The translations under genes and the position numbers were made by a program. 64,000 nucleotides of DNA from positions 1 through 64,000 of IMG/VR virus record IMGVR_UViG_3300035685_000002; one strand, given 5' to 3'. Below the pieces are notes generated by a model. That model was not told where the DNA came from, ran no database searches, and saw only the letters and a list, made by a program, of their open reading frames with translations. Positions 1 through 64,000 of this stretch are shown here, one piece after another. Every line of letters starts with the position of its first letter. Position 1 is the first letter of the stretch. This stretch comes from a virus. Its lineage: Duplodnaviria > Caudoviricetes.

Positions 1-116
1 CACGTCGAAATTTACGCACGGGGACAGTCCCACCTCTGTCAGTTGAGCGAAAGCTTGGCTGGTAAGTGGTCTGGCGGAGCCGTGAATCCCACGGATTAAA
101 TCCGTGGGAGTGTCAA
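1..116 (+). mobile_element. tnpB: 3' end of an IS200/IS605-family element (tnpB C-terminus and right end), truncated by the window
   Basis: Frame 1 reads HVEIYARGQSHLCQLSESLAGKWSGGAVNPTD* (stop 97-99). It is followed by the hairpin GAATCCCACGGATTAAATCCGTGGGAG and TGTCAA, the same architecture as the right end at 60726-60758. Confidence 0.8.
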
Positions 117-217
117 AGAAGCTCTGTCCGGAACCAATTGAACTTTCCTGGTGGCTTGAATAGCTAGCAAAAGCCCCGCTAATTTGGCGGGGTTTTTTAA
201 TAAAGGTTTATTACCCA

Positions 218-730
218 TCAAAATCCTCGATATCTCACCCATGATTTCCATACGTTCACGACGGGTTTTCTGATACTCTCTGCATAGCGAACCGTGTGCC
301 AAGTACCTCCAGGTGTGCCGTTGAAGAGTGCTAGAACTTTGTCGGCGCGATCAACCATCCATCTATCCCTGCCCTTCATCATCTCGTTAACCCTCTGCTT
401 GCTGCACTTCGACCCAACCTCGTTGTAGACATAGCAAACTTTGTGAGCGCGATCAAGAATCTGGCAATATCGATTCCTGTCCTGTGTCTGCCAAGTCCGC
501 TCCTGCTCCTCAAACGGTACAGCGGCAATCAAAGGAATGCCCAATTCCAGAGAGGCGAGAGAAATAGCAGTATCCCAGCCGAGCGCCATTCCAGAGATAA
601 CTTTCTCTGGTTCTAGGGCTATTAGCGAGTTTTTCGCCAATGCTGTCATCCGGGGAAGTCCCGGTTGTTCGTACTGCTGCCAGGAACAGACTTTAGGGGG
701 ACGATGCCCGGTTGCGCAGATAATCATCAA
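218..730 (-). CDS. SLOG-family (YspA/DUF1273-like) protein
   Basis: Motifs TGHRP, ISGMALGWDT, AAVPF and GGTWHTVRYA are typical of YspA-like SLOG proteins. Confidence 0.8.
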   Translation of the reverse strand: MMIICATGHRPPKVCSWQQYEQPGLPRMTALAKNSLIALEPEKVISGMALGWDTAISLASLELGIPLIAAVPFEEQERTWQTQDRNRYCQILDRAHKVCYVYNEVGSKCSKQRVNEMMKGRDRWMVDRADKVLALFNGTPGGTWHTVRYAESIRKPVVNVWKSWVRYRGF

Positions 731-789
731 CTCTTAATTCTCTTATTTTGTGATAAAATAAGTATATCAAAATAAAGACGGAGAACCGT

Positions 790-1290
790 ATGGTCTTTTC
801 TAGTTCTTGGCGTTCAACCGAAAACTGCGATTGTGACGAAACCGACAGACTTCGAGAGGAAAATGAGCGCCTTTATCGACAAGAGAAGGAGCGTCGAGAG
901 GCGGTACTTCAAGAATCGAGAGAGCGAATAGAATCGAGTAGGCGTAGTGCTGATGATTGGCGCGAAGCTCTTGGCAAGCAAGCCAATCTGTATGGGCGTG
1001 AAGCTGATCTGTACCCATCTCCTGATGAGAATGGGATTGATGATTTTGCGATCGCGTCCGAAGCCTGCAAGAGGGCTTGCGAAATCTGGGATGAGCTGGC
1101 TTTGGCAAAGCAAGATGAAATTGCCGAACTGGAGGCTAGGCTTGTTAAATTGCGAGATTCTATTCGTTTAGGGACTTGCAATGAATTGCGCCAGATTTAT
1201 GAAGGTCACCCTGGTCAGGGTTACGTTGAGCAGTATCTCATAGATTCCCTGGAAGAAGGGGGAGATCCAGAGGACTGGTTGAACTGGTAG
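790..1290 (+). CDS. hypothetical acidic coiled-coil protein
   Basis: 166-aa ORF with a TGTGATAAAAT promoter-like motif and GGAG upstream and a hairpin downstream. Confidence 0.65.
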   Translation: MVFSSSWRSTENCDCDETDRLREENERLYRQEKERREAVLQESRERIESSRRSADDWREALGKQANLYGREADLYPSPDENGIDDFAIASEACKRACEIWDELALAKQDEIAELEARLVKLRDSIRLGTCNELRQIYEGHPGQGYVEQYLIDSLEEGGDPEDWLNW

Positions 1291-1418
1291 CCGATGCCAT
1301 ATAAAACACAAAAAACGTTCCGAATAAAATCGGAACGTTTTTTGTTGCTATTTGAAGGGAGTAGTCGCATGGATAAGCAAAAGCGGGGCGTACTTAAGCT
1401 AGTACGTCCCGCTTTTGA

Positions 1419-1670
1419 CTAGATACCTGTTACCCCTGCTTCTTCAAAGTCTTCCCAGTTCATATGGATTAACTTATCGAAGGGGATTTGGTTGATGATT
1501 TCTGCATTTCGCAGAGGCTCTCGCCAATCCATAAATGGACGGTCTGTCTGTAGCCTCCAGAATATAGTCCAATGTGGAAATTGGTAAGTATCGAAGACTT
1601 CCAGATTTGCCGGAATCGACATCCCGGCTTGTTGAGCTACTGACACCAACAGTTCTTTAGATGCAATCAT
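1419..1670 (-). CDS. hypothetical protein
   Basis: 83-aa ORF preceded by the conserved promoter-like motif (1691-1714, minus strand) and followed by a hairpin. Confidence 0.6.
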   Translation of the reverse strand: MIASKELLVSVAQQAGMSIPANLEVFDTYQFPHWTIFWRLQTDRPFMDWREPLRNAEIINQIPFDKLIHMNWEDFEEAGVTGI

Positions 1671-1809
1671 CGTAGTAAATGCTCTTTCTTTGTTTACATT
1701 ACTATTTTATCACAAAATGTGCTAGAATGTATATATACAAAGCAAGAGGTGGGAACAGCCCTGACAAACTCTCCCGCCTCTTGATCCCAACAAATTAAGG
1801 ACAACCAAA

Positions 1810-1947
1810 ATGATAAGACCAATAAGGGTAGTCTCGTCGGTATCGTTGATTATCTTGACAAGCCTCCCAGTTTTAGCAGAAAGCAGCCCTCCACCCGGCA
1901 GTTGCCGGAGAGAAGACAAGACTTGTGAACCGACGCCGAAGAAATAA
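1810..1947 (+). CDS. small secreted peptide precursor (45 aa; not in the ORF track)
   Basis: MIRPIRVVSSVSLIILTSLPVLA-ESSPPPGSCRREDKTCEPTPKK. AAGGA RBS at about 1797, Sec-type signal ending V-L-A, terminator-like hairpin at about 1955-1978. Confidence 0.6.
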   Translation: MIRPIRVVSSVSLIILTSLPVLAESSPPPGSCRREDKTCEPTPKK

Positions 1948-2121
1948 AACATCAAAGCCACCCACCGAGGTGGCTTTGCTATGATCAGTCCATGTAATAT
2001 AAGAATTTTTATCTGTGCGCCTTCGCACAGCGCCCCGCAGCTCACGGGGTATTTTTTTATTAAACCTTTATTATCTAACCATGTGATACAATACTAATCA
2101 CAAAACATTTATTGTGTAGCA

Positions 2122-3102
2122 ATGCGAATAGTATCATTATTCTCCGGTTGCGGAGGCTTAGATCTCGGCTTTAAGAATGCCGGATTCGACATAGTCTGGG
2201 CAAACGATAACGCTAAATCGGTGTGGCAGACTTACGAAGCGAATCACCCAGAAACGCAGTTTGACAAGCGATCGCTCCTCAACATTCCCTCCAACCAAAT
2301 CCCCAACTGCGTAGGAATCATCGGCGGACCCCCGTGCCAAAGCTGGAGCAGCGCTGGTAGCCGCAAGGGGATATCAGATAGCCGAGGCCGACTGTTCCAC
2401 GAGTACATCCGCGTACTCCGCGACAAGCAACCCTTATTCTTCCTAGCCGAGAACGTTTCCGGGATGCTGCACCGTCAGCACTCAGATGCCTTAGCTGAAA
2501 TAATCCGGGAGCTATCAGTTGGCTACAACGTGTCCTACAAGCTTCTTAATGCTGGAGACTATGGCGTCCCTCAAGACAGAGAACGTGTCATCTTTGTCGG
2601 ATTCCATCAAGACACTCAAATCCAGTTCGACTTTAACGACTTACAGAGAAGTGAGTCGGTTGTACTGAGAGATGCGATCGCCGATCTCCCCGACCCCATC
2701 CCATCCCCAAACAACAAAGCCACCGGGGCAGACATGAACCACGAGTATTTCACTGGTGGATTTTCGAGTATCTATATGTCCCGCAATAGGGTTAGAGGGT
2801 GGAGCGATCGCTCCTTCACGATCCAAGCCAGCGGCAGACACGCCCCGTTGCATCCCCAAGCCAAGCCAATGGTCAAGGTCGGAAAGGATGAGTTCATCTT
2901 TCATCCTGATAGCCCTTCTTGTCGCAGACTATCTATCCGGGAATGTGCCCGTATCCAAACCTTTCCTGACTCGTTTTCCTTTGAATACGACAACTTGAAC
3001 GACGGCTACAAGGCAGTTGGCAATGCCGTTCCGGTTACCTTTGCTCAAACTCTAGCAAGCTCCATTGCTGTCAAGTTAGCCGCATTGAACATCAATTTCT
3101 AA
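2122..3102 (+). CDS. DNA (cytosine-5) methyltransferase, M.HaeIII-like (probably GGCC)
   Basis: FSGCGG, GGPPCQSWS, ENV, QDRERV and GNAVP motifs. The TRD (NHEYFTGGFSSIYMSRNRVRGW..FTIQASGR..LHPQA) closely resembles M.HaeIII. Confidence 0.93.
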   Translation: MRIVSLFSGCGGLDLGFKNAGFDIVWANDNAKSVWQTYEANHPETQFDKRSLLNIPSNQIPNCVGIIGGPPCQSWSSAGSRKGISDSRGRLFHEYIRVLRDKQPLFFLAENVSGMLHRQHSDALAEIIRELSVGYNVSYKLLNAGDYGVPQDRERVIFVGFHQDTQIQFDFNDLQRSESVVLRDAIADLPDPIPSPNNKATGADMNHEYFTGGFSSIYMSRNRVRGWSDRSFTIQASGRHAPLHPQAKPMVKVGKDEFIFHPDSPSCRRLSIRECARIQTFPDSFSFEYDNLNDGYKAVGNAVPVTFAQTLASSIAVKLAALNINF

Positions 3103-3120
3103 TAAAGGTTTATTACCAAT

Positions 3121-3741
3121 ATGGTCACATACGTAGAGACAGACAATCGTGGACAGGCTAAGACATCGCTTCTAGCTGAACTCCCAAAACTCCAGCCATT
3201 CCCAACTGGCAGTTACAACTTGATTGCAATTGACCCACCCTGGCAGTACGGACTTCGAGAATCTGACAAAACCCATCGTAATCGCACCCCTTATCCCAAT
3301 ATGACGGACAAGGACATACTCGCCCTTCCCGTTGGAGATATCGCCGCAAAAGGGAGTTATATCTTTTTGTGGGTAACCAACAATCACTTGCCTTTAGCGT
3401 TCCGCTGTCTAGAAGCCTGGGGTTTTGACTACAAGACTCTGTATACCTGGGTGAAACTGACCAATGACATGAGCAAGCCCAGAATTGGGGTCGGTCATTA
3501 TGGAAGGGCTTGTACTGAGCATTTCTTAATTGGAACCAAAGGCAAGCCCAGTAGTTTTACTCATCTTGGACTAACAAATATTCCCAACATCATTCAGTCT
3601 CCGCGTCGAGAGCATAGCCAGAAGCCGGAGGAGTTTTACGCAATATGCGATCTCTTACATAGCAAGATTGGGGGCGATCGCATAGAATTATTCGCTCGGT
3701 CTAGACGAGAAGATTGGAGCGCTTGGGGTCTTGAAGCATAA
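3121..3741 (+). CDS. MT-A70-family N6-adenine methyltransferase
   Basis: DPPW, FLWVTN, WGFDY..WVK, HSQKP and IELFAR motifs. Confidence 0.9.
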   Translation: MVTYVETDNRGQAKTSLLAELPKLQPFPTGSYNLIAIDPPWQYGLRESDKTHRNRTPYPNMTDKDILALPVGDIAAKGSYIFLWVTNNHLPLAFRCLEAWGFDYKTLYTWVKLTNDMSKPRIGVGHYGRACTEHFLIGTKGKPSSFTHLGLTNIPNIIQSPRREHSQKPEEFYAICDLLHSKIGGDRIELFARSRREDWSAWGLEA

Positions 3742-3827
3742 TTCCTAATAAACCTTTATTAAAGCGAGCGAATTTAATTTAGAAATTGCTCGTTTTTTCA
3801 TGTCCAAAACCCCCAACTTGTATCAAA

Positions 3828-4352
3828 ATGAAAAAATCGCATGCACCAAGAAAGAAAATGGTTGATCATTTTGTCATCGCAGATCGCCTTCATATTTTGA
3901 TATCCGCCTACCCTTCGATCGAGAAGAGGGATTTGATCAATAAATACTCCGACAACTACGCATGTGTGTCGGATGCGGAAGTGAAAAAAAGTGTCGCCTT
4001 CCTCGAACGCGAGAAGCGGATCATGGGTTTTAAGGATCTCAGGGGAGTTAGCTCCTGGTGGGATAGAGCCTTGATAGCAGCAGTTCTTCTCCACGTCGCA
4101 TCCCACCCAGCATTGTCAACCCGCAAACTCTTCGATCTCTACCGTTTACAAAACCCCGACGCCGACATCGTAATCTTCCAAAAATTGCTAATGCAGCTCA
4201 AGACCATTGGTCTGCTAACTATTCAACACTCTCCCGCTCCTAGCCACTGGAACATTGCCAACCCTCATCTACTTTCCCGCATTGAACACCAGCAAATCCT
4301 CAGTGCAAAGTTGGTTTCTGGTATCAAGGAGGAGGTTGCTCAATGCGCCTAG
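3828..4352 (+). CDS. hypothetical protein, possibly with winged-helix repeats
   Basis: ORF in the operon between the methyltransferase and RNase HII; ATG at 3828 preferred as start. Confidence 0.55.
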   Translation: MKKSHAPRKKMVDHFVIADRLHILISAYPSIEKRDLINKYSDNYACVSDAEVKKSVAFLEREKRIMGFKDLRGVSSWWDRALIAAVLLHVASHPALSTRKLFDLYRLQNPDADIVIFQKLLMQLKTIGLLTIQHSPAPSHWNIANPHLLSRIEHQQILSAKLVSGIKEEVAQCA

Positions 4353-4930
4353 TTGCTGGAGTTGATGCCGTTGGAGAAGGTCCGCTCGCCGGTCCCATTG
4401 TCGCAGCAGCCGTTATTCTTCCCGCCGACTTCAACCTTCCCGTCCGGGATAGTAAGAAAGTGTCCGAGAAGAAGCGGGAGGTACTAACACCTCAAATAGA
4501 AGAATTGGCAGTTGCCTATGCCTACGGCTGGGTCAATGCCGCAGAGATTGACCGCATGGGCAAGTATCGCGCTGCCCTAAAAGCAATGGAGCTAGCTGTA
4601 GAAAATCTACCCAAGCAGCCAGATGATGTCTGGGTGGACGGTGCGGCGCGATTACCCAACACCCCCTCAACTGCAATAGTTGGTGGAGATGATCTGCATC
4701 CCTGCATTAGCGCTGCCAGTATCATCGCTAAAGTGAGTAGAGACACCTATATGCGTTTCCTGGCTCAGAAAGCACCAGAGTACAAATGGGAGCGAAATAA
4801 GGGGTACGGAACGCAAGATCATTTAGAGGCGATCGCAAAATTTGGTCTTCATCCCCAACACCGCCTCTCTTTTGCACCTTGCAAAAAATATGTGAAATTA
4901 AACAGCGAAACCCCCAGCTATTGCGTCTAA
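4343..4930 (+). CDS. rnhB: ribonuclease HII with an atypical first motif
   Basis: GPLAGPIVAAAVIL, DSKK, VDG, ISAASIIAKVSRD and NKGYGT. GVDAVGEG replaces the canonical GVDEAGRG. Confidence 0.9.
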   Translation: MRLVAGVDAVGEGPLAGPIVAAAVILPADFNLPVRDSKKVSEKKREVLTPQIEELAVAYAYGWVNAAEIDRMGKYRAALKAMELAVENLPKQPDDVWVDGAARLPNTPSTAIVGGDDLHPCISAASIIAKVSRDTYMRFLAQKAPEYKWERNKGYGTQDHLEAIAKFGLHPQHRLSFAPCKKYVKLNSETPSYCV

Positions 4931-4987
4931 GATATTTCAAGACGCTATCTGTCGTCTTCATCCATCAAACATTTATTGTGGAAAATA

Positions 4988-6679
4988 ATGCAAATAGCCC
5001 TACTTGAAGGAGTTTCAACTCCACCTGGTCGCGTACAAACTTTCATCAACGAGCCGTATAAGGGTACCACGCCACACTCCTGTACCTTGATCGTCTACAA
5101 AAACGATATCTGGGATCTACTTCAGTTTTGCTCAAAGTCTCTCCGCTGGGGAGCTGGTGTAAAAGTCATCTTAGATGACTATGCTGACCCAACCCCAGTG
5201 GATTTCACCTGGGGTTATTATTTATCTCCAGACCATCCGGATTACAACTTGCTAGCAGCAGACCAGCGACACTACTTGGTAGATGACCTCGGTGGCTCCA
5301 CTTTGATCACTGTCGCTGATTCAATGGAAGAATCCACGCCATCAGCGGTGTCTATTGAAGAATCCTGGAGAGTGTTTATTGAGGCAGCGAGGAGGGGCGA
5401 TCGCATAGTCGTAGATCTTTCCAGCTTGCGTCCATCCGGCACCAAGAACGATAAAGGACTCGTTTCAACCGGTCCCATAGGTAAAGGCAAAAAAGACGAT
5501 CCAGACGCTGGGTCGTTTTTTGCTATATACCGTGATTTAGCCAAGTATTTGGGCAATGCAGACATCGGCTCTCTATTGCAATTACTTGGTACTATTAACG
5601 ACACTCTGCGGCGTGGTGGTGCCTACAAAGGAGGTATTATCACATCAGCTATGTACTGGCGCAATCCTCACTTCTCCGAATACCTAGCAGTCCCGGTCAC
5701 TTCTCTAGCTGGAGGGCATAAGAAGGGAGTTCGTGTTTGTTCAGCGATTTTGGGTAATAAACCTTTATTAAAAGACGTAGCTCGTTCCGCGACAGAAGAA
5801 GGCACCTTCCTTGCTAAAGTTCAAAATACGTCAATATACGAGAATGTGTGTCAAGGGCTTTTTCTCCCAGATCGTGGCACCTGTCTGATTTGGCGTCTCA
5901 ATATTGCCTTATGTCGAACGTTTGAGGAAATCGCCCCGGCAATGTGCAAGGTTACTGAGGAGCTTTGCAATTTGCATGTCAGCTGGAGGAAACAGGTGGG
6001 CGATCGCGCCAATCTCTTTGCCCCCCTAGAGCAGGATCGACAAATAGGCGTAGATATTCTGGGTCTAGCCAATGCCTTGGCTTACTGGGGTATCACCTAC
6101 ATGGATCTAACCCTAGCCATCGAGCGATTCATAGAGGGTCGGCATGGAGGGACTGAAGCTGATCGACTGGTATTCCACCTGGCGGACGCCTACCGCAAGA
6201 GTACTATCTTGGCAGATGAGTTTATGCGTGAGCGGGGACTTCCCTTGCTGGAACGTATCCACACGATAGAGCCGTCTCAGAACCACGCCTATCATTGCAA
6301 AGATCTCCGGGGTTTTACTACCGCTCGTTCCATCTTTGCCCCCTTTGGTCAGAAGGTGCGCCGAGTTTCCAATTCTCAGCGCAACATGGTGGTTAAGCAC
6401 GGGGCAGTAGAAACAGCTGCCGATGTTGGACCAACACTTCATCAGCATTTTTGTGAACAGTGGCAAGCCTTGATGGAATTGTGCGGCAGGGCGCATTCTA
6501 TAAGCTTTGATTCTTGGGAGGCAATTACTCCTGACTGGATTGAAGATTGGATGGCATCGCCCCTCCTCACTAAGTACTACACAGAACACACCCGGTACAA
6601 TCAGGAGTTTTTACGGAAACAGGCGATCGCTGCCTGTGACGTATCTCGCCCCGGTGAATGCCTAGCCTGTGCAGACTAA
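4988..6679 (+). CDS. nrdA: ribonucleotide reductase large subunit, divergent cyanophage-type class I
   Basis: DLSSLRPSG, LRRGG, ENVC..L.LP.RGTCL, DRQIG..ILGLAN, YY pair and C-terminal C..CxxC. A ferritin-like subunit lies nearby. Confidence 0.8.
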   Translation: MQIALLEGVSTPPGRVQTFINEPYKGTTPHSCTLIVYKNDIWDLLQFCSKSLRWGAGVKVILDDYADPTPVDFTWGYYLSPDHPDYNLLAADQRHYLVDDLGGSTLITVADSMEESTPSAVSIEESWRVFIEAARRGDRIVVDLSSLRPSGTKNDKGLVSTGPIGKGKKDDPDAGSFFAIYRDLAKYLGNADIGSLLQLLGTINDTLRRGGAYKGGIITSAMYWRNPHFSEYLAVPVTSLAGGHKKGVRVCSAILGNKPLLKDVARSATEEGTFLAKVQNTSIYENVCQGLFLPDRGTCLIWRLNIALCRTFEEIAPAMCKVTEELCNLHVSWRKQVGDRANLFAPLEQDRQIGVDILGLANALAYWGITYMDLTLAIERFIEGRHGGTEADRLVFHLADAYRKSTILADEFMRERGLPLLERIHTIEPSQNHAYHCKDLRGFTTARSIFAPFGQKVRRVSNSQRNMVVKHGAVETAADVGPTLHQHFCEQWQALMELCGRAHSISFDSWEAITPDWIEDWMASPLLTKYYTEHTRYNQEFLRKQAIAACDVSRPGECLACAD

Positions 6680-6691
6680 TAAAGGTTTATT

Positions 6692-7162
6692 ATGCTCACT
6701 CGAATTGCCAAATATCTCGAACAGCGGGGTAAGAAGCGGGTAATCCTCGACCGGGAAGAGAAAGACGTTTATTTAGAACGGTACTACCTACTGTTCGGAA
6801 ATGCAGCTGGTGATTCCAAGCGCCCATCTTGGTTCCCGGTCAACATCATGCTTCATCATCTGTGCGCTTCTGACCCTGAGGGATTGCATGATCACCCGTG
6901 GTGGAATATCAGTATTGTGCTGAAGGGCGGGTATTGGGAACATCTGCCGACTGGGAAAGTTTGGCGATCACCAGGAACTTTTATCTTCCGTCGCGCTAAA
7001 TCTTTGCACCGCCTGGAACTCGATGCTGATAAGGCAGGCACTGACACCTGGTCATTGTTCATTGTCGGACCCCGTGTACGCGATTGGGGTTTTATCAATA
7101 AACTTGGGCAGTGGGTTCAATGGCAGGAATACATCCAATCTATTAAGGGATTGAAAAAGTGA
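6692..7162 (+). CDS. cupin-fold phage protein
   Basis: YLERYY, LHDHPW, LKGGYWE, HRLEL and WSLF..GPR.RDWGF pattern. Confidence 0.7.
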   Translation: MLTRIAKYLEQRGKKRVILDREEKDVYLERYYLLFGNAAGDSKRPSWFPVNIMLHHLCASDPEGLHDHPWWNISIVLKGGYWEHLPTGKVWRSPGTFIFRRAKSLHRLELDADKAGTDTWSLFIVGPRVRDWGFINKLGQWVQWQEYIQSIKGLKK

Positions 7163-7980
7163 GAACAATTGAACAACTCTATCTAGAACGCTGCTATAAG
7201 AACGACGATGGCAGATTCGTTCCGAATTTTTGGGTTCCTCAACCAGTTAAGCTATCTCCCTTTACTCTCTATGGTGACGACAATTCTCCCGTTCTGGATG
7301 AGTGGGGTGTTGGTTCGGTGATAGAGAAAATACTAGCTCTGGGTTTGAGACTTGAACTACCTGTTGGAGAATTTGTTAATGCGGCGACCAAAAAAGACCT
7401 TCCGGATGATCCATTTATCAAGAAACTTCTCACATCTAATGTCTCAGATGAAGCTCGACATTATGAAGGCTTTAGCTCTGCTTGCCGGAACTACGGTGTT
7501 AGGGATTGTGTTATTGAAGAGACAAAAACAATCGAATCGTATTGGCAGGCGACAGTTAATGACTGCCACCCGCTCGAAACCGCTCAAGTATTAGAGGTTG
7601 GAATATTCCTGGTGACATTGGGAATTCTAAGAGTGGCTGGCGGGAAGGAGCTTGCTACTATGGCAGCTCGGATAAGCGAGGATGAATCTCGCCATACCGT
7701 GAGTAACAGGACTGCTCTCCATATTATGGGGATTGATCCGACTAATCCACCTAAGAGGTTGCGATCGCTCACCTATGAAACTCTTGACTGGGTACTAGAA
7801 GGACTAGACATCCCGGAAGATGAAGTTGGTGAACCCTTTAACAAAGACTTTTGTCTTCGGGCCTCAGAAGAGTTGATAAGAACGGGTCGTGCTCTGGATT
7901 ACGATTCAGTCGTCTTTCTAGCCGACCACCTGCTGCCCTTCGAGTGTCGCAATATTGATCTCTATAGTCGGGGGTACTGA
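7159..7980 (+). CDS. nrdB: ferritin-like ribonucleotide reductase small subunit
   Basis: Two DExxH di-metal motifs (DEARH, DESRH) plus ELPVG and LEVG; coupled to the RNR operon. Confidence 0.75.
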   Translation: MRTIEQLYLERCYKNDDGRFVPNFWVPQPVKLSPFTLYGDDNSPVLDEWGVGSVIEKILALGLRLELPVGEFVNAATKKDLPDDPFIKKLLTSNVSDEARHYEGFSSACRNYGVRDCVIEETKTIESYWQATVNDCHPLETAQVLEVGIFLVTLGILRVAGGKELATMAARISEDESRHTVSNRTALHIMGIDPTNPPKRLRSLTYETLDWVLEGLDIPEDEVGEPFNKDFCLRASEELIRTGRALDYDSVVFLADHLLPFECRNIDLYSRGY

Positions 7981-7981
7981 T

Positions 7982-8362
7982 ATGTTACAAAGTGAAACCG
8001 CAACTTACCCCCAAAATTTTTTTGAAGAGACTGAGGAAGAACTTGCTTTATGTTCAGCCTTGTGTATAGATCGTAGCGCATTGCTTTTGGCTTTAGCCAA
8101 AGCCACTAGAGCTGCTGGCTATGATGCTGGATTGCAGGCTTGCCGCCCAAGTGATTTCGGCTGGGATGATGGCTGGCGAACTATCGTTTTTATCGAGCTT
8201 CCGAGTAGGTATGGTAGTCCGGGTCTGCCTGTTCAGACTTCTTGGCTTGTTCATGATTCTGATTTGGAGCTGTTCTCCTTCCTGCCTGTTTATTCAGGAA
8301 CTTGGGACGGTCATACTATGCAGGAAAAGTATCAAAGAATAAAGGAGGCGCAATTTGACTGA
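7982..8362 (+). CDS. hypothetical phage protein (WDGH motif)
   Basis: GW.TIVFIELP..Q.SW..H and WDGHT. Confidence 0.6.
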   Translation: MLQSETATYPQNFFEETEEELALCSALCIDRSALLLALAKATRAAGYDAGLQACRPSDFGWDDGWRTIVFIELPSRYGSPGLPVQTSWLVHDSDLELFSFLPVYSGTWDGHTMQEKYQRIKEAQFD

Positions 8363-8669
8363 AGCGGTAGATCATCCAAAGCATTACCAGGGGAAAGTTG
8401 AATGTATTGATGCGATCGCCATCATTCTTTCCCAGAATGAACTCGGTCAAAATCCTCTTCCGCCAATAGGGTCAGCAATACTCTTTAATGTTGTCAAGTA
8501 TTGCTGGCGCAAGGATCTGAAGAATGGTGCTGAAGATATTGCAAAAGCGCAGTGGTATCGCAATTGGCTGATTGGCTATCTGCATCAGAGGTGCAGCGTA
8601 GATGAAGTTTCTGCCTTGATGAATGAGTTCGATGCTCTCGTAGATCACGCTCTCTCAATGAGGGATTGA
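8355..8669 (+). CDS. DUF3310-family phage protein
   Basis: VDHPKHY..ECIDAI, NVVKY.WR..KNG.EDI.KA.WY. Confidence 0.85.
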   Translation: MTEAVDHPKHYQGKVECIDAIAIILSQNELGQNPLPPIGSAILFNVVKYCWRKDLKNGAEDIAKAQWYRNWLIGYLHQRCSVDEVSALMNEFDALVDHALSMRD

Positions 8670-8688
8670 TTATAGATTACCGCATAGC

Positions 8689-8723
8689 AAAAGCCCCCTA
8701 ATAAACCTTTATTAGGGGGCTTT
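8689..8723. terminator. bidirectional intrinsic terminator whose core is the 16-bp palindrome
   Basis: AAAAGCCCCC-TAATAAACCTTTATTA-GGGGGCTTT between convergent genes. Confidence 0.7.
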
Positions 8724-8740
8724 AAGTTTATTTAACTAGG

Positions 8741-9202
8741 TCATGCTCCTGTAGAGCCAAATCCACCAGTCCCTCTATCTGTCTCATCTAACTCATCAAC
8801 CTGATGTACCTTTACTGATAAAACTGGTTTGACAACCATTTGTGCGATCTTCATACCAATCTGTACCTCAAAGGGTTGCTTGCCGTGATTTATCAAAATT
8901 ACCCCAACTTCACCTCGATATCCGCAGTCTATTGTCCCTGGAGAATTTAAGACTGTTACTTGATGCTTGAGAGCTAATCCGCTTCGTGGTCTAACCTGAG
9001 CTTCTGTTCCTGGCGGTAACTGAATACTAATACCAGTGGCTATCAAGGCGCTTTCACCTGGTTGGATAGTGGTTGATGAAGTCGAAAACAGATCTAGTCC
9101 TGCGTCTCCTTCGCGAGCATATTCTGGCACTCTTGCTACTTCGTTAAGCAGCTTCACCTTTAGTTGCTCTTGTTGTTTTTCTTGGACGCTTTCTTGAATC
9201 AT
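8741..9202 (-). CDS. dut: trimeric dUTPase
   Basis: AGLDL, RPRSGLA, NSPGTID.GYRGE, IAQ and [10 protein letters not shown]. Confidence 0.97.
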
Positions 9203-9263
9203 TTAGTAATTTCGCTTTTGCATGATGTTAAAATATTTTATCACGTATTAGATTTGAATTTGC

Positions 9264-9986
9264 ATGGAAAAATTTTGTATTGATGTTATTGCCGCAACGC
9301 CTAATCCCCAACAACTTATCTGGGCAGCGATGCACCAGGACTATTCGGAGCAATATGTCTGGGATAGTCACGAACAATGGCCAAATGAGGAACGTTGTGG
9401 GGAACTTATCGTTAAGCATTTACTTGCGGGCGATCGCGGTCACTATGGCCCCCTTGAGCATCCCCAGATTACCTTCAATGTCGGTTACTTTCCTCACTCG
9501 ATGATGCAGCAGGTTCGCACTCATCGTATAGGAGTCTCGTTCGATGTACAATCTTTTCGTTATACGGGGCAGAGAGTTATAGATGTTGCGGAAGGTAAGC
9601 GAGCAGTAGAGGATGTTTTCTATCTGCGCCCTGTTGGACATTACACAAACCGTGAAGGCAAGCGGTATTTCTATTCAGATAATCAACGTTTCGCAGATTT
9701 GGAATGGTGCTTGGCGGCGTGTTATCGATACAAGGAACGGATTGACGAGGGTTTATCTGAGGAACACGCTAGGGGTTTAATTCCTTTTGATGCTAGGCAG
9801 CATTTCGTTCTGAGTTGCAATCTGCGATCGCTCATGCACCTTTTGGATCTAAGGTGGAAGAAGGATGCTCAACTAGAAGCTCAGAAATTCTGTGAGCTGC
9901 TGTTTGTTCACTTTGCAGATTGGACACCCGCCGTGGCTAGCTGGTATGAGAACAACCGCATGAAGAGGGCTAGACTTTCACCTTAG
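9264..9986 (+). CDS. thyX: FAD-dependent thymidylate synthase
   Basis: GHYGPLEH, QVRTHRIGVSFDVQSFRY, NLRSLMH..DLR and AQLE. Confidence 0.96.
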   Translation: MEKFCIDVIAATPNPQQLIWAAMHQDYSEQYVWDSHEQWPNEERCGELIVKHLLAGDRGHYGPLEHPQITFNVGYFPHSMMQQVRTHRIGVSFDVQSFRYTGQRVIDVAEGKRAVEDVFYLRPVGHYTNREGKRYFYSDNQRFADLEWCLAACYRYKERIDEGLSEEHARGLIPFDARQHFVLSCNLRSLMHLLDLRWKKDAQLEAQKFCELLFVHFADWTPAVASWYENNRMKRARLSP

Positions 9987-10262
9987 GCGATCGCACGATA
10001 TCGAGGTAAGCACTTCGAGCCGCTGGCGGATAAGATTATCGCAGACGCTCCAGGGAAGGGATGGAAGCTCGCTATACGATATACTTGGGATTTCAGATTG
10101 CTCAGGAAAAGACTATAATCAGATAGTCTCCTTATGTCTTTAAGGAAGTCCAGAAAGAAAACACGGTCAATGGGGTTGTAGCTGGTTTCATTGACCGTGT
10201 CCCATATTTACGCCACTATGAATACGCAAAAAAGACCCACCAGTTATTGGTGGGTCTTTTGG

Positions 10263-10775
10263 TTATGAGCAACCGAGGTAAGTAAAGTTCTCGATTACAT
10301 AGCTCAGTTTTGCTTCAAATAGCATTTGGGTCAGGTCTTCGACAGAAAAGGGAATATTTACCTCACTCTTTCTGTACATGATTATTTCAGCAGAGCAGTC
10401 GCTCATGAAATCCGTAACCGTATCCCATTCATATTCATTGATTTCTTCGATCAATGACCGGAATATCATACCTACGGCGTTGCCATAGGTATAGACAGCC
10501 TTGGAGGCGATCGCGTCTTCGGGTTGTAATCCTTCCCAAAGTCCGTTATCTGTCTCCTCAAAGTCTCTGAGTTCGTGTAGTAACTCCGCAGATTCTTGCA
10601 GGCTATAGCTCCGATCAACATAGGATTCGTTGAAGTATCGGTCTGCTCCTAGGTAGTCATTGTTGTAGTCGTCTGACGCTTCTCCGCCATCAACGAGCTG
10701 TTCGATAATCTGCTCCAACAAGTGTTGGGCAAATTCTTTAGCATCATCAACAGCGCTCTGTATGTAACCTGCCAT
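10263..10775 (-). CDS. highly acidic protein, possible Ocr-like DNA mimic
   Basis: Very D/E-rich; FEETDNGLWEG recalls the FEDSGL segment of T7 Ocr. Has its own promoter-like motif and terminator. Confidence 0.5.
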   Translation of the reverse strand: MAGYIQSAVDDAKEFAQHLLEQIIEQLVDGGEASDDYNNDYLGADRYFNESYVDRSYSLQESAELLHELRDFEETDNGLWEGLQPEDAIASKAVYTYGNAVGMIFRSLIEEINEYEWDTVTDFMSDCSAEIIMYRKSEVNIPFSVEDLTQMLFEAKLSYVIENFTYLGCS

Positions 10776-10855
10776 GACTGAACCTTAAGTTTGTTTACCA
10801 TACTATTGTATAACAAAATAGTATAAAATAATAGAGTTGATTATCACCATTTCTC

Positions 10856-11461
10856 ATGACTATTAAGGTATTGGGCTTAGATCTAGATGGCACGGTTCGC
10901 GAGACCATGAGCGGGCAGACTTTCATCAATAATCCGCTGGATCAGTGCCTGATGGAAGGAGTTGAGGATGCGATCGCTCGCTATCCTGACTGGCGAATAG
11001 TTGGCATCACCAATCAGGGGGGAGTTAAAGCGGGCTTCAAGTCTCTTGAGGATTGCGTAGCTGAGCAAAAGCGGACGATGGAATTAATCCCCCGGATGGA
11101 ACTACTCCTGTTCTGTGTCAACGATGGTGAGAGCTTTTATCGGCTAAGAAGGCGACTTGATGGTCAGATTCCATCGCACCCAACTGAAAGGAGAATTAAT
11201 GCCTTTGAAGAGCGTTGGCCAAACTTTCGCAAGCCCAATCCAGGTATGTTGCTTTTTGCTTATTATTATTTTGCGAATAAGGGGGCGGATGAATTCTTGT
11301 ATGTAGGCGATCGCACTGAAGACCGTGATGCTGCTAAGAATGCAGGTCTTCCCTTTCTCTGGGCGCAGGACTGGCGTAGTAAAGATCCTAGTCATTGGAT
11401 TATTCAGATACCACACGATCCTCGACCTGTTTTCAATTGGCAGCCTAAACCGGAAGCATAG
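10856..11461 (+). CDS. HAD-IIIA phosphatase (polynucleotide 3'-phosphatase/GmhB-like)
   Basis: DLDGT, ITNQGG, RKPNPGML and VGDR.ED..AA..AG. Confidence 0.88.
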   Translation: MTIKVLGLDLDGTVRETMSGQTFINNPLDQCLMEGVEDAIARYPDWRIVGITNQGGVKAGFKSLEDCVAEQKRTMELIPRMELLLFCVNDGESFYRLRRRLDGQIPSHPTERRINAFEERWPNFRKPNPGMLLFAYYYFANKGADEFLYVGDRTEDRDAAKNAGLPFLWAQDWRSKDPSHWIIQIPHDPRPVFNWQPKPEA

Positions 11462-11630
11462 GATCTTTAGCTTAGGATAGGTCTTAGAGTTTTGGCGATT
11501 TAGGAGACTGCTCTTGTAGTTAAATACAGGTAGCCTCCTAAACTTTAATTTATTTCTACTGTTTTATCACTCTAAGCTATAATCAAGGAAGCGATTTAGC
11601 TTTTCCTCACTGAGTTGTTAGAGCAATATA

Positions 11631-12167
11631 ATGTTGACCGTACAGTCATCTCTCCAAGAAATTAAAGACGAGTTCACCCGTATTACACGCCTTCCTGCAA
11701 AGAAGGCGTTTGCTTCTGTGGTTGCACAGATAGGTAGCAGAAAGATGCTGTCTAAGTCTGACTGGCTTTGGGTTCTGGAGAATATTGATTTTGTTTTAAC
11801 ACCTCGCATAGAACAAGTGGAATGCCCTGTTCAGCCTGAAACTCCACATGAGACTCAGGCTGAATCTCCCACAGGGGGTAGCTGGGAGGAAGAGGTTTGT
11901 GCGTTAGCTATGGCGTCAGATGAACCGACTCAAGTTTTTGAGGAAGCCTTTTCTTCTGTAGATAACATCAAGCAAGCTTACCGCAAGCTTGCTAAATATT
12001 TGCATCCAGACAAAGGAGGTACTTCTAGCTTGTTCGTTTTGATGGAGAAAGCTTATCGCGATGTACAAAACAAACAATCTCAAGGATATTGGAATGGATT
12101 TAGCCAACAACAGTCGGGATGTGATTCAACCTTTTCCGACGAAGAGCTGGACGAATGGCTCAGGTAA
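11631..12167 (+). CDS. J-domain (DnaJ-like) protein
   Basis: IKQAYRKLAKYLHPDKGG..F..AY. Confidence 0.8.
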   Translation: MLTVQSSLQEIKDEFTRITRLPAKKAFASVVAQIGSRKMLSKSDWLWVLENIDFVLTPRIEQVECPVQPETPHETQAESPTGGSWEEEVCALAMASDEPTQVFEEAFSSVDNIKQAYRKLAKYLHPDKGGTSSLFVLMEKAYRDVQNKQSQGYWNGFSQQQSGCDSTFSDEELDEWLR

Positions 12168-12708
12168 CTCTGCGCTGTCTGAGTCTCAGTTAGTCGAGAA
12201 GTTCAGTCGGATGTTTCACACCTTCCCGATTGAATTCCAGCAAAGCTACAGATTGCAACTAGAATATCCCTTGCCACTGGATGAATATCTCCCCAGTGGT
12301 GAAACCAAAGAGAAGCGTCCCGATTTCCTGATCTACACTCCCAGTAACGTTTTTCTTGTTGAGTGCAAGGCAACCCTTTTGACCATTGCCATGATCCGGG
12401 AGGTAATTGTAGAACGTCGCTATCTCCAGCGGTTCAAGCAGGAGAACGTGGTTCCAGACCATCTTGATCTGAGGATGCTTTTTCTGGCTCCTCAGATTCA
12501 ACCTGACTGCCACGATCTAATAAAGATTGTCAATGCTGCTCTTGGTACGAATCAGTACGGCGCTATGACACTTTGCAAGTTTTCCGAGAAGACTCTTTCT
12601 TGGTTCAACTCTTGGTGCGAAGCAGAACCGTCTGTGACTGAATTCCAACAAAACTCTATTAACAGGAGGATAAAGTCGGATTGTGCGCCATTGTTTCTTT
12701 TCGGTTAG
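12061..12708 (+). CDS. PD-(D/E)XK nuclease-like protein
   Basis: RPDFL..VFLVECK motif; start position uncertain. Confidence 0.6.
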   Translation: MYKTNNLKDIGMDLANNSRDVIQPFPTKSWTNGSGNSALSESQLVEKFSRMFHTFPIEFQQSYRLQLEYPLPLDEYLPSGETKEKRPDFLIYTPSNVFLVECKATLLTIAMIREVIVERRYLQRFKQENVVPDHLDLRMLFLAPQIQPDCHDLIKIVNAALGTNQYGAMTLCKFSEKTLSWFNSWCEAEPSVTEFQQNSINRRIKSDCAPLFLFG

Positions 12709-13070
12709 AGGGCGATCGCTTTCTGATTGTTATCGCCCTCTCGCTGATAAGCAGCATCTCAATTTTATCTTGAATTAGCTCCAAGGCTCCCTACTGGGGG
12801 CTTTTTTAATAAAGGTTTATTAGACTCGCCAGGAAGACTGCGGTAGCTGTATCCCTTATAGATTCAGGTGCGGAAATTCCCGCACCTGACAACCATGCGG
12901 CTTTCAGGCGAGGCGTCAGCCCTGTCGATCTGCGCTTATTACAGTAGTTCTACTTCTTTTAGATGCGATCGCGGCACATCCAATAGAGCATAACCATTAA
13001 CGCGTCTATTACAAGCCAGAATATTCCCCAGGTCAATGAGTCTTTCTTGATAATCGATAATAAACCTTTA

Positions 13071-13670
13071 TTACTCATCCTCATCTACCGCAATCAAGTC
13101 GTCGGCAATATTTACATCTTCAATCTCAGTGTCATCTTCATTGCCTTGCGATCGCCTATCCACAGCATCGTACTCATACGTTCGCAACCTAGCAATGAGT
13201 TCGTTCATATTGATGTCAATTCCTAGATGCTTCATCAGAATTCCCAGAGCTTTGCTCTTCTGGTGCATCTTGACGGATAGGACGCTGCTGCCACGGCTTC
13301 GGGTTTCGGATACTTCAGCGATCGCAGCCATCCAGTTATCATCAATATCCTCAGAGTTTTTGACCTTGAGCTGATTATCCTTCCACTCGGATACATCCCC
13401 GACTGTCGCGAAGGCAAGTCTGGCAACTTCTTGGAGGACTCGGTCTGCGGTGATTTCTAGGCGTTGTGATCGCCTATCCTGCATTTCCTGGATATAAGCT
13501 CTTACGTCTTCGCGAGTCAGCAGCTTTGTCCCGGCAGCTGAGGCAGATGTCCTATTCTTGGAGTTAAATCCCGACGCCATATAGGCATCAGCTATATTTC
13601 CACAGATTACGTATTTCTCTGCAAAGAGCCTGTGGCGAGGATTCATCCCCTGTCTGACTGACTCCGTCAT
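13071..13670 (-). CDS. terS: terminase small subunit
   Basis: F...Y...N...AY..SG, GTKLL..V..YI, ITADRVLQEVARLAF and K.KAL..L.KHLG, typical of Terminase_2. Confidence 0.9.
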   Translation of the reverse strand: MTESVRQGMNPRHRLFAEKYVICGNIADAYMASGFNSKNRTSASAAGTKLLTREDVRAYIQEMQDRRSQRLEITADRVLQEVARLAFATVGDVSEWKDNQLKVKNSEDIDDNWMAAIAEVSETRSRGSSVLSVKMHQKSKALGILMKHLGIDINMNELIARLRTYEYDAVDRRSQGNEDDTEIEDVNIADDLIAVDEDE

Positions 13671-13794
13671 GGATTTATCTTTGATTCCTAATCACTTTTG
13701 AAAACCTAGTTGAGCTTAACAATTGGGCGATCGCTCCTTTAATAAACCTTTATTGGAATGTGATAAAATATCAAAAACAAATAGGATTAATGCA

Positions 13795-14484
13795 ATGGAA
13801 CAAGAGAAGGCTGTGATTGAGAAGATTCGTAAGCTGCTTGCGCTATCTGAATCGCCCAATGAGAATGAGGCTGCGATCGCGGCTTCCAAGGCTGCCGAGT
13901 TGCTGTCTAAGCACAATCTGGAGATTGCTGATATCGGAGAGCCTATCGAGATAGTGGGTCAGATCGTATTGGAGGATTATGCAACTGCGAGCTGGAAGGA
14001 ACTCCTTCTGGCGGGAGTTTGTCAACTCAATGGACTCAAGGGGTTTAATTCAAAGGTAAAGCACAGTCGTCGGTCTAATGCCGTACTGATTGGTAGACCT
14101 TTATCAATTTTGGTTAGCAAGCAGACTTTTCTCTATTTGATGGATGTTGTCGAGAGGCTAGCTTGTCAGCACAAAGGAAAAGGGCGGGCTTACCTCAACT
14201 CGTTCCGACTGGGGGTAGCTAATCGATTACGCCAGCGCTTAATTGCCAAGCGTGAGCAGATAAATGCTACTGGAGTAGATGGCGCATTAGTTGCCAAGAC
14301 TCAGTATGAGAAAGATATGGAAGTGATCGCTGAGTACGTGAGAGATCTTAATATCAACAAACGAAAGCAGCCCAGAGCTATTCATCGAGAAGCCTACGAG
14401 CAAGGCAAGTCTGCTGCTGAATTGGTTAATTTAGACGAGCAAATCCGCGAGGGCAATGCGGTACTAGGATTGCCGTCGAGATAG
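13795..14484 (+). CDS. DUF2786-domain protein
   Basis: IEKIRKLLALS.SPN.NEA..A..KA.ELL.KHNL; C-terminal SFRLG and AYEQG. Confidence 0.85.
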   Translation: MEQEKAVIEKIRKLLALSESPNENEAAIAASKAAELLSKHNLEIADIGEPIEIVGQIVLEDYATASWKELLLAGVCQLNGLKGFNSKVKHSRRSNAVLIGRPLSILVSKQTFLYLMDVVERLACQHKGKGRAYLNSFRLGVANRLRQRLIAKREQINATGVDGALVAKTQYEKDMEVIAEYVRDLNINKRKQPRAIHREAYEQGKSAAELVNLDEQIREGNAVLGLPSR

Positions 14485-14552
14485 AGTTTTTGTGTGATCG
14501 CTTCCTGAGCAAGAAGTGATCGCACTTTTTAATAAACCTTTAATGGAGAACT

Positions 14553-15095
14553 ATGCAAGAATTGCCTCCACCTGTTTGGACACTAAGTGCAGTCAATAGA
14601 TTGATCGAAGTCTACCCAGACTTGGCAGAAAAGGTACTCAAGGATATCGAGGACGGGCGTTTGTTGATTAATGAGTTACCAGATCCGATAGAAGAGCAGC
14701 AACAGATACGTCTTGTTCCAAAAGATGAGGGAAAATTGATGGCACGAAATGTAACCGTAAGGCGAGACGGGACAAAGACATTCACGATTCGGGTTCCACA
14801 TCATGTTGGTGTTTGCCAGATAGCTATGGCGATTGCTTGGCTACTGCTGATGGGGACTAACTCATCAGGCAGAGATGCTCAGGAGAGGGAAGAGTTCTTG
14901 AGTAAATTAACGCGATCGCAAATAGAAGCTGAACTACGCTTCCGGCTAATTAACAGCGGAGATGATTGGTTTGCGGGATTCAGCTGGGACAAGAACTTTA
15001 ACAACGAATTTTGCTTTTCTATCAAGCAGTGGTGCGAAACCTCTGCTTTTGTGCTGTTTCCCGAACTGGTTGTAGATAAGGAGTCGGCACTATGA
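14553..15095 (+). CDS. hypothetical protein
   Basis: GGAG RBS; 180-aa ORF overlapping the next gene (ATGA). Confidence 0.6.
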   Translation: MQELPPPVWTLSAVNRLIEVYPDLAEKVLKDIEDGRLLINELPDPIEEQQQIRLVPKDEGKLMARNVTVRRDGTKTFTIRVPHHVGVCQIAMAIAWLLLMGTNSSGRDAQEREEFLSKLTRSQIEAELRFRLINSGDDWFAGFSWDKNFNNEFCFSIKQWCETSAFVLFPELVVDKESAL

Positions 15096-15523
15096 GCTGT
15101 GACTGCACCTACCCTTCTGTCTACCAAGCAAGAGTTGTAAAAACCCGCAAGCCTCATAAGTGCTGTGAATGCAGTAGCAAGATTTTACCAGGTCAGCAGG
15201 CTGAAAAAGTTGACGCTCTGTGGGATGGGCAGTTTTCTACTATCTATACTTGTCTGGAGTGCATGGCGGTGCGCGATCGCCTAAAGGAAGTATTTGCCGA
15301 TGATGAGGACGTGCTCTGCTGTCATGGCGAGATGTTTGAATTTATCTGGCACTCTGACTTGTTATGGGACGAAGACGAGATTGAGGAAGAAGCCTCTACT
15401 TGGGTGCCTGATTACAATGACTCTCTAGGAGTTATCAGGGGGAGTAATTTTGTGATTGGAGTCAAGGTGGATTGGCTTCGCTGGCAGGATGGTAAGCTTT
15501 GTCTGATATCGCCAGAAGCTTAA
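15092..15523 (+). CDS. Cys-rich (zinc-binding) phage protein
   Basis: RKPHKCCEC..I.PG and CLEC. Confidence 0.7.
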   Translation: MSCDCTYPSVYQARVVKTRKPHKCCECSSKILPGQQAEKVDALWDGQFSTIYTCLECMAVRDRLKEVFADDEDVLCCHGEMFEFIWHSDLLWDEDEIEEEASTWVPDYNDSLGVIRGSNFVIGVKVDWLRWQDGKLCLISPEA

Positions 15524-15626
15524 TTTTGGAATCCCTGATAGAGAAAGCGCCCCATACTGGAGGGCGCTTTTTAATAAACTTTTATTAAATGTGATAAAAT
15601 AAAATAGTAAACAAATCAAATGTCTT

Positions 15627-15926
15627 ATGAAATCACAAGAACAAGCACTCCACTTTGTTAGTAAGAAGCTGGGATTACTAGAGGACATAGCTAATGGCAA
15701 TATCCCTTCTTCTCTTACTGACACACAGGCGATAATAATGGTTTGCTATGAAGTATTCCATATTGTACTGGATAGTCAGGAATTGACTCCAGATGGATAT
15801 GGTCTAATTACTGGGCTGAACACCCTCCATCAGATAGCAACAGGGAAAATGCACTGTTCACTCGATCTATTAAAGGAGGAAATACGGAGATGTGCTTCTT
15901 TTCGTGACAAGAAGTTGACTAAATAG
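15627..15926 (+). CDS. hypothetical protein
   Basis: Follows the promoter-like motif at 15590; hairpin downstream. Confidence 0.6.
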   Translation: MKSQEQALHFVSKKLGLLEDIANGNIPSSLTDTQAIIMVCYEVFHIVLDSQELTPDGYGLITGLNTLHQIATGKMHCSLDLLKEEIRRCASFRDKKLTK

Positions 15927-16016
15927 TAGTGCTGATTGTGATCGCCCTCTGTTACGGAGGGCGATTTCCATATTTATATGTGATAAAATAATTAACTAAA
16001 CAAGTACAAATATCAC

Positions 16017-16583
16017 ATGAAAACTCCTACATTCAGGGAAGTCAACAGAAGTACGTCTGCAAGCTCTATCTCTATTTCAATATCAAGTCGAGAAAGCTTA
16101 TTGGCTACTATCTATTCTGAATTTGATCCAGAAGGAGCGGAAAGTATAGTTTGTCAGTTAGAACCCATCGATGACGATACCGCTACCTTAGCTACGATGG
16201 AATTTGATGTAGGAAGGGGCTGGGACAAAACTGATGAAGATTTGGTGACACTCGAAAAAGAATTGAGAAGGGGTGACGAATACTGGTCTTTTTACTATGC
16301 CCTAACACATCAAGGGAGGGCTTATTATTCGGACTTTGACTGGATTGAGTCCGAGCAACAACTCGATAGAACCCTGGAACAAGAGGACTTATTTTTAGGG
16401 CTTGACAAAATCATTGAACAGCGATTGCTTATCAAGCGTGGTATCAAGTATCTTCAGAACTACCCTAGGGTGGTCAAACCAGCCTTGATTAGTTACCTAG
16501 AAAAACGAGTAGAAAGATATCAGAGCTGGCTCAAACAGCAACAGGACGTTTTGTTGTGGGCAAAAGAGAATTTCCCAGAGTAG
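16017..16583 (+). CDS. hypothetical acidic protein
   Basis: Follows the promoter-like motif at 15979. Confidence 0.6.
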   Translation: MKTPTFREVNRSTSASSISISISSRESLLATIYSEFDPEGAESIVCQLEPIDDDTATLATMEFDVGRGWDKTDEDLVTLEKELRRGDEYWSFYYALTHQGRAYYSDFDWIESEQQLDRTLEQEDLFLGLDKIIEQRLLIKRGIKYLQNYPRVVKPALISYLEKRVERYQSWLKQQQDVLLWAKENFPE

Positions 16584-16774
16584 AACGCAAGCACACCTTA
16601 ATAAACCTTTATTAGCAAAAACGCCGAGAAACTTGTATTTTCCCGGCGTTTTTTGATACCCCACGAACTTGCGTCGTTCTAGCTCTTACCCTACTGCTCA
16701 GGAATAAAACCCCGTCTTTTTGGACACCTGATAACGAGTTTGCGTCGTTTCAGCTCTTGCATTTTGCGAAAAGT

Positions 16775-17119
16775 CTATGCAAATCCCGCTGGAATCTCTC
16801 CTGAATCGATCATCCTTTGTAGAGATTCCTTGCCTTTTTGGCTGCCAAGAGATGAAGAGGCGATCGCACTCGCTACCCGAACCGCCACATCCTCACTCGC
16901 CAGATAATCTTCAATATCTGGCAGTAGTTCTTTCATCCCTAGCTCTTTGCACACCCATAAGCTTCTTAGTAGATATCGCCCCTCTTTAAGATTCATCTCT
17001 ATCACTGTTCTGCCGATATCACCGGCCTTGTTCACTTCCTTGAGCAGGTCGCTGTCGGCGTCAGAATCCTGCACACCTTCCAAACAGTCGAAGTAGTCGA
17101 GTAGTTCTTGTTCGGTCAT
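16775..17119 (-). CDS. putative immunity protein (HEAT-repeat-like) for the EndoU effector
   Basis: Acidic, 114 aa, HEAT-like L..ED..VR..SA.A...LG; its start overlaps the stop of the EndoU gene. Confidence 0.6.
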   Translation of the reverse strand: MTEQELLDYFDCLEGVQDSDADSDLLKEVNKAGDIGRTVIEMNLKEGRYLLRSLWVCKELGMKELLPDIEDYLASEDVAVRVASAIASSSLGSQKGKESLQRMIDSGEIPAGFA

Positions 17120-17769
17120 TAGAATTTCGGAAATGCTGTAACGATTCTACTGTGGCGGAATGCTACGCGAATCAATACGCCCTTGACTATCCCTTCCGCA
17201 ACTTCCCGGTTTCCTACAAGTTTCTTGATACTGGTTTCGGCTACCTCTGTGATCGCCTTGAGTACATCATCATCTGACCAATGACTAGGGAATAGCGTCT
17301 TCTTCGGTTCCGGAACACTTCCATTAGGTAATGGCTTCATTGCGGACAGGGGGAGCTGAATTTCCTTAACCCCGTTGCGAGCATTCGTCCTTAGTACTTT
17401 GTATTCGTGCCCATGAGTCTCGCAGAATTCTTCCAGTCCTTTTTGGGTGTGTAGTCCCCCACCTAACTTTCCGTCTGCCACATCCCCTTTAAGAACATGG
17501 TGTTCGTTGATATTTGAGCTGCCTTCTTTGCGCTTGACAGGGGCAGCTGGTTTTGGCTTCGACGGAGATTCGACTTTTGACTCAACGGGTCTCGGTGGTG
17601 GCTGGATGAGTTTTGGTCGCTCCAATGTTTGAGTACCCTTGGAGAACCTGCCGTCACTACTCCGATTTGCCCACTCATTTTCCTTGTCCCACTCGAATGC
17701 CGCCTGAATTAGTTTGGAGCGAAATAATAAAATACTCGAAAACGCGATCGCCCTTCCTAGATCCGTCAT
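17119..17769 (-). CDS. leader-bearing effector with a bacterial EndoU ribonuclease toxin domain
   Basis: N-terminal AAFEWDKENEWANRSSDGRF, Pro-rich linker, then HVLKG..GGGLH, KTLFPSHWSDDDV and IVTAFP. Confidence 0.82.
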   Translation of the reverse strand: MTDLGRAIAFSSILLFRSKLIQAAFEWDKENEWANRSSDGRFSKGTQTLERPKLIQPPPRPVESKVESPSKPKPAAPVKRKEGSSNINEHHVLKGDVADGKLGGGLHTQKGLEEFCETHGHEYKVLRTNARNGVKEIQLPLSAMKPLPNGSVPEPKKTLFPSHWSDDDVLKAITEVAETSIKKLVGNREVAEGIVKGVLIRVAFRHSRIVTAFPKF

Positions 17770-17787
17770 AATAAACCTTTATTAACA

Positions 17788-18663
17788 ATGCTCGATAAAC
17801 CTACCAATAATTTCATTGAAGCAGTCGGCACGATCGCTCTCCTCCAGTTTCAAATCCTAGCTGCTCAAATTAAGTACGTCCGGGATGAAATGGGCAGGTT
17901 CGCTAAGACGGCTGGAGATGCTATTCCCTCTGACTTATATGAGTTTCCTTCAGATGACAAGTTCGAGAAGGCAGAGGTGTTTGATATCAGTAAGCATAGT
18001 AGTCGGGGGCGATCGCAAATTGGTGGCGTGGAAATTGATGGTAAGCGCTTCTTTGTCAAGGAAGTTCTTCACGACCAGCTCGATGAAGGGGCTGCCGAGA
18101 CAGTAGCGTCAGATGTCGCCAAGACAATGGGACTGGAGAATGATATAGTCCCTGCCAAGAAGGTGTCGATCAAGGGTCAGGAGTTTATTGCTAGTCACTA
18201 CCTACCTGGACAATCAGTGCTGAGTGCTGGGACTAACTTAAAGAGTGCTATCAGTCAGCCCAAGGCTCGGATGATGTTACTCTTTGACTTCGTTATCAAT
18301 AATACTGACCGTCATGCAGATAATGTTTATATCCCAGATGGAGGCACACCTAAACTAATAGATCACGGTAATAGCATGATGTATGAGATGGGGAGCATGG
18401 GTGATGGCGATGCCGATCTCGTGTTCAAGCACAATCAAATTTATGACAAGCATCTTAAACTAGCTCCAAACTCTGAATTTACGGATGAGGAGATTGATGC
18501 TGCTATTAAGGGTATAGATAAATTACAGGAATCTGCCAAATCTCATTTCAAGAATTCTCAACAATTAGAAAATATCTTGATCGGCTCAGAAGCTATAAGA
18601 ACCCATCTTAAAGATATGCTAGGTAAAAAGGAATTAATGAAAGTGGTAAATATAATTTTATGA
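17788..18663 (+). CDS. leader-bearing effector with a HipA/PI3K-PI4K-like kinase domain
   Basis: N-terminal LAAQIKYVRDEMGRF; kinase motifs FFVK, AETVAS, DFVINNTDRHADN and LIDHG. Confidence 0.8.
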   Translation: MLDKPTNNFIEAVGTIALLQFQILAAQIKYVRDEMGRFAKTAGDAIPSDLYEFPSDDKFEKAEVFDISKHSSRGRSQIGGVEIDGKRFFVKEVLHDQLDEGAAETVASDVAKTMGLENDIVPAKKVSIKGQEFIASHYLPGQSVLSAGTNLKSAISQPKARMMLLFDFVINNTDRHADNVYIPDGGTPKLIDHGNSMMYEMGSMGDGDADLVFKHNQIYDKHLKLAPNSEFTDEEIDAAIKGIDKLQESAKSHFKNSQQLENILIGSEAIRTHLKDMLGKKELMKVVNIIL

Positions 18664-18881
18664 AAAATGTTCTTGAGGTTTATGAGGGAGACAATCTCCT
18701 CTCTACGGTTAGCCTTGTTGATGGCGAGTTAAAAGTAATTGCTGCACCAGGTAGAAGTCAAAAGGATCAGGAAGAATTTATACAGACTTTGCGGCGTAGA
18801 AATATGACCGATGAAGACCTATTCAAGTGGTTGCCTAAAAGATTGCGCTCTCGTGTCTATGCAGTAGAGCCGGAAGAGTAA
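18660..18881 (+). CDS. small protein, putative immunity partner of the kinase
   Basis: ATGA overlap with the kinase stop; followed directly by the 16-bp palindrome. Confidence 0.55.
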   Translation: MKNVLEVYEGDNLLSTVSLVDGELKVIAAPGRSQKDQEEFIQTLRRRNMTDEDLFKWLPKRLRSRVYAVEPEE

Positions 18882-18907
18882 ATCCCTAATAAACCTTTAT
18901 TAAAGTA

Positions 18908-20530
18908 ATGCCAGATAATCCTATAGTTCCAGCGGCTAATGCACCGACCGGGACTAAACCTACAACTAGTACAGCAACCGGAACCAAGCCTGCAACGAGT
19001 ACGACATCAGGAGAGACGCTTTCGACGACAGGTAGTCGGGCTGTAGCGCTCCTAGATCCAACTAAAAACCCAGGTTTCACGTCTAAGACTCCTAGTAAGC
19101 TAGCGAAATCAACACTGAAGGGACAGCATGTTGATTTAAAAGCATATCTAGAGGTTCTTAAAACTGTAGAAATTACGTTTATCAATGGTGATCTAAAAGA
19201 ACGGACACTGAAGATTGGTCAGTACCTCGGTGTAGGAATCGAAGACATATCCCATAATTCTGGTGCTAGCTGGTCGGCTGCCGGGGAGAGTGGTGTACGG
19301 AATAATCTCAATTTCAGCAAACTATCTGAACGAACATTTTCTTTAAATCTTCAGTTTTACGACATAGCGGAGGACATATCTCAGTTGGTTGAGAACTTGG
19401 AACACCTGACTCGCATCCCTAGTGGTTCCAAGAGTCCGCCATTACTTATCTACAAGCAGGGTAAGCTTGTCATGAAACCAGTTGTCTGTACTGGAATCAA
19501 ATCCAATTACAAGAACCCGCGATTCACTGATAAAGGGTTTATGTATGCCGAGATGACGCTTGACTTCATGCTAGTTGGGGGTGCAGCTAGTGAACACGCT
19601 TTAGGTGGACCGCTTGCACCTAATCCGTTGAGTGACTGGCTGTCTGAACAGAGCAAAGCCGAGCGTGAAAAGCAGCAAGGAATAGATAGCGCCAAGAGAT
19701 TGCTCTATGACTGTCTGGGAACCGCAGGCAATGCTCAGTTGGAGTCTTCCCTCAAGGACGGTAAATATAAGACGGTTAATGGCGTTCTAGGAATGGACTC
19801 TGGTCTTGTGTTGCAGTTGGCGATCGCTGGAATGATTCCTGCTGATGTCCTTGGCGATCGCTCTATTCAGCAAAAAATATCAAAACAAATCGCTGTCTCT
19901 CTTGCAGCTAAAGAACCAGGGGTTGGTGGTAATCCAAAATATGAAACCCAGCTACGTAATTATTTACTTGGAAGCACGTCACTTAATTCCCTCGATAAGA
20001 CCTTGACTGCCATCACTTCTAGTGGGAAGTCACTAGCGGATGAGATCAAGGCAGATTACGATGTCATGGTTGACGCAGTTATTACCCAGAAGTTGGCAGA
20101 TGACTCGGCTTTGTTTAATCGTGCAGCATTCCCTACAGCGGGTGAGAGATTCCAAGGTATTGGTAGTTGTGGGAATTTAATGCGCAAATCTGATGCTGCG
20201 AAGATCAACCCTGACGATCCAGTACAGGACGCCAATGCTCTTCAGCAGTTGACCGGATTTATAGATCAGGTCAATAAAAAAGACAAGAAAATCACAAAGA
20301 CTATGGTCTTCAACGCATTTGGTCTTAAGCTGGGTGATGAAGCTAAGGTGAAACAGATACTAGAACGTAGTCCTTATAAAGATAAACAGGATTTTATAGA
20401 CAGACTTAAGGATGTGTTTGGGGGTGATGCTGGCGCTAGGGTTGTTTGGGCTAGCTTCCAGTCCTATGCAGAAGCTAATAAGGATAAGTTGGGCAATGCC
20501 ACTGCGGATTTTGGAGGACAAGAAAAATAA
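18908..20530 (+). CDS. putative tail tube initiator/baseplate hub-like protein with a C-terminal HhH-like region
   Basis: RTFSLNLQF, PPLLIYKQG..VVCT.I...Y and AEMTLDF resemble P2 GpU/CIS tube-initiator domains. ILERSPYKD..DF..R resembles a helix-hairpin-helix. Confidence 0.5.
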   Translation: MPDNPIVPAANAPTGTKPTTSTATGTKPATSTTSGETLSTTGSRAVALLDPTKNPGFTSKTPSKLAKSTLKGQHVDLKAYLEVLKTVEITFINGDLKERTLKIGQYLGVGIEDISHNSGASWSAAGESGVRNNLNFSKLSERTFSLNLQFYDIAEDISQLVENLEHLTRIPSGSKSPPLLIYKQGKLVMKPVVCTGIKSNYKNPRFTDKGFMYAEMTLDFMLVGGAASEHALGGPLAPNPLSDWLSEQSKAEREKQQGIDSAKRLLYDCLGTAGNAQLESSLKDGKYKTVNGVLGMDSGLVLQLAIAGMIPADVLGDRSIQQKISKQIAVSLAAKEPGVGGNPKYETQLRNYLLGSTSLNSLDKTLTAITSSGKSLADEIKADYDVMVDAVITQKLADDSALFNRAAFPTAGERFQGIGSCGNLMRKSDAAKINPDDPVQDANALQQLTGFIDQVNKKDKKITKTMVFNAFGLKLGDEAKVKQILERSPYKDKQDFIDRLKDVFGGDAGARVVWASFQSYAEANKDKLGNATADFGGQEK

Positions 20531-20612
20531 TCTATAATACGTCATAATGCTTGACTTTGTGTTGTATATAAGCTATACTTATAAATGTAGAGCAATATAT
20601 AACTAAAAACAC

Positions 20613-20978
20613 ATGGACAGTTTAATCAGTGCAGCGGTTCTCCTAATCCAATCTCGTTCAACGAAAGGAGACTTGAAGACAAAGGCAGCAGCCGCGATCG
20701 CACAAAGCCAATCCCTACAATTCCAAATAATCAAGTTATGTATATGGCTCGCATTCCTCCTAATCAACTTCAAGCTGTTTACAGCATGGTTAGGACTCCA
20801 TATAAAGCTCTGGCAGCTTAGAATGGCGTGGGAAATGTTCCTGGTAAATCAGGGCCTTGATGACCTCCTGGTCTCAGTCCGAAGTTACCTAAGCGGATTC
20901 TTCGACGGAATGGGAGTAGCGATTCTGATGATGGTCGGATTCATCCTCTATCTCAGATTCAAGCAGCATAAAGAGTAA
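20613..20978 (+). CDS. membrane protein
   Basis: Two or three hydrophobic segments. Has its own TTGACT..TATACT promoter and a terminator. Confidence 0.6.
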   Translation: MDSLISAAVLLIQSRSTKGDLKTKAAAAIAQSQSLQFQIIKLCIWLAFLLINFKLFTAWLGLHIKLWQLRMAWEMFLVNQGLDDLLVSVRSYLSGFFDGMGVAILMMVGFILYLRFKQHKE

Positions 20979-21029
20979 AATTAACCCAGGCGGTAATTAT
21001 CGCCTGGGTTAATTATTGGAGTAGTAAAT

Positions 21030-21125
21030 ATGGATACAGCTTATATCTATGGTGTCTTGTCCGGAATAGTGGCAACTTGTGCTATCGCCTTCTATCTTGT
21101 CAAAAATAATAAACCTTTAATATAA
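21030..21125 (+). CDS. 31-aa single-transmembrane peptide (not in the ORF track)
   Basis: MDTAYIYGVLSGIVATCAIAFYLVKNNKPLI*; GGAG upstream, terminator downstream. Confidence 0.45.
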   Translation: MDTAYIYGVLSGIVATCAIAFYLVKNNKPLI

Positions 21126-21161
21126 ACACAAAAAGGTAGGACTTATTGCCTACCTTTTTGT

Positions 21162-21497
21162 CTAACTGCGGAATGCTATGCGAGTAACAAATAGTGCCCC
21201 CCATAACACTCCTAATATGAGTTTGACTCCTGATATCATTCCAAGACACGCGCCAAGGAACATGAACCGAGTCACAACGTATAATGCACCCAAGATATGG
21301 GCTGGGTTTATTTCTTCCAGGAATTTCTTTCCTAGGAGAAATTCAACCAATGTTCTCAGTGCTTCAAGCTCTTCCTGGACTACCCAGGAAAGTATGACTT
21401 GCAGCCCATCTAATCCTTTGCGGATAACCTCTTGTGCTGATGCGGATAGAACCGCGATCGCCGCATAAGAAATTGCGATGCCTTTTATTACCTGCAT
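21162..21497 (-). CDS. membrane protein
   Basis: GAGGTG RBS; several hydrophobic segments. Confidence 0.55.
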   Translation of the reverse strand: MQVIKGIAISYAAIAVLSASAQEVIRKGLDGLQVILSWVVQEELEALRTLVEFLLGKKFLEEINPAHILGALYVVTRFMFLGACLGMISGVKLILGVLWGALFVTRIAFRS

Positions 21498-21530
21498 GGT
21501 ACACCTCGTTTTATACTAACTTATTATAAT

Positions 21531-22853
21531 ATGAACTACATTAGAAATGCAATATCGGCGATCGCTCTTTCACAATCCAAAATTCTGGAAATTGCTTATT
21601 TAGTACAAGCAGATGTTGGTCAAGATTGGAAAGAGGGGCGAGTGATCCGAAAGCCAGACGGAACTTTCCTGAAATGGAAACCTTCTGGATCTTCTATTAT
21701 CCCCGGTCGCAAGGGTGATGGAAAATTAGAAAAAGTCAAATCTACCCAGGATATAGAGGAAAGCTCTGGGAAGTCAGAAGACGAGCTATCTTATGCGTTA
21801 GATAAGCAGGCAGATAGGGCAGACGAACTGTTAGACGCTGCATCTAGAAAGATTTCTGCTTATAGATCAGCTATGAATATTGCCAAAGATTCAAAAGCTA
21901 GAGAAAAACTCGATGAGGAATTGAGGGCTACCATTAAAGACGTTGCTCAAAAAATAAGTAAAGAGCTTACTAGTGATGAAAATTATGTAAAAGCCCTAGA
22001 GAAGCAGGTTCGTAGAGATGCAAACCAAGAGAGAGTGATGGCTTTCAACAGCGCCTTAAATAAGCTTGCTGGTGGAGAGAGAATTCGTCAAGCTCCTGGC
22101 AATATTGCTAAATCTGCATTAAAAGAAGGGACGACGGGGGCTAAAGCTCTAGCTTCTCCAGAGGGGAGGGTAGCTGCCGCAACAGCCGGAGTAGTAGCAA
22201 TGGGTGTTCTGGTCGCAGCTCTCAATAAGAAGAAGGCATTAAACCTTTTGTTGAAACAAGTAGAGAAAGCTGGGGCAAAAAAATATACCAGAGATGTTGC
22301 TGAGAGGATGGGGGCTGATGTTAAAGATGTGGGTATCGTGACCAAAACCCTAGAAAAGGCGGAGGATTCTGTCCCGATTGTTGGAGCAATGCTGCGATCA
22401 CATCGTAAAGAGAAGGCAGTAGAACTTAGTAAAAATCTAGGCAAGGAAGCTAGAGGTAAGGCTGAAGATGCTCTAACTGCAATGAAGGAGACCGAGATCG
22501 ATAAAGCATGGGAAGATGTTGACGATTTATTTGCGGATGTTCCTGATTCAGTTCGCGGGTCTGGGATAATAGATACTCTCTCCAACATTGTTAGTAAGCC
22601 TGGTTCTGAAATGAGGAACCTAAAATTATCGTCAGGACAAAGAGGTGTGATCGCAGCTCCTATTCTTTCTGTCGCCATGAATTCTGCTGGGTTGGGAGAT
22701 GACACTATATTTGACGACTTGATGAATATGCTGTCTGATGGTGGATTCAAACTTAGTGCTGAAGATATACAAGATGCATCTGATATGCTTAGAGACCCAA
22801 AAGTTATGAAAAGGATCGCTGATGAGCTAGTGAATTCTATGGGCAAGTTCTAA
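21531..22853 (+). CDS. leader-bearing protein of unknown activity (coiled coil plus one TM)
   Basis: N-terminal helix then QADVGQDWKEGRVIRKPDGTF, a variant of the shared leader; TM segment VAAATAGVVAMGVLVAAL. Confidence 0.65.
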   Translation: MNYIRNAISAIALSQSKILEIAYLVQADVGQDWKEGRVIRKPDGTFLKWKPSGSSIIPGRKGDGKLEKVKSTQDIEESSGKSEDELSYALDKQADRADELLDAASRKISAYRSAMNIAKDSKAREKLDEELRATIKDVAQKISKELTSDENYVKALEKQVRRDANQERVMAFNSALNKLAGGERIRQAPGNIAKSALKEGTTGAKALASPEGRVAAATAGVVAMGVLVAALNKKKALNLLLKQVEKAGAKKYTRDVAERMGADVKDVGIVTKTLEKAEDSVPIVGAMLRSHRKEKAVELSKNLGKEARGKAEDALTAMKETEIDKAWEDVDDLFADVPDSVRGSGIIDTLSNIVSKPGSEMRNLKLSSGQRGVIAAPILSVAMNSAGLGDDTIFDDLMNMLSDGGFKLSAEDIQDASDMLRDPKVMKRIADELVNSMGKF

Positions 22854-22914
22854 TATATCTTTGTATGTCTATTTGTGTTATAATAATACAGTAAACACAA
22901 ATAGACAAACAAAT

Positions 22915-23364
22915 ATGCTATTTTTAATCATCACCAAGATCCCATCATCTGGCTCTTCCAATGTTGTTGCTACGATTGAAAACTGGAAGGAATCTCAGAA
23001 GAGATACGCTAACTGGAATTTGTCATACGAAGACGCCTTTAAGGCATTCCAGATGAGCATCATAAAAGACGGGGAGGAAGAGGGCGATCGCGTCCTAACA
23101 GAGAAACTGTTCACTGTCTCGAAGTTCGGGGCATTACCAACCAAGGTGATACACCGTCTGTCATTGACAGACATAGTAGATACCAAGGGGTACGGGAAAG
23201 CGGAATATATCAGCAGTACAATATTGCAATCAAATTCAGCCCTAATCACCTCAATCGAGGAGATAGCGAAAGAGGCATGGCCAGATGAACCCGGTGTTCT
23301 TAGTGACATTGAAGTGATACGGCAAGCATCGCAAGCCAAAAATCTATTTATCAAGGTCGTTTAA
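22915..23364 (+). CDS. hypothetical protein
   Basis: ATG at 22915 after a promoter-like TGTGTTATAAT..GTAAAC; terminator downstream. Confidence 0.6.
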   Translation: MLFLIITKIPSSGSSNVVATIENWKESQKRYANWNLSYEDAFKAFQMSIIKDGEEEGDRVLTEKLFTVSKFGALPTKVIHRLSLTDIVDTKGYGKAEYISSTILQSNSALITSIEEIAKEAWPDEPGVLSDIEVIRQASQAKNLFIKVV

Positions 23365-23424
23365 AATCAGCTCAGGTAGAGTATTCTGCCTGAGCTGATT
23401 TCTTAGTTTTAATAAACCTTTATT

Positions 23425-24741
23425 ATGCAGTCACCTTCCACCAGCTCTTTACTGCTTCTATTTCATGCACAGTCTCTGTTGTGTCAGCTAGAGACTGAAT
23501 TTAGTTGGGATAAGAAAAACCCGTGGGTTAACAGAGGTGGAGATGGGAAATTTCAAGGAAACACTGGTGGAGCTGGTCAGGTTGCAAACTACCTGAAAGA
23601 AGCTAAGGAGTATATAGATGATTTTGATTTACCTAGCGATATTGGATCGCAAGATACAGAGGCTCCAGATCTAGGTGGGGGTAGTGCATTAAAAAATAGT
23701 GCGATTGCTTCTGCTATGATTGCAGGCATTCCAGCTACTGCATATCTTTTGCTTAGGCTGAGATATCGATCTAATTTCGATCGTTCCGCAAAGCTAGTGA
23801 AGGCTCTTGCTAAAGAAATTAAAGTTCCAGATGAATTGGTAACTACTCCTCGTGGTCGGAGAATCGAATGCAACCAAATGACAATCTTCACGACTGGATT
23901 TGATGCTCAAGAGGGTAAGATTGGAACGCATTTCATGAGTGAATCCCTTTATAAAGATGAAAATTATGAAAAATATTTTGAAGGAAACTTTTTCTCTCCG
24001 TTTTTAAATAAAGATTTTAACGTTAAAGAGGCTATTCATAAAGGCGGAAAAGTTCCTTCTCCAATGGATATCGTAAAAGGAGTCATCAAAAAAGATCCAA
24101 AGGTGATGGAATATCCTAATGCTATTGTCAATGGCTTTAAGGTCATGATAGATAAGGCTGTCAACGTGGGATATAACGAATCTGCTATTAAAATGGCAGC
24201 ACAAGCCAAGGCGTTTCATGATAAGCATGGTGACAAGGCTGGGTTGAATTTATTGGGTTATTCTGCTGGAGGAATGATTACTCATGAGGCTGCTGAATTG
24301 TTGGATAAATTAGGTATTAAAGCCAAGGTAGTCAATCTAGGTAGTCCTTGGTATATGCTAACCAAGAAAGTTGGACCTAGCGTAACTATCACGTCAAAGC
24401 AGGATGATGTAATGAATTTTACTCCGGTTAGAGATGCTTTACATATCGATTCGGTTAGGAGTCATGTTCTTTATTTTAAAGATAAAGAGGTTCTAAGCTT
24501 TTTGGGTCGGTTTATGTCTAGCAATATTGATGATGCCGATGATCTTAAAAATAGCTGGAGGACTCTTTCAGATAAATTCGATATCGGAGATAAAGGCAAG
24601 AGACTTCCAGATAGAAGTAAAATCAATAAAAGAAAAGCTGAGTCTAAAAAACATAATTCAAAAACAGAAACAACCCCTCCTCGATTTGAACAATCCAAAA
24701 CAGTAGAGGTTGCTAAACCAGAGGAGCTAGCAGGTGAATAA
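23425..24741 (+). CDS. leader-bearing effector with an alpha/beta hydrolase (lipase-like) domain
   Basis: N-terminal EFSWDKKNPWVNRGGDGKF, a TM segment, the nucleophile elbow GYSAGG, LGSP, and candidate D (QDD) and H (SHVLY). Confidence 0.78.
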   Translation: MQSPSTSSLLLLFHAQSLLCQLETEFSWDKKNPWVNRGGDGKFQGNTGGAGQVANYLKEAKEYIDDFDLPSDIGSQDTEAPDLGGGSALKNSAIASAMIAGIPATAYLLLRLRYRSNFDRSAKLVKALAKEIKVPDELVTTPRGRRIECNQMTIFTTGFDAQEGKIGTHFMSESLYKDENYEKYFEGNFFSPFLNKDFNVKEAIHKGGKVPSPMDIVKGVIKKDPKVMEYPNAIVNGFKVMIDKAVNVGYNESAIKMAAQAKAFHDKHGDKAGLNLLGYSAGGMITHEAAELLDKLGIKAKVVNLGSPWYMLTKKVGPSVTITSKQDDVMNFTPVRDALHIDSVRSHVLYFKDKEVLSFLGRFMSSNIDDADDLKNSWRTLSDKFDIGDKGKRLPDRSKINKRKAESKKHNSKTETTPPRFEQSKTVEVAKPEELAGE

Positions 24742-26194
24742 GCGTATAGAGATTCTCAGTAGTGTCGCCACAATTCAACTTGTACGAAGTCAGTGCTATA
24801 GCTTGGGGCTATTAATTTCAGCAGCAGAAGCAAAATTCGACGAAAAGAAGGTTGTTAGGGGACCAGGAGGGAGGTTTGGGGATAAGAAGGATGTACAACC
24901 AGAGCCTAGCGAGCCATCAGCTCCTCAGGTATCTCCAGAGGAGCGTGAGAAACGCAAGCAGCTAAATGCGGCAATAGAAAAAATCAATAATACAGCTAGG
25001 AATTTTGCCTTTGGAAGGGATGCGATCGCGAAACTTCAAAATATGGCAAACAATATCAAAGGAGTCAAGGATGTTCATCAAGTATTCAAGGAAGCCCAGA
25101 AAGCTTCTCAAGAACTACAGATTAGCGAATCCTTAAATGAAACGATTCAAAATGCTAGTGAGAAGATTAAAGAAATAACCGAAAGTCCTGCTAGGCAACC
25201 TGGACTCACAAAAGAGCAAGCAATTGGTACAGCTATTGGAGTTGCTGTTGTTCTTGGTGGAATTCTCGGTGTTGTCCAAAAGCGCAAAGCGGTTAAGCTC
25301 GCTGAAGAATTATTGGCTGGAGGGAAAGTAGATCTGGATATTGAGGCGATCGCAAAACAGGGCGACTCTCTTGGCTCTAATGCAGAAGTTAACGAAGCCA
25401 CAAGCGTCGTGAACAATAAGCTTCAAGACCTCATAGAGAGCATTACCGGAACCAAAGCTAAACAACAGTTAGCTAAAGAGCGATCGCTTCAGAGAGGTGC
25501 CCCAGTAGACACGAAAGTTCCTAGGATAATGGTTAAATCCCATTTAGGGGACAATATTCCGATAAAGACATCTGCTGAGTTCCAATCTAACTATAAGCAG
25601 GCTACGGCAGACCTTCATGCTGTAGCCGATGATGTTATGAGGACAGAGTCCTGTGTGGTTATGAACCTTAAGACGGGGCAGCGCTCAAAGGTTATCAAGG
25701 AGAAAGGTGGTAGTTCAGCTGTTACCGTCAATACCTTACAGAAAGGAGCCGATGAGGTTTCTAGTGCTTTGAAGGATAAGGTGTCTGATCTTGTCTTCTT
25801 GCATACTCATCCTCGTCCAGGTGGACTATCTATCGCAGACTTTGATGTTAGTAAGGCAGTTGCCTGGGTTCATGCAGTTGATAGTCATGGGAATGTATTC
25901 CAGGGTAAGATGATCAAAGGTCAAGCCGCTGATCTTAATACCATAGAAACCGCAATTGATCACTTGTTTACACAAAATAAAAAAGCTATTCAGTTAGCAA
26001 AACAGCAAAAATGGGATGCAGAACACGCTGATGAATATAACGTATTAGCGCATCACATGATGGCTGAATATGCTAAAAAAAGAGGACTAGTTCAACATGA
26101 AGTGCAGTTGACACCGGGCTGGCAGGCATTTATGGAACGACATGATTCTTTCATGCAATCAATGTATTCAGAGTTGGATTCTCTAATTTCTTAG
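24734..26194 (+). CDS. leader-bearing effector with a C-terminal JAB/MPN (JAMM) domain
   Basis: N-terminal SAAEAKFDEKKVVRGPGGRF, a TM segment, then E..(ESCVV)..HTHP...LSIAD. Confidence 0.72.
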   Translation: MNKRIEILSSVATIQLVRSQCYSLGLLISAAEAKFDEKKVVRGPGGRFGDKKDVQPEPSEPSAPQVSPEEREKRKQLNAAIEKINNTARNFAFGRDAIAKLQNMANNIKGVKDVHQVFKEAQKASQELQISESLNETIQNASEKIKEITESPARQPGLTKEQAIGTAIGVAVVLGGILGVVQKRKAVKLAEELLAGGKVDLDIEAIAKQGDSLGSNAEVNEATSVVNNKLQDLIESITGTKAKQQLAKERSLQRGAPVDTKVPRIMVKSHLGDNIPIKTSAEFQSNYKQATADLHAVADDVMRTESCVVMNLKTGQRSKVIKEKGGSSAVTVNTLQKGADEVSSALKDKVSDLVFLHTHPRPGGLSIADFDVSKAVAWVHAVDSHGNVFQGKMIKGQAADLNTIETAIDHLFTQNKKAIQLAKQQKWDAEHADEYNVLAHHMMAEYAKKRGLVQHEVQLTPGWQAFMERHDSFMQSMYSELDSLIS

Positions 26195-26196
26195 CT

Positions 26197-26400
26197 ATGC
26201 CAAATTTAGATGGTATCGGTGACATTATCGATTACAGCCCCACGATTCCCTACGATAGGGGTGAAATTCTTTCTAATATAGAAAGGATAGAAAAAGAATC
26301 TCAGGATTCACCTCAAAAAACTCAACTATTGGAGCGGTTGAACAATATATTGAAATATCTAGAAACCAGAGAATTGCCTAAATTGAAGCTCTCAGAATAA
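26197..26400 (+). CDS. small protein, putative immunity partner of the JAB effector
   Basis: Starts 2 nt after the effector stop; its own stop is the first TAA of a 16-bp palindrome. Confidence 0.5.
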   Translation: MPNLDGIGDIIDYSPTIPYDRGEILSNIERIEKESQDSPQKTQLLERLNNILKYLETRELPKLKLSE

Positions 26401-26497
26401 TAAACCTTTATTATAAACACCTCTATCAAAAGTTAGACTGAGAGTAACTTAAACTCTCCACCCCACAAGGCGTTCGGATTCCGAGCGCCTATCTTTT

Positions 26498-29400
26498 ATG
26501 GATCAAGATCGGTACGGACTTCGGGCAATTTACTCATTTCAAATTGCTGGCGATGCGATGTCAAACATGGCATCCGTGCGCGATCGCTTAACCGATATCA
26601 TCAACGCAGTCCGCAACCTATCTGAAACCTCTGGTGCCGCAGCACCTAAAATGGGACGAGATTTTGGGCAGATGGGGAGTAGAGTCGCTCGTGGAACCCA
26701 AGGAGCTGCTAGTTCCTTAAATAGCTTTGCCCAGGCAGCAAAAGCCGCCAGGGATAAACTACAGCCATTGAAATCTGAATTTCGTGCCCTAAGAGCCGAG
26801 TCTCGGAATATTGATTTTGGAGACTTGACAGACTCTGCCCAATTCCAACAAGCATCCAGGGATGTCGAGCAGTACATCAATTCCCTCAAAGCACTAGAAA
26901 GACAGATTGAGGGAAATACGTTTGTAGAGCGAGAATTTGGCGCGAGTTTAAAGCAGCAGCAGCGAATTGCCCAAACTCGTGTTGATATGGCAGGAGAACA
27001 GCGAAAGGCGGCGATCGCATCCCAACGATTAGGAGTATCCCAAGGCCTGCAAGCTACAGGGCAAAATATCCTTGGCAATTTAGAGGCACCAATTCAGTCA
27101 GCTCAACAATTACAGCAAAGCCTAGGAAATGTCAAAAAGCTGGCTGATGACTTATCTTCTGAGGGATACAGGGATTTAACCAATTCTGCATTAAATTTCA
27201 GTGCAGCAATTGGAGTTGCAGACACCGAGGTTACTGCAATCTTTGAAGACCTAGCTGGTGCGGGCAAGGGATTTGGTAAAGAGCTTCAAGATCGAATTGG
27301 AGAGACCGAGGGGATTCTCCAGGTAAAGTCAGCTCTGGATGTTAGTATTGGTGCGGCGACTCAGCTCGATATTACGCTTGGGTCGATTTACAAGCATAGT
27401 TTGAATCAATACGCGGGTGGCGTAGTTGAATTAAACCAACGCACTGCTTCTAGCATTAATGAATTAGCTGACAACCTTCAGAACGTCCGGATTTCAGCCG
27501 AAGATGTAATTCCGGTAATGAAGGTTGTTATGAACGTAGCGGGAGATGCGAAAAATTTCCCCGTTTCTGATATCGCTGCATATGGTGCAGCAATTAGTGC
27601 CCTTGGTACTGTCGAGCCTGAAGCGGCGGGGAGCTTTTTTAACCGTCTGGGTACTTCAATGGCCGGCAAATTCAAGGGTGCCTTCATTGAAAATCTGGGA
27701 TATGGAGATGAAGCCACTTTTGGGCAAGCAGTTGATACCGACAAGCTTGGTGTCTTGCTCAGAATATTGGAGAAGTATAAGAACCTGGAAGGAGGTGAGC
27801 TGGTAAAAGGAAGCTTCCTTTCTGGTATTGGGATTAAATCCGCACAAGATCAAAAGTTGGTTCAAGGTTTAGCAAATAACCTAGATGTTCTAATTGAAGC
27901 TCGCAAGGTTGCGGCAGCGGGCTTCCAAGGAGAGGTTGGGAAAGATCTAAGCGTCCAGGCTGAGTTTAATCGCACTATGCAAACTGGTGCGTTTCAATCA
28001 CGCCGATTCCAAGCTGCTGTTACTGCCTTGAAAGACACACTTGGTCTAGCGATTCAGGATGCTCTGACACCCTTCTTAGTGGATCTGTCAGACATTATTG
28101 CTGTTGTCCTGAAATTTACTCAGAAATATCCTGGACTAACTAAGGCGATCGCACTCGGCACATTTGGATTTGGTGCGCTAGCGACAGCAATTGGAACAGC
28201 GGGAATAGTCTTATTCGGTTTCCAGCAAGCATCCGCCACAGCTGCGGTCGCGATGCTGAGTATGCGCTCCTCTCTACTCCCCCTTACAGGCTTCTTCGAG
28301 ACTGGATTAGCAGGCATGACAGGCGGAACGAATGCATTGACTGCCAGCCTAAACCTTTTAGGTGGAGTGGGCAGGATTGCTATTTCTCCATTGATGGCAC
28401 TAGGTGGTGTATTTTCATTCTTGACATCACCGATTATGTTGGCGATCGCATCTATCACTTCGCTTTATGTCTTGTTAGAGTCGCTTACTCCGGGAGTTAA
28501 CTTATTAGGCAGAGCGTTATCTCTACTCGCAGCACCTGTTGGTTTTATTAAAGGTTTATTACAGGGATTATTTGCTGGTATTGCTCCGGTTATAGCACCA
28601 CTAGGTCAGCAAATTCAACGCTCTCTAGTTCGTCCCTTGAGTGTAGTTACAGATGCGTTACATCAGGCTGTTGATACTTTTGCTGTCTTCTCTTCCAAGG
28701 GACAGGAGTTTGGGACTCGCCTAGCCCAAGGGCTAATAGATGGTTTTAATCGAATCGGTAACGCCTGGAATTACACCGTAGAGTGGCTAAAGTCTAGAGT
28801 TACATCATTGCTCTCGTTTTTCAGAACAATTGGGCAGATGTTTGTGTCTGCCCTGTCTGAGAATAGTCCGGGTCCAACGTTCCAGATTCGCGCTAAGTGG
28901 GATGCAGCCATTGAATACATTAAAGAGAAGGTTGCGTCACTAAAGAATGCTATTGCCAGTATAGGTCAACAGATAGCTGATTCATTTTCCAGACTCGTAA
29001 TTTCTATCCAGTCTAATTTTGACAAATTTCTTGTTTATGGAATTCGTGGTGGGATTCGAGCCGCTGCACGAGTTTTGTATTCTGAATTCTCAATCATGGG
29101 AGGAGAGTCAGTTTCGTTATTTGGTGCAATACTTAAGCTTTTTCAAGGCGAATTCCTACTATTTACTGACGGAATAGCATCTTTTTCTCTGAGTCGGGGC
29201 TTTGTAGAGCTACTTGCACCCTTGCGTTCAGAATTCTCATTAGTGGGTGCGGTAATCGGAGTTCAAGTTCAAAGCATATTGGCTGACGGAAAAATCTTTC
29301 AGACCGTATTGAGCGCAATGGCAACAGCAGTATCATATGTTGCCAGGAATCTTCCAATCCTAGCTAGTGGTATTAACTATGTCGCCCTAGCATTTCGAGC

Positions 29401-32400
29401 ATTGACGCCACTACTAAGAAGACTTGTTCCCGGACTGGGAATAGTCTTATTCCTGGTTGATACTGTCCATCTTTTATATCGAGCACTCAGCTTTTTGGAT
29501 ACAAAGTTGGGATGGACATGGCTAGACGGATTAGTCGGTGGACTGAAAACTGCGTCTGATGGTATAGATCTCGCCACATCTAAGATGCGCGGCTTTATCG
29601 TATCAGGCATAAACGGGTTGATAAGCGCAATATCAACTGGATGGACTAATGCGTTCTCATCGATAACCCAGAATTGGGAGACTTGGACAAATAGTGTTGT
29701 TGTAAGAATCGCTGTTGTTGCAAGCGCGATCGCCTCTATCCCCGATACCCTAAAGACTGCCTTCACTGGATTCCTGTCGGACTCTCAAGCAACACTAAGT
29801 TCATTTGCTGCTACTCTTCGATCCTGGTTTGCCAACCTGGGGAGAAATTTAGTCCAGTTTGTCCCTGACACCATCCGAGGCGTATTTGAGCGACTAAATC
29901 TGGCAAATTTCATACTCCTATTTACATCGTCACTACCTTTGGGTTTACTGGCTGGGCAGATCAAGCTGGAGTTCATCAAGGCAGCAGCAATGGCTCTACC
30001 GGGAATTGCTGCGGCATTAGGAATGGCAGCATTTGGTCCGCTGGTGGAGGCGATCGCACTTGCTTTGCCTGTCATTTCTTCACTACTTGTCTCTTCTGGT
30101 ATTGCAGATCGAGTAACCCAATTCTTCAGTAATGTTTTTACGCAAGCCATTGACTATGCAGTAAACAACTTGGGGCTGCAACTTCCTGATTGGCTCAAGA
30201 CAGTGGGTGCATTTACTGATGCCCTAGACCACTTCTTTCAGCAGTTGGGTCAACTAGCTCTCTCGCTTCCCACGCCTGTATTCTTTACAGCACTGTCGCC
30301 ATTTATCCTTGCGGTAATTTCTCGATTCAATGAATCCACCAAAGCATTCGAGCTGTTTATTAGCAAGGCTGGTGGTGTTGGGCGAGTAATAGGCTTAATT
30401 GGGCAGCAGTTGAAGAAATTGCTAGTACCTTTGGGTTACGTAGCTAGTATGGTCAGGGATTTCTTAACAGGTCCTCCACCAGACCTGGGTTTTATAATTC
30501 GTCCCCTGGTCGCTGCGTTTAATTATATTAAACCTTTATTACAGCCAATAATCTCGACCGTCGCTACAGTTCTGCGACCCCTGCTATCTAGTCTGGGTAT
30601 TGCGTTAGAGCCATTGCTTTCCGTATTGTCTTCTGTAGCCTCTCAAATATATGCAGTTTTAATTCCAGCGATCGCTTCCATCCAAACCAATCTCGTGGGT
30701 GTTGTTACTGCCTTTTTGGCATCCCCTGCCTTTGCAGCGCTACTACCATTCTTGAATTTAGTTGGTGGGGGAGCTATTGCAGCAGGACTCGGAGTAGCTC
30801 GTGCAGCATCGGGGGGCGCAGCAGCGGTGGCGGGAGGAGTGAAGTCTGCAATTGATATTGCAGCACCTCGATTAGTTCAGGCTGGAGATCTTAGTATTCG
30901 GCTTCTAGGAAATATTCTCAAAGCCGTTTTGCTGATTAGTCGAGGAGTAACAGGGGCGGCGATCGCGCCCCTAAATATCCTCCAAGAATTGCTTGACTTT
31001 AGCAATATTGAGAAAGTTACTCAAGCAGCAGGTCGTGTTACTCCGATAGACTTGTTGCCATTTTTTGAAGATGTTCGGCTTGGCAAGGTTCAGAAACAGA
31101 CTGGAATTCTAGTCAACAGCTTAGGACCGCTGGGAAAGACTCTTGTTCAGTTGAGATTTAGCTTTGTTGCAATCCTGGAAGTTGCGGGTGCAGTAGGACT
31201 CGGCTTGATTGCCCTGGAAGGATATCTTAAAGCGACTGGATCTGGGTTTAGCGTCTTCGGTACAGCTGCCGTTTTTGCAGCCCAAGCATTGAATGTTGCC
31301 AAGATTGCCATTTATGCATTGAGACTAGCCTGGGTATCTCTAAGGTATATTACGCTGGATTTGTCAAATAATCTCATTCCTCCTCGTCTTGCTGAAGCGA
31401 CTCCGGAATGGGTTAAGACAACATCTGCTGTATTGAAAGTTCTCAGAGATGCATTCCTACTTACGGGCAGGGTTGTATCTGCCGCCCTGTATGGAATTGT
31501 TTTTGCTCTGAAAACCGTATATTCTGCAATCGTCATCCTAGGCGTTGTTCCAGCTTTGGAAATTCTCAAGTATGGACTGATACTTGTTCGGACAGTCTTG
31601 GAGGTGGTAACGGGAGATTTTCATTCTTTGAGCAAGGGAGCCGAACTTGTTAAAACTGCAATATTGGGAATCACCACGGCGCTTTATAGCTTAAGAGACA
31701 TCTTGATTCCCATTGCTCTAATATTTGGTACGTTGCTATTTCCCCGAATTGGTCTAGTCGTGACAATTGCGGTTGAGCTGGTTAGGGGATTCAAGGATGT
31801 TCGGAATGTTTTCAACCTAACGTATCAGACCATCAAGTTCCTTGTCGGAGGACTTTACGAACTCAGGGGCGCGATTGGGATGGTTGGATTCGCGCTTTTT
31901 GCTGTGTTTAATCTAAGTTCTCCCTGGTTAATTGCCCTGTCTGCCGGGATTGGATGGGTGATTGAGTGGACTAGGGGATTCAGGGAGCTTCATCAAATAA
32001 TTGATGCGGTAAATTCTGTGATCGCTTTTCTAGATAAGTCTATTAAAGGTTTATTAGACAGTGTCTTTGCGCCTATCAGCTTTGGCCCCTTTCAGGGAAT
32101 CATTGACTTTATTAAAAACAACTGGCCTGTAATCCTGAGTGCCTTTGTTGCCTTCAATATATTTCTAACTCGCAATTTATTCGGGGGATTCCAGAAATCC
32201 TTTGGAATTGTACCTAGAGCAATAGGATTAATATCCACCAGCTTCCAAAAAATGCTTGGTGCTTTTAGTCAGATATTTCCCTTCTTTGACCGATTCCGTA
32301 GAGAAGTGGTTGTGCTTAAGAAAGAAGCGGTCTTCAATCAAGCTCAAATGTTTCAAGGAGATTATATAGGGGGTCGTCCTCGTCCCAGTATTGGGGATAG

Positions 32401-35400
32401 GGAAATGCTTGGTCGCCAACAAGAGATTGTTAAATTCCGTTCATTGCTAGAACAAGAAGCTTTGTCGGAAGCTCGTCGGCGTCATACAGAAAAACGGCTT
32501 CAAAAAACTTATAGCCATAGAACTACAGAAGGTTATCAACAGAGATTGGTTAACCCAAGGGTTGGTCCCCTAGATCCACGACGAGCATTAGATAGTTTAG
32601 AAGCTAGGACAGTTCAATTTAGTACCAAGCAAATTGAAGCGTCTAGAACCAATGTGCTGAAAGATTACCAGCGAATGAGTGCGATCGCGCAAAGAGCTGG
32701 TCTAGGAGGATTCTCACTCCCACAGTTACAGGCATTAAGTGCAAGAGAAGGTAGTGATTACTATACTCAGAAAGGAATCCTGCCTACATTAGATGCAAAA
32801 TACATCGAAATTACGGCGGGTCAGGTTGTTGTCAGCGCTAATCGAAAACAGGGGCAGCGACAAGGGATTGGATCTATAGATCAGGAGCAGTTAGGTCAGG
32901 GGGCTTATAAACAGTTCCAGGAAATAGCAAAGCTGAGTAAGCAGCTTTCGCCATTAAGTGAAGAAGACATTGGCATTCCTGGAGTCATTCAAACGATAGC
33001 TTCAAATGAAAAACTTGGCGGTAAAGCTTCTGGCATATCTGGTACGGGAAATATTTCCCAGAAAGAATTGAATAGCAATGATGTTCCTGGAGTTTTGGGA
33101 GATATTTATAGCCTGCGAACAGCAAGGGGAATAAATCCCTTAAATCTACAACAAGAAAAAAGAGTTTCAGATGTCTTGAAGCAGTTAAGTAGGCAATCTG
33201 GCAGCGTTAACCTTGACCAATTGAAAGAAGTTGCCGAACATATGCTAATCCCAGGTGCCAGGGGGCGGATGGTGCCACCAGAGTTGGTTGAATTTGAGAA
33301 GGCAATTTTAGAAGCCAAAATCCGCAGACAGGCTAGCCCCAGTACCTTTAATAGTTACGCTCCTAAAGGTTTTGCTGAGATAATTCGATTATTGCAGTCA
33401 GATAGAGACGCCCGTCAATTAATGGAAGGGCAGGGTTATAGTGAAGAATTTATTAATCAAGCCATAACAACTCTAACCAAGTCTCGTACCAAGTCTAGAG
33501 ATCCACAAATGCGTCAGTTTAATCAGCGCAAGCTGAATGAATTGATGGCTACGCTCATGGCTTCTGAGTTTTCCTTGGGAACAGTAGGTAAGGGTGATAT
33601 TGGGGAGGTTTTCTATAGATCCCCACTAGCTGATGAGCCGAGGAGGGTTGGGGCGCAAGGTGAAACAGGAGTTTCTAGTGATGCTATTTTCTCCCGCTTC
33701 TTATCTAAGCCAACTTACAAGACCACAGTAGCGCAAGTTAGAGCACAGCAAGAGTCAAGAACAAGGAATCAGTCAAGTGTCAGACAAGCGCTGAATTCCA
33801 TGTATGCTGACAAATTTGATTTCGGTAGTGTCGTGAAGAATACCGCTCCTAATAAGACAGCCAAGGCAGCTGTTAGGAATTTCTTGGTAGACCTGTCTAA
33901 AAGAACTGGATCACCCTTGGATGAATCGGAAATCGATATGCTCAAGAGTGATCTGAATAAAGCCAATACGGCTCAACAGTTTCAGGATTTTATTAAAAGG
34001 GAAATAGTCAACAAAAGACAAGGTAAGGAGTTTGGTCAGTTCATGGAACGATATCGAGCAGCTGTCTTCATGAGAGAGCAGGGGATTGTTCCAAAAGAAC
34101 GAATGAATGAACAGACCAAGAAGACTGAAACTATCTCTGTTCTTGAAACAATGGGTGAGCATTCTAAGGCTGTTACCAATTTGCAACAAGGTAACTTTGA
34201 AACCTTGGTTCGCAAATACGGTTTTGATATGGGCAATGTGGGCGCGATCGCAAATCGGAGTGGACTTGATGTTGACGAACTTTACTTTGGAGAAAAAGTA
34301 CCCAAAGCCGACAAGATGTACGCTCGCAGACTCAGGGAATCCAAGATGGAGTCTTTTGCAAAAAATGCTGGGTATTCAGGAATAGATCAGGTTCTTGAAG
34401 AAATGGCACAAGACCAATCTGGGAATATAGATCCTGGTCGCTTAAATGCAGCTAGAGAGAAATACAGGAAGGTAACAGAAGCTGATTGGGGGAACAAGAA
34501 GACAATCGAAGCTATGCAGCAGTTTAGTCGCAACATGGGTGTGGATAACAACGAATTCATGAATGCGATTCTTTCAGGTAACCTTTTGGATGAAGAAAAA
34601 AATACACCCAAAGGAATGGGTCGTAGAATAAGTCAGTTCTTCTCACTTCGTAAGAATAAATTAACCGCAGGATTGGTAAGCGGTATTTATCAGGATGCAG
34701 ACATAAGAGCAGCTCAATCTCAGATCAATAAAGGATTAGAAGCTGCTGCGAGAGATCGTGTTACGGGTCTCAATGCAATTATTACCCAGACGGGTGGATC
34801 TTTGCCGGATCTATTAAAGACACTTGATGTCAATATATCGGCGAGCGATTTTAGGAAAGAACTGAGGCTAAACCCTAGTATTACGAAGCTTAAAGATCTG
34901 CTTGGCGGAGGAGAAGTTGGTATCAAAAAATTGAAGCAGTTATCAACTGCATTGGGTACCACTACCGACAAGCTGCTGGATACTCTACAGGAAGCTTCCA
35001 ATTTAACTTATATTGAAAGATTGCAGGTTGGATTTTACACTGCCCTGAAAGAGTTTGGTTACAAAACAACAGCCGTCTTCTCTAGAATTAATAAAAATAT
35101 ACTAAGTTTTAGTTTTGGAATTCAGGGCTTCCTGGGACTAGATAGGCTTGATAATTATTACGGTAGACTCAGAAAAGTTTATAACAGGCAGCTGGAAAAA
35201 TATAATCAAAAAAATGCCAGTAACTTGAACTTTATGATTCAAGAAGCTGGTTTTGATACAGCAAAAGACTTCGTTGCTTATTTAGAGAGATCTGGGATAG
35301 ATAAAGCTGCAATAGGTAATCTCCTTAAAGGTAAAACCAAGAACATAGACGATAGATCCATAAAAGATATTGCCAGAATACTGGGATTGAGTAAGAGATC

Positions 35401-38400
35401 TGACAGCGGTGAAAATATTCCAGACACTAGCTCACTTCTAAGTTCTGAATTTACTACCAAGGCGTACAAGCCATTTCAGTCATTCTTCTCGTTTGGTCTC
35501 AAGGCAACTCTTAGTAGTAAATTTATTCGGAATAGCTTAGTTCGCTCTGTTGGTGCGGGTGTTCAAAGCGCAATTAGTTCCACAGGTTCCTTGCTTACCA
35601 GGGTAGGACAGGTAAATGTTCGAGAATCTATAGAGGCAATTGCTTCTTCGATTGAAAGGGCAGTTGCTAGATTCAATATGAGTATAGCGACTGGAGGTGG
35701 TACGCCAGCAACGGCAATGGAGCGACTAGCTAAAGAGGTTCGTCGCCAGATAGCCGTGAATCTCAATAAATTAACCCTGGTTGTCACATCCCCCCTGAAG
35801 AAACTGGCTCAAGCTGCCCCCAACAGCAAGATTAGCGAAATTGTTAACGCGGCTTATCGAAGTATTCCGGATAGGTTGCTTGCGATCGCACTCAAAGCAA
35901 GAGAACAGGCTGCGGCGCTATCAAGTTCAGGAGCCAAGTATCAAAAAACAATAGCAAGAGCTGAATTTTTCGAGAAGGCATCTCGTGGTTTTGAGAATTT
36001 CCAAAACTCATACCCAACATTACGCACGGCGATTTCCGGGATGTTCGAGTCTATGGGGACAGGATTTCGGCATCTTGGCGGTGAAATAAACTCCAAGGCT
36101 ATTGGAGTTGCCAAAAAGATCGGATTCGATGAACTCTATACCAAATTCAAACAGGCAGTTAAGAATGTCCCTGGATTTAGTGATGTAGATCGAGCAGCTC
36201 GAATTGCCACGATTCAAGGATTCTTGAAGCAGGCGCGGAAGGGAGCTGTGGCAGCTGCTCAATCTGCCGAGCAGCGAAGGGTTCAGTTTGCAGCTCCTCG
36301 GACTCTGGGTCAGGCTGGGTATAACGTTACCGATGCCGCTGGGAATCGCGCAACTCGTATTCAAGAACGGTTAAATCGTCCAGATTCCAAGTTTTCCCCG
36401 ACCGCTCGTCAGTACCTGGAAAACAAGGGATACAAAATAGAGTCCCTGTCCCCTGAACAGCAAGACCCTCAAGTAATATACGGACCATTTGTTAAAGCAT
36501 TCCGCACAATTGCTAAAGCAGCACGGGTGAGTGAAGGGTTGGTAGAAAAAGCCCTATCAAACCCGGTTGTCTATGTTTTGACTCGATGGACTGACTTGAC
36601 ATGGTTCTTTATTAAGAAACTTCCGAGTGCGATCGCATCTGGCTTTAGGCTTGCATCGAATGCAGTTGCAGCTTCGACCCGGCACATGGTAAACCTAGTT
36701 CGCGAAGCGGTTGTGCAGGTTGCTTCTCGAATTATTCAAGTGTTTCCACAGGCTGCCGGGATTATTATCGGCAGTTTGGATTTAATATCTAGAGCGTCCA
36801 GATTTGTTGGCGATGAGATAAGTCAATTCTTAAGCAATCCAGCTAATTATGTGTCCAATAGTTGGGCACGAGCAGTAAACTTCATTTCTTCTTTATGGAA
36901 CAAATTAACTGGTGCTGCAAGCAAGCTGGGTACTTGGCTTGTAAATAAACTAAACCACGGGGCCGCCGACGTTACAGCAGAAGCATGGGCGAGAACTCAA
37001 AACAGCACCGCCGAGAATATGCAACATATGGCTCAGAATGCGACTGCTGCTGGACACCAGATTGAAGGTGCGATGGTTCATGCTGCTCAATCTACCGATG
37101 AAACATTGACCCATGCCACCCGTAATCCATTAGCCGCTTTCGGTAAACTGCAACACGCTGTAATGGCGATTGGTGGACTTGGTGTTGGCTTAAGCACTAT
37201 TGGCAATAGCTTGCAGGAATCCAACCCTGCGCTTTCGGCTACGCTCACCAAGATGAGTGGCATTGTATTTGCAATTGACGCAGTAGGTGGTGCAGTATAC
37301 GCATTGCAGCAGTTTGGCGGCAATCTATTTCAGTTCTTTACAGACGAGAGTGTCCTCAATTTCCTTGGCGCAGTTAAGACCAGGATTCTAGCAACCCTAC
37401 CTGCAATTCGTGCATTCGGAGTAGCGCTAAAATCTCAATTCTTAAGCGGTGCGTTATTTACTAATCCAATATTTTTAGCGATCGCAGGTATATCCGCAGC
37501 CATCACGGCACTCTACTTTGCCTTCAAAAATAATTTTCTAGGGATTCGCGATCTGATTGCATCTGTTGCCCCCATCTTCCAAAAAGTGGCAGAGATAATT
37601 ACGGGCGCGGTTCAGAGCATCTCCAATGCTATCTCTGCGTTGACCAGCAACATGGGAACGATGATTCCCCAGATCCTATTGATTGGTGCAGTAACGGTTT
37701 CTAGCATGGATTCTTTGCCAATCAAGGAGATATTGGTTTCTAAGCTAGAAGCAACGGAAAAAGCGATTTCACCAATAGCCGCACGAATTTCTCGCAAAAT
37801 ACAAGGCGATACCCATTACACAACGCTGGGCATTAGCCCGACTGCCAAGCCTGAAGATGTTAAAGCCGCCTACCGTTCCAAGGCTAAACAGTTCCATCCA
37901 GACCTGAATCAATCAAAGGCAGCCTCTGATGAATTTATCAAAGTGAGCGAAGCTTACAGGACTCTTGCTGACGCAGAGCGCCGAGTTGCTTATGATGCGG
38001 TCGCATCCACCAAAGCAATGGGTGGCTTCACTCATTCGCTCAAGCGTTTACCAGAACTACTCTCTTCCGGTGTCACCGGGGGAATGGGTTTATTAAAGAA
38101 CTTTATTAAAGAACTGCCAGGAATTGTAGACACAGCTGGGAAGCGATCGCTTGAACTCGTTAAGTTACTAATGGGAGACGCCGTCAGTGCTGTTGCTAGC
38201 AACTTTCCCAAGCTCTACAAAGTCATTGAACGCATAGCACAGGCTATTCTTAAGAAATTTGGTCAGCTTGGAACTGGTGCCAAGAAACTTTTCAACTTCT
38301 TCGTTAACCCTACAGATGTTGCAGCTTTTGGGATGCACAGGCTAGGTGACGCAATTAGTGGGCTTTCGCCACAAGTTGGTAAGGCACTGCATGGACTAGG

Positions 38401-41400
38401 GGATCTTACGGCATGGTACGGAGATTTTATGGGTCTTCATAGCATGGTCTATGCAGGACTGAAGAAGTTTAAGCTTACTCAGCCTTTAGCTAATCTGGCG
38501 AAGACAATCGCAACATCCCATCCGTTGCTTGAGAAGTTCGCAAGATTCAGCAAGGGAATGGCTGATGATGGATTTGAGTTTCTTGCCAAGAACTATGGCG
38601 ATCGCTTCAAGAACCAAATCAGCAAGCTAAATCCTGTCCTAGCATCACTTAAGTCTAAATTTGCCGAGTTTGCAAGTTCAGTCGTCTCTGCGTTCAGTAC
38701 TCGCTGGTCGTCATTCGTGACAGTCTGGCCCGGAATGGTGGATGGAGCAGCTAAAGCGATTCAACCCAAGTTCCAGGGACTTACCAATTTCTTGACTGGA
38801 GTTGGTAATCAGATGCTACTAACCGGAACAAGCTTGACTCAGCCCTTGCTTAAGGCAGGCACAGCGGCGGCTGTACAAGCTGGCATCCTGGTTCCCTCCA
38901 ATCAGGCAATTGCCGCTAGTTATGCCGGAACTGCGGTTGCGGCAAATTCATCAAGCTTAACCATTGTTAAATCATCTGGAAGAAGTGCGATCGCAGTAGC
39001 AACTGAAGCGGGAGAAATAATTCCCCTAAACCTCTCAATGGCAGGGAGTTTTGGTGCGCTAGCTGCTGGGGTTACTACAGCAACCACTGCGGTATGGGCA
39101 TTTGTCTCGCCGTGGGTAATTGCTGTATCCACAGCTCTGGCACCTTTCCTGCCTGTAATTCTGGGTGTGATTGGTGCCGTGGCGTTGTTCGGAGTAATTT
39201 GGAGAACAAATCTGTTCGGGTTGGGATCGGCTATTAAACCTTTATTAGACTTTAGTATCGGGCTGCTCAAAATCGTTGGTGCTGCCATCTATGTCGTATC
39301 TGGGCTTTTCCTGGTTATTACTGCTGTTAAGTTGGCTGGAATGGTACTCAGGAATGTCTTTGGTCTAATTGGTAGCACAATTCACCAAACCCAGAAAACA
39401 GTTGCTGGATCTTGGTTTGGTGATTTCTTATCGAAATTAGCAGCTCCCTTTAAATTTGCCTGGAATGCGCTAAACACCCTTGCTGATGGAATTTTGGGGA
39501 TTGGGAGGGGAGGGCAAATAGTTAATGAAATACTTGAGGATATTGCCAAGCATCCCGTCCGGTTCCTGCAAACATCGTTCATGGCTATCAACTGGCTTGT
39601 CAAATCCCTTATTAAACCTTTATTACTCCTCACGACAGGTGCCTGGGGATTGGCTAAAGCATTCGGAGGCGGAGTGGTAGGAGCGATATCTTCTATCTCT
39701 GGTCTTCTTGGTGGTGTTATTAATGCCCTAGAAGCTTTGTGGACAAGTGTTGCCAGCTTCTTGCAGTCTGCATTCCAAAACACTCTTAATTATTTTGGAC
39801 AGATTGATTGGGTAGCAGTATCCACTGGAGCCACGGATGCCCTGACAGGAATTGGGATGGCAATCCTCCAGCCATTTGTCTGGGTCTATAACCAGATTGA
39901 TGCGATCGCTAAAAAGTCCACAGAAGTTTTTGATGCACTGGGAGCCAAACTTTCCAAAATTCCTGTTGTTGGGCTAGCGTTTCAAAAGGGTTTAACACCT
40001 CCCCCTACAACAGAGGCTGCACAATCTCCTTTAGTTGCAGAAGCTGCAATTCCCAGCCTCATTCAACAAACACCTACCGGAGCAGCGATATCATCGCCAG
40101 TAGTTGATGCTCAATCTCCATTAGCAGCTGCTTCTGGACAGGTGCAACAAGCATGGACTGGTTTTGGTTCTTGGTTTGGCTCATTTATGCAGAACCTGCC
40201 CGAAGATGCACAAATTGCTGGTCAAGGACTCATCTCTGCATTAAACTGCTGGCCCACGGTTGTGATTCCCCAGTCTTGGGAAAGAGCAGCTGGAGAAATT
40301 GGCGGGAGTCTGACTGGGTTAACTCAAGAAGCTGTAACTCGCGGGGAAGAGATTGCTCAGGGTATGCAACAGGCTATTGAACCCTCCCTTTTAGGTGTCT
40401 TCCAGAAAGTAAAACTTTTGAGGCAGGGATTTGACATGAAAGGTGTCCAGATGATTCTGGGTGAAGAATCTCTGGGCGACCAGTTGTCCAAACTCCAAGG
40501 CGCAACCATTGATTTCAGAAGATCTTTTGTTAATGCATTGCTCCACTTGGACTTCTCAGCCGCAGGTGAATCCCTGGCAACCTATGGGAGAGCGTGGCTA
40601 TCTACAGGTAGCGGAATACTGGGGACGGTTAAGAGCATGACCAGCTCGATGATTGCGTTTGGGATCTATTCCTTGCTGGGACTCAATCCACTGTTGCTGG
40701 TTATGGGTGGGATTGCATTGGCGGGATTGGCGATCGCATTCAACTTCCTAGGAATTCGCACGATACTTGGTGGATTAATTGGGGTTATTAAAGGTTTATT
40801 AGGTGTTTTTGTTTCGACGATTAAGTTTGCCGTTAATTTAGGACGAGCAATTGGCACTATCTGGCAAGGCATTCAGTTGATGGATTTCGACATGATCAAG
40901 GTCGGAGCTGTCAATGCTTTTAGCGCAATAACCGGATATGTCAAGGATTTGTGGCAGTCTTTGAGTCAAGGACTAGGTGGGGTACTTCAGGTATTACGCG
41001 GACTATTTGAGGGACTAGGACAAGTTGGTGGAGGGGTATTGAGCCTATTTGGAATGAAGGGAACGTGGGTTTCTGATGTATTTGGACGGATATTCTCGTT
41101 TGTAGGTAATCTTGCTAGTGCTTTTATTTCTATGGTGACCCGCCCGCAACAGGCATGGACGAGATTTAAAGAGTTACTTGACTCAATACTTGAAAAAGTC
41201 CAGCAAGTATTAGGTAAAGCGAAAGATGTGGCAACAAACGCTATGGAGGGAGTAAAAAGTTCTCCGCTGGGTCAAAGCGTTCGGATTGTTAAGAAAGTAG
41301 TCACTGGAGAATCAAGTTCAATTGGAGATGCAGTTGACCAGGTTCGATTTGAAGAACGTCTCAAGGGGAAGGAGCCTGGACTCAATCTTGGTGAACAAGT

Positions 41401-44400
41401 TACAGCAGCCAAAATAAATGCAAAGAAACGATTTGATAATGCCGTTGCTTTTACCGGGGGGCTGTTTAGGAGAAGGTCAAAAGATGAAGACTTGGTTGCG
41501 CCAGTTAATAGCTCTAGTCAGAATAATACTCCGCAAGTACCCAAACTTGGAACTGCTGGAAATCCAATAAAAATTGATCAAAACTTCCCTATTATACCCC
41601 CGGTTAAAATAGATACTCCAGATATCGATCCGCTCAATGATACCGACATTCCCCAAAAATCAACTAGTAGGATTCAGAAATTATCAGCCGCATCAGATTC
41701 TACAAGCAATGCTGTTTCCTCGCTTGGTACAGTAGTCGGAGCATTTTCCCCTCAGTTAGCTGCTCCTCTCTATGTTGCAACATCTTTATTGTCCGCTGTA
41801 AATAATCTTGGTGATGTAGCAACAAGTTCCAAAGAAGCGCTCGCGGGATTTGCGGATGCCTTCCCCGGACTTGGTAAAAGCATGAGTGAAATGGGGCAAA
41901 GGGCCAGGGATATTTACTCAGGATTCACTTCTTGGGTTGGGGGAGCTTCTATATTTGAAAAGGCATCGGGATTGATGGCAGGAGCGAATCAGTTTCTGTC
42001 TTCTAAGTTCGAGGGAGTCACTTCGTCAGCCCAAAAGCTTTGGAGACAGGTCGTTGTGAATTATCAAGCTTTCGGAGCATACGACACTGCCTCAATGCTC
42101 ATGTCGAAGACTAGTAGCTTTTTGTCCTCTAGATTCGAGGGAGTTACTTCGTCAGCTCAAAAGCTTTGGAGACAGGTCGTTGTAAACTATCAAGCTTTCG
42201 GAGTATACGACACTGGTTCGATGCTTATGTCAAGGGCTAACAGCTTTCTGTCTTCTAGTTTTGATTCCCTAAAGGCTTTTGTAGCACAAGCCTGGACTAA
42301 AGTTGCCTCATTTTATGAAGGAACACCATTAGCCGCTACTGCATCTAAGGTTATTGGAGCGGCTAACGAATTTATTTCAACTACATTTAGCAACCTCAAG
42401 TCATTCGCAAGCATGGCTTGGCAAGAGCTGGTAGCAGGATATGAGAAGAGTGGATTAGCTGCTAGTGTTTCTAAGATTATTGGAGCAGCCAATGAATTTA
42501 TTGCCAATACGTTTGGACCAGTCAAAGAATTTGCTACCAATGCTTGGCAGGCAATTGTCAAAGCATATCAAGATAGTGGATTGGCGGCTGGGGTTTCTAA
42601 AATTATCGGTGCGGCAAATGAATTTATATCTTCTACATTCAACTCTGTTAAGCAATTCGCGATAAAGGCTTGGCAAGCAATAGTTACGACTTATCAAGAG
42701 GGCGGCGTAGCCGCAGTTGGTTCCAGGGTTATCGCTGCCGCTAATGAATTTATATCAACTAGCTTTGCCAAAGTAAAAGAATTTGCTGTTCAGGCATGGA
42801 CGAGCATCGTTGCCACATACCAGAAAGGGGGGCTTGCCGCTGTTTGGGCGAAATTGATGGGTGGTGCCAATGAATTCATATCAAGTAGCTTTGCCAAGGT
42901 CAAGGCATTTGCAGTTCAAGCCTGGGCTGGCGTAGTAGCTTCGTATGAGGGCAGCGCCCTAGCGGCAATGCTATCCAATACCATTTCTAGAGCCAACGAG
43001 TTTATTTCAACCAGTTTCGCCAAGGTGAAAGAATTTGCGCTAAAAGCCTGGGCGACGATGGTCGCTACCTACCAGGAAGGGGGGATAGCTGCGGTTGGCT
43101 CTAAAATTATTGCGGTTGCCAACGAATTCATTTCAAGTAGCTTCGCCAAGGTAAAAGCATTTGCCATTCAAGCTTGGGCAAGTATTGTTGCAACGTATCA
43201 ACAAGGTGGATTTGCTGCTATAGGTTCAAAAATTATTGCGGCTGCCAATACGCTTATATCAACCAGTTTCGCTGGGCTAAAGAACTTTGCCTCTCAGGCT
43301 TGGCAATCAATTGTGTTGGGGTATCAACAAGGGAATATTGCAGCGATCGCGTCCAGCGCTATTGCCAGAGCCAACCAGCTGTTATCTGGTTCATTTGGTT
43401 CACTAAAGGACTTTGCTGGTAATGCTTGGGGTGAAATTGTTGGAGGATACAAACAGGGGCTTATAGCTACTCAAGCTCAAATTGCGCAAAAAGCAGCAGC
43501 AGCAGCTGCTGCTGCGACACAGGCAGCTGTCGAAGTTCCTGCGAATGCTGCGATCGCTGCCAGTGAGCAAGGTGTAGCTGTTGCAGCTTCTGTTGCTGGT
43601 ACGGCACAAGTTCAATCGTCGGTTGCAGGAAGTGCGGCGGCGACTACAGGGGCTGGTGTAGTTGCGAGTGCGAATACGGTAATGTCTAGTTCATTTGCCC
43701 GGTTAGGCATGGCAGCCTCTAAAGCCTGGGCGTTTATCGTTGGACCACTGCTACCTATAATAGTGATTGTTGGCGCACTCGCCTTAGTTATTGGTAGCGT
43801 CTATTTTGCATTCAAGTCCAACTTCCTGGGTTTTGGTTCGCTACTTAAAACGTTCTGGAAGTCACTGCAACAGCTAGGGAAGAGTTTGGCTACGTTATTC
43901 TCTCCCTTGATGCCGCTGTTTAAGCTGGTTGGTGGATTGATACTCCTAGTAATAGTAGGACCAATAATGCTGGTGGTTGGAGCCTTAACTCTAGCAGTTA
44001 TGGCAATTAATGCACTGGTTCAGGGAGTGATTGCGATCGCCTCAACTGCATTTAATTTCCTCTGGGGACTAATTCCACAACCGTTGAGATGGTTGATTGA
44101 GCAAGCATCTAAGGGAATTGAATTTGCAGTAAATGCCTTGTTTGGTGGAAACAAGGGTGGAGACCAAGCAACTGAAGACCTTCCGCATTTTGCAACAGGT
44201 GGTCCTGTTTCCGCAGGAAGTCCAGGTGGTTCTGTTGCTGCGATTTTGCATGATAACGAGTTTGTAATGAACCCGGATGCGACTCGTGAGAATTATGGAC
44301 TATTGCAGCTCCTTAACAGTGGGGTGCCAGCTGAAGATGCGATTCGGATGATACCCACTACACCTCCAGCTCCTGTAGCCCTACCTATGGGAACTGGAGG

Positions 44401-44584
44401 TGGTGGTACTGTTAGCACAACTCAGCCCCCTAATATTGAGTTAAGTATTACCTTTAGTGGGGATATTGTTTTAGGTGGGTCAAGCAGTCAGGAGAGTGCT
44501 AGGGAGTTTATGGATATGATTGGTCCTGAGATTGAGCAGTTAGTAGTAGAGGCAATGCGACAGCGAGGTGAATTTTCTAGATAA
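26498..44584 (+). CDS. giant tail tape measure protein (6028 aa) with an internal J-domain
   Basis: N-terminal TP901-type TMP core, long Ala/Gly/Leu-rich amphipathic and TM regions, W-spaced repeats, C-terminal FATGG.V..LH..EFV motif. J-domain at about 37811-37996. Confidence 0.9.
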   Translation: MDQDRYGLRAIYSFQIAGDAMSNMASVRDRLTDIINAVRNLSETSGAAAPKMGRDFGQMGSRVARGTQGAASSLNSFAQAAKAARDKLQPLKSEFRALRAESRNIDFGDLTDSAQFQQASRDVEQYINSLKALERQIEGNTFVEREFGASLKQQQRIAQTRVDMAGEQRKAAIASQRLGVSQGLQATGQNILGNLEAPIQSAQQLQQSLGNVKKLADDLSSEGYRDLTNSALNFSAAIGVADTEVTAIFEDLAGAGKGFGKELQDRIGETEGILQVKSALDVSIGAATQLDITLGSIYKHSLNQYAGGVVELNQRTASSINELADNLQNVRISAEDVIPVMKVVMNVAGDAKNFPVSDIAAYGAAISALGTVEPEAAGSFFNRLGTSMAGKFKGAFIENLGYGDEATFGQAVDTDKLGVLLRILEKYKNLEGGELVKGSFLSGIGIKSAQDQKLVQGLANNLDVLIEARKVAAAGFQGEVGKDLSVQAEFNRTMQTGAFQSRRFQAAVTALKDTLGLAIQDALTPFLVDLSDIIAVVLKFTQKYPGLTKAIALGTFGFGALATAIGTAGIVLFGFQQASATAAVAMLSMRSSLLPLTGFFETGLAGMTGGTNALTASLNLLGGVGRIAISPLMALGGVFSFLTSPIMLAIASITSLYVLLESLTPGVNLLGRALSLLAAPVGFIKGLLQGLFAGIAPVIAPLGQQIQRSLVRPLSVVTDALHQAVDTFAVFSSKGQEFGTRLAQGLIDGFNRIGNAWNYTVEWLKSRVTSLLSFFRTIGQMFVSALSENSPGPTFQIRAKWDAAIEYIKEKVASLKNAIASIGQQIADSFSRLVISIQSNFDKFLVYGIRGGIRAAARVLYSEFSIMGGESVSLFGAILKLFQGEFLLFTDGIASFSLSRGFVELLAPLRSEFSLVGAVIGVQVQSILADGKIFQTVLSAMATAVSYVARNLPILASGINYVALAFRALTPLLRRLVPGLGIVLFLVDTVHLLYRALSFLDTKLGWTWLDGLVGGLKTASDGIDLATSKMRGFIVSGINGLISAISTGWTNAFSSITQNWETWTNSVVVRIAVVASAIASIPDTLKTAFTGFLSDSQATLSSFAATLRSWFANLGRNLVQFVPDTIRGVFERLNLANFILLFTSSLPLGLLAGQIKLEFIKAAAMALPGIAAALGMAAFGPLVEAIALALPVISSLLVSSGIADRVTQFFSNVFTQAIDYAVNNLGLQLPDWLKTVGAFTDALDHFFQQLGQLALSLPTPVFFTALSPFILAVISRFNESTKAFELFISKAGGVGRVIGLIGQQLKKLLVPLGYVASMVRDFLTGPPPDLGFIIRPLVAAFNYIKPLLQPIISTVATVLRPLLSSLGIALEPLLSVLSSVASQIYAVLIPAIASIQTNLVGVVTAFLASPAFAALLPFLNLVGGGAIAAGLGVARAASGGAAAVAGGVKSAIDIAAPRLVQAGDLSIRLLGNILKAVLLISRGVTGAAIAPLNILQELLDFSNIEKVTQAAGRVTPIDLLPFFEDVRLGKVQKQTGILVNSLGPLGKTLVQLRFSFVAILEVAGAVGLGLIALEGYLKATGSGFSVFGTAAVFAAQALNVAKIAIYALRLAWVSLRYITLDLSNNLIPPRLAEATPEWVKTTSAVLKVLRDAFLLTGRVVSAALYGIVFALKTVYSAIVILGVVPALEILKYGLILVRTVLEVVTGDFHSLSKGAELVKTAILGITTALYSLRDILIPIALIFGTLLFPRIGLVVTIAVELVRGFKDVRNVFNLTYQTIKFLVGGLYELRGAIGMVGFALFAVFNLSSPWLIALSAGIGWVIEWTRGFRELHQIIDAVNSVIAFLDKSIKGLLDSVFAPISFGPFQGIIDFIKNNWPVILSAFVAFNIFLTRNLFGGFQKSFGIVPRAIGLISTSFQKMLGAFSQIFPFFDRFRREVVVLKKEAVFNQAQMFQGDYIGGRPRPSIGDREMLGRQQEIVKFRSLLEQEALSEARRRHTEKRLQKTYSHRTTEGYQQRLVNPRVGPLDPRRALDSLEARTVQFSTKQIEASRTNVLKDYQRMSAIAQRAGLGGFSLPQLQALSAREGSDYYTQKGILPTLDAKYIEITAGQVVVSANRKQGQRQGIGSIDQEQLGQGAYKQFQEIAKLSKQLSPLSEEDIGIPGVIQTIASNEKLGGKASGISGTGNISQKELNSNDVPGVLGDIYSLRTARGINPLNLQQEKRVSDVLKQLSRQSGSVNLDQLKEVAEHMLIPGARGRMVPPELVEFEKAILEAKIRRQASPSTFNSYAPKGFAEIIRLLQSDRDARQLMEGQGYSEEFINQAITTLTKSRTKSRDPQMRQFNQRKLNELMATLMASEFSLGTVGKGDIGEVFYRSPLADEPRRVGAQGETGVSSDAIFSRFLSKPTYKTTVAQVRAQQESRTRNQSSVRQALNSMYADKFDFGSVVKNTAPNKTAKAAVRNFLVDLSKRTGSPLDESEIDMLKSDLNKANTAQQFQDFIKREIVNKRQGKEFGQFMERYRAAVFMREQGIVPKERMNEQTKKTETISVLETMGEHSKAVTNLQQGNFETLVRKYGFDMGNVGAIANRSGLDVDELYFGEKVPKADKMYARRLRESKMESFAKNAGYSGIDQVLEEMAQDQSGNIDPGRLNAAREKYRKVTEADWGNKKTIEAMQQFSRNMGVDNNEFMNAILSGNLLDEEKNTPKGMGRRISQFFSLRKNKLTAGLVSGIYQDADIRAAQSQINKGLEAAARDRVTGLNAIITQTGGSLPDLLKTLDVNISASDFRKELRLNPSITKLKDLLGGGEVGIKKLKQLSTALGTTTDKLLDTLQEASNLTYIERLQVGFYTALKEFGYKTTAVFSRINKNILSFSFGIQGFLGLDRLDNYYGRLRKVYNRQLEKYNQKNASNLNFMIQEAGFDTAKDFVAYLERSGIDKAAIGNLLKGKTKNIDDRSIKDIARILGLSKRSDSGENIPDTSSLLSSEFTTKAYKPFQSFFSFGLKATLSSKFIRNSLVRSVGAGVQSAISSTGSLLTRVGQVNVRESIEAIASSIERAVARFNMSIATGGGTPATAMERLAKEVRRQIAVNLNKLTLVVTSPLKKLAQAAPNSKISEIVNAAYRSIPDRLLAIALKAREQAAALSSSGAKYQKTIARAEFFEKASRGFENFQNSYPTLRTAISGMFESMGTGFRHLGGEINSKAIGVAKKIGFDELYTKFKQAVKNVPGFSDVDRAARIATIQGFLKQARKGAVAAAQSAEQRRVQFAAPRTLGQAGYNVTDAAGNRATRIQERLNRPDSKFSPTARQYLENKGYKIESLSPEQQDPQVIYGPFVKAFRTIAKAARVSEGLVEKALSNPVVYVLTRWTDLTWFFIKKLPSAIASGFRLASNAVAASTRHMVNLVREAVVQVASRIIQVFPQAAGIIIGSLDLISRASRFVGDEISQFLSNPANYVSNSWARAVNFISSLWNKLTGAASKLGTWLVNKLNHGAADVTAEAWARTQNSTAENMQHMAQNATAAGHQIEGAMVHAAQSTDETLTHATRNPLAAFGKLQHAVMAIGGLGVGLSTIGNSLQESNPALSATLTKMSGIVFAIDAVGGAVYALQQFGGNLFQFFTDESVLNFLGAVKTRILATLPAIRAFGVALKSQFLSGALFTNPIFLAIAGISAAITALYFAFKNNFLGIRDLIASVAPIFQKVAEIITGAVQSISNAISALTSNMGTMIPQILLIGAVTVSSMDSLPIKEILVSKLEATEKAISPIAARISRKIQGDTHYTTLGISPTAKPEDVKAAYRSKAKQFHPDLNQSKAASDEFIKVSEAYRTLADAERRVAYDAVASTKAMGGFTHSLKRLPELLSSGVTGGMGLLKNFIKELPGIVDTAGKRSLELVKLLMGDAVSAVASNFPKLYKVIERIAQAILKKFGQLGTGAKKLFNFFVNPTDVAAFGMHRLGDAISGLSPQVGKALHGLGDLTAWYGDFMGLHSMVYAGLKKFKLTQPLANLAKTIATSHPLLEKFARFSKGMADDGFEFLAKNYGDRFKNQISKLNPVLASLKSKFAEFASSVVSAFSTRWSSFVTVWPGMVDGAAKAIQPKFQGLTNFLTGVGNQMLLTGTSLTQPLLKAGTAAAVQAGILVPSNQAIAASYAGTAVAANSSSLTIVKSSGRSAIAVATEAGEIIPLNLSMAGSFGALAAGVTTATTAVWAFVSPWVIAVSTALAPFLPVILGVIGAVALFGVIWRTNLFGLGSAIKPLLDFSIGLLKIVGAAIYVVSGLFLVITAVKLAGMVLRNVFGLIGSTIHQTQKTVAGSWFGDFLSKLAAPFKFAWNALNTLADGILGIGRGGQIVNEILEDIAKHPVRFLQTSFMAINWLVKSLIKPLLLLTTGAWGLAKAFGGGVVGAISSISGLLGGVINALEALWTSVASFLQSAFQNTLNYFGQIDWVAVSTGATDALTGIGMAILQPFVWVYNQIDAIAKKSTEVFDALGAKLSKIPVVGLAFQKGLTPPPTTEAAQSPLVAEAAIPSLIQQTPTGAAISSPVVDAQSPLAAASGQVQQAWTGFGSWFGSFMQNLPEDAQIAGQGLISALNCWPTVVIPQSWERAAGEIGGSLTGLTQEAVTRGEEIAQGMQQAIEPSLLGVFQKVKLLRQGFDMKGVQMILGEESLGDQLSKLQGATIDFRRSFVNALLHLDFSAAGESLATYGRAWLSTGSGILGTVKSMTSSMIAFGIYSLLGLNPLLLVMGGIALAGLAIAFNFLGIRTILGGLIGVIKGLLGVFVSTIKFAVNLGRAIGTIWQGIQLMDFDMIKVGAVNAFSAITGYVKDLWQSLSQGLGGVLQVLRGLFEGLGQVGGGVLSLFGMKGTWVSDVFGRIFSFVGNLASAFISMVTRPQQAWTRFKELLDSILEKVQQVLGKAKDVATNAMEGVKSSPLGQSVRIVKKVVTGESSSIGDAVDQVRFEERLKGKEPGLNLGEQVTAAKINAKKRFDNAVAFTGGLFRRRSKDEDLVAPVNSSSQNNTPQVPKLGTAGNPIKIDQNFPIIPPVKIDTPDIDPLNDTDIPQKSTSRIQKLSAASDSTSNAVSSLGTVVGAFSPQLAAPLYVATSLLSAVNNLGDVATSSKEALAGFADAFPGLGKSMSEMGQRARDIYSGFTSWVGGASIFEKASGLMAGANQFLSSKFEGVTSSAQKLWRQVVVNYQAFGAYDTASMLMSKTSSFLSSRFEGVTSSAQKLWRQVVVNYQAFGVYDTGSMLMSRANSFLSSSFDSLKAFVAQAWTKVASFYEGTPLAATASKVIGAANEFISTTFSNLKSFASMAWQELVAGYEKSGLAASVSKIIGAANEFIANTFGPVKEFATNAWQAIVKAYQDSGLAAGVSKIIGAANEFISSTFNSVKQFAIKAWQAIVTTYQEGGVAAVGSRVIAAANEFISTSFAKVKEFAVQAWTSIVATYQKGGLAAVWAKLMGGANEFISSSFAKVKAFAVQAWAGVVASYEGSALAAMLSNTISRANEFISTSFAKVKEFALKAWATMVATYQEGGIAAVGSKIIAVANEFISSSFAKVKAFAIQAWASIVATYQQGGFAAIGSKIIAAANTLISTSFAGLKNFASQAWQSIVLGYQQGNIAAIASSAIARANQLLSGSFGSLKDFAGNAWGEIVGGYKQGLIATQAQIAQKAAAAAAAATQAAVEVPANAAIAASEQGVAVAASVAGTAQVQSSVAGSAAATTGAGVVASANTVMSSSFARLGMAASKAWAFIVGPLLPIIVIVGALALVIGSVYFAFKSNFLGFGSLLKTFWKSLQQLGKSLATLFSPLMPLFKLVGGLILLVIVGPIMLVVGALTLAVMAINALVQGVIAIASTAFNFLWGLIPQPLRWLIEQASKGIEFAVNALFGGNKGGDQATEDLPHFATGGPVSAGSPGGSVAAILHDNEFVMNPDATRENYGLLQLLNSGVPAEDAIRMIPTTPPAPVALPMGTGGGGTVSTTQPPNIELSITFSGDIVLGGSSSQESAREFMDMIGPEIEQLVVEAMRQRGEFSR
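41984..43460 (+). repeat. about 12 tandem 126-bp (42-aa) repeats within the tape measure gene
   Basis: Unit ANEFIS.SFAKVK.FA.QAW..IV..YQ.GG.AA..SKII.A. The first two units are near-identical in DNA (42008 vs 42134). Confidence 0.9.
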
Positions 44585-44596
44585 TAAAGGTTTATT

Positions 44597-45883
44597 ATGG
44601 TGAGTTTTGGAACAGAGAAGACTCTCCTAGCACTTGCTCAGGTAGAGTTATTGCAAGCTGCATTTGAATGGGATAAACAAAATTCCTGGGTGAAGAGGAC
44701 AAGGGATGGTCGATTTGGATCAGGCTCTTCTCAATCTATCTTGGCTCCCAAAGATCGGGTTACCGATAATCCTGGTGTTAGAGAATCTCTATCTAAAGTT
44801 GGAATAAGTCCTGATGAAGTCGCGATCGCCCTTGAACGGCTAGAATCTCGCCCCAAGGATTTTAGTCCAATTTATTCCATGATCTTGCTGCCATTTCAAA
44901 GAGAATATTTAGCCTCTAGAAATTTAAAACAGCAGGATCTGGAAAGATTTGATAGAAGGATAAGAGAAGTAAATAAAATTGTCGCACAAGGAAATTGGGA
45001 GAACAGTAAGGACTTAGCGTGGAGAGTGGGAGCTATAAAGGCTGAGGTTAAATATGGAGATCTGATTAACGACCTGGTAGACATATCCCTACCAGCAGAA
45101 GGCAGGTCTGGACTTAAACCACTTTTAGATATTTTTAAGGATAATACTGCTTACAAAAAGCTACTTAAACGATTAAACAAAAAAACACAGTCTAATGCAA
45201 TACGACAAGTTAGTTCAGAAGAAGCCAAGGCTATTCAAGATTTGTTTCGCAAAGTTCAGGATGTCACTCCTATAGAACAACGTATGACTGGAATTGTGGA
45301 AATACCAGAAGATCGCCGAGATAGTTTAATCAAAACCGCAGTAAAACCAGGTAAAGCTTTTCAGGAACTCGTCTATCCAAAGTTAGATGCAATTCTTGAC
45401 GCTTTGATGGAAAGAGGATTTACAACAAGTTCTGCTGAACTGAGGAAGGAGGCAGATAAGATGGGTTTCTCCGTAGACCCGGCTCTAGAGAAAGATTTTA
45501 GATACATCAATGTAGGTAATTACAAAGGACAAGCTGTCAAGTTTGTCATGGATCATGAACTAGGACATCAGTTGGAAATACAACTCAAACAAGTTGAGAC
45601 ATCTAAGCGGTTTATTGATGCTAGAGCCACTTCCCCTTTTCTGCAAGATTTGAAAGAATATGGTATGCCTGGGGAAAAGGTAAGACCAGATAACTTTTCT
45701 CATCCTTATACAGGAAAGGTTTACGACACAGATGCAACAGAGGTCGTATCAACTGCCACCCAGGCACTCGTTAGTCCTATGGTTCTCTCAGTGCAAAGCT
45801 ACTTAGATAGGGAGCATATTATGTATGGACTATCCGTCATGGACATGAAAGAAGGTGATCGCTTTCCGGGAGGTGAAAAGTGA
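44597..45883 (+). CDS. leader-bearing effector with a C-terminal zincin metallopeptidase domain
   Basis: N-terminal LQAAFEWDKQNSWVKRTRDGRF; HELGH plus downstream YTGKVY..TEVVS. Confidence 0.75.
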   Translation: MVSFGTEKTLLALAQVELLQAAFEWDKQNSWVKRTRDGRFGSGSSQSILAPKDRVTDNPGVRESLSKVGISPDEVAIALERLESRPKDFSPIYSMILLPFQREYLASRNLKQQDLERFDRRIREVNKIVAQGNWENSKDLAWRVGAIKAEVKYGDLINDLVDISLPAEGRSGLKPLLDIFKDNTAYKKLLKRLNKKTQSNAIRQVSSEEAKAIQDLFRKVQDVTPIEQRMTGIVEIPEDRRDSLIKTAVKPGKAFQELVYPKLDAILDALMERGFTTSSAELRKEADKMGFSVDPALEKDFRYINVGNYKGQAVKFVMDHELGHQLEIQLKQVETSKRFIDARATSPFLQDLKEYGMPGEKVRPDNFSHPYTGKVYDTDATEVVSTATQALVSPMVLSVQSYLDREHIMYGLSVMDMKEGDRFPGGEK

Positions 45884-46221
45884 TAATCGCAAAAATATTT
45901 AAAGAGAATTTTGCTGTATGCAATATAGGATTAATTCCAGCAGATAGGCGGTTGACAGCTCTTTCTAGCCAGATCTGTGACACAACAATTGAAGTACTAA
46001 GTGATCGCTTGTTTGATGAGTTGCTTTGTTATTTACTATTTGTTCGCGATCGCAAAAATTTCCCTATTGTAATGATGGAGGGTAATAGCTTCGAGTTTAT
46101 TTCCACAACTTACAACGATCTGGTCTTTGTACTTAATACGTTGCCTTCCGACTATCGCTACGAAGTAAGTGGTGATGTGATGATTGTAGACGACCCACTT
46201 CCTAGATGGGCAATACACTGA
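45880..46221 (+). CDS. putative immunity partner of the peptidase effector
   Basis: GTGA overlap with the effector stop; GGAGG RBS. Confidence 0.55.
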   Translation: MIIAKIFKENFAVCNIGLIPADRRLTALSSQICDTTIEVLSDRLFDELLCYLLFVRDRKNFPIVMMEGNSFEFISTTYNDLVFVLNTLPSDYRYEVSGDVMIVDDPLPRWAIH

Positions 46222-46742
46222 TGGAATTGAAATACGAGTCAGATTGGGGCAAGCTGTTTGATAGGCTCAACAAGCTTGAGGCGAATGTAAAGTCAGTCGG
46301 CGAGAGTATCTGTCAAGATGCTGTCCAGAACATGGATGATCTGTGTCGCGATCACCTCGCAAGCCAAGGACGGGGAGGAGCTACCCCACCATTGACGGCA
46401 ATGACAAAGCATATTTACTCGATTGATGGTGAACCGGATGGTAGCGGTATCCGGAACCACATGGAGGTCAAAACCGGTTGGGCGGGTAATGAGTATACAG
46501 CTGTGCTGGGAATCCTGGACGGAAAGCCTACTATTGTTGCCAAGGTGCAAAATGACGGATGCATTATTGATATCACTCCGGCTATGCGAGGGTACTTCGC
46601 AGCTCGCTACGGGATTTTCTTTAAGGCGGACAAGAAGTACCTGGTGGTTCCAGGGCGCAGGTTTTGGGACGAATCTTGGGAAAAGACTAGGAGTGAGACA
46701 ATAAAGGAACTGTCTAGTTTTTTCCGTAACGTCCTAGGGTAA
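46221..46742 (+). CDS. phage neck/tail completion (virion morphogenesis) protein
   Basis: PPL..T, G.IRNH, AKVQNDG..I.ITPAMR and VPGRRFW pattern; TGATG coupling. Confidence 0.65.
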   Translation: MELKYESDWGKLFDRLNKLEANVKSVGESICQDAVQNMDDLCRDHLASQGRGGATPPLTAMTKHIYSIDGEPDGSGIRNHMEVKTGWAGNEYTAVLGILDGKPTIVAKVQNDGCIIDITPAMRGYFAARYGIFFKADKKYLVVPGRRFWDESWEKTRSETIKELSSFFRNVLG

Positions 46743-46754
46743 TAAAGGTTTATT

Positions 46755-47528
46755 ATGAGTAATCCGATTGATTCGGTATTCAAATCCTATCAACTGCAAA
46801 TTCTATGTGAAGGTGCTGCTTTTGAATGGGACAAGAAAAACTCTTGGGTAAATCGAGGAGAGGGAGGAAAATTTGCAAAGTCTGCCGGGAGTAGTACTGA
46901 GGATGCTGACAAGGAATCCACTTCTGGTGCTAAGGATAAGATATTTAAGTCGGTGAGCGCAAAAGTTGATCAGATAGCAGGTGCGCTCGACAAGTTGCCA
47001 GAGAGCGATCTCCAAAAAATCTCCCAAGCAATCAATAGTCCCAATATGCAGAAAGCACGGGTAGCGGCGCGGGCTAAATTCGATGCAATCGGCAAAGAGG
47101 CGGGAGAGGCATATTCAATGGCTAATGCTCAGATGGCTCCCGTTTTTCAGAAGCATGGGAGCGATTTTAAGAAAGCCGTTGCGGAAGCGAAACGGATTGC
47201 CAAGGGAATTGTAGATACCACCAAGGAGAATCCTGAGCTTGTTGTAGCTGGAGCGATGGGAGCTATTTTGGCAACTGTTGGTACGGGGGGTGCGATCGCA
47301 TTCTTCACTATCCCTAACTTATTTGGATTAGGTGGGGTTTACGGTGGAATCGCGGCAATGGTAGGACAGCAAAGTGTTAGTCAGGTAGTATCTGCTTTTG
47401 CATTAGGCGGGCTTTCTCAGATTTCGTTTGGTGTAAGCATAGATTTAATAGCAGGTGGGCTAGCTCTCATGGTGAGCGATGCCGCTATTCTTGGGGATGC
47501 GGTTTCACAGAAATTGAAGAAAAAGTGA
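46755..47528 (+). CDS. leader-bearing effector with a long hydrophobic Gly-rich C-terminus (pore-forming-like)
   Basis: N-terminal GAAFEWDKKNSWVNRGEGGKF; C-terminal hydrophobic Gly-rich helices of about 90 aa. Confidence 0.68.
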   Translation: MSNPIDSVFKSYQLQILCEGAAFEWDKKNSWVNRGEGGKFAKSAGSSTEDADKESTSGAKDKIFKSVSAKVDQIAGALDKLPESDLQKISQAINSPNMQKARVAARAKFDAIGKEAGEAYSMANAQMAPVFQKHGSDFKKAVAEAKRIAKGIVDTTKENPELVVAGAMGAILATVGTGGAIAFFTIPNLFGLGGVYGGIAAMVGQQSVSQVVSAFALGGLSQISFGVSIDLIAGGLALMVSDAAILGDAVSQKLKKK

Positions 47529-47737
47529 TGAATCGTGATCGCCACCCTTATCTCTCTAATTGGTATATGTTTCGTGCGCCCGGAACAATGTGCCTTAATT
47601 GTGGCGAGAAGCTCAAGAGTCATCCCCGTCGCTGGGTCTGGGTTTACGGCTGTAATGGGATGTTCTTAGGATACGTGCATGGATATTCTTGCTACGTGGA
47701 AGATGATAATGATGATACGGAGTATCAGAAAACCTAA
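47525..47737 (+). CDS. small Cys/His protein, putative partner of the upstream effector
   Basis: GTGA overlap; CxxC..H..C..H..C. Confidence 0.5.
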   Translation: MMNRDRHPYLSNWYMFRAPGTMCLNCGEKLKSHPRRWVWVYGCNGMFLGYVHGYSCYVEDDNDDTEYQKT

Positions 47738-48696
47738 TGTTTTTTGTTATCTACGAGGCTCAGTCAGGGCAGCTATTAAATCCTAAGTTGCAGTTCCGCT
47801 GGGAGGGGTTTCAGATAGTCCCAAGTGAGAAGGGAGCTGTTGTGGATATTTCGGCTGCTGATGACAGGCAGTTATTAGGACTCTCTCCAGATGAAGTCAG
47901 GGCAATTCTGCCTACGATTAATGGGGCTATTACGTTTACCATCAAGTCACCACATCCCGATCCGAGGATACATATCGGCTGCTGGTTGATTGGTAATTTG
48001 CGAAAGTACTTAATCGATTTTGCGCTACCCTCAGCATTGCTTAGACCCGTGATTCTGCAAAGACGAGTAGAGCCGATGTCTGACCGAGTTAGAATTCCCG
48101 CGCCGGGGGGAGTGATACCGGAACAAATCGAGGCTGGGGTTGAGGTTATGCAGATACCTAGTGGGAAACATATTAAAGGTTTATTAAGGGGGAGTGAGAT
48201 CTTTTTAAATAGTCCGATGCAAGACGATGAGGGATATTTGGTTTTTAAGTACACGCCTGTTTTGGAAAAAAATAATCAAATCTCTCAAGTGCCTTGTTTT
48301 ATGGTGAGGGGTGGTAAGAATATAAACCATCGAAGGATAAACGCAAAAGAGTATTTACCTGGGCTGAAATGGGAAGTGTTGTCTCAGGTAGATGTTGAAG
48401 CAGAGATTATGATAGTTGGCGCGTCAGAAACGGATGCGCAAAAGATTGCAGAATCTGCCGTAGGATTTTTGGGTTCTAGAGGATACATAGATGCTCCAGC
48501 TTTTGATTTACAGATCGCCGTTTCGGTACTAGGAACGATTCAAGAAGGTCCGATGCGGGTGGGAGAGTCGCCAGGGATTGAGGGCTTGTCGGCGCTGACA
48601 TTTCGGGTTAGGTTGTTGAACTTGATTCAGAGTACGACCGCTGAGAGGGTTGATCTGAGGACGGACTGGGAGATTCAGGCTAGATCGAATGTTTAG
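47737..48696 (+). CDS. hypothetical, probably structural (beta-rich) protein
   Basis: 319-aa ORF coupled (TAATG) within the tail region. Confidence 0.55.
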   Translation: MFFVIYEAQSGQLLNPKLQFRWEGFQIVPSEKGAVVDISAADDRQLLGLSPDEVRAILPTINGAITFTIKSPHPDPRIHIGCWLIGNLRKYLIDFALPSALLRPVILQRRVEPMSDRVRIPAPGGVIPEQIEAGVEVMQIPSGKHIKGLLRGSEIFLNSPMQDDEGYLVFKYTPVLEKNNQISQVPCFMVRGGKNINHRRINAKEYLPGLKWEVLSQVDVEAEIMIVGASETDAQKIAESAVGFLGSRGYIDAPAFDLQIAVSVLGTIQEGPMRVGESPGIEGLSALTFRVRLLNLIQSTTAERVDLRTDWEIQARSNV

Positions 48697-48771
48697 CAAA
48701 ATGCAGAAGCCTTGATGTTTATTACACAGATTTGTGATAAAATAATGTAGTAAACATCAAACATCAAAAGT

Positions 48772-49395
48772 ATGTCTTCAACTAATTTGGCAAAAGAGGC
48801 TGGCTTAGTAAGCAATGTTAATCCAGAAACGGGAATCCGGTATGGGGTGATATCTGCACATAGTGTGCCTTGGCTACAAGATGAGATTATTACTCATGGA
48901 GAGTCTATTACTTATCGGAATTACGTTAGCGAATTGCAAGATCGCATTCGCTATGCACCTACCCAAGAGGATGGCAACTTGAGCGATGTTCTTGAGGATT
49001 ACTATTTAGGCGATCGCGCTAAGGATGACATCTTAGAATCTGCCCAAGAGCATGAAGGTGCCTGGACGGAGGAGGATATCGAGGAGCTTACGCAAAGCGT
49101 TTTAGATGCTATTTCTTGTCTAGAGTTCGATGAAGAAGAATACGAGTATGAAGATGAGGAGTCTCGCTTTTTACTTGGATTCCTCGGTGGTGGACCAATG
49201 ATCTGGGTACTCAAATCACCCGTGATAACGAATGTTCGCCTGTGTTCCCCCTGTGCTCCCGGTGCTGGAGATTTAGATTCTCCAGATGATGATGGATACG
49301 CATGCTATGCGGTATCAGAAGAGTGGTTCGATGAGGACAATCCCTGTCCCTATCCCACTTGGGCAGCAATAGAGGCAGAAGTGATCAATATTTAA
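48772..49395 (+). CDS. highly acidic hypothetical phage protein
   Basis: N.ETGIRYGVIS and CSPCAPGAGDLD; promoter-like motif at 48733. Confidence 0.7.
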   Translation: MSSTNLAKEAGLVSNVNPETGIRYGVISAHSVPWLQDEIITHGESITYRNYVSELQDRIRYAPTQEDGNLSDVLEDYYLGDRAKDDILESAQEHEGAWTEEDIEELTQSVLDAISCLEFDEEEYEYEDEESRFLLGFLGGGPMIWVLKSPVITNVRLCSPCAPGAGDLDSPDDDGYACYAVSEEWFDEDNPCPYPTWAAIEAEVINI

Positions 49396-49449
49396 CAAAA
49401 AGCCCCGCAGTTTATCTACGGGGCTTTTGCTTTTTAATAAAGGTTTATT

Positions 49450-49659
49450 ATGCGGCTAATTGATGTTTACAAACCAGGCACTAAGGTTGTTAATAAATTT
49501 GACGGGAGAGTTGTTTTTGTTAGTTCGTGCGATCGCTGCCAATACGGTTATTGGACAGTCATCAAAGGCAAAGATTTCGCGGTTGCCAGTACCCTGGATT
49601 CTCTCATTTTTGCAGGTTGGAAAGCTCAAAGAATTAATTCTCTAGCTGCTAGAATTTAG
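49450..49659 (+). CDS. hypothetical protein
   Basis: Its ATG overlaps the end of the palindrome at 49435-49450. Confidence 0.45.
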   Translation: MRLIDVYKPGTKVVNKFDGRVVFVSSCDRCQYGYWTVIKGKDFAVASTLDSLIFAGWKAQRINSLAARI

Positions 49660-49753
49660 GGGTAATTCCCAGCGCGATTGAGGAGATGTTGAGACCATCC
49701 CCGCGATCGCATTACCACTGGGGCTATTCACCAGAAACGACCTGGCAAACAGC

Positions 49754-50599
49754 ATGACCAATATAGCAGCCCATGAGGGTATGTGCGAGATTATCCGTCA
49801 AACTGAAGACGGCATCGAGTTCTATACCGTTACATCTACAGGTAAATCAGGAATGAGCCAATCAGGATTATCCGTCTTGGCAGGTGTAACCAGGCAAGCA
49901 ATCATCAAACTCGAAGAAACCCTCGTAACCAAAGCCCCTTCAAAATCGTTAGAACCCTTTGTAGGTAAAGACTTGACCCTTGTAACCGAAAACGAAGCTT
50001 TTGTAGAAGGCAAGCCTGTCGGCAATCTGAGGATCTACAGTTCTGGTTTTTGTAGCAGTGTGATTCAGCACTATGCCTTTAAGGGTAATGAGACTGCTCA
50101 GTATAGCATGGGCAAATTTTCCGATATGGGAATCGAAAGGTGGATTCAGCAAATAACTGGATGGAGTAAGTCGGAACCCCAAGGACAGCCTTACTGGTAT
50201 CGTCGCCTTATTATGTATCGTGAGAAGACGAGAATTCCGGTCGGCTACTTCTCTGTGTTTGAGGAAATCATCTCGCTAATCGGAGACCTAGAAGCTCAAG
50301 GATACGTTATTCCAGCCGGATGCGTCCCTGATGCCTCTGTCGGTAAATGCTGGGCAACCTATCTCCGGAAGGTAGAGAAGATTAATCCCAAAGATGTCGC
50401 TCTGAAGTACAAGCACTACTACCCGGACTGGGCGCACTCCGTCAAGGCATTTATCTATCCCCTGGAATTCTTACCTAAGTTCCGAATCTGGATGGAGGAA
50501 ACTTACAAGCCGATTAAAATGGTTGCATATTTCCAGAAGAAAGATCCAACGGCGATGCCATCAGTTTGCAAGTTGCTTGGTCTGCCGGAAGGAAAATAA
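49754..50599 (+). CDS. BstA-like DNA-binding/abortive-infection protein
   Basis: N-terminal DGIE..G..GMSQSGLS.LAGV. C-terminal PVGYFSVFEEI, PDASVGK.W, Y.H.YPD and YP...L..FR.W...Y, as I recall for the BstA family. Confidence 0.55.
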   Translation: MTNIAAHEGMCEIIRQTEDGIEFYTVTSTGKSGMSQSGLSVLAGVTRQAIIKLEETLVTKAPSKSLEPFVGKDLTLVTENEAFVEGKPVGNLRIYSSGFCSSVIQHYAFKGNETAQYSMGKFSDMGIERWIQQITGWSKSEPQGQPYWYRRLIMYREKTRIPVGYFSVFEEIISLIGDLEAQGYVIPAGCVPDASVGKCWATYLRKVEKINPKDVALKYKHYYPDWAHSVKAFIYPLEFLPKFRIWMEETYKPIKMVAYFQKKDPTAMPSVCKLLGLPEGK

Positions 50600-50685
50600 C
50601 AATAAGCTAGTTTACTTCTAGCCACAACAAAAAGCGACCTATCAGGTCGCTTTTTGTTATTTAATCTAAAACGAGTCTTACGCAA

Positions 50686-51117
50686 CTATCCCTGTCTTTC
50701 CCATCCTCTATAGCAACTAATAATCTGCTGATATCGCTCATCGATTTCATAGGCAAATCCAAGCATATAGGGATCTAGTTCTTCATTGTAATATCCTTTT
50801 TTTTCTCCGTGTACTTGCTCTCCCCAGATAACTACAAGATTTTGTCGTATATAAATCTCTGATTCTTTGGGCAAAATAATGCTGTAGTTTGTGTCCACCC
50901 AAGGAGAATTGAAAGTTGCAAAGAATATATCACCGACGATTACTGGAAAGGCTTCTTCAAATTCTGCTTCACCAACTTCTTTGATACATAGAACTTGAAC
51001 TTTTATCTCCAAGCCTTTGTAAAAAGATAGGTCTTGTAGAATCCTCGACACAATCCAGTTAGGGCAATTGGTTGCCCACTCTGGAGACTTGATTAATTTA
51101 TCTTGCATTGTTCTCAA
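50686..51117 (-). CDS. hypothetical protein
   Basis: Promoter-like motif at 51125-51146 (minus strand). Confidence 0.55.
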   Translation of the reverse strand: MRTMQDKLIKSPEWATNCPNWIVSRILQDLSFYKGLEIKVQVLCIKEVGEAEFEEAFPVIVGDIFFATFNSPWVDTNYSIILPKESEIYIRQNLVVIWGEQVHGEKKGYYNEELDPYMLGFAYEIDERYQQIISCYRGWERQG

Positions 51118-51203
51118 CTTAATTGTTTACTGTATTATTTTATCACGTTTAAGAGTTATATTAAACCTTTATTAAGAAGGCGACCTACTGAGGTCGCCTT
51201 CAA

Positions 51204-51677
51204 TTAGCTGGATTGCTTGAGTCGATGCAGCTCTAAATGCATCGGGTGGTTTGGATATTGCTGCTGCCAATAGTCTAGACAGCGATCGCAAGCCAACAAT
51301 CTCAAAGCATCATCATGGGATACCTCTTCAATTGTCCCAACTGGCTCACCATGATCATCGATAAGAGTCACAGTAACCACAAATGCCTTAGCTTTCGGGT
51401 CATGCATTAAAGTCTCTCGAATATAGGGGAAGCCCCAGTTACAGGTTGCGTTTTTGTCTTCTTGAGGCATTCCGTCCCACATATACTCCGCAATAGAGTC
51501 TGAAATGATAGCTATGTGAGCACTAAATGGCTTCAAGATCCATATCCACTTCTCATCGGAATCGCAATTGTTCTTTAACTGATTGCGATTATAGATAATT
51601 AGATCATCCTGATGAGAAGTCAAGAGTTCTGGATTGCGAACGGCAATCTCCAGCATCTGCTCGTAAATTCTTTTCAT
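51204..51677 (-). CDS. hypothetical protein
   Basis: Promoter-like motif at 51692-51714 (minus strand); terminator downstream. Confidence 0.6.
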   Translation of the reverse strand: MKRIYEQMLEIAVRNPELLTSHQDDLIIYNRNQLKNNCDSDEKWIWILKPFSAHIAIISDSIAEYMWDGMPQEDKNATCNWGFPYIRETLMHDPKAKAFVVTVTLIDDHGEPVGTIEEVSHDDALRLLACDRCLDYWQQQYPNHPMHLELHRLKQSS

Positions 51678-51753
51678 TGATTTACTTAATTTGTTTACTA
51701 CATTATTTTATCACAAAATGATATAATATTGGTGTAAACTAATCGAGAAAGAT

Positions 51754-52140
51754 ATGTTCACAGACAAAGAGCTAAAAACTGTATTGTATGCTCTCAGCTA
51801 TCTACAAGCTAATTACGACGATGCAGTATTAGACGAGATGGAGTCGGGAGGATTGTTCGAGACTCAAGAAAATACTCCACTAACTCCTGAACAAATAGAG
51901 GGCTTGAGAGAGCGACTAGCTAATGCTGAACCAAAACTGTACCAGGTACAGGTATTTGGAGAAATGACCTCGCACGAGGGTGAAGCTGAACACACTTCAG
52001 AACTAGTTTGGCGATCGCAAGAGGAAGCACTAGCTTATGCAAATGACTTTATTGATGAAGTCTGCGATCCAGAGATCTACATCAAATCCCTCAAAAGAGA
52101 AACAGTCAAAACCAGAGTGATACAACTCGATCTGGAATAG
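51754..52140 (+). CDS. hypothetical acidic protein
   Basis: Divergent promoter TGATATAAT..GTAAAC; terminator downstream. Confidence 0.6.
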   Translation: MFTDKELKTVLYALSYLQANYDDAVLDEMESGGLFETQENTPLTPEQIEGLRERLANAEPKLYQVQVFGEMTSHEGEAEHTSELVWRSQEEALAYANDFIDEVCDPEIYIKSLKRETVKTRVIQLDLE

Positions 52141-52203
52141 CCAGCTATTCCCAAAACAAAGCCCGCCAGGTTATTGGCAGGCTTTGTTTTGTATGCGGAC
52201 AGA

Positions 52204-55200
52204 TTAAGCTGCAATCAAAGCAGGCACAACCACCGTTCCCAGATGCTGCACCTCTGCATAGAATCCCGCATCAATTAGATCCTTAGCTACGCGCTCCGGC
52301 TGAACAACCCAGAATCGATGATGGAACCGCACTAGTCGTTCACCGAGTAATGAAGCAACTGGAGTGGTAGGGGCATCAGGTTTGTGATACTCATCGATTA
52401 TTGCCTCAATACGCGCCATACTCTCGATTTGTGCCTGCGCCGGGGTTAGATGGATAACCAACATCCTGGCATTCTCCAGGGGCATGGCATGGTCAATAAC
52501 AATCTGTCTTTCATCGTTGTTAACGCCGAGCTTGCCCCAAAGAATCAACTTCTCCCGCTCCTTTAATAAACCTTTAGTACGCTTATAGGTCGATGGGAAC
52601 ACAACTGCTTTGCAAGATGCAGAAGTGTCCTCCATTCCCTCGATAATCATCATCTCGTCTCCCTTGCGGGTAAGAATCGGTTTCAACTGAGTCAGGAGAG
52701 CAATTACCCTCACTCGCTTGTCATTAGGATGTGACCAGCGTACAACGTAATCGTCACTCCCCTCAAACCCAATCTCCTCCTTCTCGACAACCTCAGCTAG
52801 GGGAATCGGACTGTAAATGTTGATGATTTTTTTAGCATTTTGCAAAGGGTGTCCCGATGCATAAAACTGGAGAAACTGTTTCTCCAGGGAGAGTTTCTCG
52901 TCAAGGGAGTAGTCTGGAAACGACTTTATAGGTACGGCGCTCCAGTCTATCTGCACCTCCTCCCCGCCAAGCATATCGAGGAGAGATAGTTGACCGGACG
53001 CCTTGTCCTTCTCCTTGCTCTTGAGGGTTCCCGATGCCCAGCCCAGGACACTCTCTAGGTTCTCTGCCAGCTTTCGCCTGTTGAGATCTATGCTGTCAAA
53101 TGCCCCACTGTAGATCAGGGCCTCAACAGATCTCTTGTTGAGGTTGGAATTTAATTCCCTTACTCGGTAGCAGAAATCTTGGAATGACTCGAAGGGGGAT
53201 GAGGCGCGGGCTTCTAGGATGGACTGGATGATTGTGTCTCCTAGGTTGGCGATCGCGCTCAACCCAAATCGAATCCCATTACCATCCGGGAAAAACTCCT
53301 CTTGAGAGCGGTTAACGTCGGGTGGGTAGATTGGGATTTTCATGGCGATCGCGGCAGCTAGGTGTTGCTGAAGCTTATCTTTCTTCCCTTGATCATCTGT
53401 TAGAAGTGCCGCCATAAACTCTACAGGGTAGTGAGTCTTGATGTAAGCAGTTTGGTATGAAATATAGCCATATGCCATAGAGTGTGACATATTGAAGCAA
53501 TACTCGCTAAATTTCTTTATCGCCTCGAATAGATTTCTTGCCACAGACTCTGGAACACCATTATTGATACAGCCTGAAATGAATTTATCTTCCTGAAGCT
53601 CCATGTCTTTCAAGCTCTTCTTTCCCATAGAGCGCCTTGCAGAGTCTGCCTGTCCAGAAGTGTAAGAAGCTAAAACCTGGAAGATTTTCATAATCTGCTC
53701 TTGATACACCATTTGTCCGTAGGTGTATCCAAGAATCGGTTCTAGCCGAGGGTCTACATAGGGTTCAATTTCTCCCCTGTTCTTGCCGGCAATGAATTTA
53801 GGGATGAATCCATTGTCCAAAGGTCCAGGACGATAGAGGGCCAGGATTGACGAAATATCGTCAATGCAAACAGGGGCAATCTCTCGAATTGTGGAACGCA
53901 TACCAGAGCTTTCCATCTGAAAGATACCGTCCATACCTCCTGTTCGGTAGAACTGATAAACCGCTGGATCATCCATTGGAAATTTATCAGGATCTAGATC
54001 TATTCCTTTGGTTTGTTTCACCAATTTAGAAGCCCTATTGATGGTAGTCAGGTTTTTGAGTCCTAGAATGTCCATCTTAATAAGACCCAGGTATTCCAAA
54101 TCTTCCATTGGGTACTGAGTGACGATAGATCCATCTCTGGCAATCATTAATGGAACTATCGTATCTAGCGGCTCTGCCGAAATAACAACACCGGCTGCAT
54201 GGACTCCTGATGTTTTGTTGACTCCCTCCAATCTTCGGCTCAGATCTATGAGATTTTTAAATCCTGAATCGCTCTCATACTGTTGCTTAAACTCAATAAC
54301 CGGAGATTCGTCAGATATCATCTTGTTCAGCTTTTCAGGCTTGCCCCGAACAACTGGTATTTGTTTCGTATAGTTTTCAACCTCCTTATAAGGAAAATTC
54401 AAAACTCGACCGCTATCTTTGATGACAGCCTTGGAGGTTAGTCTGTTGAACGTGATGATTTGGGCAACGCGATCGCTCCCATACTTCTCCACAAAATACT
54501 GAATGACTTCTGGTCTTCTCAAAACACAGAAATCGGTGTCTATATCCGGGTAAGACTTGCGCTCTTCGTTCAAGAAGCGACTAAATAGTAACCCATGATG
54601 AATAGGGTCAATGTTGGTAATCTTCATTGAATACGATACGAGAGATCCAGCGGCTGAACCCCTGCCAGGTCCAACTGGGATACCCTTAGAACGCGCCCAA
54701 CGGATTGCATCTCCTACGATGAGAAAATACTGGCACAACCCTTTTCCAGATAGAACACCTATTTCATACTCCAGCTGATCTTTGTATTTCTGGTGCAACT
54801 CTTTTGGTACTTTTTTGAGTCGCTCCTTCAAACCTTCTTTTGCCCAGGTACGCATATGAGTCTCAGGTGTCTCTCCTTCTGGTAGGGGAAACTTTGGCTC
54901 AGTTGGTTCGGAGAAAAGATCGTAGTCGTCAGTGATGCGATCGCTCACCTTCACTGTATTAGCGATCGCCCGTTCTACCACATCAGGACTCAGATGGTCT
55001 CGAAACAGCAGCCGCATCTCCTCAACGGATTTGAGATACTCAGTCCCGGTGTAGCGCATCCGTTTCTCATCGCTTACCAATTTTCCGGTTTGGATACACA
55101 GCAGGGCGTCATGAGCTTCCACGTCGTAGCAGGAGATGAAGTGGGAGTCATTCGTGGCGATAATCTCAATACCCAGTTCTTCGCCCATCTTCACTAGGAC

Positions 55201-55770
55201 TGGGTTTACTACCCTCTCCTCTGTTTGTCCGTGATCCTGAATTTCTAAGTAGAACCTATCCCCGAATACTCGTTTGTACCATCTGGTGACTTCGTAAGCC
55301 ACATCTAACTTTCCAGCCAAAATAGCCTGGGGAATTTCTCCGCCCAGGCAGGCACTGGTTACGATCAACCCTTCGTTATATTTTTCTAATAAACCTTTAT
55401 TAACGCAGGGTCTGGCAAAAATGCCCTTACCCAGGAAACCCTTGAGATGGGAAATGGTCGTCAGTTTGACCAAATTCTGGTAGCCCTTCTTGTCCATCGC
55501 CAGGACAACTTGATGGTACTTGCGGTGACGGGTCGTTTTATCCTCGATGTCGCCGTTAATGACGTACATCTCATTGCCGATGATTGCCTTGATGCCCTTC
55601 TTGGCGCAGAGCTTAATGAGCTGGATTGCGCCGTGCATCACTCCGTGATCTGTGATGGCGATCGCCTTTATTCCTAGCTCCACGCAATAGTCAAGCAGCT
55701 TGTCGATCTGGCTAGCACCATCCAGGAACGAGTAGTCAGTGTGAATATGTAAAGGTACGAACTGGGTCAT
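52204..55770 (-). CDS. dnaE: DNA polymerase III alpha subunit (single polypeptide, no intein)
   Basis: PHP domain (LHIHTDYS, AITDHG, TNDSH), GPGRGSAAGS, PDIDTD, HAAG, KMDILGL, EYCFNMSH and OB fold. Confidence 0.97.
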   Translation of the reverse strand: MTQFVPLHIHTDYSFLDGASQIDKLLDYCVELGIKAIAITDHGVMHGAIQLIKLCAKKGIKAIIGNEMYVINGDIEDKTTRHRKYHQVVLAMDKKGYQNLVKLTTISHLKGFLGKGIFARPCVNKGLLEKYNEGLIVTSACLGGEIPQAILAGKLDVAYEVTRWYKRVFGDRFYLEIQDHGQTEERVVNPVLVKMGEELGIEIIATNDSHFISCYDVEAHDALLCIQTGKLVSDEKRMRYTGTEYLKSVEEMRLLFRDHLSPDVVERAIANTVKVSDRITDDYDLFSEPTEPKFPLPEGETPETHMRTWAKEGLKERLKKVPKELHQKYKDQLEYEIGVLSGKGLCQYFLIVGDAIRWARSKGIPVGPGRGSAAGSLVSYSMKITNIDPIHHGLLFSRFLNEERKSYPDIDTDFCVLRRPEVIQYFVEKYGSDRVAQIITFNRLTSKAVIKDSGRVLNFPYKEVENYTKQIPVVRGKPEKLNKMISDESPVIEFKQQYESDSGFKNLIDLSRRLEGVNKTSGVHAAGVVISAEPLDTIVPLMIARDGSIVTQYPMEDLEYLGLIKMDILGLKNLTTINRASKLVKQTKGIDLDPDKFPMDDPAVYQFYRTGGMDGIFQMESSGMRSTIREIAPVCIDDISSILALYRPGPLDNGFIPKFIAGKNRGEIEPYVDPRLEPILGYTYGQMVYQEQIMKIFQVLASYTSGQADSARRSMGKKSLKDMELQEDKFISGCINNGVPESVARNLFEAIKKFSEYCFNMSHSMAYGYISYQTAYIKTHYPVEFMAALLTDDQGKKDKLQQHLAAAIAMKIPIYPPDVNRSQEEFFPDGNGIRFGLSAIANLGDTIIQSILEARASSPFESFQDFCYRVRELNSNLNKRSVEALIYSGAFDSIDLNRRKLAENLESVLGWASGTLKSKEKDKASGQLSLLDMLGGEEVQIDWSAVPIKSFPDYSLDEKLSLEKQFLQFYASGHPLQNAKKIINIYSPIPLAEVVEKEEIGFEGSDDYVVRWSHPNDKRVRVIALLTQLKPILTRKGDEMMIIEGMEDTSASCKAVVFPSTYKRTKGLLKEREKLILWGKLGVNNDERQIVIDHAMPLENARMLVIHLTPAQAQIESMARIEAIIDEYHKPDAPTTPVASLLGERLVRFHHRFWVVQPERVAKDLIDAGFYAEVQHLGTVVVPALIAA

Positions 55771-55841
55771 TCTGATTCACCACAATAAATGTTTAATGAA
55801 AACGCGAAAATCGCCAGTTATTGATAACTGGCGATTTAATT

Positions 55842-56255
55842 CTAGGGATTTACGATGTCAGCAAGCTTTCGCTCTATTTCAGCCCATCTCTTAACAAGAT
55901 CTGATTCCGAGTTAGATTCTTGATAAGCTTGTCTCCACTTTTTGTTAGCAATTAGGTAAACCATCCATAAGATGTCTATTGCTCCCGTGGTTTCACCCGC
56001 ATCGTCTGTAGGTTCATCTACATAGCAGGTGACTACCCATTCGACAGCTTCCTTGGTTACAGGCTCTGACATGATAAACTCTGCATCCATTCGTTTGAGT
56101 TCCTCGTAGGATAGGTTTATCTTTCGAGAACCAAGCATTACTGCAATACTGTCGGGATAGGTATCTGTCACATAGAACTGGGCTTCATGTCCCATTCCTG
56201 CATTCATTTTGATACTGTCTCCAGTTTTGGCGTTGTAATTCACTTTATTGTTCAT
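55842..56255 (-). CDS. hypothetical protein
   Basis: Promoter-like motif at 56271-56293 (minus strand); hairpin downstream. Confidence 0.6.
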   Translation of the reverse strand: MNNKVNYNAKTGDSIKMNAGMGHEAQFYVTDTYPDSIAVMLGSRKINLSYEELKRMDAEFIMSEPVTKEAVEWVVTCYVDEPTDDAGETTGAIDILWMVYLIANKKWRQAYQESNSESDLVKRWAEIERKLADIVNP

Positions 56256-56347
56256 CTAAGTCTTTAATGTGTTTACTTAATTATTTTATCACATAACTGC
56301 TCACAAACAAACAAGCAGCGGCGCGGTTGCACTGCTGCTTGTTTGTT

Positions 56348-56629
56348 TTACGACTTCATCGAGAACTGGTAGTCAGCTGTCTCGATATCCAGTTCTTGAA
56401 GATACTCTCTGAAATCATCTGGGGTCTTGCTCGTTGTCAGGATGCGAACGTTTGGGCTAACTAGTGCCGCGATCGCACTCCTATTTTTCTCCCTCACAAG
56501 CTCCATCCTTGCAGACATGGCTTCCGGTTCTTCGAGGATTACATAGTCCAGATTGGATAGCAGATCCTCGTCGGTGCCGTTAACAATAGCTGCTGGATTG
56601 GTGATGATTACTTCTTGTTGTTGTAACAT
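56348..56629 (-). CDS. hypothetical protein
   Basis: GGAG RBS; terminator hairpin at about 56305-56347. Confidence 0.6.
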   Translation of the reverse strand: MLQQQEVIITNPAAIVNGTDEDLLSNLDYVILEEPEAMSARMELVREKNRSAIAALVSPNVRILTTSKTPDDFREYLQELDIETADYQFSMKS

Positions 56630-56768
56630 TGAGAAAACTCCAGGTTTTTAGACTGGGCGATCGCTAGTTATCTAGGCAGGCGATCGCTTTGTCTTTGTTT
56701 ACTCTTTTATTATAGTATATTTGTGATAACAATGCAAGTAAAAACCCCGGCATATCCGGGGTTTGAAG

Positions 56769-57050
56769 TTAGCGCCTATTGGTCGCAATGTTTATGCATT
56801 GCTGGTAGTAGTGAACCCTTGATTCGATTCGCTCACAGAAGTCCTGATCTGCGGCAGCACGGTCGTCTTTGGAAAAATATTTTCCGCTAAAGAATCCAAC
56901 GGATAAGCCTCGTTTGGCTTCTTCGACATGATCCATGTTTATTAGATATGTTCCAAAGGATTGGTCATCATATTGAACCAGTGCTACCGCTAGTCGAACC
57001 GTTGCTGGTTCTTTAGGTAGCTCTACTTTCATGAGAATTTTCATGATCAA
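56769..57050 (-). CDS. hypothetical protein
   Basis: Small ORF with an upstream TATAAT..GTAAAC motif and a terminator. Confidence 0.55.
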   Translation of the reverse strand: MIMKILMKVELPKEPATVRLAVALVQYDDQSFGTYLINMDHVEEAKRGLSVGFFSGKYFSKDDRAAADQDFCERIESRVHYYQQCINIATNRR

Positions 57051-57136
57051 TAGCCTGCTAATATGTTTACCTTTTTATTATACTCTGTTTGTTATAACAA
57101 AACAACGAAACCCCGGAAAATCCGAGGTTTCTGAGT

Positions 57137-57421
57137 CTATAACAGTGAAACGTTTGCTTTGATTACTTTTTCCCCCACTTGGACGTACCACTGGTATCTT
57201 CCGCCCCATTGATTAAGAGCTATTCCCCTCTGAGGGGACGTTGGGGAAACGTCGCTGTCTACGTCATTGATGATATAGACTTTGTTGCCAGTTTGAACTG
57301 GGATAACTTCTATTTCTTCTGGATTATCTACGGGAATAGCTTCTCCGTTATACAGAAAAAATGTACCATTATCGTTCCAAAAGGCGAATCCTTCCTTGCC
57401 CTGATATCGTACTTTTTGCAT
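57137..57421 (-). CDS. hypothetical protein
   Basis: ATG 3 nt from a palindrome copy; terminator downstream. Confidence 0.55.
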   Translation of the reverse strand: MQKVRYQGKEGFAFWNDNGTFFLYNGEAIPVDNPEEIEVIPVQTGNKVYIINDVDSDVSPTSPQRGIALNQWGGRYQWYVQVGEKVIKANVSLL

Positions 57422-57508
57422 AGCTAATAAACCTTTAATAGCGTTTACTGTTTAATTATATCATAATGTGATAAAATATACTTGTAAACACGAAACAGGT
57501 ATTTACTC

Positions 57509-58138
57509 ATGGACATTCAAGACCATCTCGCAGATTACGCCAAAGAGCTGCGAGGCAACTGGCAAAAGTTTGAGTGTTTTATCTGGCACAGGGAAAGAGA
57601 CTTACTTGATCCAGAAAACTGGGCAGTCATTTATACATCTGGTCGAGACAGCGGACTTGCTACTCAAAGCAATGCAGCCGCGATCGCCAAGGCTCTGGAA
57701 CCGTTCCTAGAGGATGAGCAGGAGAATATCTTTAATGAATCTCACAGTCATTGGGCTGTTGGATATCTAGATGGATACTGCATCCGCGTTCATCCTCTTG
57801 ATGACAAAAAGATTCCAGTGCTAGACGAATATACTCCGGCTTTTCGGAAATATTGTGAGTTAGCACTAGCCTTGAAGAATTACCCGATCCTGGATGAAGA
57901 AGACTGGTCAAATCGTTCCTACGAAGCGACCGTTGAAAATATCAAGAATGAAGGTCGTAACCTAATCAAAGATGGAGTCGAAGAAGACTGGGCAGAAAAT
58001 GTCTATTCCTGGCTTTATGAAAACGAGCAGGGTGAAATCGAGGATATCGATGACCAAGGTGCTTATCCATCGGAGGATGCGATCGCACTCGCCCTAAAGG
58101 CACTCGATATGCTTGATGAGGAATACGCAGAAGCATGA
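57509..58138 (+). CDS. acidic hypothetical phage protein
   Basis: RDS....SN, HWAVG and L..YP.LDEED.S; promoter-like motif at 57467. Confidence 0.7.
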   Translation: MDIQDHLADYAKELRGNWQKFECFIWHRERDLLDPENWAVIYTSGRDSGLATQSNAAAIAKALEPFLEDEQENIFNESHSHWAVGYLDGYCIRVHPLDDKKIPVLDEYTPAFRKYCELALALKNYPILDEEDWSNRSYEATVENIKNEGRNLIKDGVEEDWAENVYSWLYENEQGEIEDIDDQGAYPSEDAIALALKALDMLDEEYAEA

Positions 58139-58176
58139 CATAGAGTAAAAAAAGCCCCCATATTGGGGGCTTTTTG

Positions 58177-58839
58177 CTATCTGCGCGTCTTTTTAATCAA
58201 ATCCCTGTTAGCTGTATAGAATCCCTGCGAGCTGGGATCGGCAAACCACTTCCCCTGTTCCTTACCGCTAGTAAGAGAGCCTCCGATCCTACTCAATGCA
58301 AGCGCCCGCACTCTATCATCATCAATTCTTCCGTATAACTCGGTCATAATGCTGCTGCGATGCATTAACCTGTCGTCGTTCTCTTTTAGGATGAGGGAAA
58401 TAGCATCCACCTTCTTCATCCCGCTAAATCTAGGCAAAAAGTCAATCTCAACGTTACCGTCATCACTCATTCGGACAGTAGCGAGGGGAGTTTCTTCTCC
58501 CTCGAAATCTAGAACAATATCCTCGTCACTCTCGCCTTCGGTATTCGGCTCCTCTTCAGTTGGTACATCGAGAGGAATCGCCTGCTGCTGGTAGTGCCCG
58601 TTGCTACTGGGAGGTGCGGCGGGAGTTGCAGAAGTCAATCCAAGTTGGAGAGTGCCCTGCACTAGACCCTCCGCCTGACTCCTTAAACTCTCTGCGACTG
58701 ACAGTTTCGATTCAACTTCTTCTAGCCGCTGTCTCAGCTCTTCTGCTTCTTTGCGAAGTGAGTCAGATAAATCAGAATAATAAACCTTTAATATATTCGC
58801 AGCGTCAAGTGGATTGTTTAGTATAACTTCTTGTTGCAT
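58177..58839 (-). CDS. coiled-coil protein with a probable C-terminal winged helix
   Basis: N-terminal coiled coil, acidic linker, then AISLILKE..MH..I..ELYG..L..GK..G.W....G.Y. Confidence 0.6.
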   Translation of the reverse strand: MQQEVILNNPLDAANILKVYYSDLSDSLRKEAEELRQRLEEVESKLSVAESLRSQAEGLVQGTLQLGLTSATPAAPPSSNGHYQQQAIPLDVPTEEEPNTEGESDEDIVLDFEGEETPLATVRMSDDGNVEIDFLPRFSGMKKVDAISLILKENDDRLMHRSSIMTELYGRIDDDRVRALALSRIGGSLTSGKEQGKWFADPSSQGFYTANRDLIKKTRR

Positions 58840-58874
58840 TTCAGTGTATAAAGCTATAGTTAAATGATACTCAT

Positions 58875-59162
58875 ATGCGTAGAGATATGGCACCCGATAC
58901 CGGCAGCAGAAAATATTTCGACAAAGAGCTAGGGAATAGGAAGAAGACTATTCAAGTCCAAGCCCATGACAGAGTGATCGTTTCACGGATATACGACTAT
59001 ATATGCGAAGGGTGCGATCGCCGCACTATCCGAGAAACCTTCTCCTTCCGATGTCCTTTGTACTGTGAGAAGTGCAGACCCCCACAGGAAATAAAAGGCA
59101 GGAGGTTGCACAACAGGAAAAAAGAAGAGCAGAAGTTGTATCGGCAACTGTCGCTGGTATAG
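58875..59162 (+). CDS. small zinc-ribbon protein
   Basis: CEGC..PLYCEKC; divergent from the 58839 gene. Confidence 0.6.
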   Translation: MRRDMAPDTGSRKYFDKELGNRKKTIQVQAHDRVIVSRIYDYICEGCDRRTIRETFSFRCPLYCEKCRPPQEIKGRRLHNRKKEEQKLYRQLSLV

Positions 59163-59305
59163 GACAAACCCCCTCCTCAATCGAGAAGGGGGTTTTAGTT
59201 TAGGCGTCACGCCTATTCATCCCTGTCGTCGTGCCTATGTTCTTCTATCCACTTTTCTGAACAGCAGCCGATCTCTTGATACAGGTCTCCGACCAACCCT
59301 TTTAC

Positions 59306-60758
59306 AGAAAAGCGATGTTGAAAGCCCACGTCTTTTAAGCGTGGGATGAAAACGAGCGACTGTTTAGGTTGCGAAATTTATTCCGCCAGTTCCTCCTTAA
59401 TGATACAATAACTAACACAGGGAGGTGATTCTATTGTTTGGATGTCAGCAAGTTTTAATTCATACAAACAAAGATACTCAATCAATAATCGAGTATCTTT
59501 GTAGCGAGTCGAACAAAGTATTCAACTGTGCTGTGTATTATGCTCGTCAAGTATATTTCAAGGCGCACAGATATGTCACCAAAGCCGAATTAGATGATGA
59601 ATTGAAGACTAATCGGCATTTTCAAGCCATGTATTCTCAGGCGGCTCAACAAACTTGTCATAGTGTCTTTGAAGGTTTTAAGTCTTTCAAAGCTCTCAAC
59701 AAGTTATTTAGGCAGGGGAAGTTAGCAGAAAAGCCTAGACCTCCCAAATATCGCAAAGGTGGTTTGAATATTGTTAGCTATCCCAGGCAAGCTCTGAAAT
59801 TGATAGATGGACAGATTCGTATTCCTCTGGGAACTAAAGTCAAAGCTTGGTTTGGTATTGATTCATTCACAATCCCTATGCCAAGCAATTTAGACTTTAA
59901 GGACATCCGGGAATTAAGGATACTTCCCAGAAATCAGTGTTTCTATGCTGAGTTTGTCTACAAGCTAAATGCAGTGGAGACCCACCTCGATCCTGACAGC
60001 GCCTTGGCAATCGACCCAGGTATGGATAACTGGTTAACTTGTATTTCCACAGTTGGAACCAGTTTTATCATTGATGGAAAACACGTTAAATCTTTGAATC
60101 GCTGGTACAACAAAAAGGTTTCAACGATTAAAGAAAGCAAGCCTCAAGGATTCTGGTCTAAAAAGTTAGCACATCTAACGGAGAAAAGAAACCGTCAGAT
60201 GCGCGACGCTGTTAATAAGGCAGCAAAACTGGTAATCAATCACTGCATTGAGAATAATATTGGAACCATTGTTTTTGGCTGGAACCAAGGACAAAAACAA
60301 GAATCAAACCTTGGTTCCAAGAATAATCAAAAATGGGTACAGGTTCCTACGGCTCGACTCAAAGGACGAATTTCCCAATTGTGCGAACAGCATGGGATTC
60401 GATTTGTGGAAACCGAGGAATCATACACCTCCAAATGCTCGTTTGTTGATGACGATTATCTCCCGAAATATGGTGAAAAACCCACGAACTGGAAGCCGTC
60501 AGGAAAGCGAGTGAAACGCGGTTTATATAGAACTGCTCTCAATTGGTATGTGAATGCGGACTGTAACGCCGCAGGAAACATATTGAGGAAAGTAGCGACG
60601 ATACTTGGATTTAATCTAAGTGGAGTTGGTAGGGTGCTTTTGACAGCACCCCAGAGAATTAAACTCTGGTCAGCTAAGAAGACGCGGAGGGACGCGGTTT
60701 TAACCCGTCCCGAAGTATCCTCTTAGAATCCCCCGTACTTCAGTCGGGGGAGTGTCAA
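59306..60758 (+). mobile_element. IS200/IS605-family tnpB-only element (IS1341-like)
   Basis: Inserted 3' of TTAC with no target duplication. Left hairpin AAAGCCCACG..CGTGGG; right hairpin CCCCCG..CGGGGG ending in TCAA. Confidence 0.88.
59434..60726 (+). CDS. tnpB: RNA-guided endonuclease TnpB
   Basis: RuvC I IDPG, ETEESYTSK, NADCNAAGNI; GGAGGT RBS before TTG at 59434. Confidence 0.92.
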   Translation: MFGCQQVLIHTNKDTQSIIEYLCSESNKVFNCAVYYARQVYFKAHRYVTKAELDDELKTNRHFQAMYSQAAQQTCHSVFEGFKSFKALNKLFRQGKLAEKPRPPKYRKGGLNIVSYPRQALKLIDGQIRIPLGTKVKAWFGIDSFTIPMPSNLDFKDIRELRILPRNQCFYAEFVYKLNAVETHLDPDSALAIDPGMDNWLTCISTVGTSFIIDGKHVKSLNRWYNKKVSTIKESKPQGFWSKKLAHLTEKRNRQMRDAVNKAAKLVINHCIENNIGTIVFGWNQGQKQESNLGSKNNQKWVQVPTARLKGRISQLCEQHGIRFVETEESYTSKCSFVDDDYLPKYGEKPTNWKPSGKRVKRGLYRTALNWYVNADCNAAGNILRKVATILGFNLSGVGRVLLTAPQRIKLWSAKKTRRDAVLTRPEVSS

Positions 60759-60966
60759 CTCATCGAGGCGAATTTTTAGTTCTGGATACTGGGCAAACAC
60801 TGGATGATTGGACATTAGCTCTACAATCTCACCGAGCAAGTAGCCGCGCTCTAGGGCTTCTATGAAATGTCCGTTGTTGAGTGGTTCTCGCATACTTGTA
60901 ACACCTGTGCATTTGTTTATTGTAGATACAGAAAAACCCCTTCTCGGCATGAGGAGGGGTTTTTGA

Positions 60967-61584
60967 TTAGGCGATCGCAATCATTACTGATTCAGGATCT
61001 TCTAGGTTATCTAGGGCATCATTTACTGCTCGCTCGGCACCCATTCCAGGAAATCTATCTTCAAGCATTAACTCGATTTCGTCGAAATCAATCCCTTGTT
61101 CTTCGCAGTAGGCACGGGCTTCGTCTAGGAAAACTTCTAGCTCTGCTTCGTAATTAGCGTTGTGCGCTTTATCTGCACAGTAATCACTGCAAAATGACTC
61201 GTCCATATCGCTGCCGTAGATATCCCAGGCACGGAAAGGATCTTCTGGAAGAACTTCTCCACACTGATCGCAGTAACCTTTCTCGATATCGAGTTCTTTG
61301 GCTCGCTGCTTCAGAAAGTCTGGATCACATGATCCAAAATGCACTGTCATGCCTGTAGTATTTCCCATGCCGATGATAATCTCCTCGTCGGGGCAGTCTT
61401 TCTGCCATTGGGTTTGGATCTTAATTGCAACCTCAACAGCTTCCACCGCTGAGTTGTAGGTCTTACCCTCCCCCTCGTATTTTTCAACAAGGGCACCGGG
61501 ATTAACGTAGTCATAACTCCCTTTGGAGATTTCTACTGTGTAATCGCCGTCTGGGTATTGAATCTGTCTTGTAACTGTCCACAT
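60967..61584 (-). CDS. acidic protein with a CxxC..CxxxC zinc finger
   Basis: CDQCG..FCSDYCA; promoter-like motif at 61600-61622. Confidence 0.65.
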   Translation of the reverse strand: MWTVTRQIQYPDGDYTVEISKGSYDYVNPGALVEKYEGEGKTYNSAVEAVEVAIKIQTQWQKDCPDEEIIIGMGNTTGMTVHFGSCDPDFLKQRAKELDIEKGYCDQCGEVLPEDPFRAWDIYGSDMDESFCSDYCADKAHNANYEAELEVFLDEARAYCEEQGIDFDEIELMLEDRFPGMGAERAVNDALDNLEDPESVMIAIA

Positions 61585-61862
61585 ATATTTGTTATCTGTG
61601 TTTACAATATTATTTTATCACACTATATACCGTATTAATACTAATTGCTTTTGCGAATTACTGAGGGTTGATAAATATGGCACTTTTTGAGTTACGATTA
61701 ACTTGAGGCGAAGAACCGTGCTAGCAGCGAGGCGATTCGTGGCTCAGGTATTTGGGAGAACCTATCCTAGGGCAACCTCTGTTTACCGATGCTAGCGAAC
61801 AAAGAAGCGGCGTAGTCCCTACAAACTGCGCCGCTCTTGTTTTGTTTAATAAAGGTTTATTA

Positions 61863-62291
61863 CTAGAACGAACTCTCTACGGTTTCAGTGCTCCAGACGA
61901 ATCGCCCGCCCCGGAACTTGAGGCTGGACTGGATAGAGACAAGCGATCGCTTCTTCTCCAAAGAATCCATTAGACCAGGAAAAATCTGCTGGCAGTAAGC
62001 GAGAGTCTTTTGCAGCTCTGTCTGCCGTTGCTCCTCCCACCCTTCCAGGAGTTTGCTGCGACCGGGGATTTTTGCCATGTCGTGGAGGGAAAGTTTATGG
62101 CGATCGCTTCCCTTGACTTCAACAGAGATATCGCTAGTCTTCCGTTGGAAGAACACCACAACTTCCCCCAGTCCATCCGCTTGAGAGTGTTCCAAGGCTT
62201 GAAGTATGAACGGCTCTAGGGCTGAAATAATATCTTTGGGTTTCGAGCTGTTACCTTTGCGGTAACCAACAAATTGAGAGCTTACGGTCAT
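61863..62291 (-). CDS. hypothetical protein
   Basis: Directly downstream of the gp25-like gene; ends at a palindrome copy. Confidence 0.55.
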   Translation of the reverse strand: MTVSSQFVGYRKGNSSKPKDIISALEPFILQALEHSQADGLGEVVVFFQRKTSDISVEVKGSDRHKLSLHDMAKIPGRSKLLEGWEEQRQTELQKTLAYCQQIFPGLMDSLEKKRSLVSIQSSLKFRGGRFVWSTETVESSF

Positions 62292-62293
62292 TG

Positions 62294-62773
62294 TCAGAAT
62301 CTGTGTAGGGGGTGTTCGTCTAGATAGATTTCATCAAGGAAGGAGCCAACGTCACCATTCCAGATTGCTCCCTGGTAGGAGTAGAAGGGGAAGGTCAGCA
62401 GATGGCGATCCGGTTCGCCTTTTGGGGTGAAGTAGATTTCTGTTCTTAGAGCATTCTGGTAGTTTGTGTATTCTGACACCCGGACAAATAGCTGATCTAA
62501 CCCCGCCACCCATCGCTTGATCTCCGACTCTGCGTGATAGACCCAGTATTCTGGCGCGTAGTTCGACAGTGGCTCGAAGAGATCTACAGCGATACCGAAA
62601 TCTGGATGCAAGGGGTCTTCACCTTTTTTGATCAAGCACACGGAAATGATGGCATGGCTGATCGTCCGCACTCCGGACACTATGTTCATGTTCCCGTATT
62701 CGTCATAAGGAAGCCAGAGTGACCAAGCATTGCCATAAAATCCGTAGAGATTGGAGGCGGAGAGTAGGGGCAT
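62294..62773 (-). CDS. baseplate wedge/sheath initiator, GPW/gp25-like
   Basis: I.HAI..V..IKKGE.PLHPDFG..DLFEP and I.RW match the gp25 signature, which implies a contractile tail. Confidence 0.72.
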   Translation of the reverse strand: MPLLSASNLYGFYGNAWSLWLPYDEYGNMNIVSGVRTISHAIISVCLIKKGEDPLHPDFGIAVDLFEPLSNYAPEYWVYHAESEIKRWVAGLDQLFVRVSEYTNYQNALRTEIYFTPKGEPDRHLLTFPFYSYQGAIWNGDVGSFLDEIYLDEHPLHRF

Positions 62774-62876
62774 GAAAAAACCGACCAAGGGTCGGCTCTT
62801 TGATAAGGAGCTTATTTCTCAATAGTATTAAGGTTGGACAGGTGGTAATAAACCTTTATTAACAACCCACAAAAGT

Positions 62877-63176
62877 ATGGATAATACATCCTGGTTTTTG
62901 GTTAGCATTCGAGCTACCTGGGGCGAGTACGAGCAAGTTCAACAGATTCGAGAAGAAAATAGGCGATACCCAAAATTGGCTTATTTTGAGGGAGTACTTG
63001 AATTGCAAGGCAGCCTAGCTTCATTTACGCCTGAAATTCTTTCATTTATTGATCAGCTACTAATTACACCCGATAGTCTAGTAAGTGCTATGATTACCAG
63101 TGATTCTCTGGAAGAATTTCTGGACTATGGTCAAACGAAGCAATTGCTTGATTTAACGTTACAAAACAACCTCTAA
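62877..63176 (+). CDS. hypothetical protein
   Basis: 99-aa ORF after a palindrome copy. Confidence 0.5.
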   Translation: MDNTSWFLVSIRATWGEYEQVQQIREENRRYPKLAYFEGVLELQGSLASFTPEILSFIDQLLITPDSLVSAMITSDSLEEFLDYGQTKQLLDLTLQNNL

Positions 63177-63201
63177 ACCAAAGGTTGTTTTGTTTGATTA
63201 C

Positions 63202-63459
63202 CTAGATGTTTTTCTCTAGATGCTTTTTGTAAACTCCTGCAACATCCTCTTCAGTTAATCCGAGAATTTCACCAATCCTTGCTATGGATTCAATTCGGTT
63301 TGAGTCTAGATAGTTTTTCTGTGCCTCCTCAATTTCTTTTGTATCCATGCCGAGAATTTCTCCAGCTTCTTTTAATCTACCAAGAGGTGTTTCAGACGTT
63401 AATTCGGCTTCGGTAATTAGGTTTATGCTATCTACCACTTTTTTGTGAAATTCTTCCAT
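63202..63459 (-). CDS. hypothetical protein with a two-copy GEILG repeat
   Basis: AGEILGMD.. and IGEILGLT..; promoter-like motif upstream. Confidence 0.55.
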   Translation of the reverse strand: MEEFHKKVVDSINLITEAELTSETPLGRLKEAGEILGMDTKEIEEAQKNYLDSNRIESIARIGEILGLTEEDVAGVYKKHLEKNI

Positions 63460-63585
63460 TATTTACTCGTTTTTTAGATATCAATACTACTATTTTATCC
63501 CAAAAATACATATATCAATCGAGCGATCGGTAATAAACCTTTATTAGTTGCCAAAGCAAAAGCTCCCCAACTGGGGAGCCTCTGA

Positions 63586-64000
63586 CTAGTAATCTAGTCG
63601 GCCATCCTCAAGGAATCGCCATTGATTGGCTTCAATAGCCTCCTTGATGACTTCTTCCTTCATAGAATGCTCAATGTCTAGATACCCAAGTCTTTCAAGT
63701 TCCTTGGAGCGATCGCAGACATCTTCTTCAATACATCTGGTTAGCTTGTTCAGGGCTTCCACAACTTCTATGGGTACTGGGTAATCATTACCCTGGTCGT
63801 ATTCCATCACAACCATCATTGATTTGTGGTGGTGATAGTGATTGGATTTTCCTGCGATACTGATCGAAACATCCCATTCCTCTATGATTTGGCTGAGTCC
63901 TGGTTTGTCTGGACAGATGCGAGGAAGTAATATATCCCAATCACTGATCCGACCGTAGAACGCTACTCCATCACCTTGGCAATAGCTGAGAGAAAATCGG
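63586..64000 (-). CDS. hypothetical phage protein, 5' end outside the window
   Basis: The frame stays open to the window edge (FSLSYCQGDGVAFYG) and ends with ANQWRFLEDG. Confidence 0.65.
   Translation of the reverse strand, partial: RFSLSYCQGDGVAFYGRISDWDILLPRICPDKPGLSQIIEEWDVSISIAGKSNHYHHHKSMMVVMEYDQGNDYPVPIEVVEALNKLTRCIEEDVCDRSKELERLGYLDIEHSMKEEVIKEAIEANQWRFLEDGRLDY

Follow-up and report, generated by a model that had tools for sequence, protein, structure and literature searches.

A phage-specific 16-bp palindrome recurs along a soil-crust cyanophage genome as a probable docking array for a dimeric protein

The window analysed here is a 64,000-nt stretch from an uncultured soil-crust cyanophage whose whole virus record (G000) spans 103,060 bp; this record and that of a related phage, G001, are both incomplete, at 88% and 63%, respectively. 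The window carries DNA methylase, RNR-like, small-terminase-like, EndoU and dnaE genes together with an ORF of 6028 aa, which a sequence-only reading had called a tape measure gene and in which a Pfam scan finds a DnaJ J-domain only. Scattered over these genes and the gaps between them is the motif TAATAAASSTTTATTA (TAATAAA-GG/CC-TTTATTA), present in 20 exact copies in the window vs 0 in 100 dinucleotide shuffles and, at ≤2 mismatches, at 36 distinct positions from 198 to 63531 (0.04 expected), which bears out the initial count of about 36 near-perfect copies. In the whole record, exact copies number 34 and TAWTAAAGGTTTAWTA occurs 59 times at ≤1 mismatch, with a mean gap of 1,767 bp; the proposed check by codon-preserving shuffle (n = 200) confirms the enrichment, the shuffled sequences averaging 0.43 copies of TAWTAAAGGTTTAWTA and never exceeding 3. 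Every genomic copy of the 10-mer TAAAGGTTTA falls within the full motif. The consensus form is TA-W-TAAA-GG-TTTA-W-TA, i.e., two 7-bp half-sites round a centre that is, as first described, nearly always GG or CC (50 of 52 perfect-arm cases); since GG and CC are one word on opposite strands, they record orientation rather than two variants.

Gene junctions hold 46 of the 59 sites, while only 8.2% of the genome is non-coding; about a fifth of the sites lie within genes. At 6677, 44582 and 46740, the motif opens with a TAA stop codon and closes with the A that begins the following ATG, in agreement with the earlier claim that the site is the entire intergenic region at these three places. The junction copies in the window are as follows.

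198..213, plus: exact copy; T-tract of terminator 174-199 extends into it
2058..2073, minus: 1-mismatch copy (A14) between terminator 2032-2050 and promoter TGTGATACAAT at 2082
3100..3115, plus: exact copy; forms the TAA stop of C5-methylase gene 2122-3102, start 3121 5 nt on
3746..3761, minus: exact copy, 4 nt past the stop of MT-A70 gene 3121-3741
6677..6692, plus: exact copy; entire intergenic region, stop of 4976-6679 plus A of ATG 6692
8699..8714, minus: exact copy; tip of a 15-pair two-way terminator hairpin (8690-8723), convergent genes on either side
12807..12822, plus: exact copy; convergent junction, immediately past terminator 12788-12800
13058..13073, minus: exact copy; provides the stop of small-terminase-like gene 13071-13670 (minus)
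13740..13755, minus: 1-mismatch copy at the -35 position, ending 3 nt upstream of promoter TGTGATAAAAT at 13759
14530..14545, minus: 2-mismatch copy past terminator 14492-14525; start 14553 7 nt on
15572..15587, minus: 1-mismatch copy (centre AG) between terminator 15546-15575 and promoter 15590
16599..16614, minus: exact copy; convergent junction, 15 nt past the stop of 16017-16583
17769..17784, minus: exact copy; adjoins ATG of EndoU gene 17119-17769 (minus), start 17788 3 nt on; divergent pair
18887..18902, minus: exact copy; stop 18881 5 nt before, start 18908 5 nt after
21107..21122, minus: 1-mismatch copy (T3); convergent junction, terminator 21128-21154 6 nt away
23410..23425, minus: exact copy; CC orientation on the coding strand, adjoins ATG 23425
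26398..26413, minus: exact copy; provides the stop of 26197-26400
44582..44597, plus: exact copy; entire intergenic region, stop of the 6028-aa ORF plus A of ATG 44597
46740..46755, plus: exact copy; entire intergenic region, stop of 46206-46742 plus A of ATG 46755
49435..49450, plus: exact copy; follows a terminator T-tract, adjoins ATG 49450
51159..51174, minus: A14 variant, 11 nt upstream of a minus-strand promoter at 51137
57425..57440, minus: T3 variant; divergent junction, 3 nt from the start of 57137-57421 (minus), upstream of promoter 57467
61847..61862, plus: exact copy; adjoins the stop of 61863-62291 (minus); orthologous site in G001, centre flipped
62846..62861, minus: exact copy; divergent junction upstream of 62294-62788 (minus); orthologous site in G001, centre flipped
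63531..63546, minus: exact copy between terminator 63555-63579 and a minus-strand promoter at 63492

A strict terminator lies within 30 bp of 11 of the 59 sites (2.4 expected). Of the 34 stereotyped extended -10 promoters, 13 have a neighbouring site at a distance of up to about 60 bp; all of these promoter-linked sites are upstream, and they often end 1-8 nt before TGTG. Convergent junctions, which contain no promoters, carry a site as often (39%) as tandem (35%) or divergent (26%) ones, and the spacing between site and -10 element ranges from 2 nt to 16 nt or more, so that control of initiation cannot be the main role.

The 16-mer does not fold as RNA (MFE 0) and scarcely does so as DNA (MFE -0.7 kcal/mol), and mixed-arm variants show no folding whatever. 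Positions 3 and 14 do not covary, A and T combining there as expected if independent in both phages; base counts are equal in the two arms, which are statistically alike, one third of all sites have mismatched arms, and the GG/CC orientation relative to genes is random (31:28). These features are compatible with recognition of duplex DNA by a protein of two-fold symmetry, and the earlier suggestion of a dimeric-protein site is thus upheld, indirectly, as to a duplex with two equivalent half-sites, although the binder itself was not found. They leave a very small chance for a nucleic-acid structure or translation signal, whether an RNA hairpin (terminator or RNase site), a single-stranded-DNA hairpin or cruciform (N4-type promoter or priming signal), or a stop-restart cassette of TAA-TAA-AGG-spacer-ATG. 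This explanation does poorly: the word is palindromic, one copy tips a real terminator stem (8690-8723), and in the GG orientation AGG stands 6 nt before ATG at 6677, 44582, 46740 and 49435, but the CC orientation adjoins ATG too (23410, 74919), many sites occupy the stretch from a terminator to the following promoter, which is little transcribed, and others sit in convergent junctions and within genes.

Eleven copies lie well inside window ORFs, the number and genes (RNR, the giant ORF, dnaE and others) being those first listed.

5755..5770, minus: exact copy in RNR-like gene 4976-6679; reads N-K-P-L-L
28546..28561, plus: T3 variant in the 6028-aa ORF; reads I-K-G-L-L
30526..30541, minus: A14 variant in the 6028-aa ORF; reads I-K-P-L-L
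32041..32056, plus: T3 variant in the 6028-aa ORF; reads I-K-G-L-L
39232..39247, minus: A14 variant in the 6028-aa ORF; reads I-K-P-L-L
39610..39625, minus: A14 variant in the 6028-aa ORF; reads I-K-P-L-L
40786..40801, plus: T3 variant in the 6028-aa ORF; reads I-K-G-L-L
48171..48186, plus: T3 variant in gene 47737-48696; reads I-K-G-L-L
52564..52579, minus: 1-mismatch copy (C3) in dnaE 52204-55770 (minus); reads T-K-G-L-L
55387..55402, minus: exact copy in dnaE; reads N-K-G-L-L
58778..58793, minus: T3 variant in an uncertain ORF call, 58177-58893 (minus); sole copy in the other open frame (I-L-K-V-Y-Y)

Ten of these 11 share the frame xxT-AAT/ATT-AAA-GGT/CCT-TTA-TTA, read N/I/T-K-G/P-L-L. A occupies position 3 in 89% of junction half-sites but in only 54% of intragenic ones, a difference in keeping with coding constraint. 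Across the record, genes of at least 500 aa hold 10 of the 13 intragenic copies (P = 0.01), intragenic copies lower the sum of squared gaps (P = 0.0024), and the junctions used are more evenly chosen than random (P = 0.009); with the giant ORF collapsed, evenness gives P = 0.056, and gene lengths account for part of it. Because intragenic copies come by substitution, mostly in long genes where they fill gaps, the spacing of copies appears to be under selection.

Comparison with G001 points to point substitution as the origin of the intragenic copies. The site at 99382 (D-I-K-P-L-I-E) aligns without an indel to E-L-R-P-L-V-E in G001, and in gene 89769-92399 a site matches the G001 orthologue at all of 19 nt, in surrounding DNA of about 65% identity. 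A REP- or MITE-type miniature mobile element, copying itself to new places, also does poorly and is the least probable explanation that we consider. Many near-identical copies and an IS200/IS605-type TnpB gene (59425-60726) would suit it, but one intragenic site arose by substitutions with no indel, reading frames would break on insertion of 16 bp, neither additional sequence conservation nor a target duplication marks the flanks, the IS neither contains nor adjoins a copy, and no TnpA or RAYT protein is seen.

About 43 sites are present in G001, at the same gene junctions. Over 12 orthologous places, identity is 89% in the arms and 35% in the ±30 bp flanks; the GG/CC centre is flipped at 6-8 of these 12, GC and CG intermediates are almost never observed, and the two lineages differ in their preference for A or T at position 3. 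Enrichment, the persistence of sites where the flanks have diverged, and a lack of the motif in the likely host family together lend indirect support to the earlier view of selection at the DNA level. The flips and the position-3 difference might also be expected if the 16-mer, often with a terminator and promoter, served as a micro-homology signpost for cassette exchange between phages, with copies kept uniform by gene conversion, since conversion or inversion flips a centre more easily than two separate substitutions. About 20 virion genes common to the two phages are interleaved with unrelated small genes, site-bounded slots carry different genes in each, and one 290-aa gene occupies different slots. 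We regard this as distinctly unlikely: homology between the phages tails off towards gene ends instead of breaking sharply at the motif, a 16-base word offers very little length for homologous exchange, the joints apparent in metagenome contigs have short sides and are explicable by the repeats themselves, and gap-filling and the copies in dnaE, RNR and the giant ORF are left unexplained. The sequence-only reading's suggestion of a recombination site or HIP1 analogue thus retains weak hints only. HIP1 (GCGATCGC) is a palindromic 8-mer that is highly iterated throughout cyanobacterial host genomes and has 137 copies in this phage (1.6 expected); both words are highly iterated palindromes, but the 16-mer is absent from host-type genomes and concentrated at junctions. 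The analogous repeats of Cluster O mycobacteriophages are seldom at rearrangement points (PMC4351075).

The motif is phage-specific. Five genomes of Coleofasciculaceae, the likely host family (39.5 Mb), contain 1 match, and 401 other cyanobacterial genomes contain 36, at most 3 per genome and about as many as a reversed control word, i.e., chance level in all 406; absence from the host was one of the checks first proposed. Pfam or PHROG scans of about 110 ORFs reveal no HTH, RHH, ParB or HU protein, the sole HTH_3 signals in G000 falling below the family cut-off, which agrees with the earlier remark that no gene in the window explains the motif. The proteins exclusive to the two phages with the motif are for the most part highly acidic (pI 4.1-4.7), and one of them has a confident fold with no PDB match. 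The lack of a detected phage DNA-binding protein, together with early promoters of the host sigma-70 extended -10 type, could suggest that the phage recruits or titrates a cyanobacterial regulator or nucleoid protein through many perfect-consensus sites. This is highly unlikely, given chance-level occurrence of the exact word in the 406 genomes and a half-site preference that differs between two phages probably sharing a host group.

Absence from the likely host family means that the word could distinguish phage from host DNA. A dimer or site-loaded clamp might therefore compact the phage DNA, organise it into domains or mark it as 'self', with replication, packaging or sparing from a phage nuclease that degrades host DNA as possible ends and transcription not the target. 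Even spacing, filled-in long genes, random orientation, independence of junction type and promoters, and a phage-encoded SNase-type nuclease and RecD2 helicase are in keeping with such an array. It is nonetheless unlikely, as no ParB, HU or other architectural protein is detected and the preference for junctions, terminator T-tracts and -35 regions is not required by it, although free space alone could explain that preference.

We infer that the sites probably form a protein-docking array on duplex DNA with a putative dimeric binder, and, more tentatively, that the job of this array is to block or silence transcription. The best explanation overall, to which we assign a probability of about 0.5, is an array of dimer-read duplex sites acting as a transcription block or silencer between gene cassettes. 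The two equivalent half-sites and fixed GG/CC centre would be read by a predicted two-fold symmetric protein, and selection would maintain one copy per roughly 1-4 kb over the whole chromosome. Junctions would be used first because the arms cost nothing there, serving as TAA stops or adjoining ATG, and long genes would gain copies via point substitution in the single frame that tolerates the motif well. Bound protein may form a two-way block, or a limited-reach silencer, that backs up terminators, occupies -35 regions at roughly one in three of the stereotyped early promoters and keeps long late genes quiet until it is removed. Against this, roadblocks in dnaE, RNR and the giant ORF would need lifting for expression.

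Such action would resemble that of stoperators, or of KorB on OB sites, minus the orientation and a detectable ParB. In Cluster A mycobacteriophages (L5, Bxb1), stoperators are asymmetric, oriented with transcription and serve the lysogenic repressor of temperate phages, one phage protein being bound and blocking elongating RNA polymerase (PMC4351075). The cyanophage array is similar in having dozens of copies of one short site in short intergenic gaps genome-wide, but its site is symmetric and unoriented, and no repressor or tyrosine integrase is found in this phage, which weighs against the stoperator-like repressor network first proposed. KorB, a ParB-family CTPase, loads at palindromic OB on plasmid RK2, slides up to about 1.5 kb and silences promoters (McLean et al. 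2025, PMC11790492), a reach that would make 1-4 kb spacing meaningful. The cyanophage replicon is likewise dotted with a palindromic site, at and off promoters; however, RK2 has 12 sites vs 59 in 103 kb, and neither ParB_N nor HTH_ParB is detected in either phage record, so a parS-like site, also first suggested, finds no support. PeSL elements of T4-type phages are promoter plus stem-loop cassettes that flank small variable genes and are proposed to mediate the shuffling of modules (PMC2839356, PMC4122927). The order terminator, palindrome, stereotyped promoter recurs in a like manner round small variable cyanophage genes, but the 16-mer is a separate element, also found without promoter or terminator, between virion genes and inside genes.

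The closest published analogue is the 17-bp dyad repeat TGTTCGG-NNN-CCGAACA of Cluster O mycobacteriophages (Corndog and relatives), for which a dimeric binder is predicted and the function is unknown (Cresawn et al. 2015, PMC4351075). Of 34 repeats in Corndog, 14 are intergenic, 10 fall in coding regions, and the other 10, close to gene 5' ends, may be intergenic (PMC4351075). Both arrays have 7-bp inverted arms round a short, asymmetric, near-fixed centre (TTT/AAA there, GG/CC here) and more than 30 genome-spread copies, with centre orientation unrelated to transcription, most sites off promoters and no integrase or parAB. Sequence, host phylum and phage lineage are unrelated, and the cyanophage motif differs in being AT-rich, with arms that double as stop codons or adjoin start codons. 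To the picture drawn for Cluster O (PMC4351075), the cyanophage array adds evidence that copies fill gaps in long genes, arise by substitution, are associated with terminators and have flipped centres at orthologous sites.

We find that the palindrome, a 16-mer word (TAATAAAGGTTTATTA) whose 2-bp centre is flanked by 7-bp arms, occurs in the window as 20 exact copies and as 36 copies at ≤2 mismatches, against 0 and 0.04 expected, in line with the roughly 36 near-perfect copies counted in the sequence-only reading. The whole record, G000 (linear, 103,060 bp, a tailed phage estimated to be 88% complete), holds 34 exact and 59 near copies, and its TAAAGGTTTA 10-mers fall within the full word TA-W-TAAA-GG-TTTA-W-TA in 57/57 cases. 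A codon-preserving shuffle that keeps the proteins and the per-gene codon usage yields 0.43 sites against the 59 observed, an enrichment of about 140-fold. Gene junctions (8.2% of the genome) carry 46 of the sites, a site being present at 26% of divergent, 39% of convergent and 35% of tandem junctions, so that the three types are used about equally, and the other 13 lie well inside genes. One arm gives a TAA stop codon at 11 sites and a start codon lies ≤10 nt away at 13, the ATG being abutted by the GG orientation at 6677, 44582, 46740 and 49435 and by the CC orientation at 23410 and 74919. That eleven window copies lie inside ORFs, that they are read mostly as (I/N/T)-K-(G/P)-L-L, and that the motif is the whole spacer at three junctions had all been noted correctly at the outset.

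The source of the DNA is a biocrust metagenome, and the genes identified in G000 comprise a small-terminase-like gene, a dnaE-type polymerase, an RNR-like gene, a C5 methylase, an MT-A70 methylase, RNase HII, dUTPase and ThyX, together with the following.

Window 17119-17769, minus strand: EndoU-type nuclease gene, its start codon abutted by the palindrome, followed by a HEAT-repeat gene (region 16775-17769)
Window 26498-44584: 6028-aa ORF, the putative tape measure gene
Window 59425-60726: IS200/IS605-type TnpB (OrfB_IS605 and a Cas12f-like TNB domain), an insertion sequence with no internal palindrome
G000 64790-65290: SNase-type (staphylococcal-nuclease-type) gene, adjoined by a palindrome
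G000 66545-68548: large terminase (TerL)

The TnpB shares 81-87% identity with copies in Coleofasciculaceae, Allocoleopsis and Microcoleus genomes and is the best clue to the host which, given this likeness and the biocrust source, is probably a filamentous biocrust cyanobacterium. The sole Pfam match in the 6028-aa ORF is a DnaJ J-domain at about residues 3773-3833, and some stretches show 28-40% identity to ORFs of four distant TerL relatives (G407-G410). The cyanobacterial repeat HIP1 (GCGATCGC) is present in 137 copies in G000 and in 102 copies in G001, a 107-kb relative from IMG/VR, against about 1.6 expected, and both phages therefore carry a host-type iterated palindrome besides their own. 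The 16-mer itself is absent from the likely host family above chance, as the sequence-only reading would predict for a phage signal: five Coleofasciculaceae genomes (39.5 Mb) contain 1 match, and 401 further cyanobacterial genomes contain 36, with a maximum of three per genome, about as many as for a reversed control word. The exact word gives single chance matches only among the matches listed for IMG/VR, and the literature searched holds no description of the motif.

Few relatives are found. The 746-aa protein and TerL find only G001 in IMG/VR, and a 540-aa protein from the virion region finds none there; TerL finds no relatives in GTDB genomes and, in JGI metagenome contigs, only relatives at ≤49% identity, none with the motif. 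TerL homologues at 87% and 60% identity (P0002, P0003) are present in a large protein collection. The distant TerL relatives G407-G410 have no comparable palindrome. One of them, G410 (IMGVR_UViG_3300005673_000003, loci L173-L180; 148.7 kb, with direct terminal repeats), has a 12-mer of its own, AATCAATC[AG]ATT, in 103 copies that are strand-oriented in blocks and often stand about 5-10 nt ahead of a GGAG-type ribosome-binding site, an oriented, start-associated repeat that differs in kind from the palindrome. Conservation is accordingly judged on one close relative, G001 (loci L121-L126; classed as a provirus by IMG/VR), which shares about 20 virion genes with G000 at 57-87% amino-acid identity, with unrelated small genes interleaved. 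A second, small palindrome, TTTCGCAAATTGCAAAA, is also repeated in G001, about 7 times.

G001 carries about 43 sites, many of them at junctions orthologous to those of G000. Over 12 orthologous places, arm identity is 89% and that of the 30-bp flanks on each side 35%, near random for their composition; the site in the gene at 89769-92399 and its counterpart in the G001 orthologue agree over 19 nt without a difference, amid DNA that is about 65% identical. This retention among randomised flanks, with the excess over the shuffle, gives indirect support to the selection at the DNA level proposed initially. The intragenic site at 99382 (D-I-K-P-L-I-E) aligns without a gap to E-L-R-P-L-V-E of G001, differing by substitutions only; from this single case we conclude that intragenic sites are written by protein-changing substitutions and not by insertion, and a REP/MITE-like mobile palindrome does poorly on the same case. 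Position 3 is A in 54% of intragenic half-sites versus 89% of junction half-sites, since an A-to-T change there turns Asn into Ile, and such a departure is what a trade-off between a DNA signal and coding would produce. The array is thus real, strongly selected and phage-specific.

The sites act, as far as folding and base composition tell, as duplex DNA. The 16-mer has a minimum free energy of 0 as RNA and of -0.7 kcal/mol as DNA, and no folding at all results for variants whose arms differ. In a hairpin, positions 3 and 14 would be paired, and G000 favours A3/T14 and G001 T3/A14, yet they do not covary in either phage, the matched and mixed forms occurring at the frequencies of independent arms. 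An intrinsic terminator or structured RNA element is not supported by these values, and hairpin and translational stop-restart readings do poorly. Base counts are alike in the GG-side and CC-side arms; the orientation of the centre is random with respect to gene strand (31 same and 28 opposite in G000, 19 versus 24 in G001), and a runs test on it is not significant. These features point to two equivalent half-sites and a two-fold symmetric protein, which fits the dimeric binder predicted earlier, and we put the probability that the palindromes form a protein-docking array on duplex DNA at roughly three in four.

The placement of the sites is more even than chance. When the 13 intragenic copies are placed at random in coding DNA, the sum of squared gaps is larger in 99.8% of trials (P=0.0024); 10/13 of these copies are in genes of at least 500 aa (P=0.01), and the choice of junctions is more even than random at P=0.009, or at P=0.056 with the giant ORF collapsed. 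Taken together, enrichment, absence from the likely host family, retention of sites, origin by substitution and the filling of gaps indicate that the spacing itself appears to be selected, and the reduction of uneven gaps and the even junction choice would suit a function of limited reach along the DNA.

A second repeat, a stereotyped extended -10 promoter-like element (TGTGATAAAAT, with GTAAACA about 7 nt further on), is present in 34 copies about 30-40 nt ahead of the starts of small genes, and G001 has the same element (ATTTTATCAC, 24 copies).

Promoter elements in the window: 749, 1704 (minus), 2082, 9235 (minus), 13759, 15590, 15979, 48733, 51137 (minus), 51705 (minus), 56283 (minus), 57467, 61612 (minus), 63492 (minus)
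Promoter elements beyond the window: 20 more, up to 98505

A palindrome lies just upstream of 13/34 of these promoters and downstream of 0, its end often 1-8 nt before the TGTG at a distance that varies. Terminator T-tracts often lead directly into the motif; a strict terminator is found ≤30 bp from 11/59 sites, versus 2.4 expected, and the two-way terminator stem at 8690-8723 has a palindrome copy as its tip. The elements thus often follow one another as terminator, palindrome and promoter, and sites in this layout sit in little-transcribed DNA. We tentatively favour, at somewhat short of even odds overall, a role in blocking transcription two ways or silencing it at short range, because this accords with the terminator and -35 contexts and with sites being needed within long genes: the array would shield the many single-gene cassettes from one another and hold long genes silent. 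An array that organises the phage chromosome or marks it as self would fit the spacing and the phage specificity as well as the block or silencer does; we regard it as rather unlikely.

The centre between perfect arms is GG/CC in 84/91 cases across both phages, with palindromic options near nil (one CG), and it is flipped at 6-8/12 of the sites orthologous between G000 and G001. Such flips are unlikely to stem from two independent transversions, whose intermediates are never seen; more plausibly the site was inverted, or converted from a copy paired in opposite register, and this would account for the lineage-wide position 3 preference too. The flips would suit a role of the sites in exchanging cassettes, the recombination reading proposed at first, as would the variable slots between sites, which hold different genes in G000 and G001. 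The intragenic sites do not fit such a role, however, and we consider cassette exchange very unlikely. The two phages, with about 70% nucleotide identity, are too distant for exchange endpoints to be placed at or away from the motif; their alignments lose similarity towards gene ends and show no abrupt break at it. Loose ends and short-sided joints that accumulate at palindromes and promoters in contigs of three soil or biocrust runs are not counted as breakpoints because the repeats themselves or contigs of other organisms can explain them.

Scanning about 110 ORFs against Pfam and PHROG reveals no DNA-binding family, consistent with the earlier remark that no gene in the window explains the palindrome. 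Neither G000 nor G001 has an HU domain, and HTH_3 signals in G000 are sub-threshold only. Proteins common to the motif-bearing phages only are a RecD2-type helicase and several small, mostly very acidic proteins. The proteins that bear on the search are as follows.

G000 65372-65827 (L127:1372-1827), minus strand: 151-aa acidic protein (pI 4.1), shared with G001 only
G000 68545-69165 (L127:4548-5165), minus strand: 206-aa protein with a response-regulator receiver domain, its C-terminal ~85 aa without assignment
G000 83835-86039: RecD2-type helicase, common to both motif-bearing phages only
G001 105563-106276: 237-aa HTH_3 protein

The 151-aa protein belongs to a cluster of >1,200 metagenome representatives with no Pfam family, and a palindrome stands at the gene's own promoter in both phages, the order palindrome, promoter, gene being kept in G001. 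It is predicted with high confidence (AlphaFold pLDDT 97), yet because it is acidic and the model has no fold or sequence match in the PDB, it seems unconvincing as a DNA binder. The HTH_3 protein of G001 has no PDB relative, the receiver-domain protein has no counterpart found in G001, a 142-aa basic protein has no homologues beyond its own cluster, and two Atlas look-ups return no named family.

Among known systems, stoperators of Cluster A mycobacteriophages are asymmetric, oriented and tied to lysogeny, in temperate phages with a repressor and an integrase, whereas the sites described here have symmetric arms and random orientation and neither G000 nor G001 (88% and 63% complete) has a match to the tyrosine integrase family PF00589; the stoperator-like network first suggested is not supported. 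The parS-like alternative fares no better, as a six-frame search of both records gives no match to ParB_N or HTH_ParB (PF02195, PF17762), a search that may miss a very divergent or split form or a gene in the missing 12% of G000. KorB, acting from its OB sites, provides a mechanism that reaches about 1.5 kb (PMC11790492); that reach is KorB's, and its defining ParB domain is the one sought and not found in G000 and G001. Quite unlikely, in our estimate, is a reading in which a DNA-tracking protein of a new family (not ParB, and of no known fold) loads or stops at the sites; with a reach of about 2 kb it would have to cover the whole chromosome, marking self or silencing in both directions, and inter-copy conversion would account for the uniformity of the sites and the GG/CC flips. 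The terminator-promoter context of the G000 sites resembles that of PeSL cassettes (PMC2839356, PMC4122927).

Of published cases, the 17-bp repeat of Cluster O mycobacteriophages comes closest (PMC4351075); it was described by 2015 at the latest and has no assigned function, and the G000 array is of the same kind. The Cluster O repeat has 7-bp arms and a nearly fixed asymmetric centre without meaningful orientation, its 34 copies comprise 14 intergenic, 10 near gene 5' ends and 10 within coding regions, and a dimeric binder is predicted in phages that have neither an integrase nor parAB (PMC4351075). G000 likewise has more than 30 copies (34 exact, 59 near) of two inverted ~7-bp arms around a short spacer; the centre is oriented without regard to transcription direction in G000 and G001; copies lie both between (46) and within (13) genes, most of them off promoters, with 13 near the 34 stereotyped promoters; and the sites are conserved in a related phage, here the one relative G001.

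To the genome-wide palindrome arrays of lytic-looking phages the present case contributes a cyanophage whose signatures are unusually clear, and its apparently selected spacing points to a function that extends only a limited distance along DNA. The binder, if found, could show by what means such phages keep dozens of single-gene cassettes insulated or silent, or mark their own DNA, and site and protein would make a compact orthogonal pair as tools in cyanobacteria.

Follow-up and report, generated by a model that had tools for sequence, protein, structure and literature searches.

A shared N-terminal leader on seven otherwise unrelated proteins encoded around a phage tape measure gene, probably a tag for loading swappable effectors into the virion

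Introduction

The MuF polymorphic toxins of temperate phages combine a conserved N-terminus with variable toxins (ART, RNase, RelA/SpoT-like), and an immunity gene lies beside them (Jamet et al. 2017, PMC5576092). Phage polyvalent proteins, which carry disparate effector domains, have been interpreted as proteins that are packaged and then injected (Iyer, Burroughs, Anand, de Souza, Aravind 2017, PMC5512222), and fusions of effectors to MuF, portal or capsid-processing protease modules have likewise been read as head-packaged, injected proteins (PMC5512222, PMC9503650). The internal proteins and Alt of phage T4 bear a short N-terminal leader (CTS) which directs unrelated cargo into the procapsid for injection (PMC3012670, PMC7697877), and PVC/eCIS payloads have N-terminal signals and genes that adjoin the structural operon (PMC11495950). 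Finally, ORF048 of Aphanizomenon phage vB_AphaS-CL131 was identified as a virion protein by LC-MS/MS of purified virions (105 unique peptides; PMC6293099 SI Table 5).

Here we analyse a window of 64,000 nucleotides (positions 1–64,000) of a 103,060-bp phage genome that is 88% complete and comes from a biocrust metagenome. A leader of ~45 residues is common to seven otherwise unrelated proteins encoded around the gene for a 6028-aa tape measure protein, and we propose that it probably tags swappable effectors for loading into the virion. The preliminary description of this locus had assumed a cyanobacterial host; given a biocrust source and a single isolate link (one domain common to phage CL131), we would say only that this is possibly a cyanophage.

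Results

Seven proteins share a two-part leader

Scanning all six frames of the window, and of the entire genome, with a regex located [RK]xxxG[RKT]F at residues ~31–46 of seven ORFs, starting at 17769 (minus strand), 17788, 21531, 23425, 24734, 44597 and 46755, in all of which the leader is N-terminal; besides these, the regex matched 2 ORFs of at least 80 aa, neither in a leader context. When all genome frames were searched with an HMM of 16 leaders, seven matches scored 38.7–62 bits and the runner-up frame 6.3 bits, a gap that is still clear although the HMM was partly trained on the same seven leaders. The two approaches recover exactly the seven ORFs listed in the preliminary description, confirming that the shared N-terminus is real. 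The leader consists of a ~20–25-residue helix with the pattern h-h-L-x-Q-x-Q-h-L and a motif of 14–18 residues, [FW]-D-[EK]-x-x-V-x-R-x-x-x-G-[RK]-F, which is followed by a Gly/Ser-rich linker. The RxxxG[RK]F form first given for the motif does not fit the leader of 21531, which has GTF. In three of the seven proteins (21531, 23425 and 24734) a single TM helix lies between leader and C-terminal domain. These helices were missing from the preliminary description, and they could equally mean action in the producer's own membrane.

The EndoU effector is predicted to bind its neighbour

On the minus strand, the leader at 17635–17769 (helix plus FEWDKENEWANRSSDGRF; found by regex and leader HMM) begins a 216-aa protein (17119–17769) whose C-terminus was correctly recognised as an EndoU RNase (PF14436, E 2.4e-13, 51 bits against a cut-off of 25.3 bits). 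Downstream, at 16775–17119 (minus strand), a 114-aa HEAT-like protein (HEAT_2, E 8e-5) is its predicted immunity partner. A 49% identical orthologue of the latter lies near the EndoU gene in the related contig L030, with an additional 79-aa ORF between the two. Modelling of an effector with its partner, as proposed earlier, was carried out for this pair and predicted that the EndoU domain binds the 114-aa protein: the complex reached an ipSAE of 0.82 (best control 0.00), a mark that 58 of 80 solved complexes and 2 of 110 mismatched pairs also attained, with at least 95% of contacts agreeing between runs and a partner pLDDT of at least 91. A PDB sequence search found no relative of either protein in such a complex.

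The other six leaders precede diverse C-termini and, mostly, small genes

The remaining leader genes lie on the plus strand. The 291-aa product of 17788–18663 (leader 17788–17910) is a putative HipA/PI3K-like kinase; it has a DRHxxN catalytic-loop motif, but the family matches are all sub-threshold (HipA_2 E 3.7e-4, PI3_PI4_kinase 3.5e-3), PHROG 3162 being matched at 7.7e-8. Its candidate partner, a 73-aa ORF overlapping it by 4 nt (18660–18881), matched nothing in a family search and has a 61% identical orthologue after the kinase gene in L003. The 440-aa protein of 21531–22853 (leader 21531–21677, the GTF variant; TM helix at aa 212–232) ends in an unknown domain and is followed by a 149-aa ORF at 22915–23364, whose start is uncertain (22861 TTG or 22915 ATG). 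A cutinase/lipase-like alpha/beta hydrolase is suggested for the 438-aa protein of 23425–24741 (leader 23425–23562; TM helix at aa 92–110) by a GYSAG nucleophile elbow, though its matches to Thioesterase (1.2e-4) and to a cutinase-like PDB chain (1.6e-3) are again sub-threshold.

The 486-aa protein of 24734–26194 (leader 24734–24886, FDEKKVVRGPGGRF; TM helix at aa 162–183) has a JAB-like C-terminus and lies upstream of a 67-aa ORF (26197–26400), its candidate cognate partner. The 428-aa HExxH (HELGH) protein of 44597–45883 (leader 44597–44725) matches PHROG 20397 at 4.7e-7, and a 113-aa ORF overlapping it by 4 nt (45880–46221) has an orthologue, 63% identical, at the corresponding place in L029. 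For both of these C-termini the evidence is a motif (HTHPx5SxxD, with spacing one residue below canonical, and HELGH), and Pfam and PDB sequence searches gave no match; an AF2 model was poor (pLDDT 45) and the Atlas gave a weak JAB/RadC lead. The last of the seven, a 257-aa protein at 46755–47528 (leader 46755–46883) with orthologues P0013, P0016, P0018 and P0019, was described as ending in a pore-like hydrophobic tail, and hydropathy bears out a Gly-rich hydrophobic C-terminus. It overlaps by 4 nt a 70-aa Cys-rich ORF (47525–47737) that had no match by BLASTP (E <= 1e-3) against the called genes of L003, L004, L029 and L030; the equivalent position in L029 holds a 173-aa homologue of 46206. 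Altogether, domain assignments are weak or motif-only in five of the seven proteins, and six of the seven genes, rather than five as first counted, have an abutting or overlapping small ORF downstream.

Cassettes are exchanged behind a conserved leader

Comparison with related contigs showed that leaders remain 55–65% identical while cargo falls to 21–29% or is replaced. Specifically, the body of 21531 is 22–26% identical to its orthologues, against 55–65% for its leader. At the 24734 locus, leader, linker and TM helix are kept and the C-terminus is JAB-like in the window and L004, ADPrib_exo_Tox in L003 and another domain in P0030. The downstream small ORF switches together with the C-terminus: the 67-aa ORF has a 42% identical orthologue in L004, and an unrelated 39-aa ORF stands in its place where the effector has the ART. 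The proposed signature of a conserved N-terminus, a variable toxin-like C-terminus and a cognate downstream gene therefore holds against relatives at the same locus. By contrast, the 149-aa ORF behind 21531 shows 68–77% identity in L003 and L004, against 22–29% for its upstream neighbour; judged by these identities, so much better conserved a downstream gene is atypical for a co-evolving immunity pair. We regard the polymorphic effector/immunity reading as largely supported, and the preliminary interpretation as a whole, loading and cleavage included, as partly supported.

Such swapping downstream of the leader would also be seen if the 5′ cassette were a DNA crossover site, or a shared translation-initiation or regulatory region, encoding a functionless peptide; P0034, a 92-aa remnant in which a leader runs straight into the final ~50 residues of the HExxH protein, fits this too. 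We nevertheless consider such a by-product of recombination highly improbable. Across four WDK-type leaders the motif cores (54 nt) share 59–72% DNA identity, and the paralogues use different codons at 5–9 of 11–14 identical residues, which makes them too diverged for homologous recombination and is typical of peptide selection; the same peptide motif moreover occurs in unrelated high-GC phages. Conservation of the leader acts at the level of the peptide.

The leader motif joins virion modules to effector domains in other phages

In its second half the leader is one case of a wider motif, WDESxVxRDxxG[RKQ]F, after which comes a Gly/Ser linker. The leader-HMM search suggested in the preliminary description gave only 23 matches among 1.84e9 representative proteins; those beyond the clade cover profile positions ~25–45 and occur as 2–4 copies inside long phage proteins (P0027, P0029, P0031, P0032 and P0035–37). 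The gene for P0031 lies directly downstream of a Portal_Mu gene and that for P0032 directly upstream of an XkdF protease gene, and the N-terminus of P0037 is a head maturation protease (PHROG 9427, 1.1e-11). A back-translated WDE[ST]xVxRDxxG[RKQ]F pattern identified 19 IMG/VR loci, with architectures including Phage_portal_3-GNAT-motif-NUDIX-motif-ADPrib_exo_Tox, Portal_Mu-motif, Phage_Mu_F-motif-unknown, XkdF protease-motif-RelA_SpoT, motif-ART-PolyVal-2′,5′-ligase-motif, and a motif at residue 24 followed by ADPrib_exo_Tox. A further match falls ~140 residues from the start of a tape measure protein, immediately ahead of its hydrophobic region. The motif, widespread, phage-borne and apparently undescribed, is thus found beside effector domains (ART, NUDIX, RelA/SpoT), and by sequence the leader motif reads as the stand-alone form of a junction element which elsewhere links virion-anchoring modules to such domains.

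Since this core elsewhere connects toxin-like domains with portal, MuF, head-protease and tape-measure modules, the leader is probably a loading tag; from this association and the published CL131 virion proteomics we infer virion loading of the leader proteins. For the same reason, the system is not independent of the MuF/polyvalent-protein world. The absence of a MuF domain, by which it had been defined, is correct at Pfam sensitivity (the 88%-complete genome gave no Pfam match for MuF, portal-family or prohead-protease domains), but the system is not isolated. We found no support for the earlier suggestion that a prohead protease cleaves at AA|F: none of five protease families searched was detectable in the genome, leaving a processing step with no candidate enzyme, and across the seven leaders no site resembling AA|F is conserved.

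That neither a loading partner nor a protease was identified would suit proteins that are never packaged and act in the infected cell (in takeover, superinfection exclusion or lysis timing), the leader serving to target or regulate them inside the cell, for instance as a membrane-association helix, and its likeness to the wider motif being that of a generic linker or processing site. One TM helix in three of the seven, the hydrophobic Gly-rich tail of a fourth and two conserved small membrane proteins interspersed among the leader genes (20613–20978 and 21162–21497) point the same way. We consider this unlikely, however, as the motif is repeatedly placed after portal, MuF, head-protease and TMP modules, the leader genes cluster around the tape measure gene and not among the window's replication and early genes, a homologous hydrolase domain is present in CL131 virions, and the predicted immunity-like EndoU partner fits a toxin restrained until export.

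The compartment of the proposed loading is ambiguous between head and tail lumen

The leader genes flank tail genes, as first noted: 26498–44584 (plus strand) encodes a tape measure protein by PHROGs 28, 305, 1272 and 58, with an embedded DnaJ domain (~37814–37996; E 1e-17) and orthologues of 5365 aa in L003 and 5548 aa in L004. A conserved 540-aa protein (18908–20530, plus strand; 72% identical orthologue in L030) may have a tube-like N-terminal domain, a lead from the Atlas, where its model (pLDDT 0.55) matched CIS_tube clusters in structure (TM 0.75 by row over 150 aa); the Pfam CIS_tube search was negative. Because these genes belong to a tail module and most occurrences of the wider motif are associated with head proteins, the compartment is ambiguous.

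It is possible, if rather doubtful, that the leader loads proteins into the tail tube beside the giant tape measure protein, like eCIS/PVC payload signals; this reading is still one of virion loading, with a different compartment and a different partner. All seven genes flank those for the tape measure and the candidate tube-like protein, with synteny kept in L003, L004, L029 and L030; the wider motif in a tape measure N-terminal region precedes a hydrophobic segment, the leader-linker-TM order of three of the seven; the homologous CL131 hydrolase domain sits in giant virion proteins adjoining the tape measure gene; and PVC payloads share the N-terminal signal and gene position described above. 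Against it, wider-motif contexts are mostly head proteins (portal, MuF, head protease), searches for sheath and CIS_tube families found nothing, and a tube filled by a trimeric tape measure protein has little space left.

Discussion

We think it rather likely that the seven ORFs encode effectors or penetration proteins which travel in the virion and are then ejected, with swappable cassettes and small genes that are protective or chaperones. The leader module would be taken up by an assembly component (procapsid or tape-measure/tube complex) in late assembly, its motif acting as a docking peptide or processing site. After adsorption, the leader proteins would exit with the tape measure and DNA; those with TM helices may insert into the host membrane, and the cytoplasm would be the site of action of the EndoU RNase, kinase and zincin. 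Related phages swap C-terminal cassettes together with the downstream small genes, which would give the producing cell immunity or serve as cargo chaperones.

Like MuF toxins, these putative effectors are phage-encoded, with a conserved N-terminus, variable toxin-like C-termini and an adjacent candidate immunity gene, and the leader's motif follows the MuF domain in the IMG/VR fusion L012. They differ in having no MuF domain, a leader of only ~45 residues in seven paralogous copies in one genome, genes around the tape measure gene rather than after the portal gene, and a TM helix (three) or hydrophobic tail (a fourth). With polyvalent proteins they share disparate effector domains and, in the portal and ART-PolyVal examples (L008, L011), the same junction motif between domains; here, however, there is one gene per effector with its own leader copy, akin to an 'unbundled' polyvalent protein, and the effectors usually come with a small partner gene of their own. 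The leader on unrelated cargo recalls T4 internal proteins, but the T4 CTS is ~10 residues long and removed by gp21 at LxE sites, whereas the leader genes lie in the tail module; no sequence similarity between CTS and leader was seen, and an S77 protease search of the genome found none. By description, PVC/eCIS payloads are also alike, with a ~50-residue N-terminal signal on diverse swappable toxins beside tube and tape-measure genes (PMC11495950). eCIS are, however, contractile, tailocin-like particles that lack a capsid and whose loading the Pvc15 AAA ATPase assists, and a sheath family search of the leader-phage genome found none. CL131 (ORF047–049; PMC6293099) differs in that its hydrolase domain forms part of a giant fusion protein; neither leader nor motif occurs in the 40-kb structural region examined, and the two genomes share almost nothing beyond this domain. 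What it has in common with the leader phage is the 23425 hydrolase domain, present twice in the 1811-aa ORF048 adjoining the tape measure gene.

Seven unrelated proteins share a short N-terminal leader

Using a six-frame scan, we found the motif [RK]xxxG[RKT]F 31-46 residues into seven ORFs, which have the common leader and the starts that the preliminary description had listed: 17769(-), 17788, 21531, 23425, 24734, 44597 and 46755 (ORFs are named here by start position). The same motif occurred only twice more in ORFs of 80 aa or more across the whole genome, neither time in a leader context, and a profile of 16 leaders scored the seven ORFs at 38.7-62 bits and everything else in the genome at 6.3 bits or below. 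In the alignment, the leader opens with a helix-prone stretch in which the pattern h-h-L-x-Q-x-Q-h-L recurs; its second part reads [FW]-[DE]-W-D-K-x-N-x-W-V-x-R-x-x-x-G-[RK]-F, or a shorter form of it (FDEKKVVRGPGGRF in 24734, YVRDEMGRF in 17788 and WKEGRVIRKPDGTF in 21531), and is followed by a Gly/Ser-rich stretch. Among the four closest paralogous cores DNA identity was only 59-72%, with different codons used for most identical residues; selection thus acts on the peptide rather than on an element of the DNA or RNA. When the leader proteins were scanned with Pfam and PHROG, no family covered the leader. A Sec signal peptide was ruled out by the internal R, K, E and Q residues of the N-terminal helices, the lack of a proper h-region and the lack of an AxA site.

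For the gene at 24734-26194 (+), the database gene call (P0040, 463 aa) begins 23 codons downstream of the GTG used here, with loss of the leader helix; the longer form is backed by orthologues with conserved N-termini. Leaders of this kind may be hidden by automatic annotation.

Each of the seven ORFs has one recognisable C-terminal domain. The EndoU RNase previously read from 17769(-) is a solid assignment, with a match to PF14436 (EndoU_bacteria) at residues 89-214 (51 bits against a gathering cut-off of 25.3), and the hydrophobic C-terminal tail of 46755, which is Gly-rich, likewise stood. The proposed HipA/PI3K-like kinase and alpha/beta hydrolase were recovered below threshold: for 17788 we found matches to HipA_2 and PI3_PI4_kinase (both sub-threshold), PHROG 3162 and a DRHxxN loop, and for 23425, besides a GYSAG elbow, sub-threshold matches to thioesterase and abhydrolase profiles and one match to a cutinase-like PDB chain (E = 1.6e-3). 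The JAB-like domain of 24734 and the HExxH peptidase of 44597 are seen at motif level only; relatives of both C-termini were found in the same clade only and carry no Pfam annotation, and the AF2 model of 24734 (pLDDT 45) was too poor for a fold search. A feature absent from the preliminary description is the single TM helix that lies between the leader and the C-terminal domain in 21531, 23425 and 24734; longer relatives with kinase or ADP-ribosyltransferase (ART) domains have one too. The WDK-type leader, i.e., the variant with WDKxNxW, was found on EndoU, kinase, hydrolase, ART, zincin and membrane-tail proteins.

C-terminal domains and downstream genes are exchanged together

Searched against 5.8e9 clusters, the leader profile matched 21 proteins, and against 1.84e9 representatives it matched 23, so the full leader is confined to one small clade. 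Relatives of the phage derive from the Logan assemblies SRR12282716, SRR34072512 and SRR23851206. Four contigs of this clade (L003, L004/L029 and L030) have the same arrangement around a tape measure protein (TMP) of 5365 or 5548 aa; gene order and number differ between relatives, and extra cargo includes longer HipA-like kinases with a TM segment, ARTs (PF03496) as well as several orphan domains. Where 24734 lies, relatives share homology over the first ~230 residues (leader, linker and TM), and the C-terminus is JAB-like in the window and in L004, an ART (ADPrib_exo_Tox) in L003 and another domain in the database protein P0030. The ORF that follows has 67 aa in the window and 63 aa in L004 (42% identity), and is an unrelated 39-aa ORF in L003. 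In the fast-evolving families, leaders are 55-65% identical and the remainder 21-29%. This is the polymorphic-toxin pattern suggested by the preliminary description: a conserved N-terminus joined to interchangeable C-termini among related loci. A small abutting or overlapping ORF, a candidate partner, directly follows six of the seven leader genes and switches along with the toxin domain.

In a 92-aa protein of a related contig (P0034), a complete leader runs straight into the final ~50 residues of the HExxH protein. It looks like the remnant of an internal deletion, with the junction right after the GR of the motif.

For one proposed pair of effector and partner, the EndoU domain (residues 84-216) and the downstream 114-aa HEAT-like protein, complex prediction gave an ipSAE of 0.82 against 0.00 for the best of three controls. 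On a calibration that is only rough, since it used our own small alignments, the 0.82 mark was attained by 58 of 80 solved complexes and by 2 of 110 mismatched pairs. Contact agreement across three runs was at least 95% and the partner had a pLDDT of at least 91; for neither chain did solved structures of such a complex include a detectable sequence relative, so the score is unlikely to reflect a memorised structure. Short of proof, the model favours binding of the 114-aa protein by the EndoU domain.

Among relatives, the 149-aa gene at 22915-23364 (+) is 68-77% identical, and the gene upstream of it (21531-22853 (+)) reaches only 22-29% identity beyond its leader; a toxin and an immunity protein that co-evolve should show the opposite. 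The 149-aa protein is better explained as a chaperone or structural component than as a co-evolving immunity protein.

The leader genes flank a giant tape measure gene

The virus record is that of a tailed phage (103,060 bp, linear, ~88% complete according to CheckV), of which the window is the first 64 kb. The 6028-aa TMP (26498-44584 (+); PHROGs 28 (4.5e-19), 305 (2.3e-20), 1272 and 58) sits between both groups of leader genes, the large terminase (TerL) at ~66.5 kb, ~20 kb past the last leader gene, and a tail-fibre protein at ~80 kb. A J-domain (DnaJ, E = 1e-17) is embedded in the TMP at about 37814-37996 (+), and the 5548-aa TMP of the relatives has a DnaJ match as well. If the TMP sets tail length as usual, the tail would be extraordinarily long; alternatively, the TMP may be a carrier of effector-like domains. 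For a 540-aa protein at 18908, an Atlas structural lead is the only sign of likeness to the tube proteins of contractile-injection systems, and Pfam searches for CIS_tube and sheath were both negative.

Several other genes were observed in this setting. Two small multi-TM proteins, encoded in divergent orientation, lie amid the leader genes (20613-20978 (+) and 21162-21497 (-)); they are 54-58% conserved in related contigs, the former in L003 only, and could be holin-like or handlers of TM-bearing cargo. BstA is an abortive-infection defence protein family, and a BstA_C match (PF26567) was found in L029 (9021-9833), in the homologue of the 281-aa ORF at 49754-50599 of the window; given this match, that ORF, which closely follows the effector block, might serve the phage in defence or anti-defence. 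Other genes of the window code for a C5 cytosine methylase, an MT-A70 methylase, RNase HII, ThyX, a PNK-phosphatase-like HAD protein and a DnaE-type polymerase III alpha subunit (coordinates listed for this set: 2122-3741, 4343-4930, 9264-9986, 10856-11461 and 52204-55770, the last being the DnaE-type polymerase on the minus strand), and no tRNAs were found within it.

The sequence is present in one public run only, a biocrust metagenome that is probably the source sample, and no RNA runs are listed among the sequencing runs containing it. Given this biocrust source, a cyanobacterial host is plausible. The phage has no close isolate; one domain that it shares with Aphanizomenon phage vB_AphaS-CL131 is the only link, and neither megablast of 44-50 kb nor tblastn of TerL gave a match among 50,697 phage records. 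In GTDB species-representative prokaryote genomes, a scan with the 46755 family turned up no relatives, a hint of a lytic lifestyle.

A related motif marks junctions in other phage proteins

Beyond the clade, the leader profile aligned through its second half only, 2-4 times within long phage proteins in head modules (cross-matches at E = 2.4e-8 to 5e-4 in 1.84e9 proteins). This wider junction motif, WDESxVxRDxxG[RKQ]F, was defined by 14 residues with W/F, V, R, G, [RKQ] and F in register, a Gly/Ser/Ala-rich linker next and a position N-terminal to an effector domain. The leader has these features: the motif of 24734, FDEKKVVRGPGGRF, aligns to it free of gaps, 17788 keeps VRDEMGRFA, and WDK-type leaders have a 2-residue insertion relative to it. 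Back-translated WDE[ST]xVxRDxxG[RKQ]F was found at 19 IMG/VR loci; at ~41 bits by our estimate, chance would be expected to give well under one match. Back-translated exact WDKxNxW...G[RK]F gave 0 matches in IMG/VR, in a search that may have left out the record from which the window comes.

Among the head contexts, one motif protein is encoded right after a Portal_Mu gene, with a DarA_C protein nearby, one right before an XkdF-type protease gene, and in another a head maturation protease domain forms the start. Of five complete motif-bearing genomes, three have XkdF-type proteases. The ORFs that carry the back-translated pattern have architectures that comprise Phage_portal_3-GNAT-motif-NUDIX-motif-ADPrib_exo_Tox, Portal_Mu-motif-extension, Phage_Mu_F-motif-460 aa, XkdF protease-motif-RelA_SpoT, motif-ART-PolyVal-2',5' RNA ligase-motif and, closest in layout to the leader proteins, a protein of 543 aa that has the motif at residue 24 and ends in an ART. 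A Gly/Ser/Ala-rich linker nearly always comes next. In the literature, MuF, portal and protease fusions are regarded as packaged, injected effectors (PMC5512222, PMC9503650), and the head-module and fusion contexts suggest that the motif marks junctions in proteins that enter the particle and leave it at infection.

The sole tail-protein instance of the wider motif that we saw is in a complete phage (G011, 173 kb, terminal repeats; contigs L031, 1650-2549 (-), and L032), whose TMP has WDESKVTRDSGGRF ~140 residues from its N-terminus, directly ahead of a long Ala/Gly-rich hydrophobic region. In four proteins of high-GC phages (P0027, P0029, P0032 and P0035), a long Arg/Lys/Ala-rich basic tract follows each motif copy, and the unit of globular domain, motif and basic tail is repeated 2-4 times; this composition suggests that they may be internal DNA-binding head proteins.

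The motif is absent from the phage Mu portal, F, G and I proteins. Against the phage records, tblastn of the motif proteins P0031 and P0032 gave no match, and contig L018 only a marginal one to a Paenibacillus phage. A literature string search for motif variants returned nothing relevant, a text search being unable to prove absence, and the retrieved passages of the MuF and polyvalent-protein papers do not mention the junction motif.

A candidate loading signal for virion cargo

We consider it reasonably probable that the leader is a stand-alone module that would load exchangeable effector or penetration proteins into the virion for ejection together with the TMP and DNA, and that within the producing cell the products of the small downstream genes would have a protective or chaperone role towards this cargo. 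The motif itself would act as a docking peptide or as a maturation cleavage site. The preliminary description had suggested possible cleavage at AA|F by the prohead protease. We found no support for this: no S78, S78_2, S77, ClpP or DUF2213 protease was detectable, and the seven leaders have no conserved AA|F-like site. If the leader is cleaved, a better candidate site would be the invariant G-[RK]-F with the small residue after it.

The cargo would be housed in either the capsid or the tail lumen. In favour of the capsid are the head-protein settings in which the wider motif occurs; in favour of the tail are the location of the leader genes in the tail module, the TMP instance, the order of leader, linker and TM, and the fusion in phage CL131.

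More speculatively, and with clearly less confidence, the 14-residue WDESxVxRDxxGRF, alone or with a short preceding helix, might be a portable virion-loading or ejection tag in many unrelated tailed phages, a counterpart of encapsulin cargo-loading peptides or eCIS payload signals. The clade described here would then have its minimal form, in which a ~45-residue leader suffices for arbitrary proteins, membrane proteins included, to be loaded into the particle and delivered to the next host.

How proteins are chosen for packaging and injection by phages is understood in few models (such as the T4 CTS and the P22 and T7 ejection proteins), and by inference for MuF/portal fusions. A leader common to seven cargoes, with a kindred motif at portal, MuF, protease and TMP fusion junctions in many uncultured phages, would provide a concrete, testable loading signal, a sequence handle with which to find injected effectors among viral dark matter, and perhaps a tag to load engineered cargo into phage particles. 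The leader genes also show cassette exchange in the style of polymorphic toxins, with putative cognate partner genes, inside a phage without relatives in the scanned GTDB representatives.

Comparison with known systems

The leader system is real and non-trivial, and it lies within a known kind, that of phage-delivered polymorphic or polyvalent effectors; what is new is the short, widespread junction motif that it exposes, with which cargo loading in tailed phages becomes directly testable. MuF toxins have an N-terminal Phage_Mu_F domain (PF04233), whereas this domain is absent from all seven leader proteins and from the whole genome at E<=1, as had been stated earlier. MuF toxin genes also lie in the head module beside the portal gene, whereas the leader genes flank the TMP gene; no portal gene was identified in the phage genome. 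Polyvalent proteins combine two to fifteen disparate domains per polypeptide, unlike the leader ORFs. The T4-type CTS is short like the leader, but it is removed by a gp21-type (S77) prohead protease, and no Peptidase_S77 was found in the leader phage genome. Loading of eCIS/PVC payloads into the tube lumen needs an N-terminal signal and a Pvc15-type AAA ATPase; of such features, the leader system was seen to have gene adjacency to a TMP and a possibly tube-like protein, and no sheath was found.

In Aphanizomenon phage CL131, by contrast, the hydrolase domain is fused into a giant protein without a leader, and no motif was found in the 40-kb structural region (22.8-63.6 kb). The 1811-aa ORF048, encoded directly upstream of the TMP gene, has two hydrolase-domain copies of the 23425 type (31% and 26% identity; E = 2e-25 and 4.5e-12). 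At 19866-25301 of this genome (L027), the two cutinase-like copies of ORF048 stand in tandem and ORF047 has a fragment; all three adjoin the TMP gene and all were detected in virions. In purified virions, 105 unique peptides covered 54.6% of ORF048 (PMC6293099, SI Table 5), so at least the hydrolase cargo type is a virion component in another phage.
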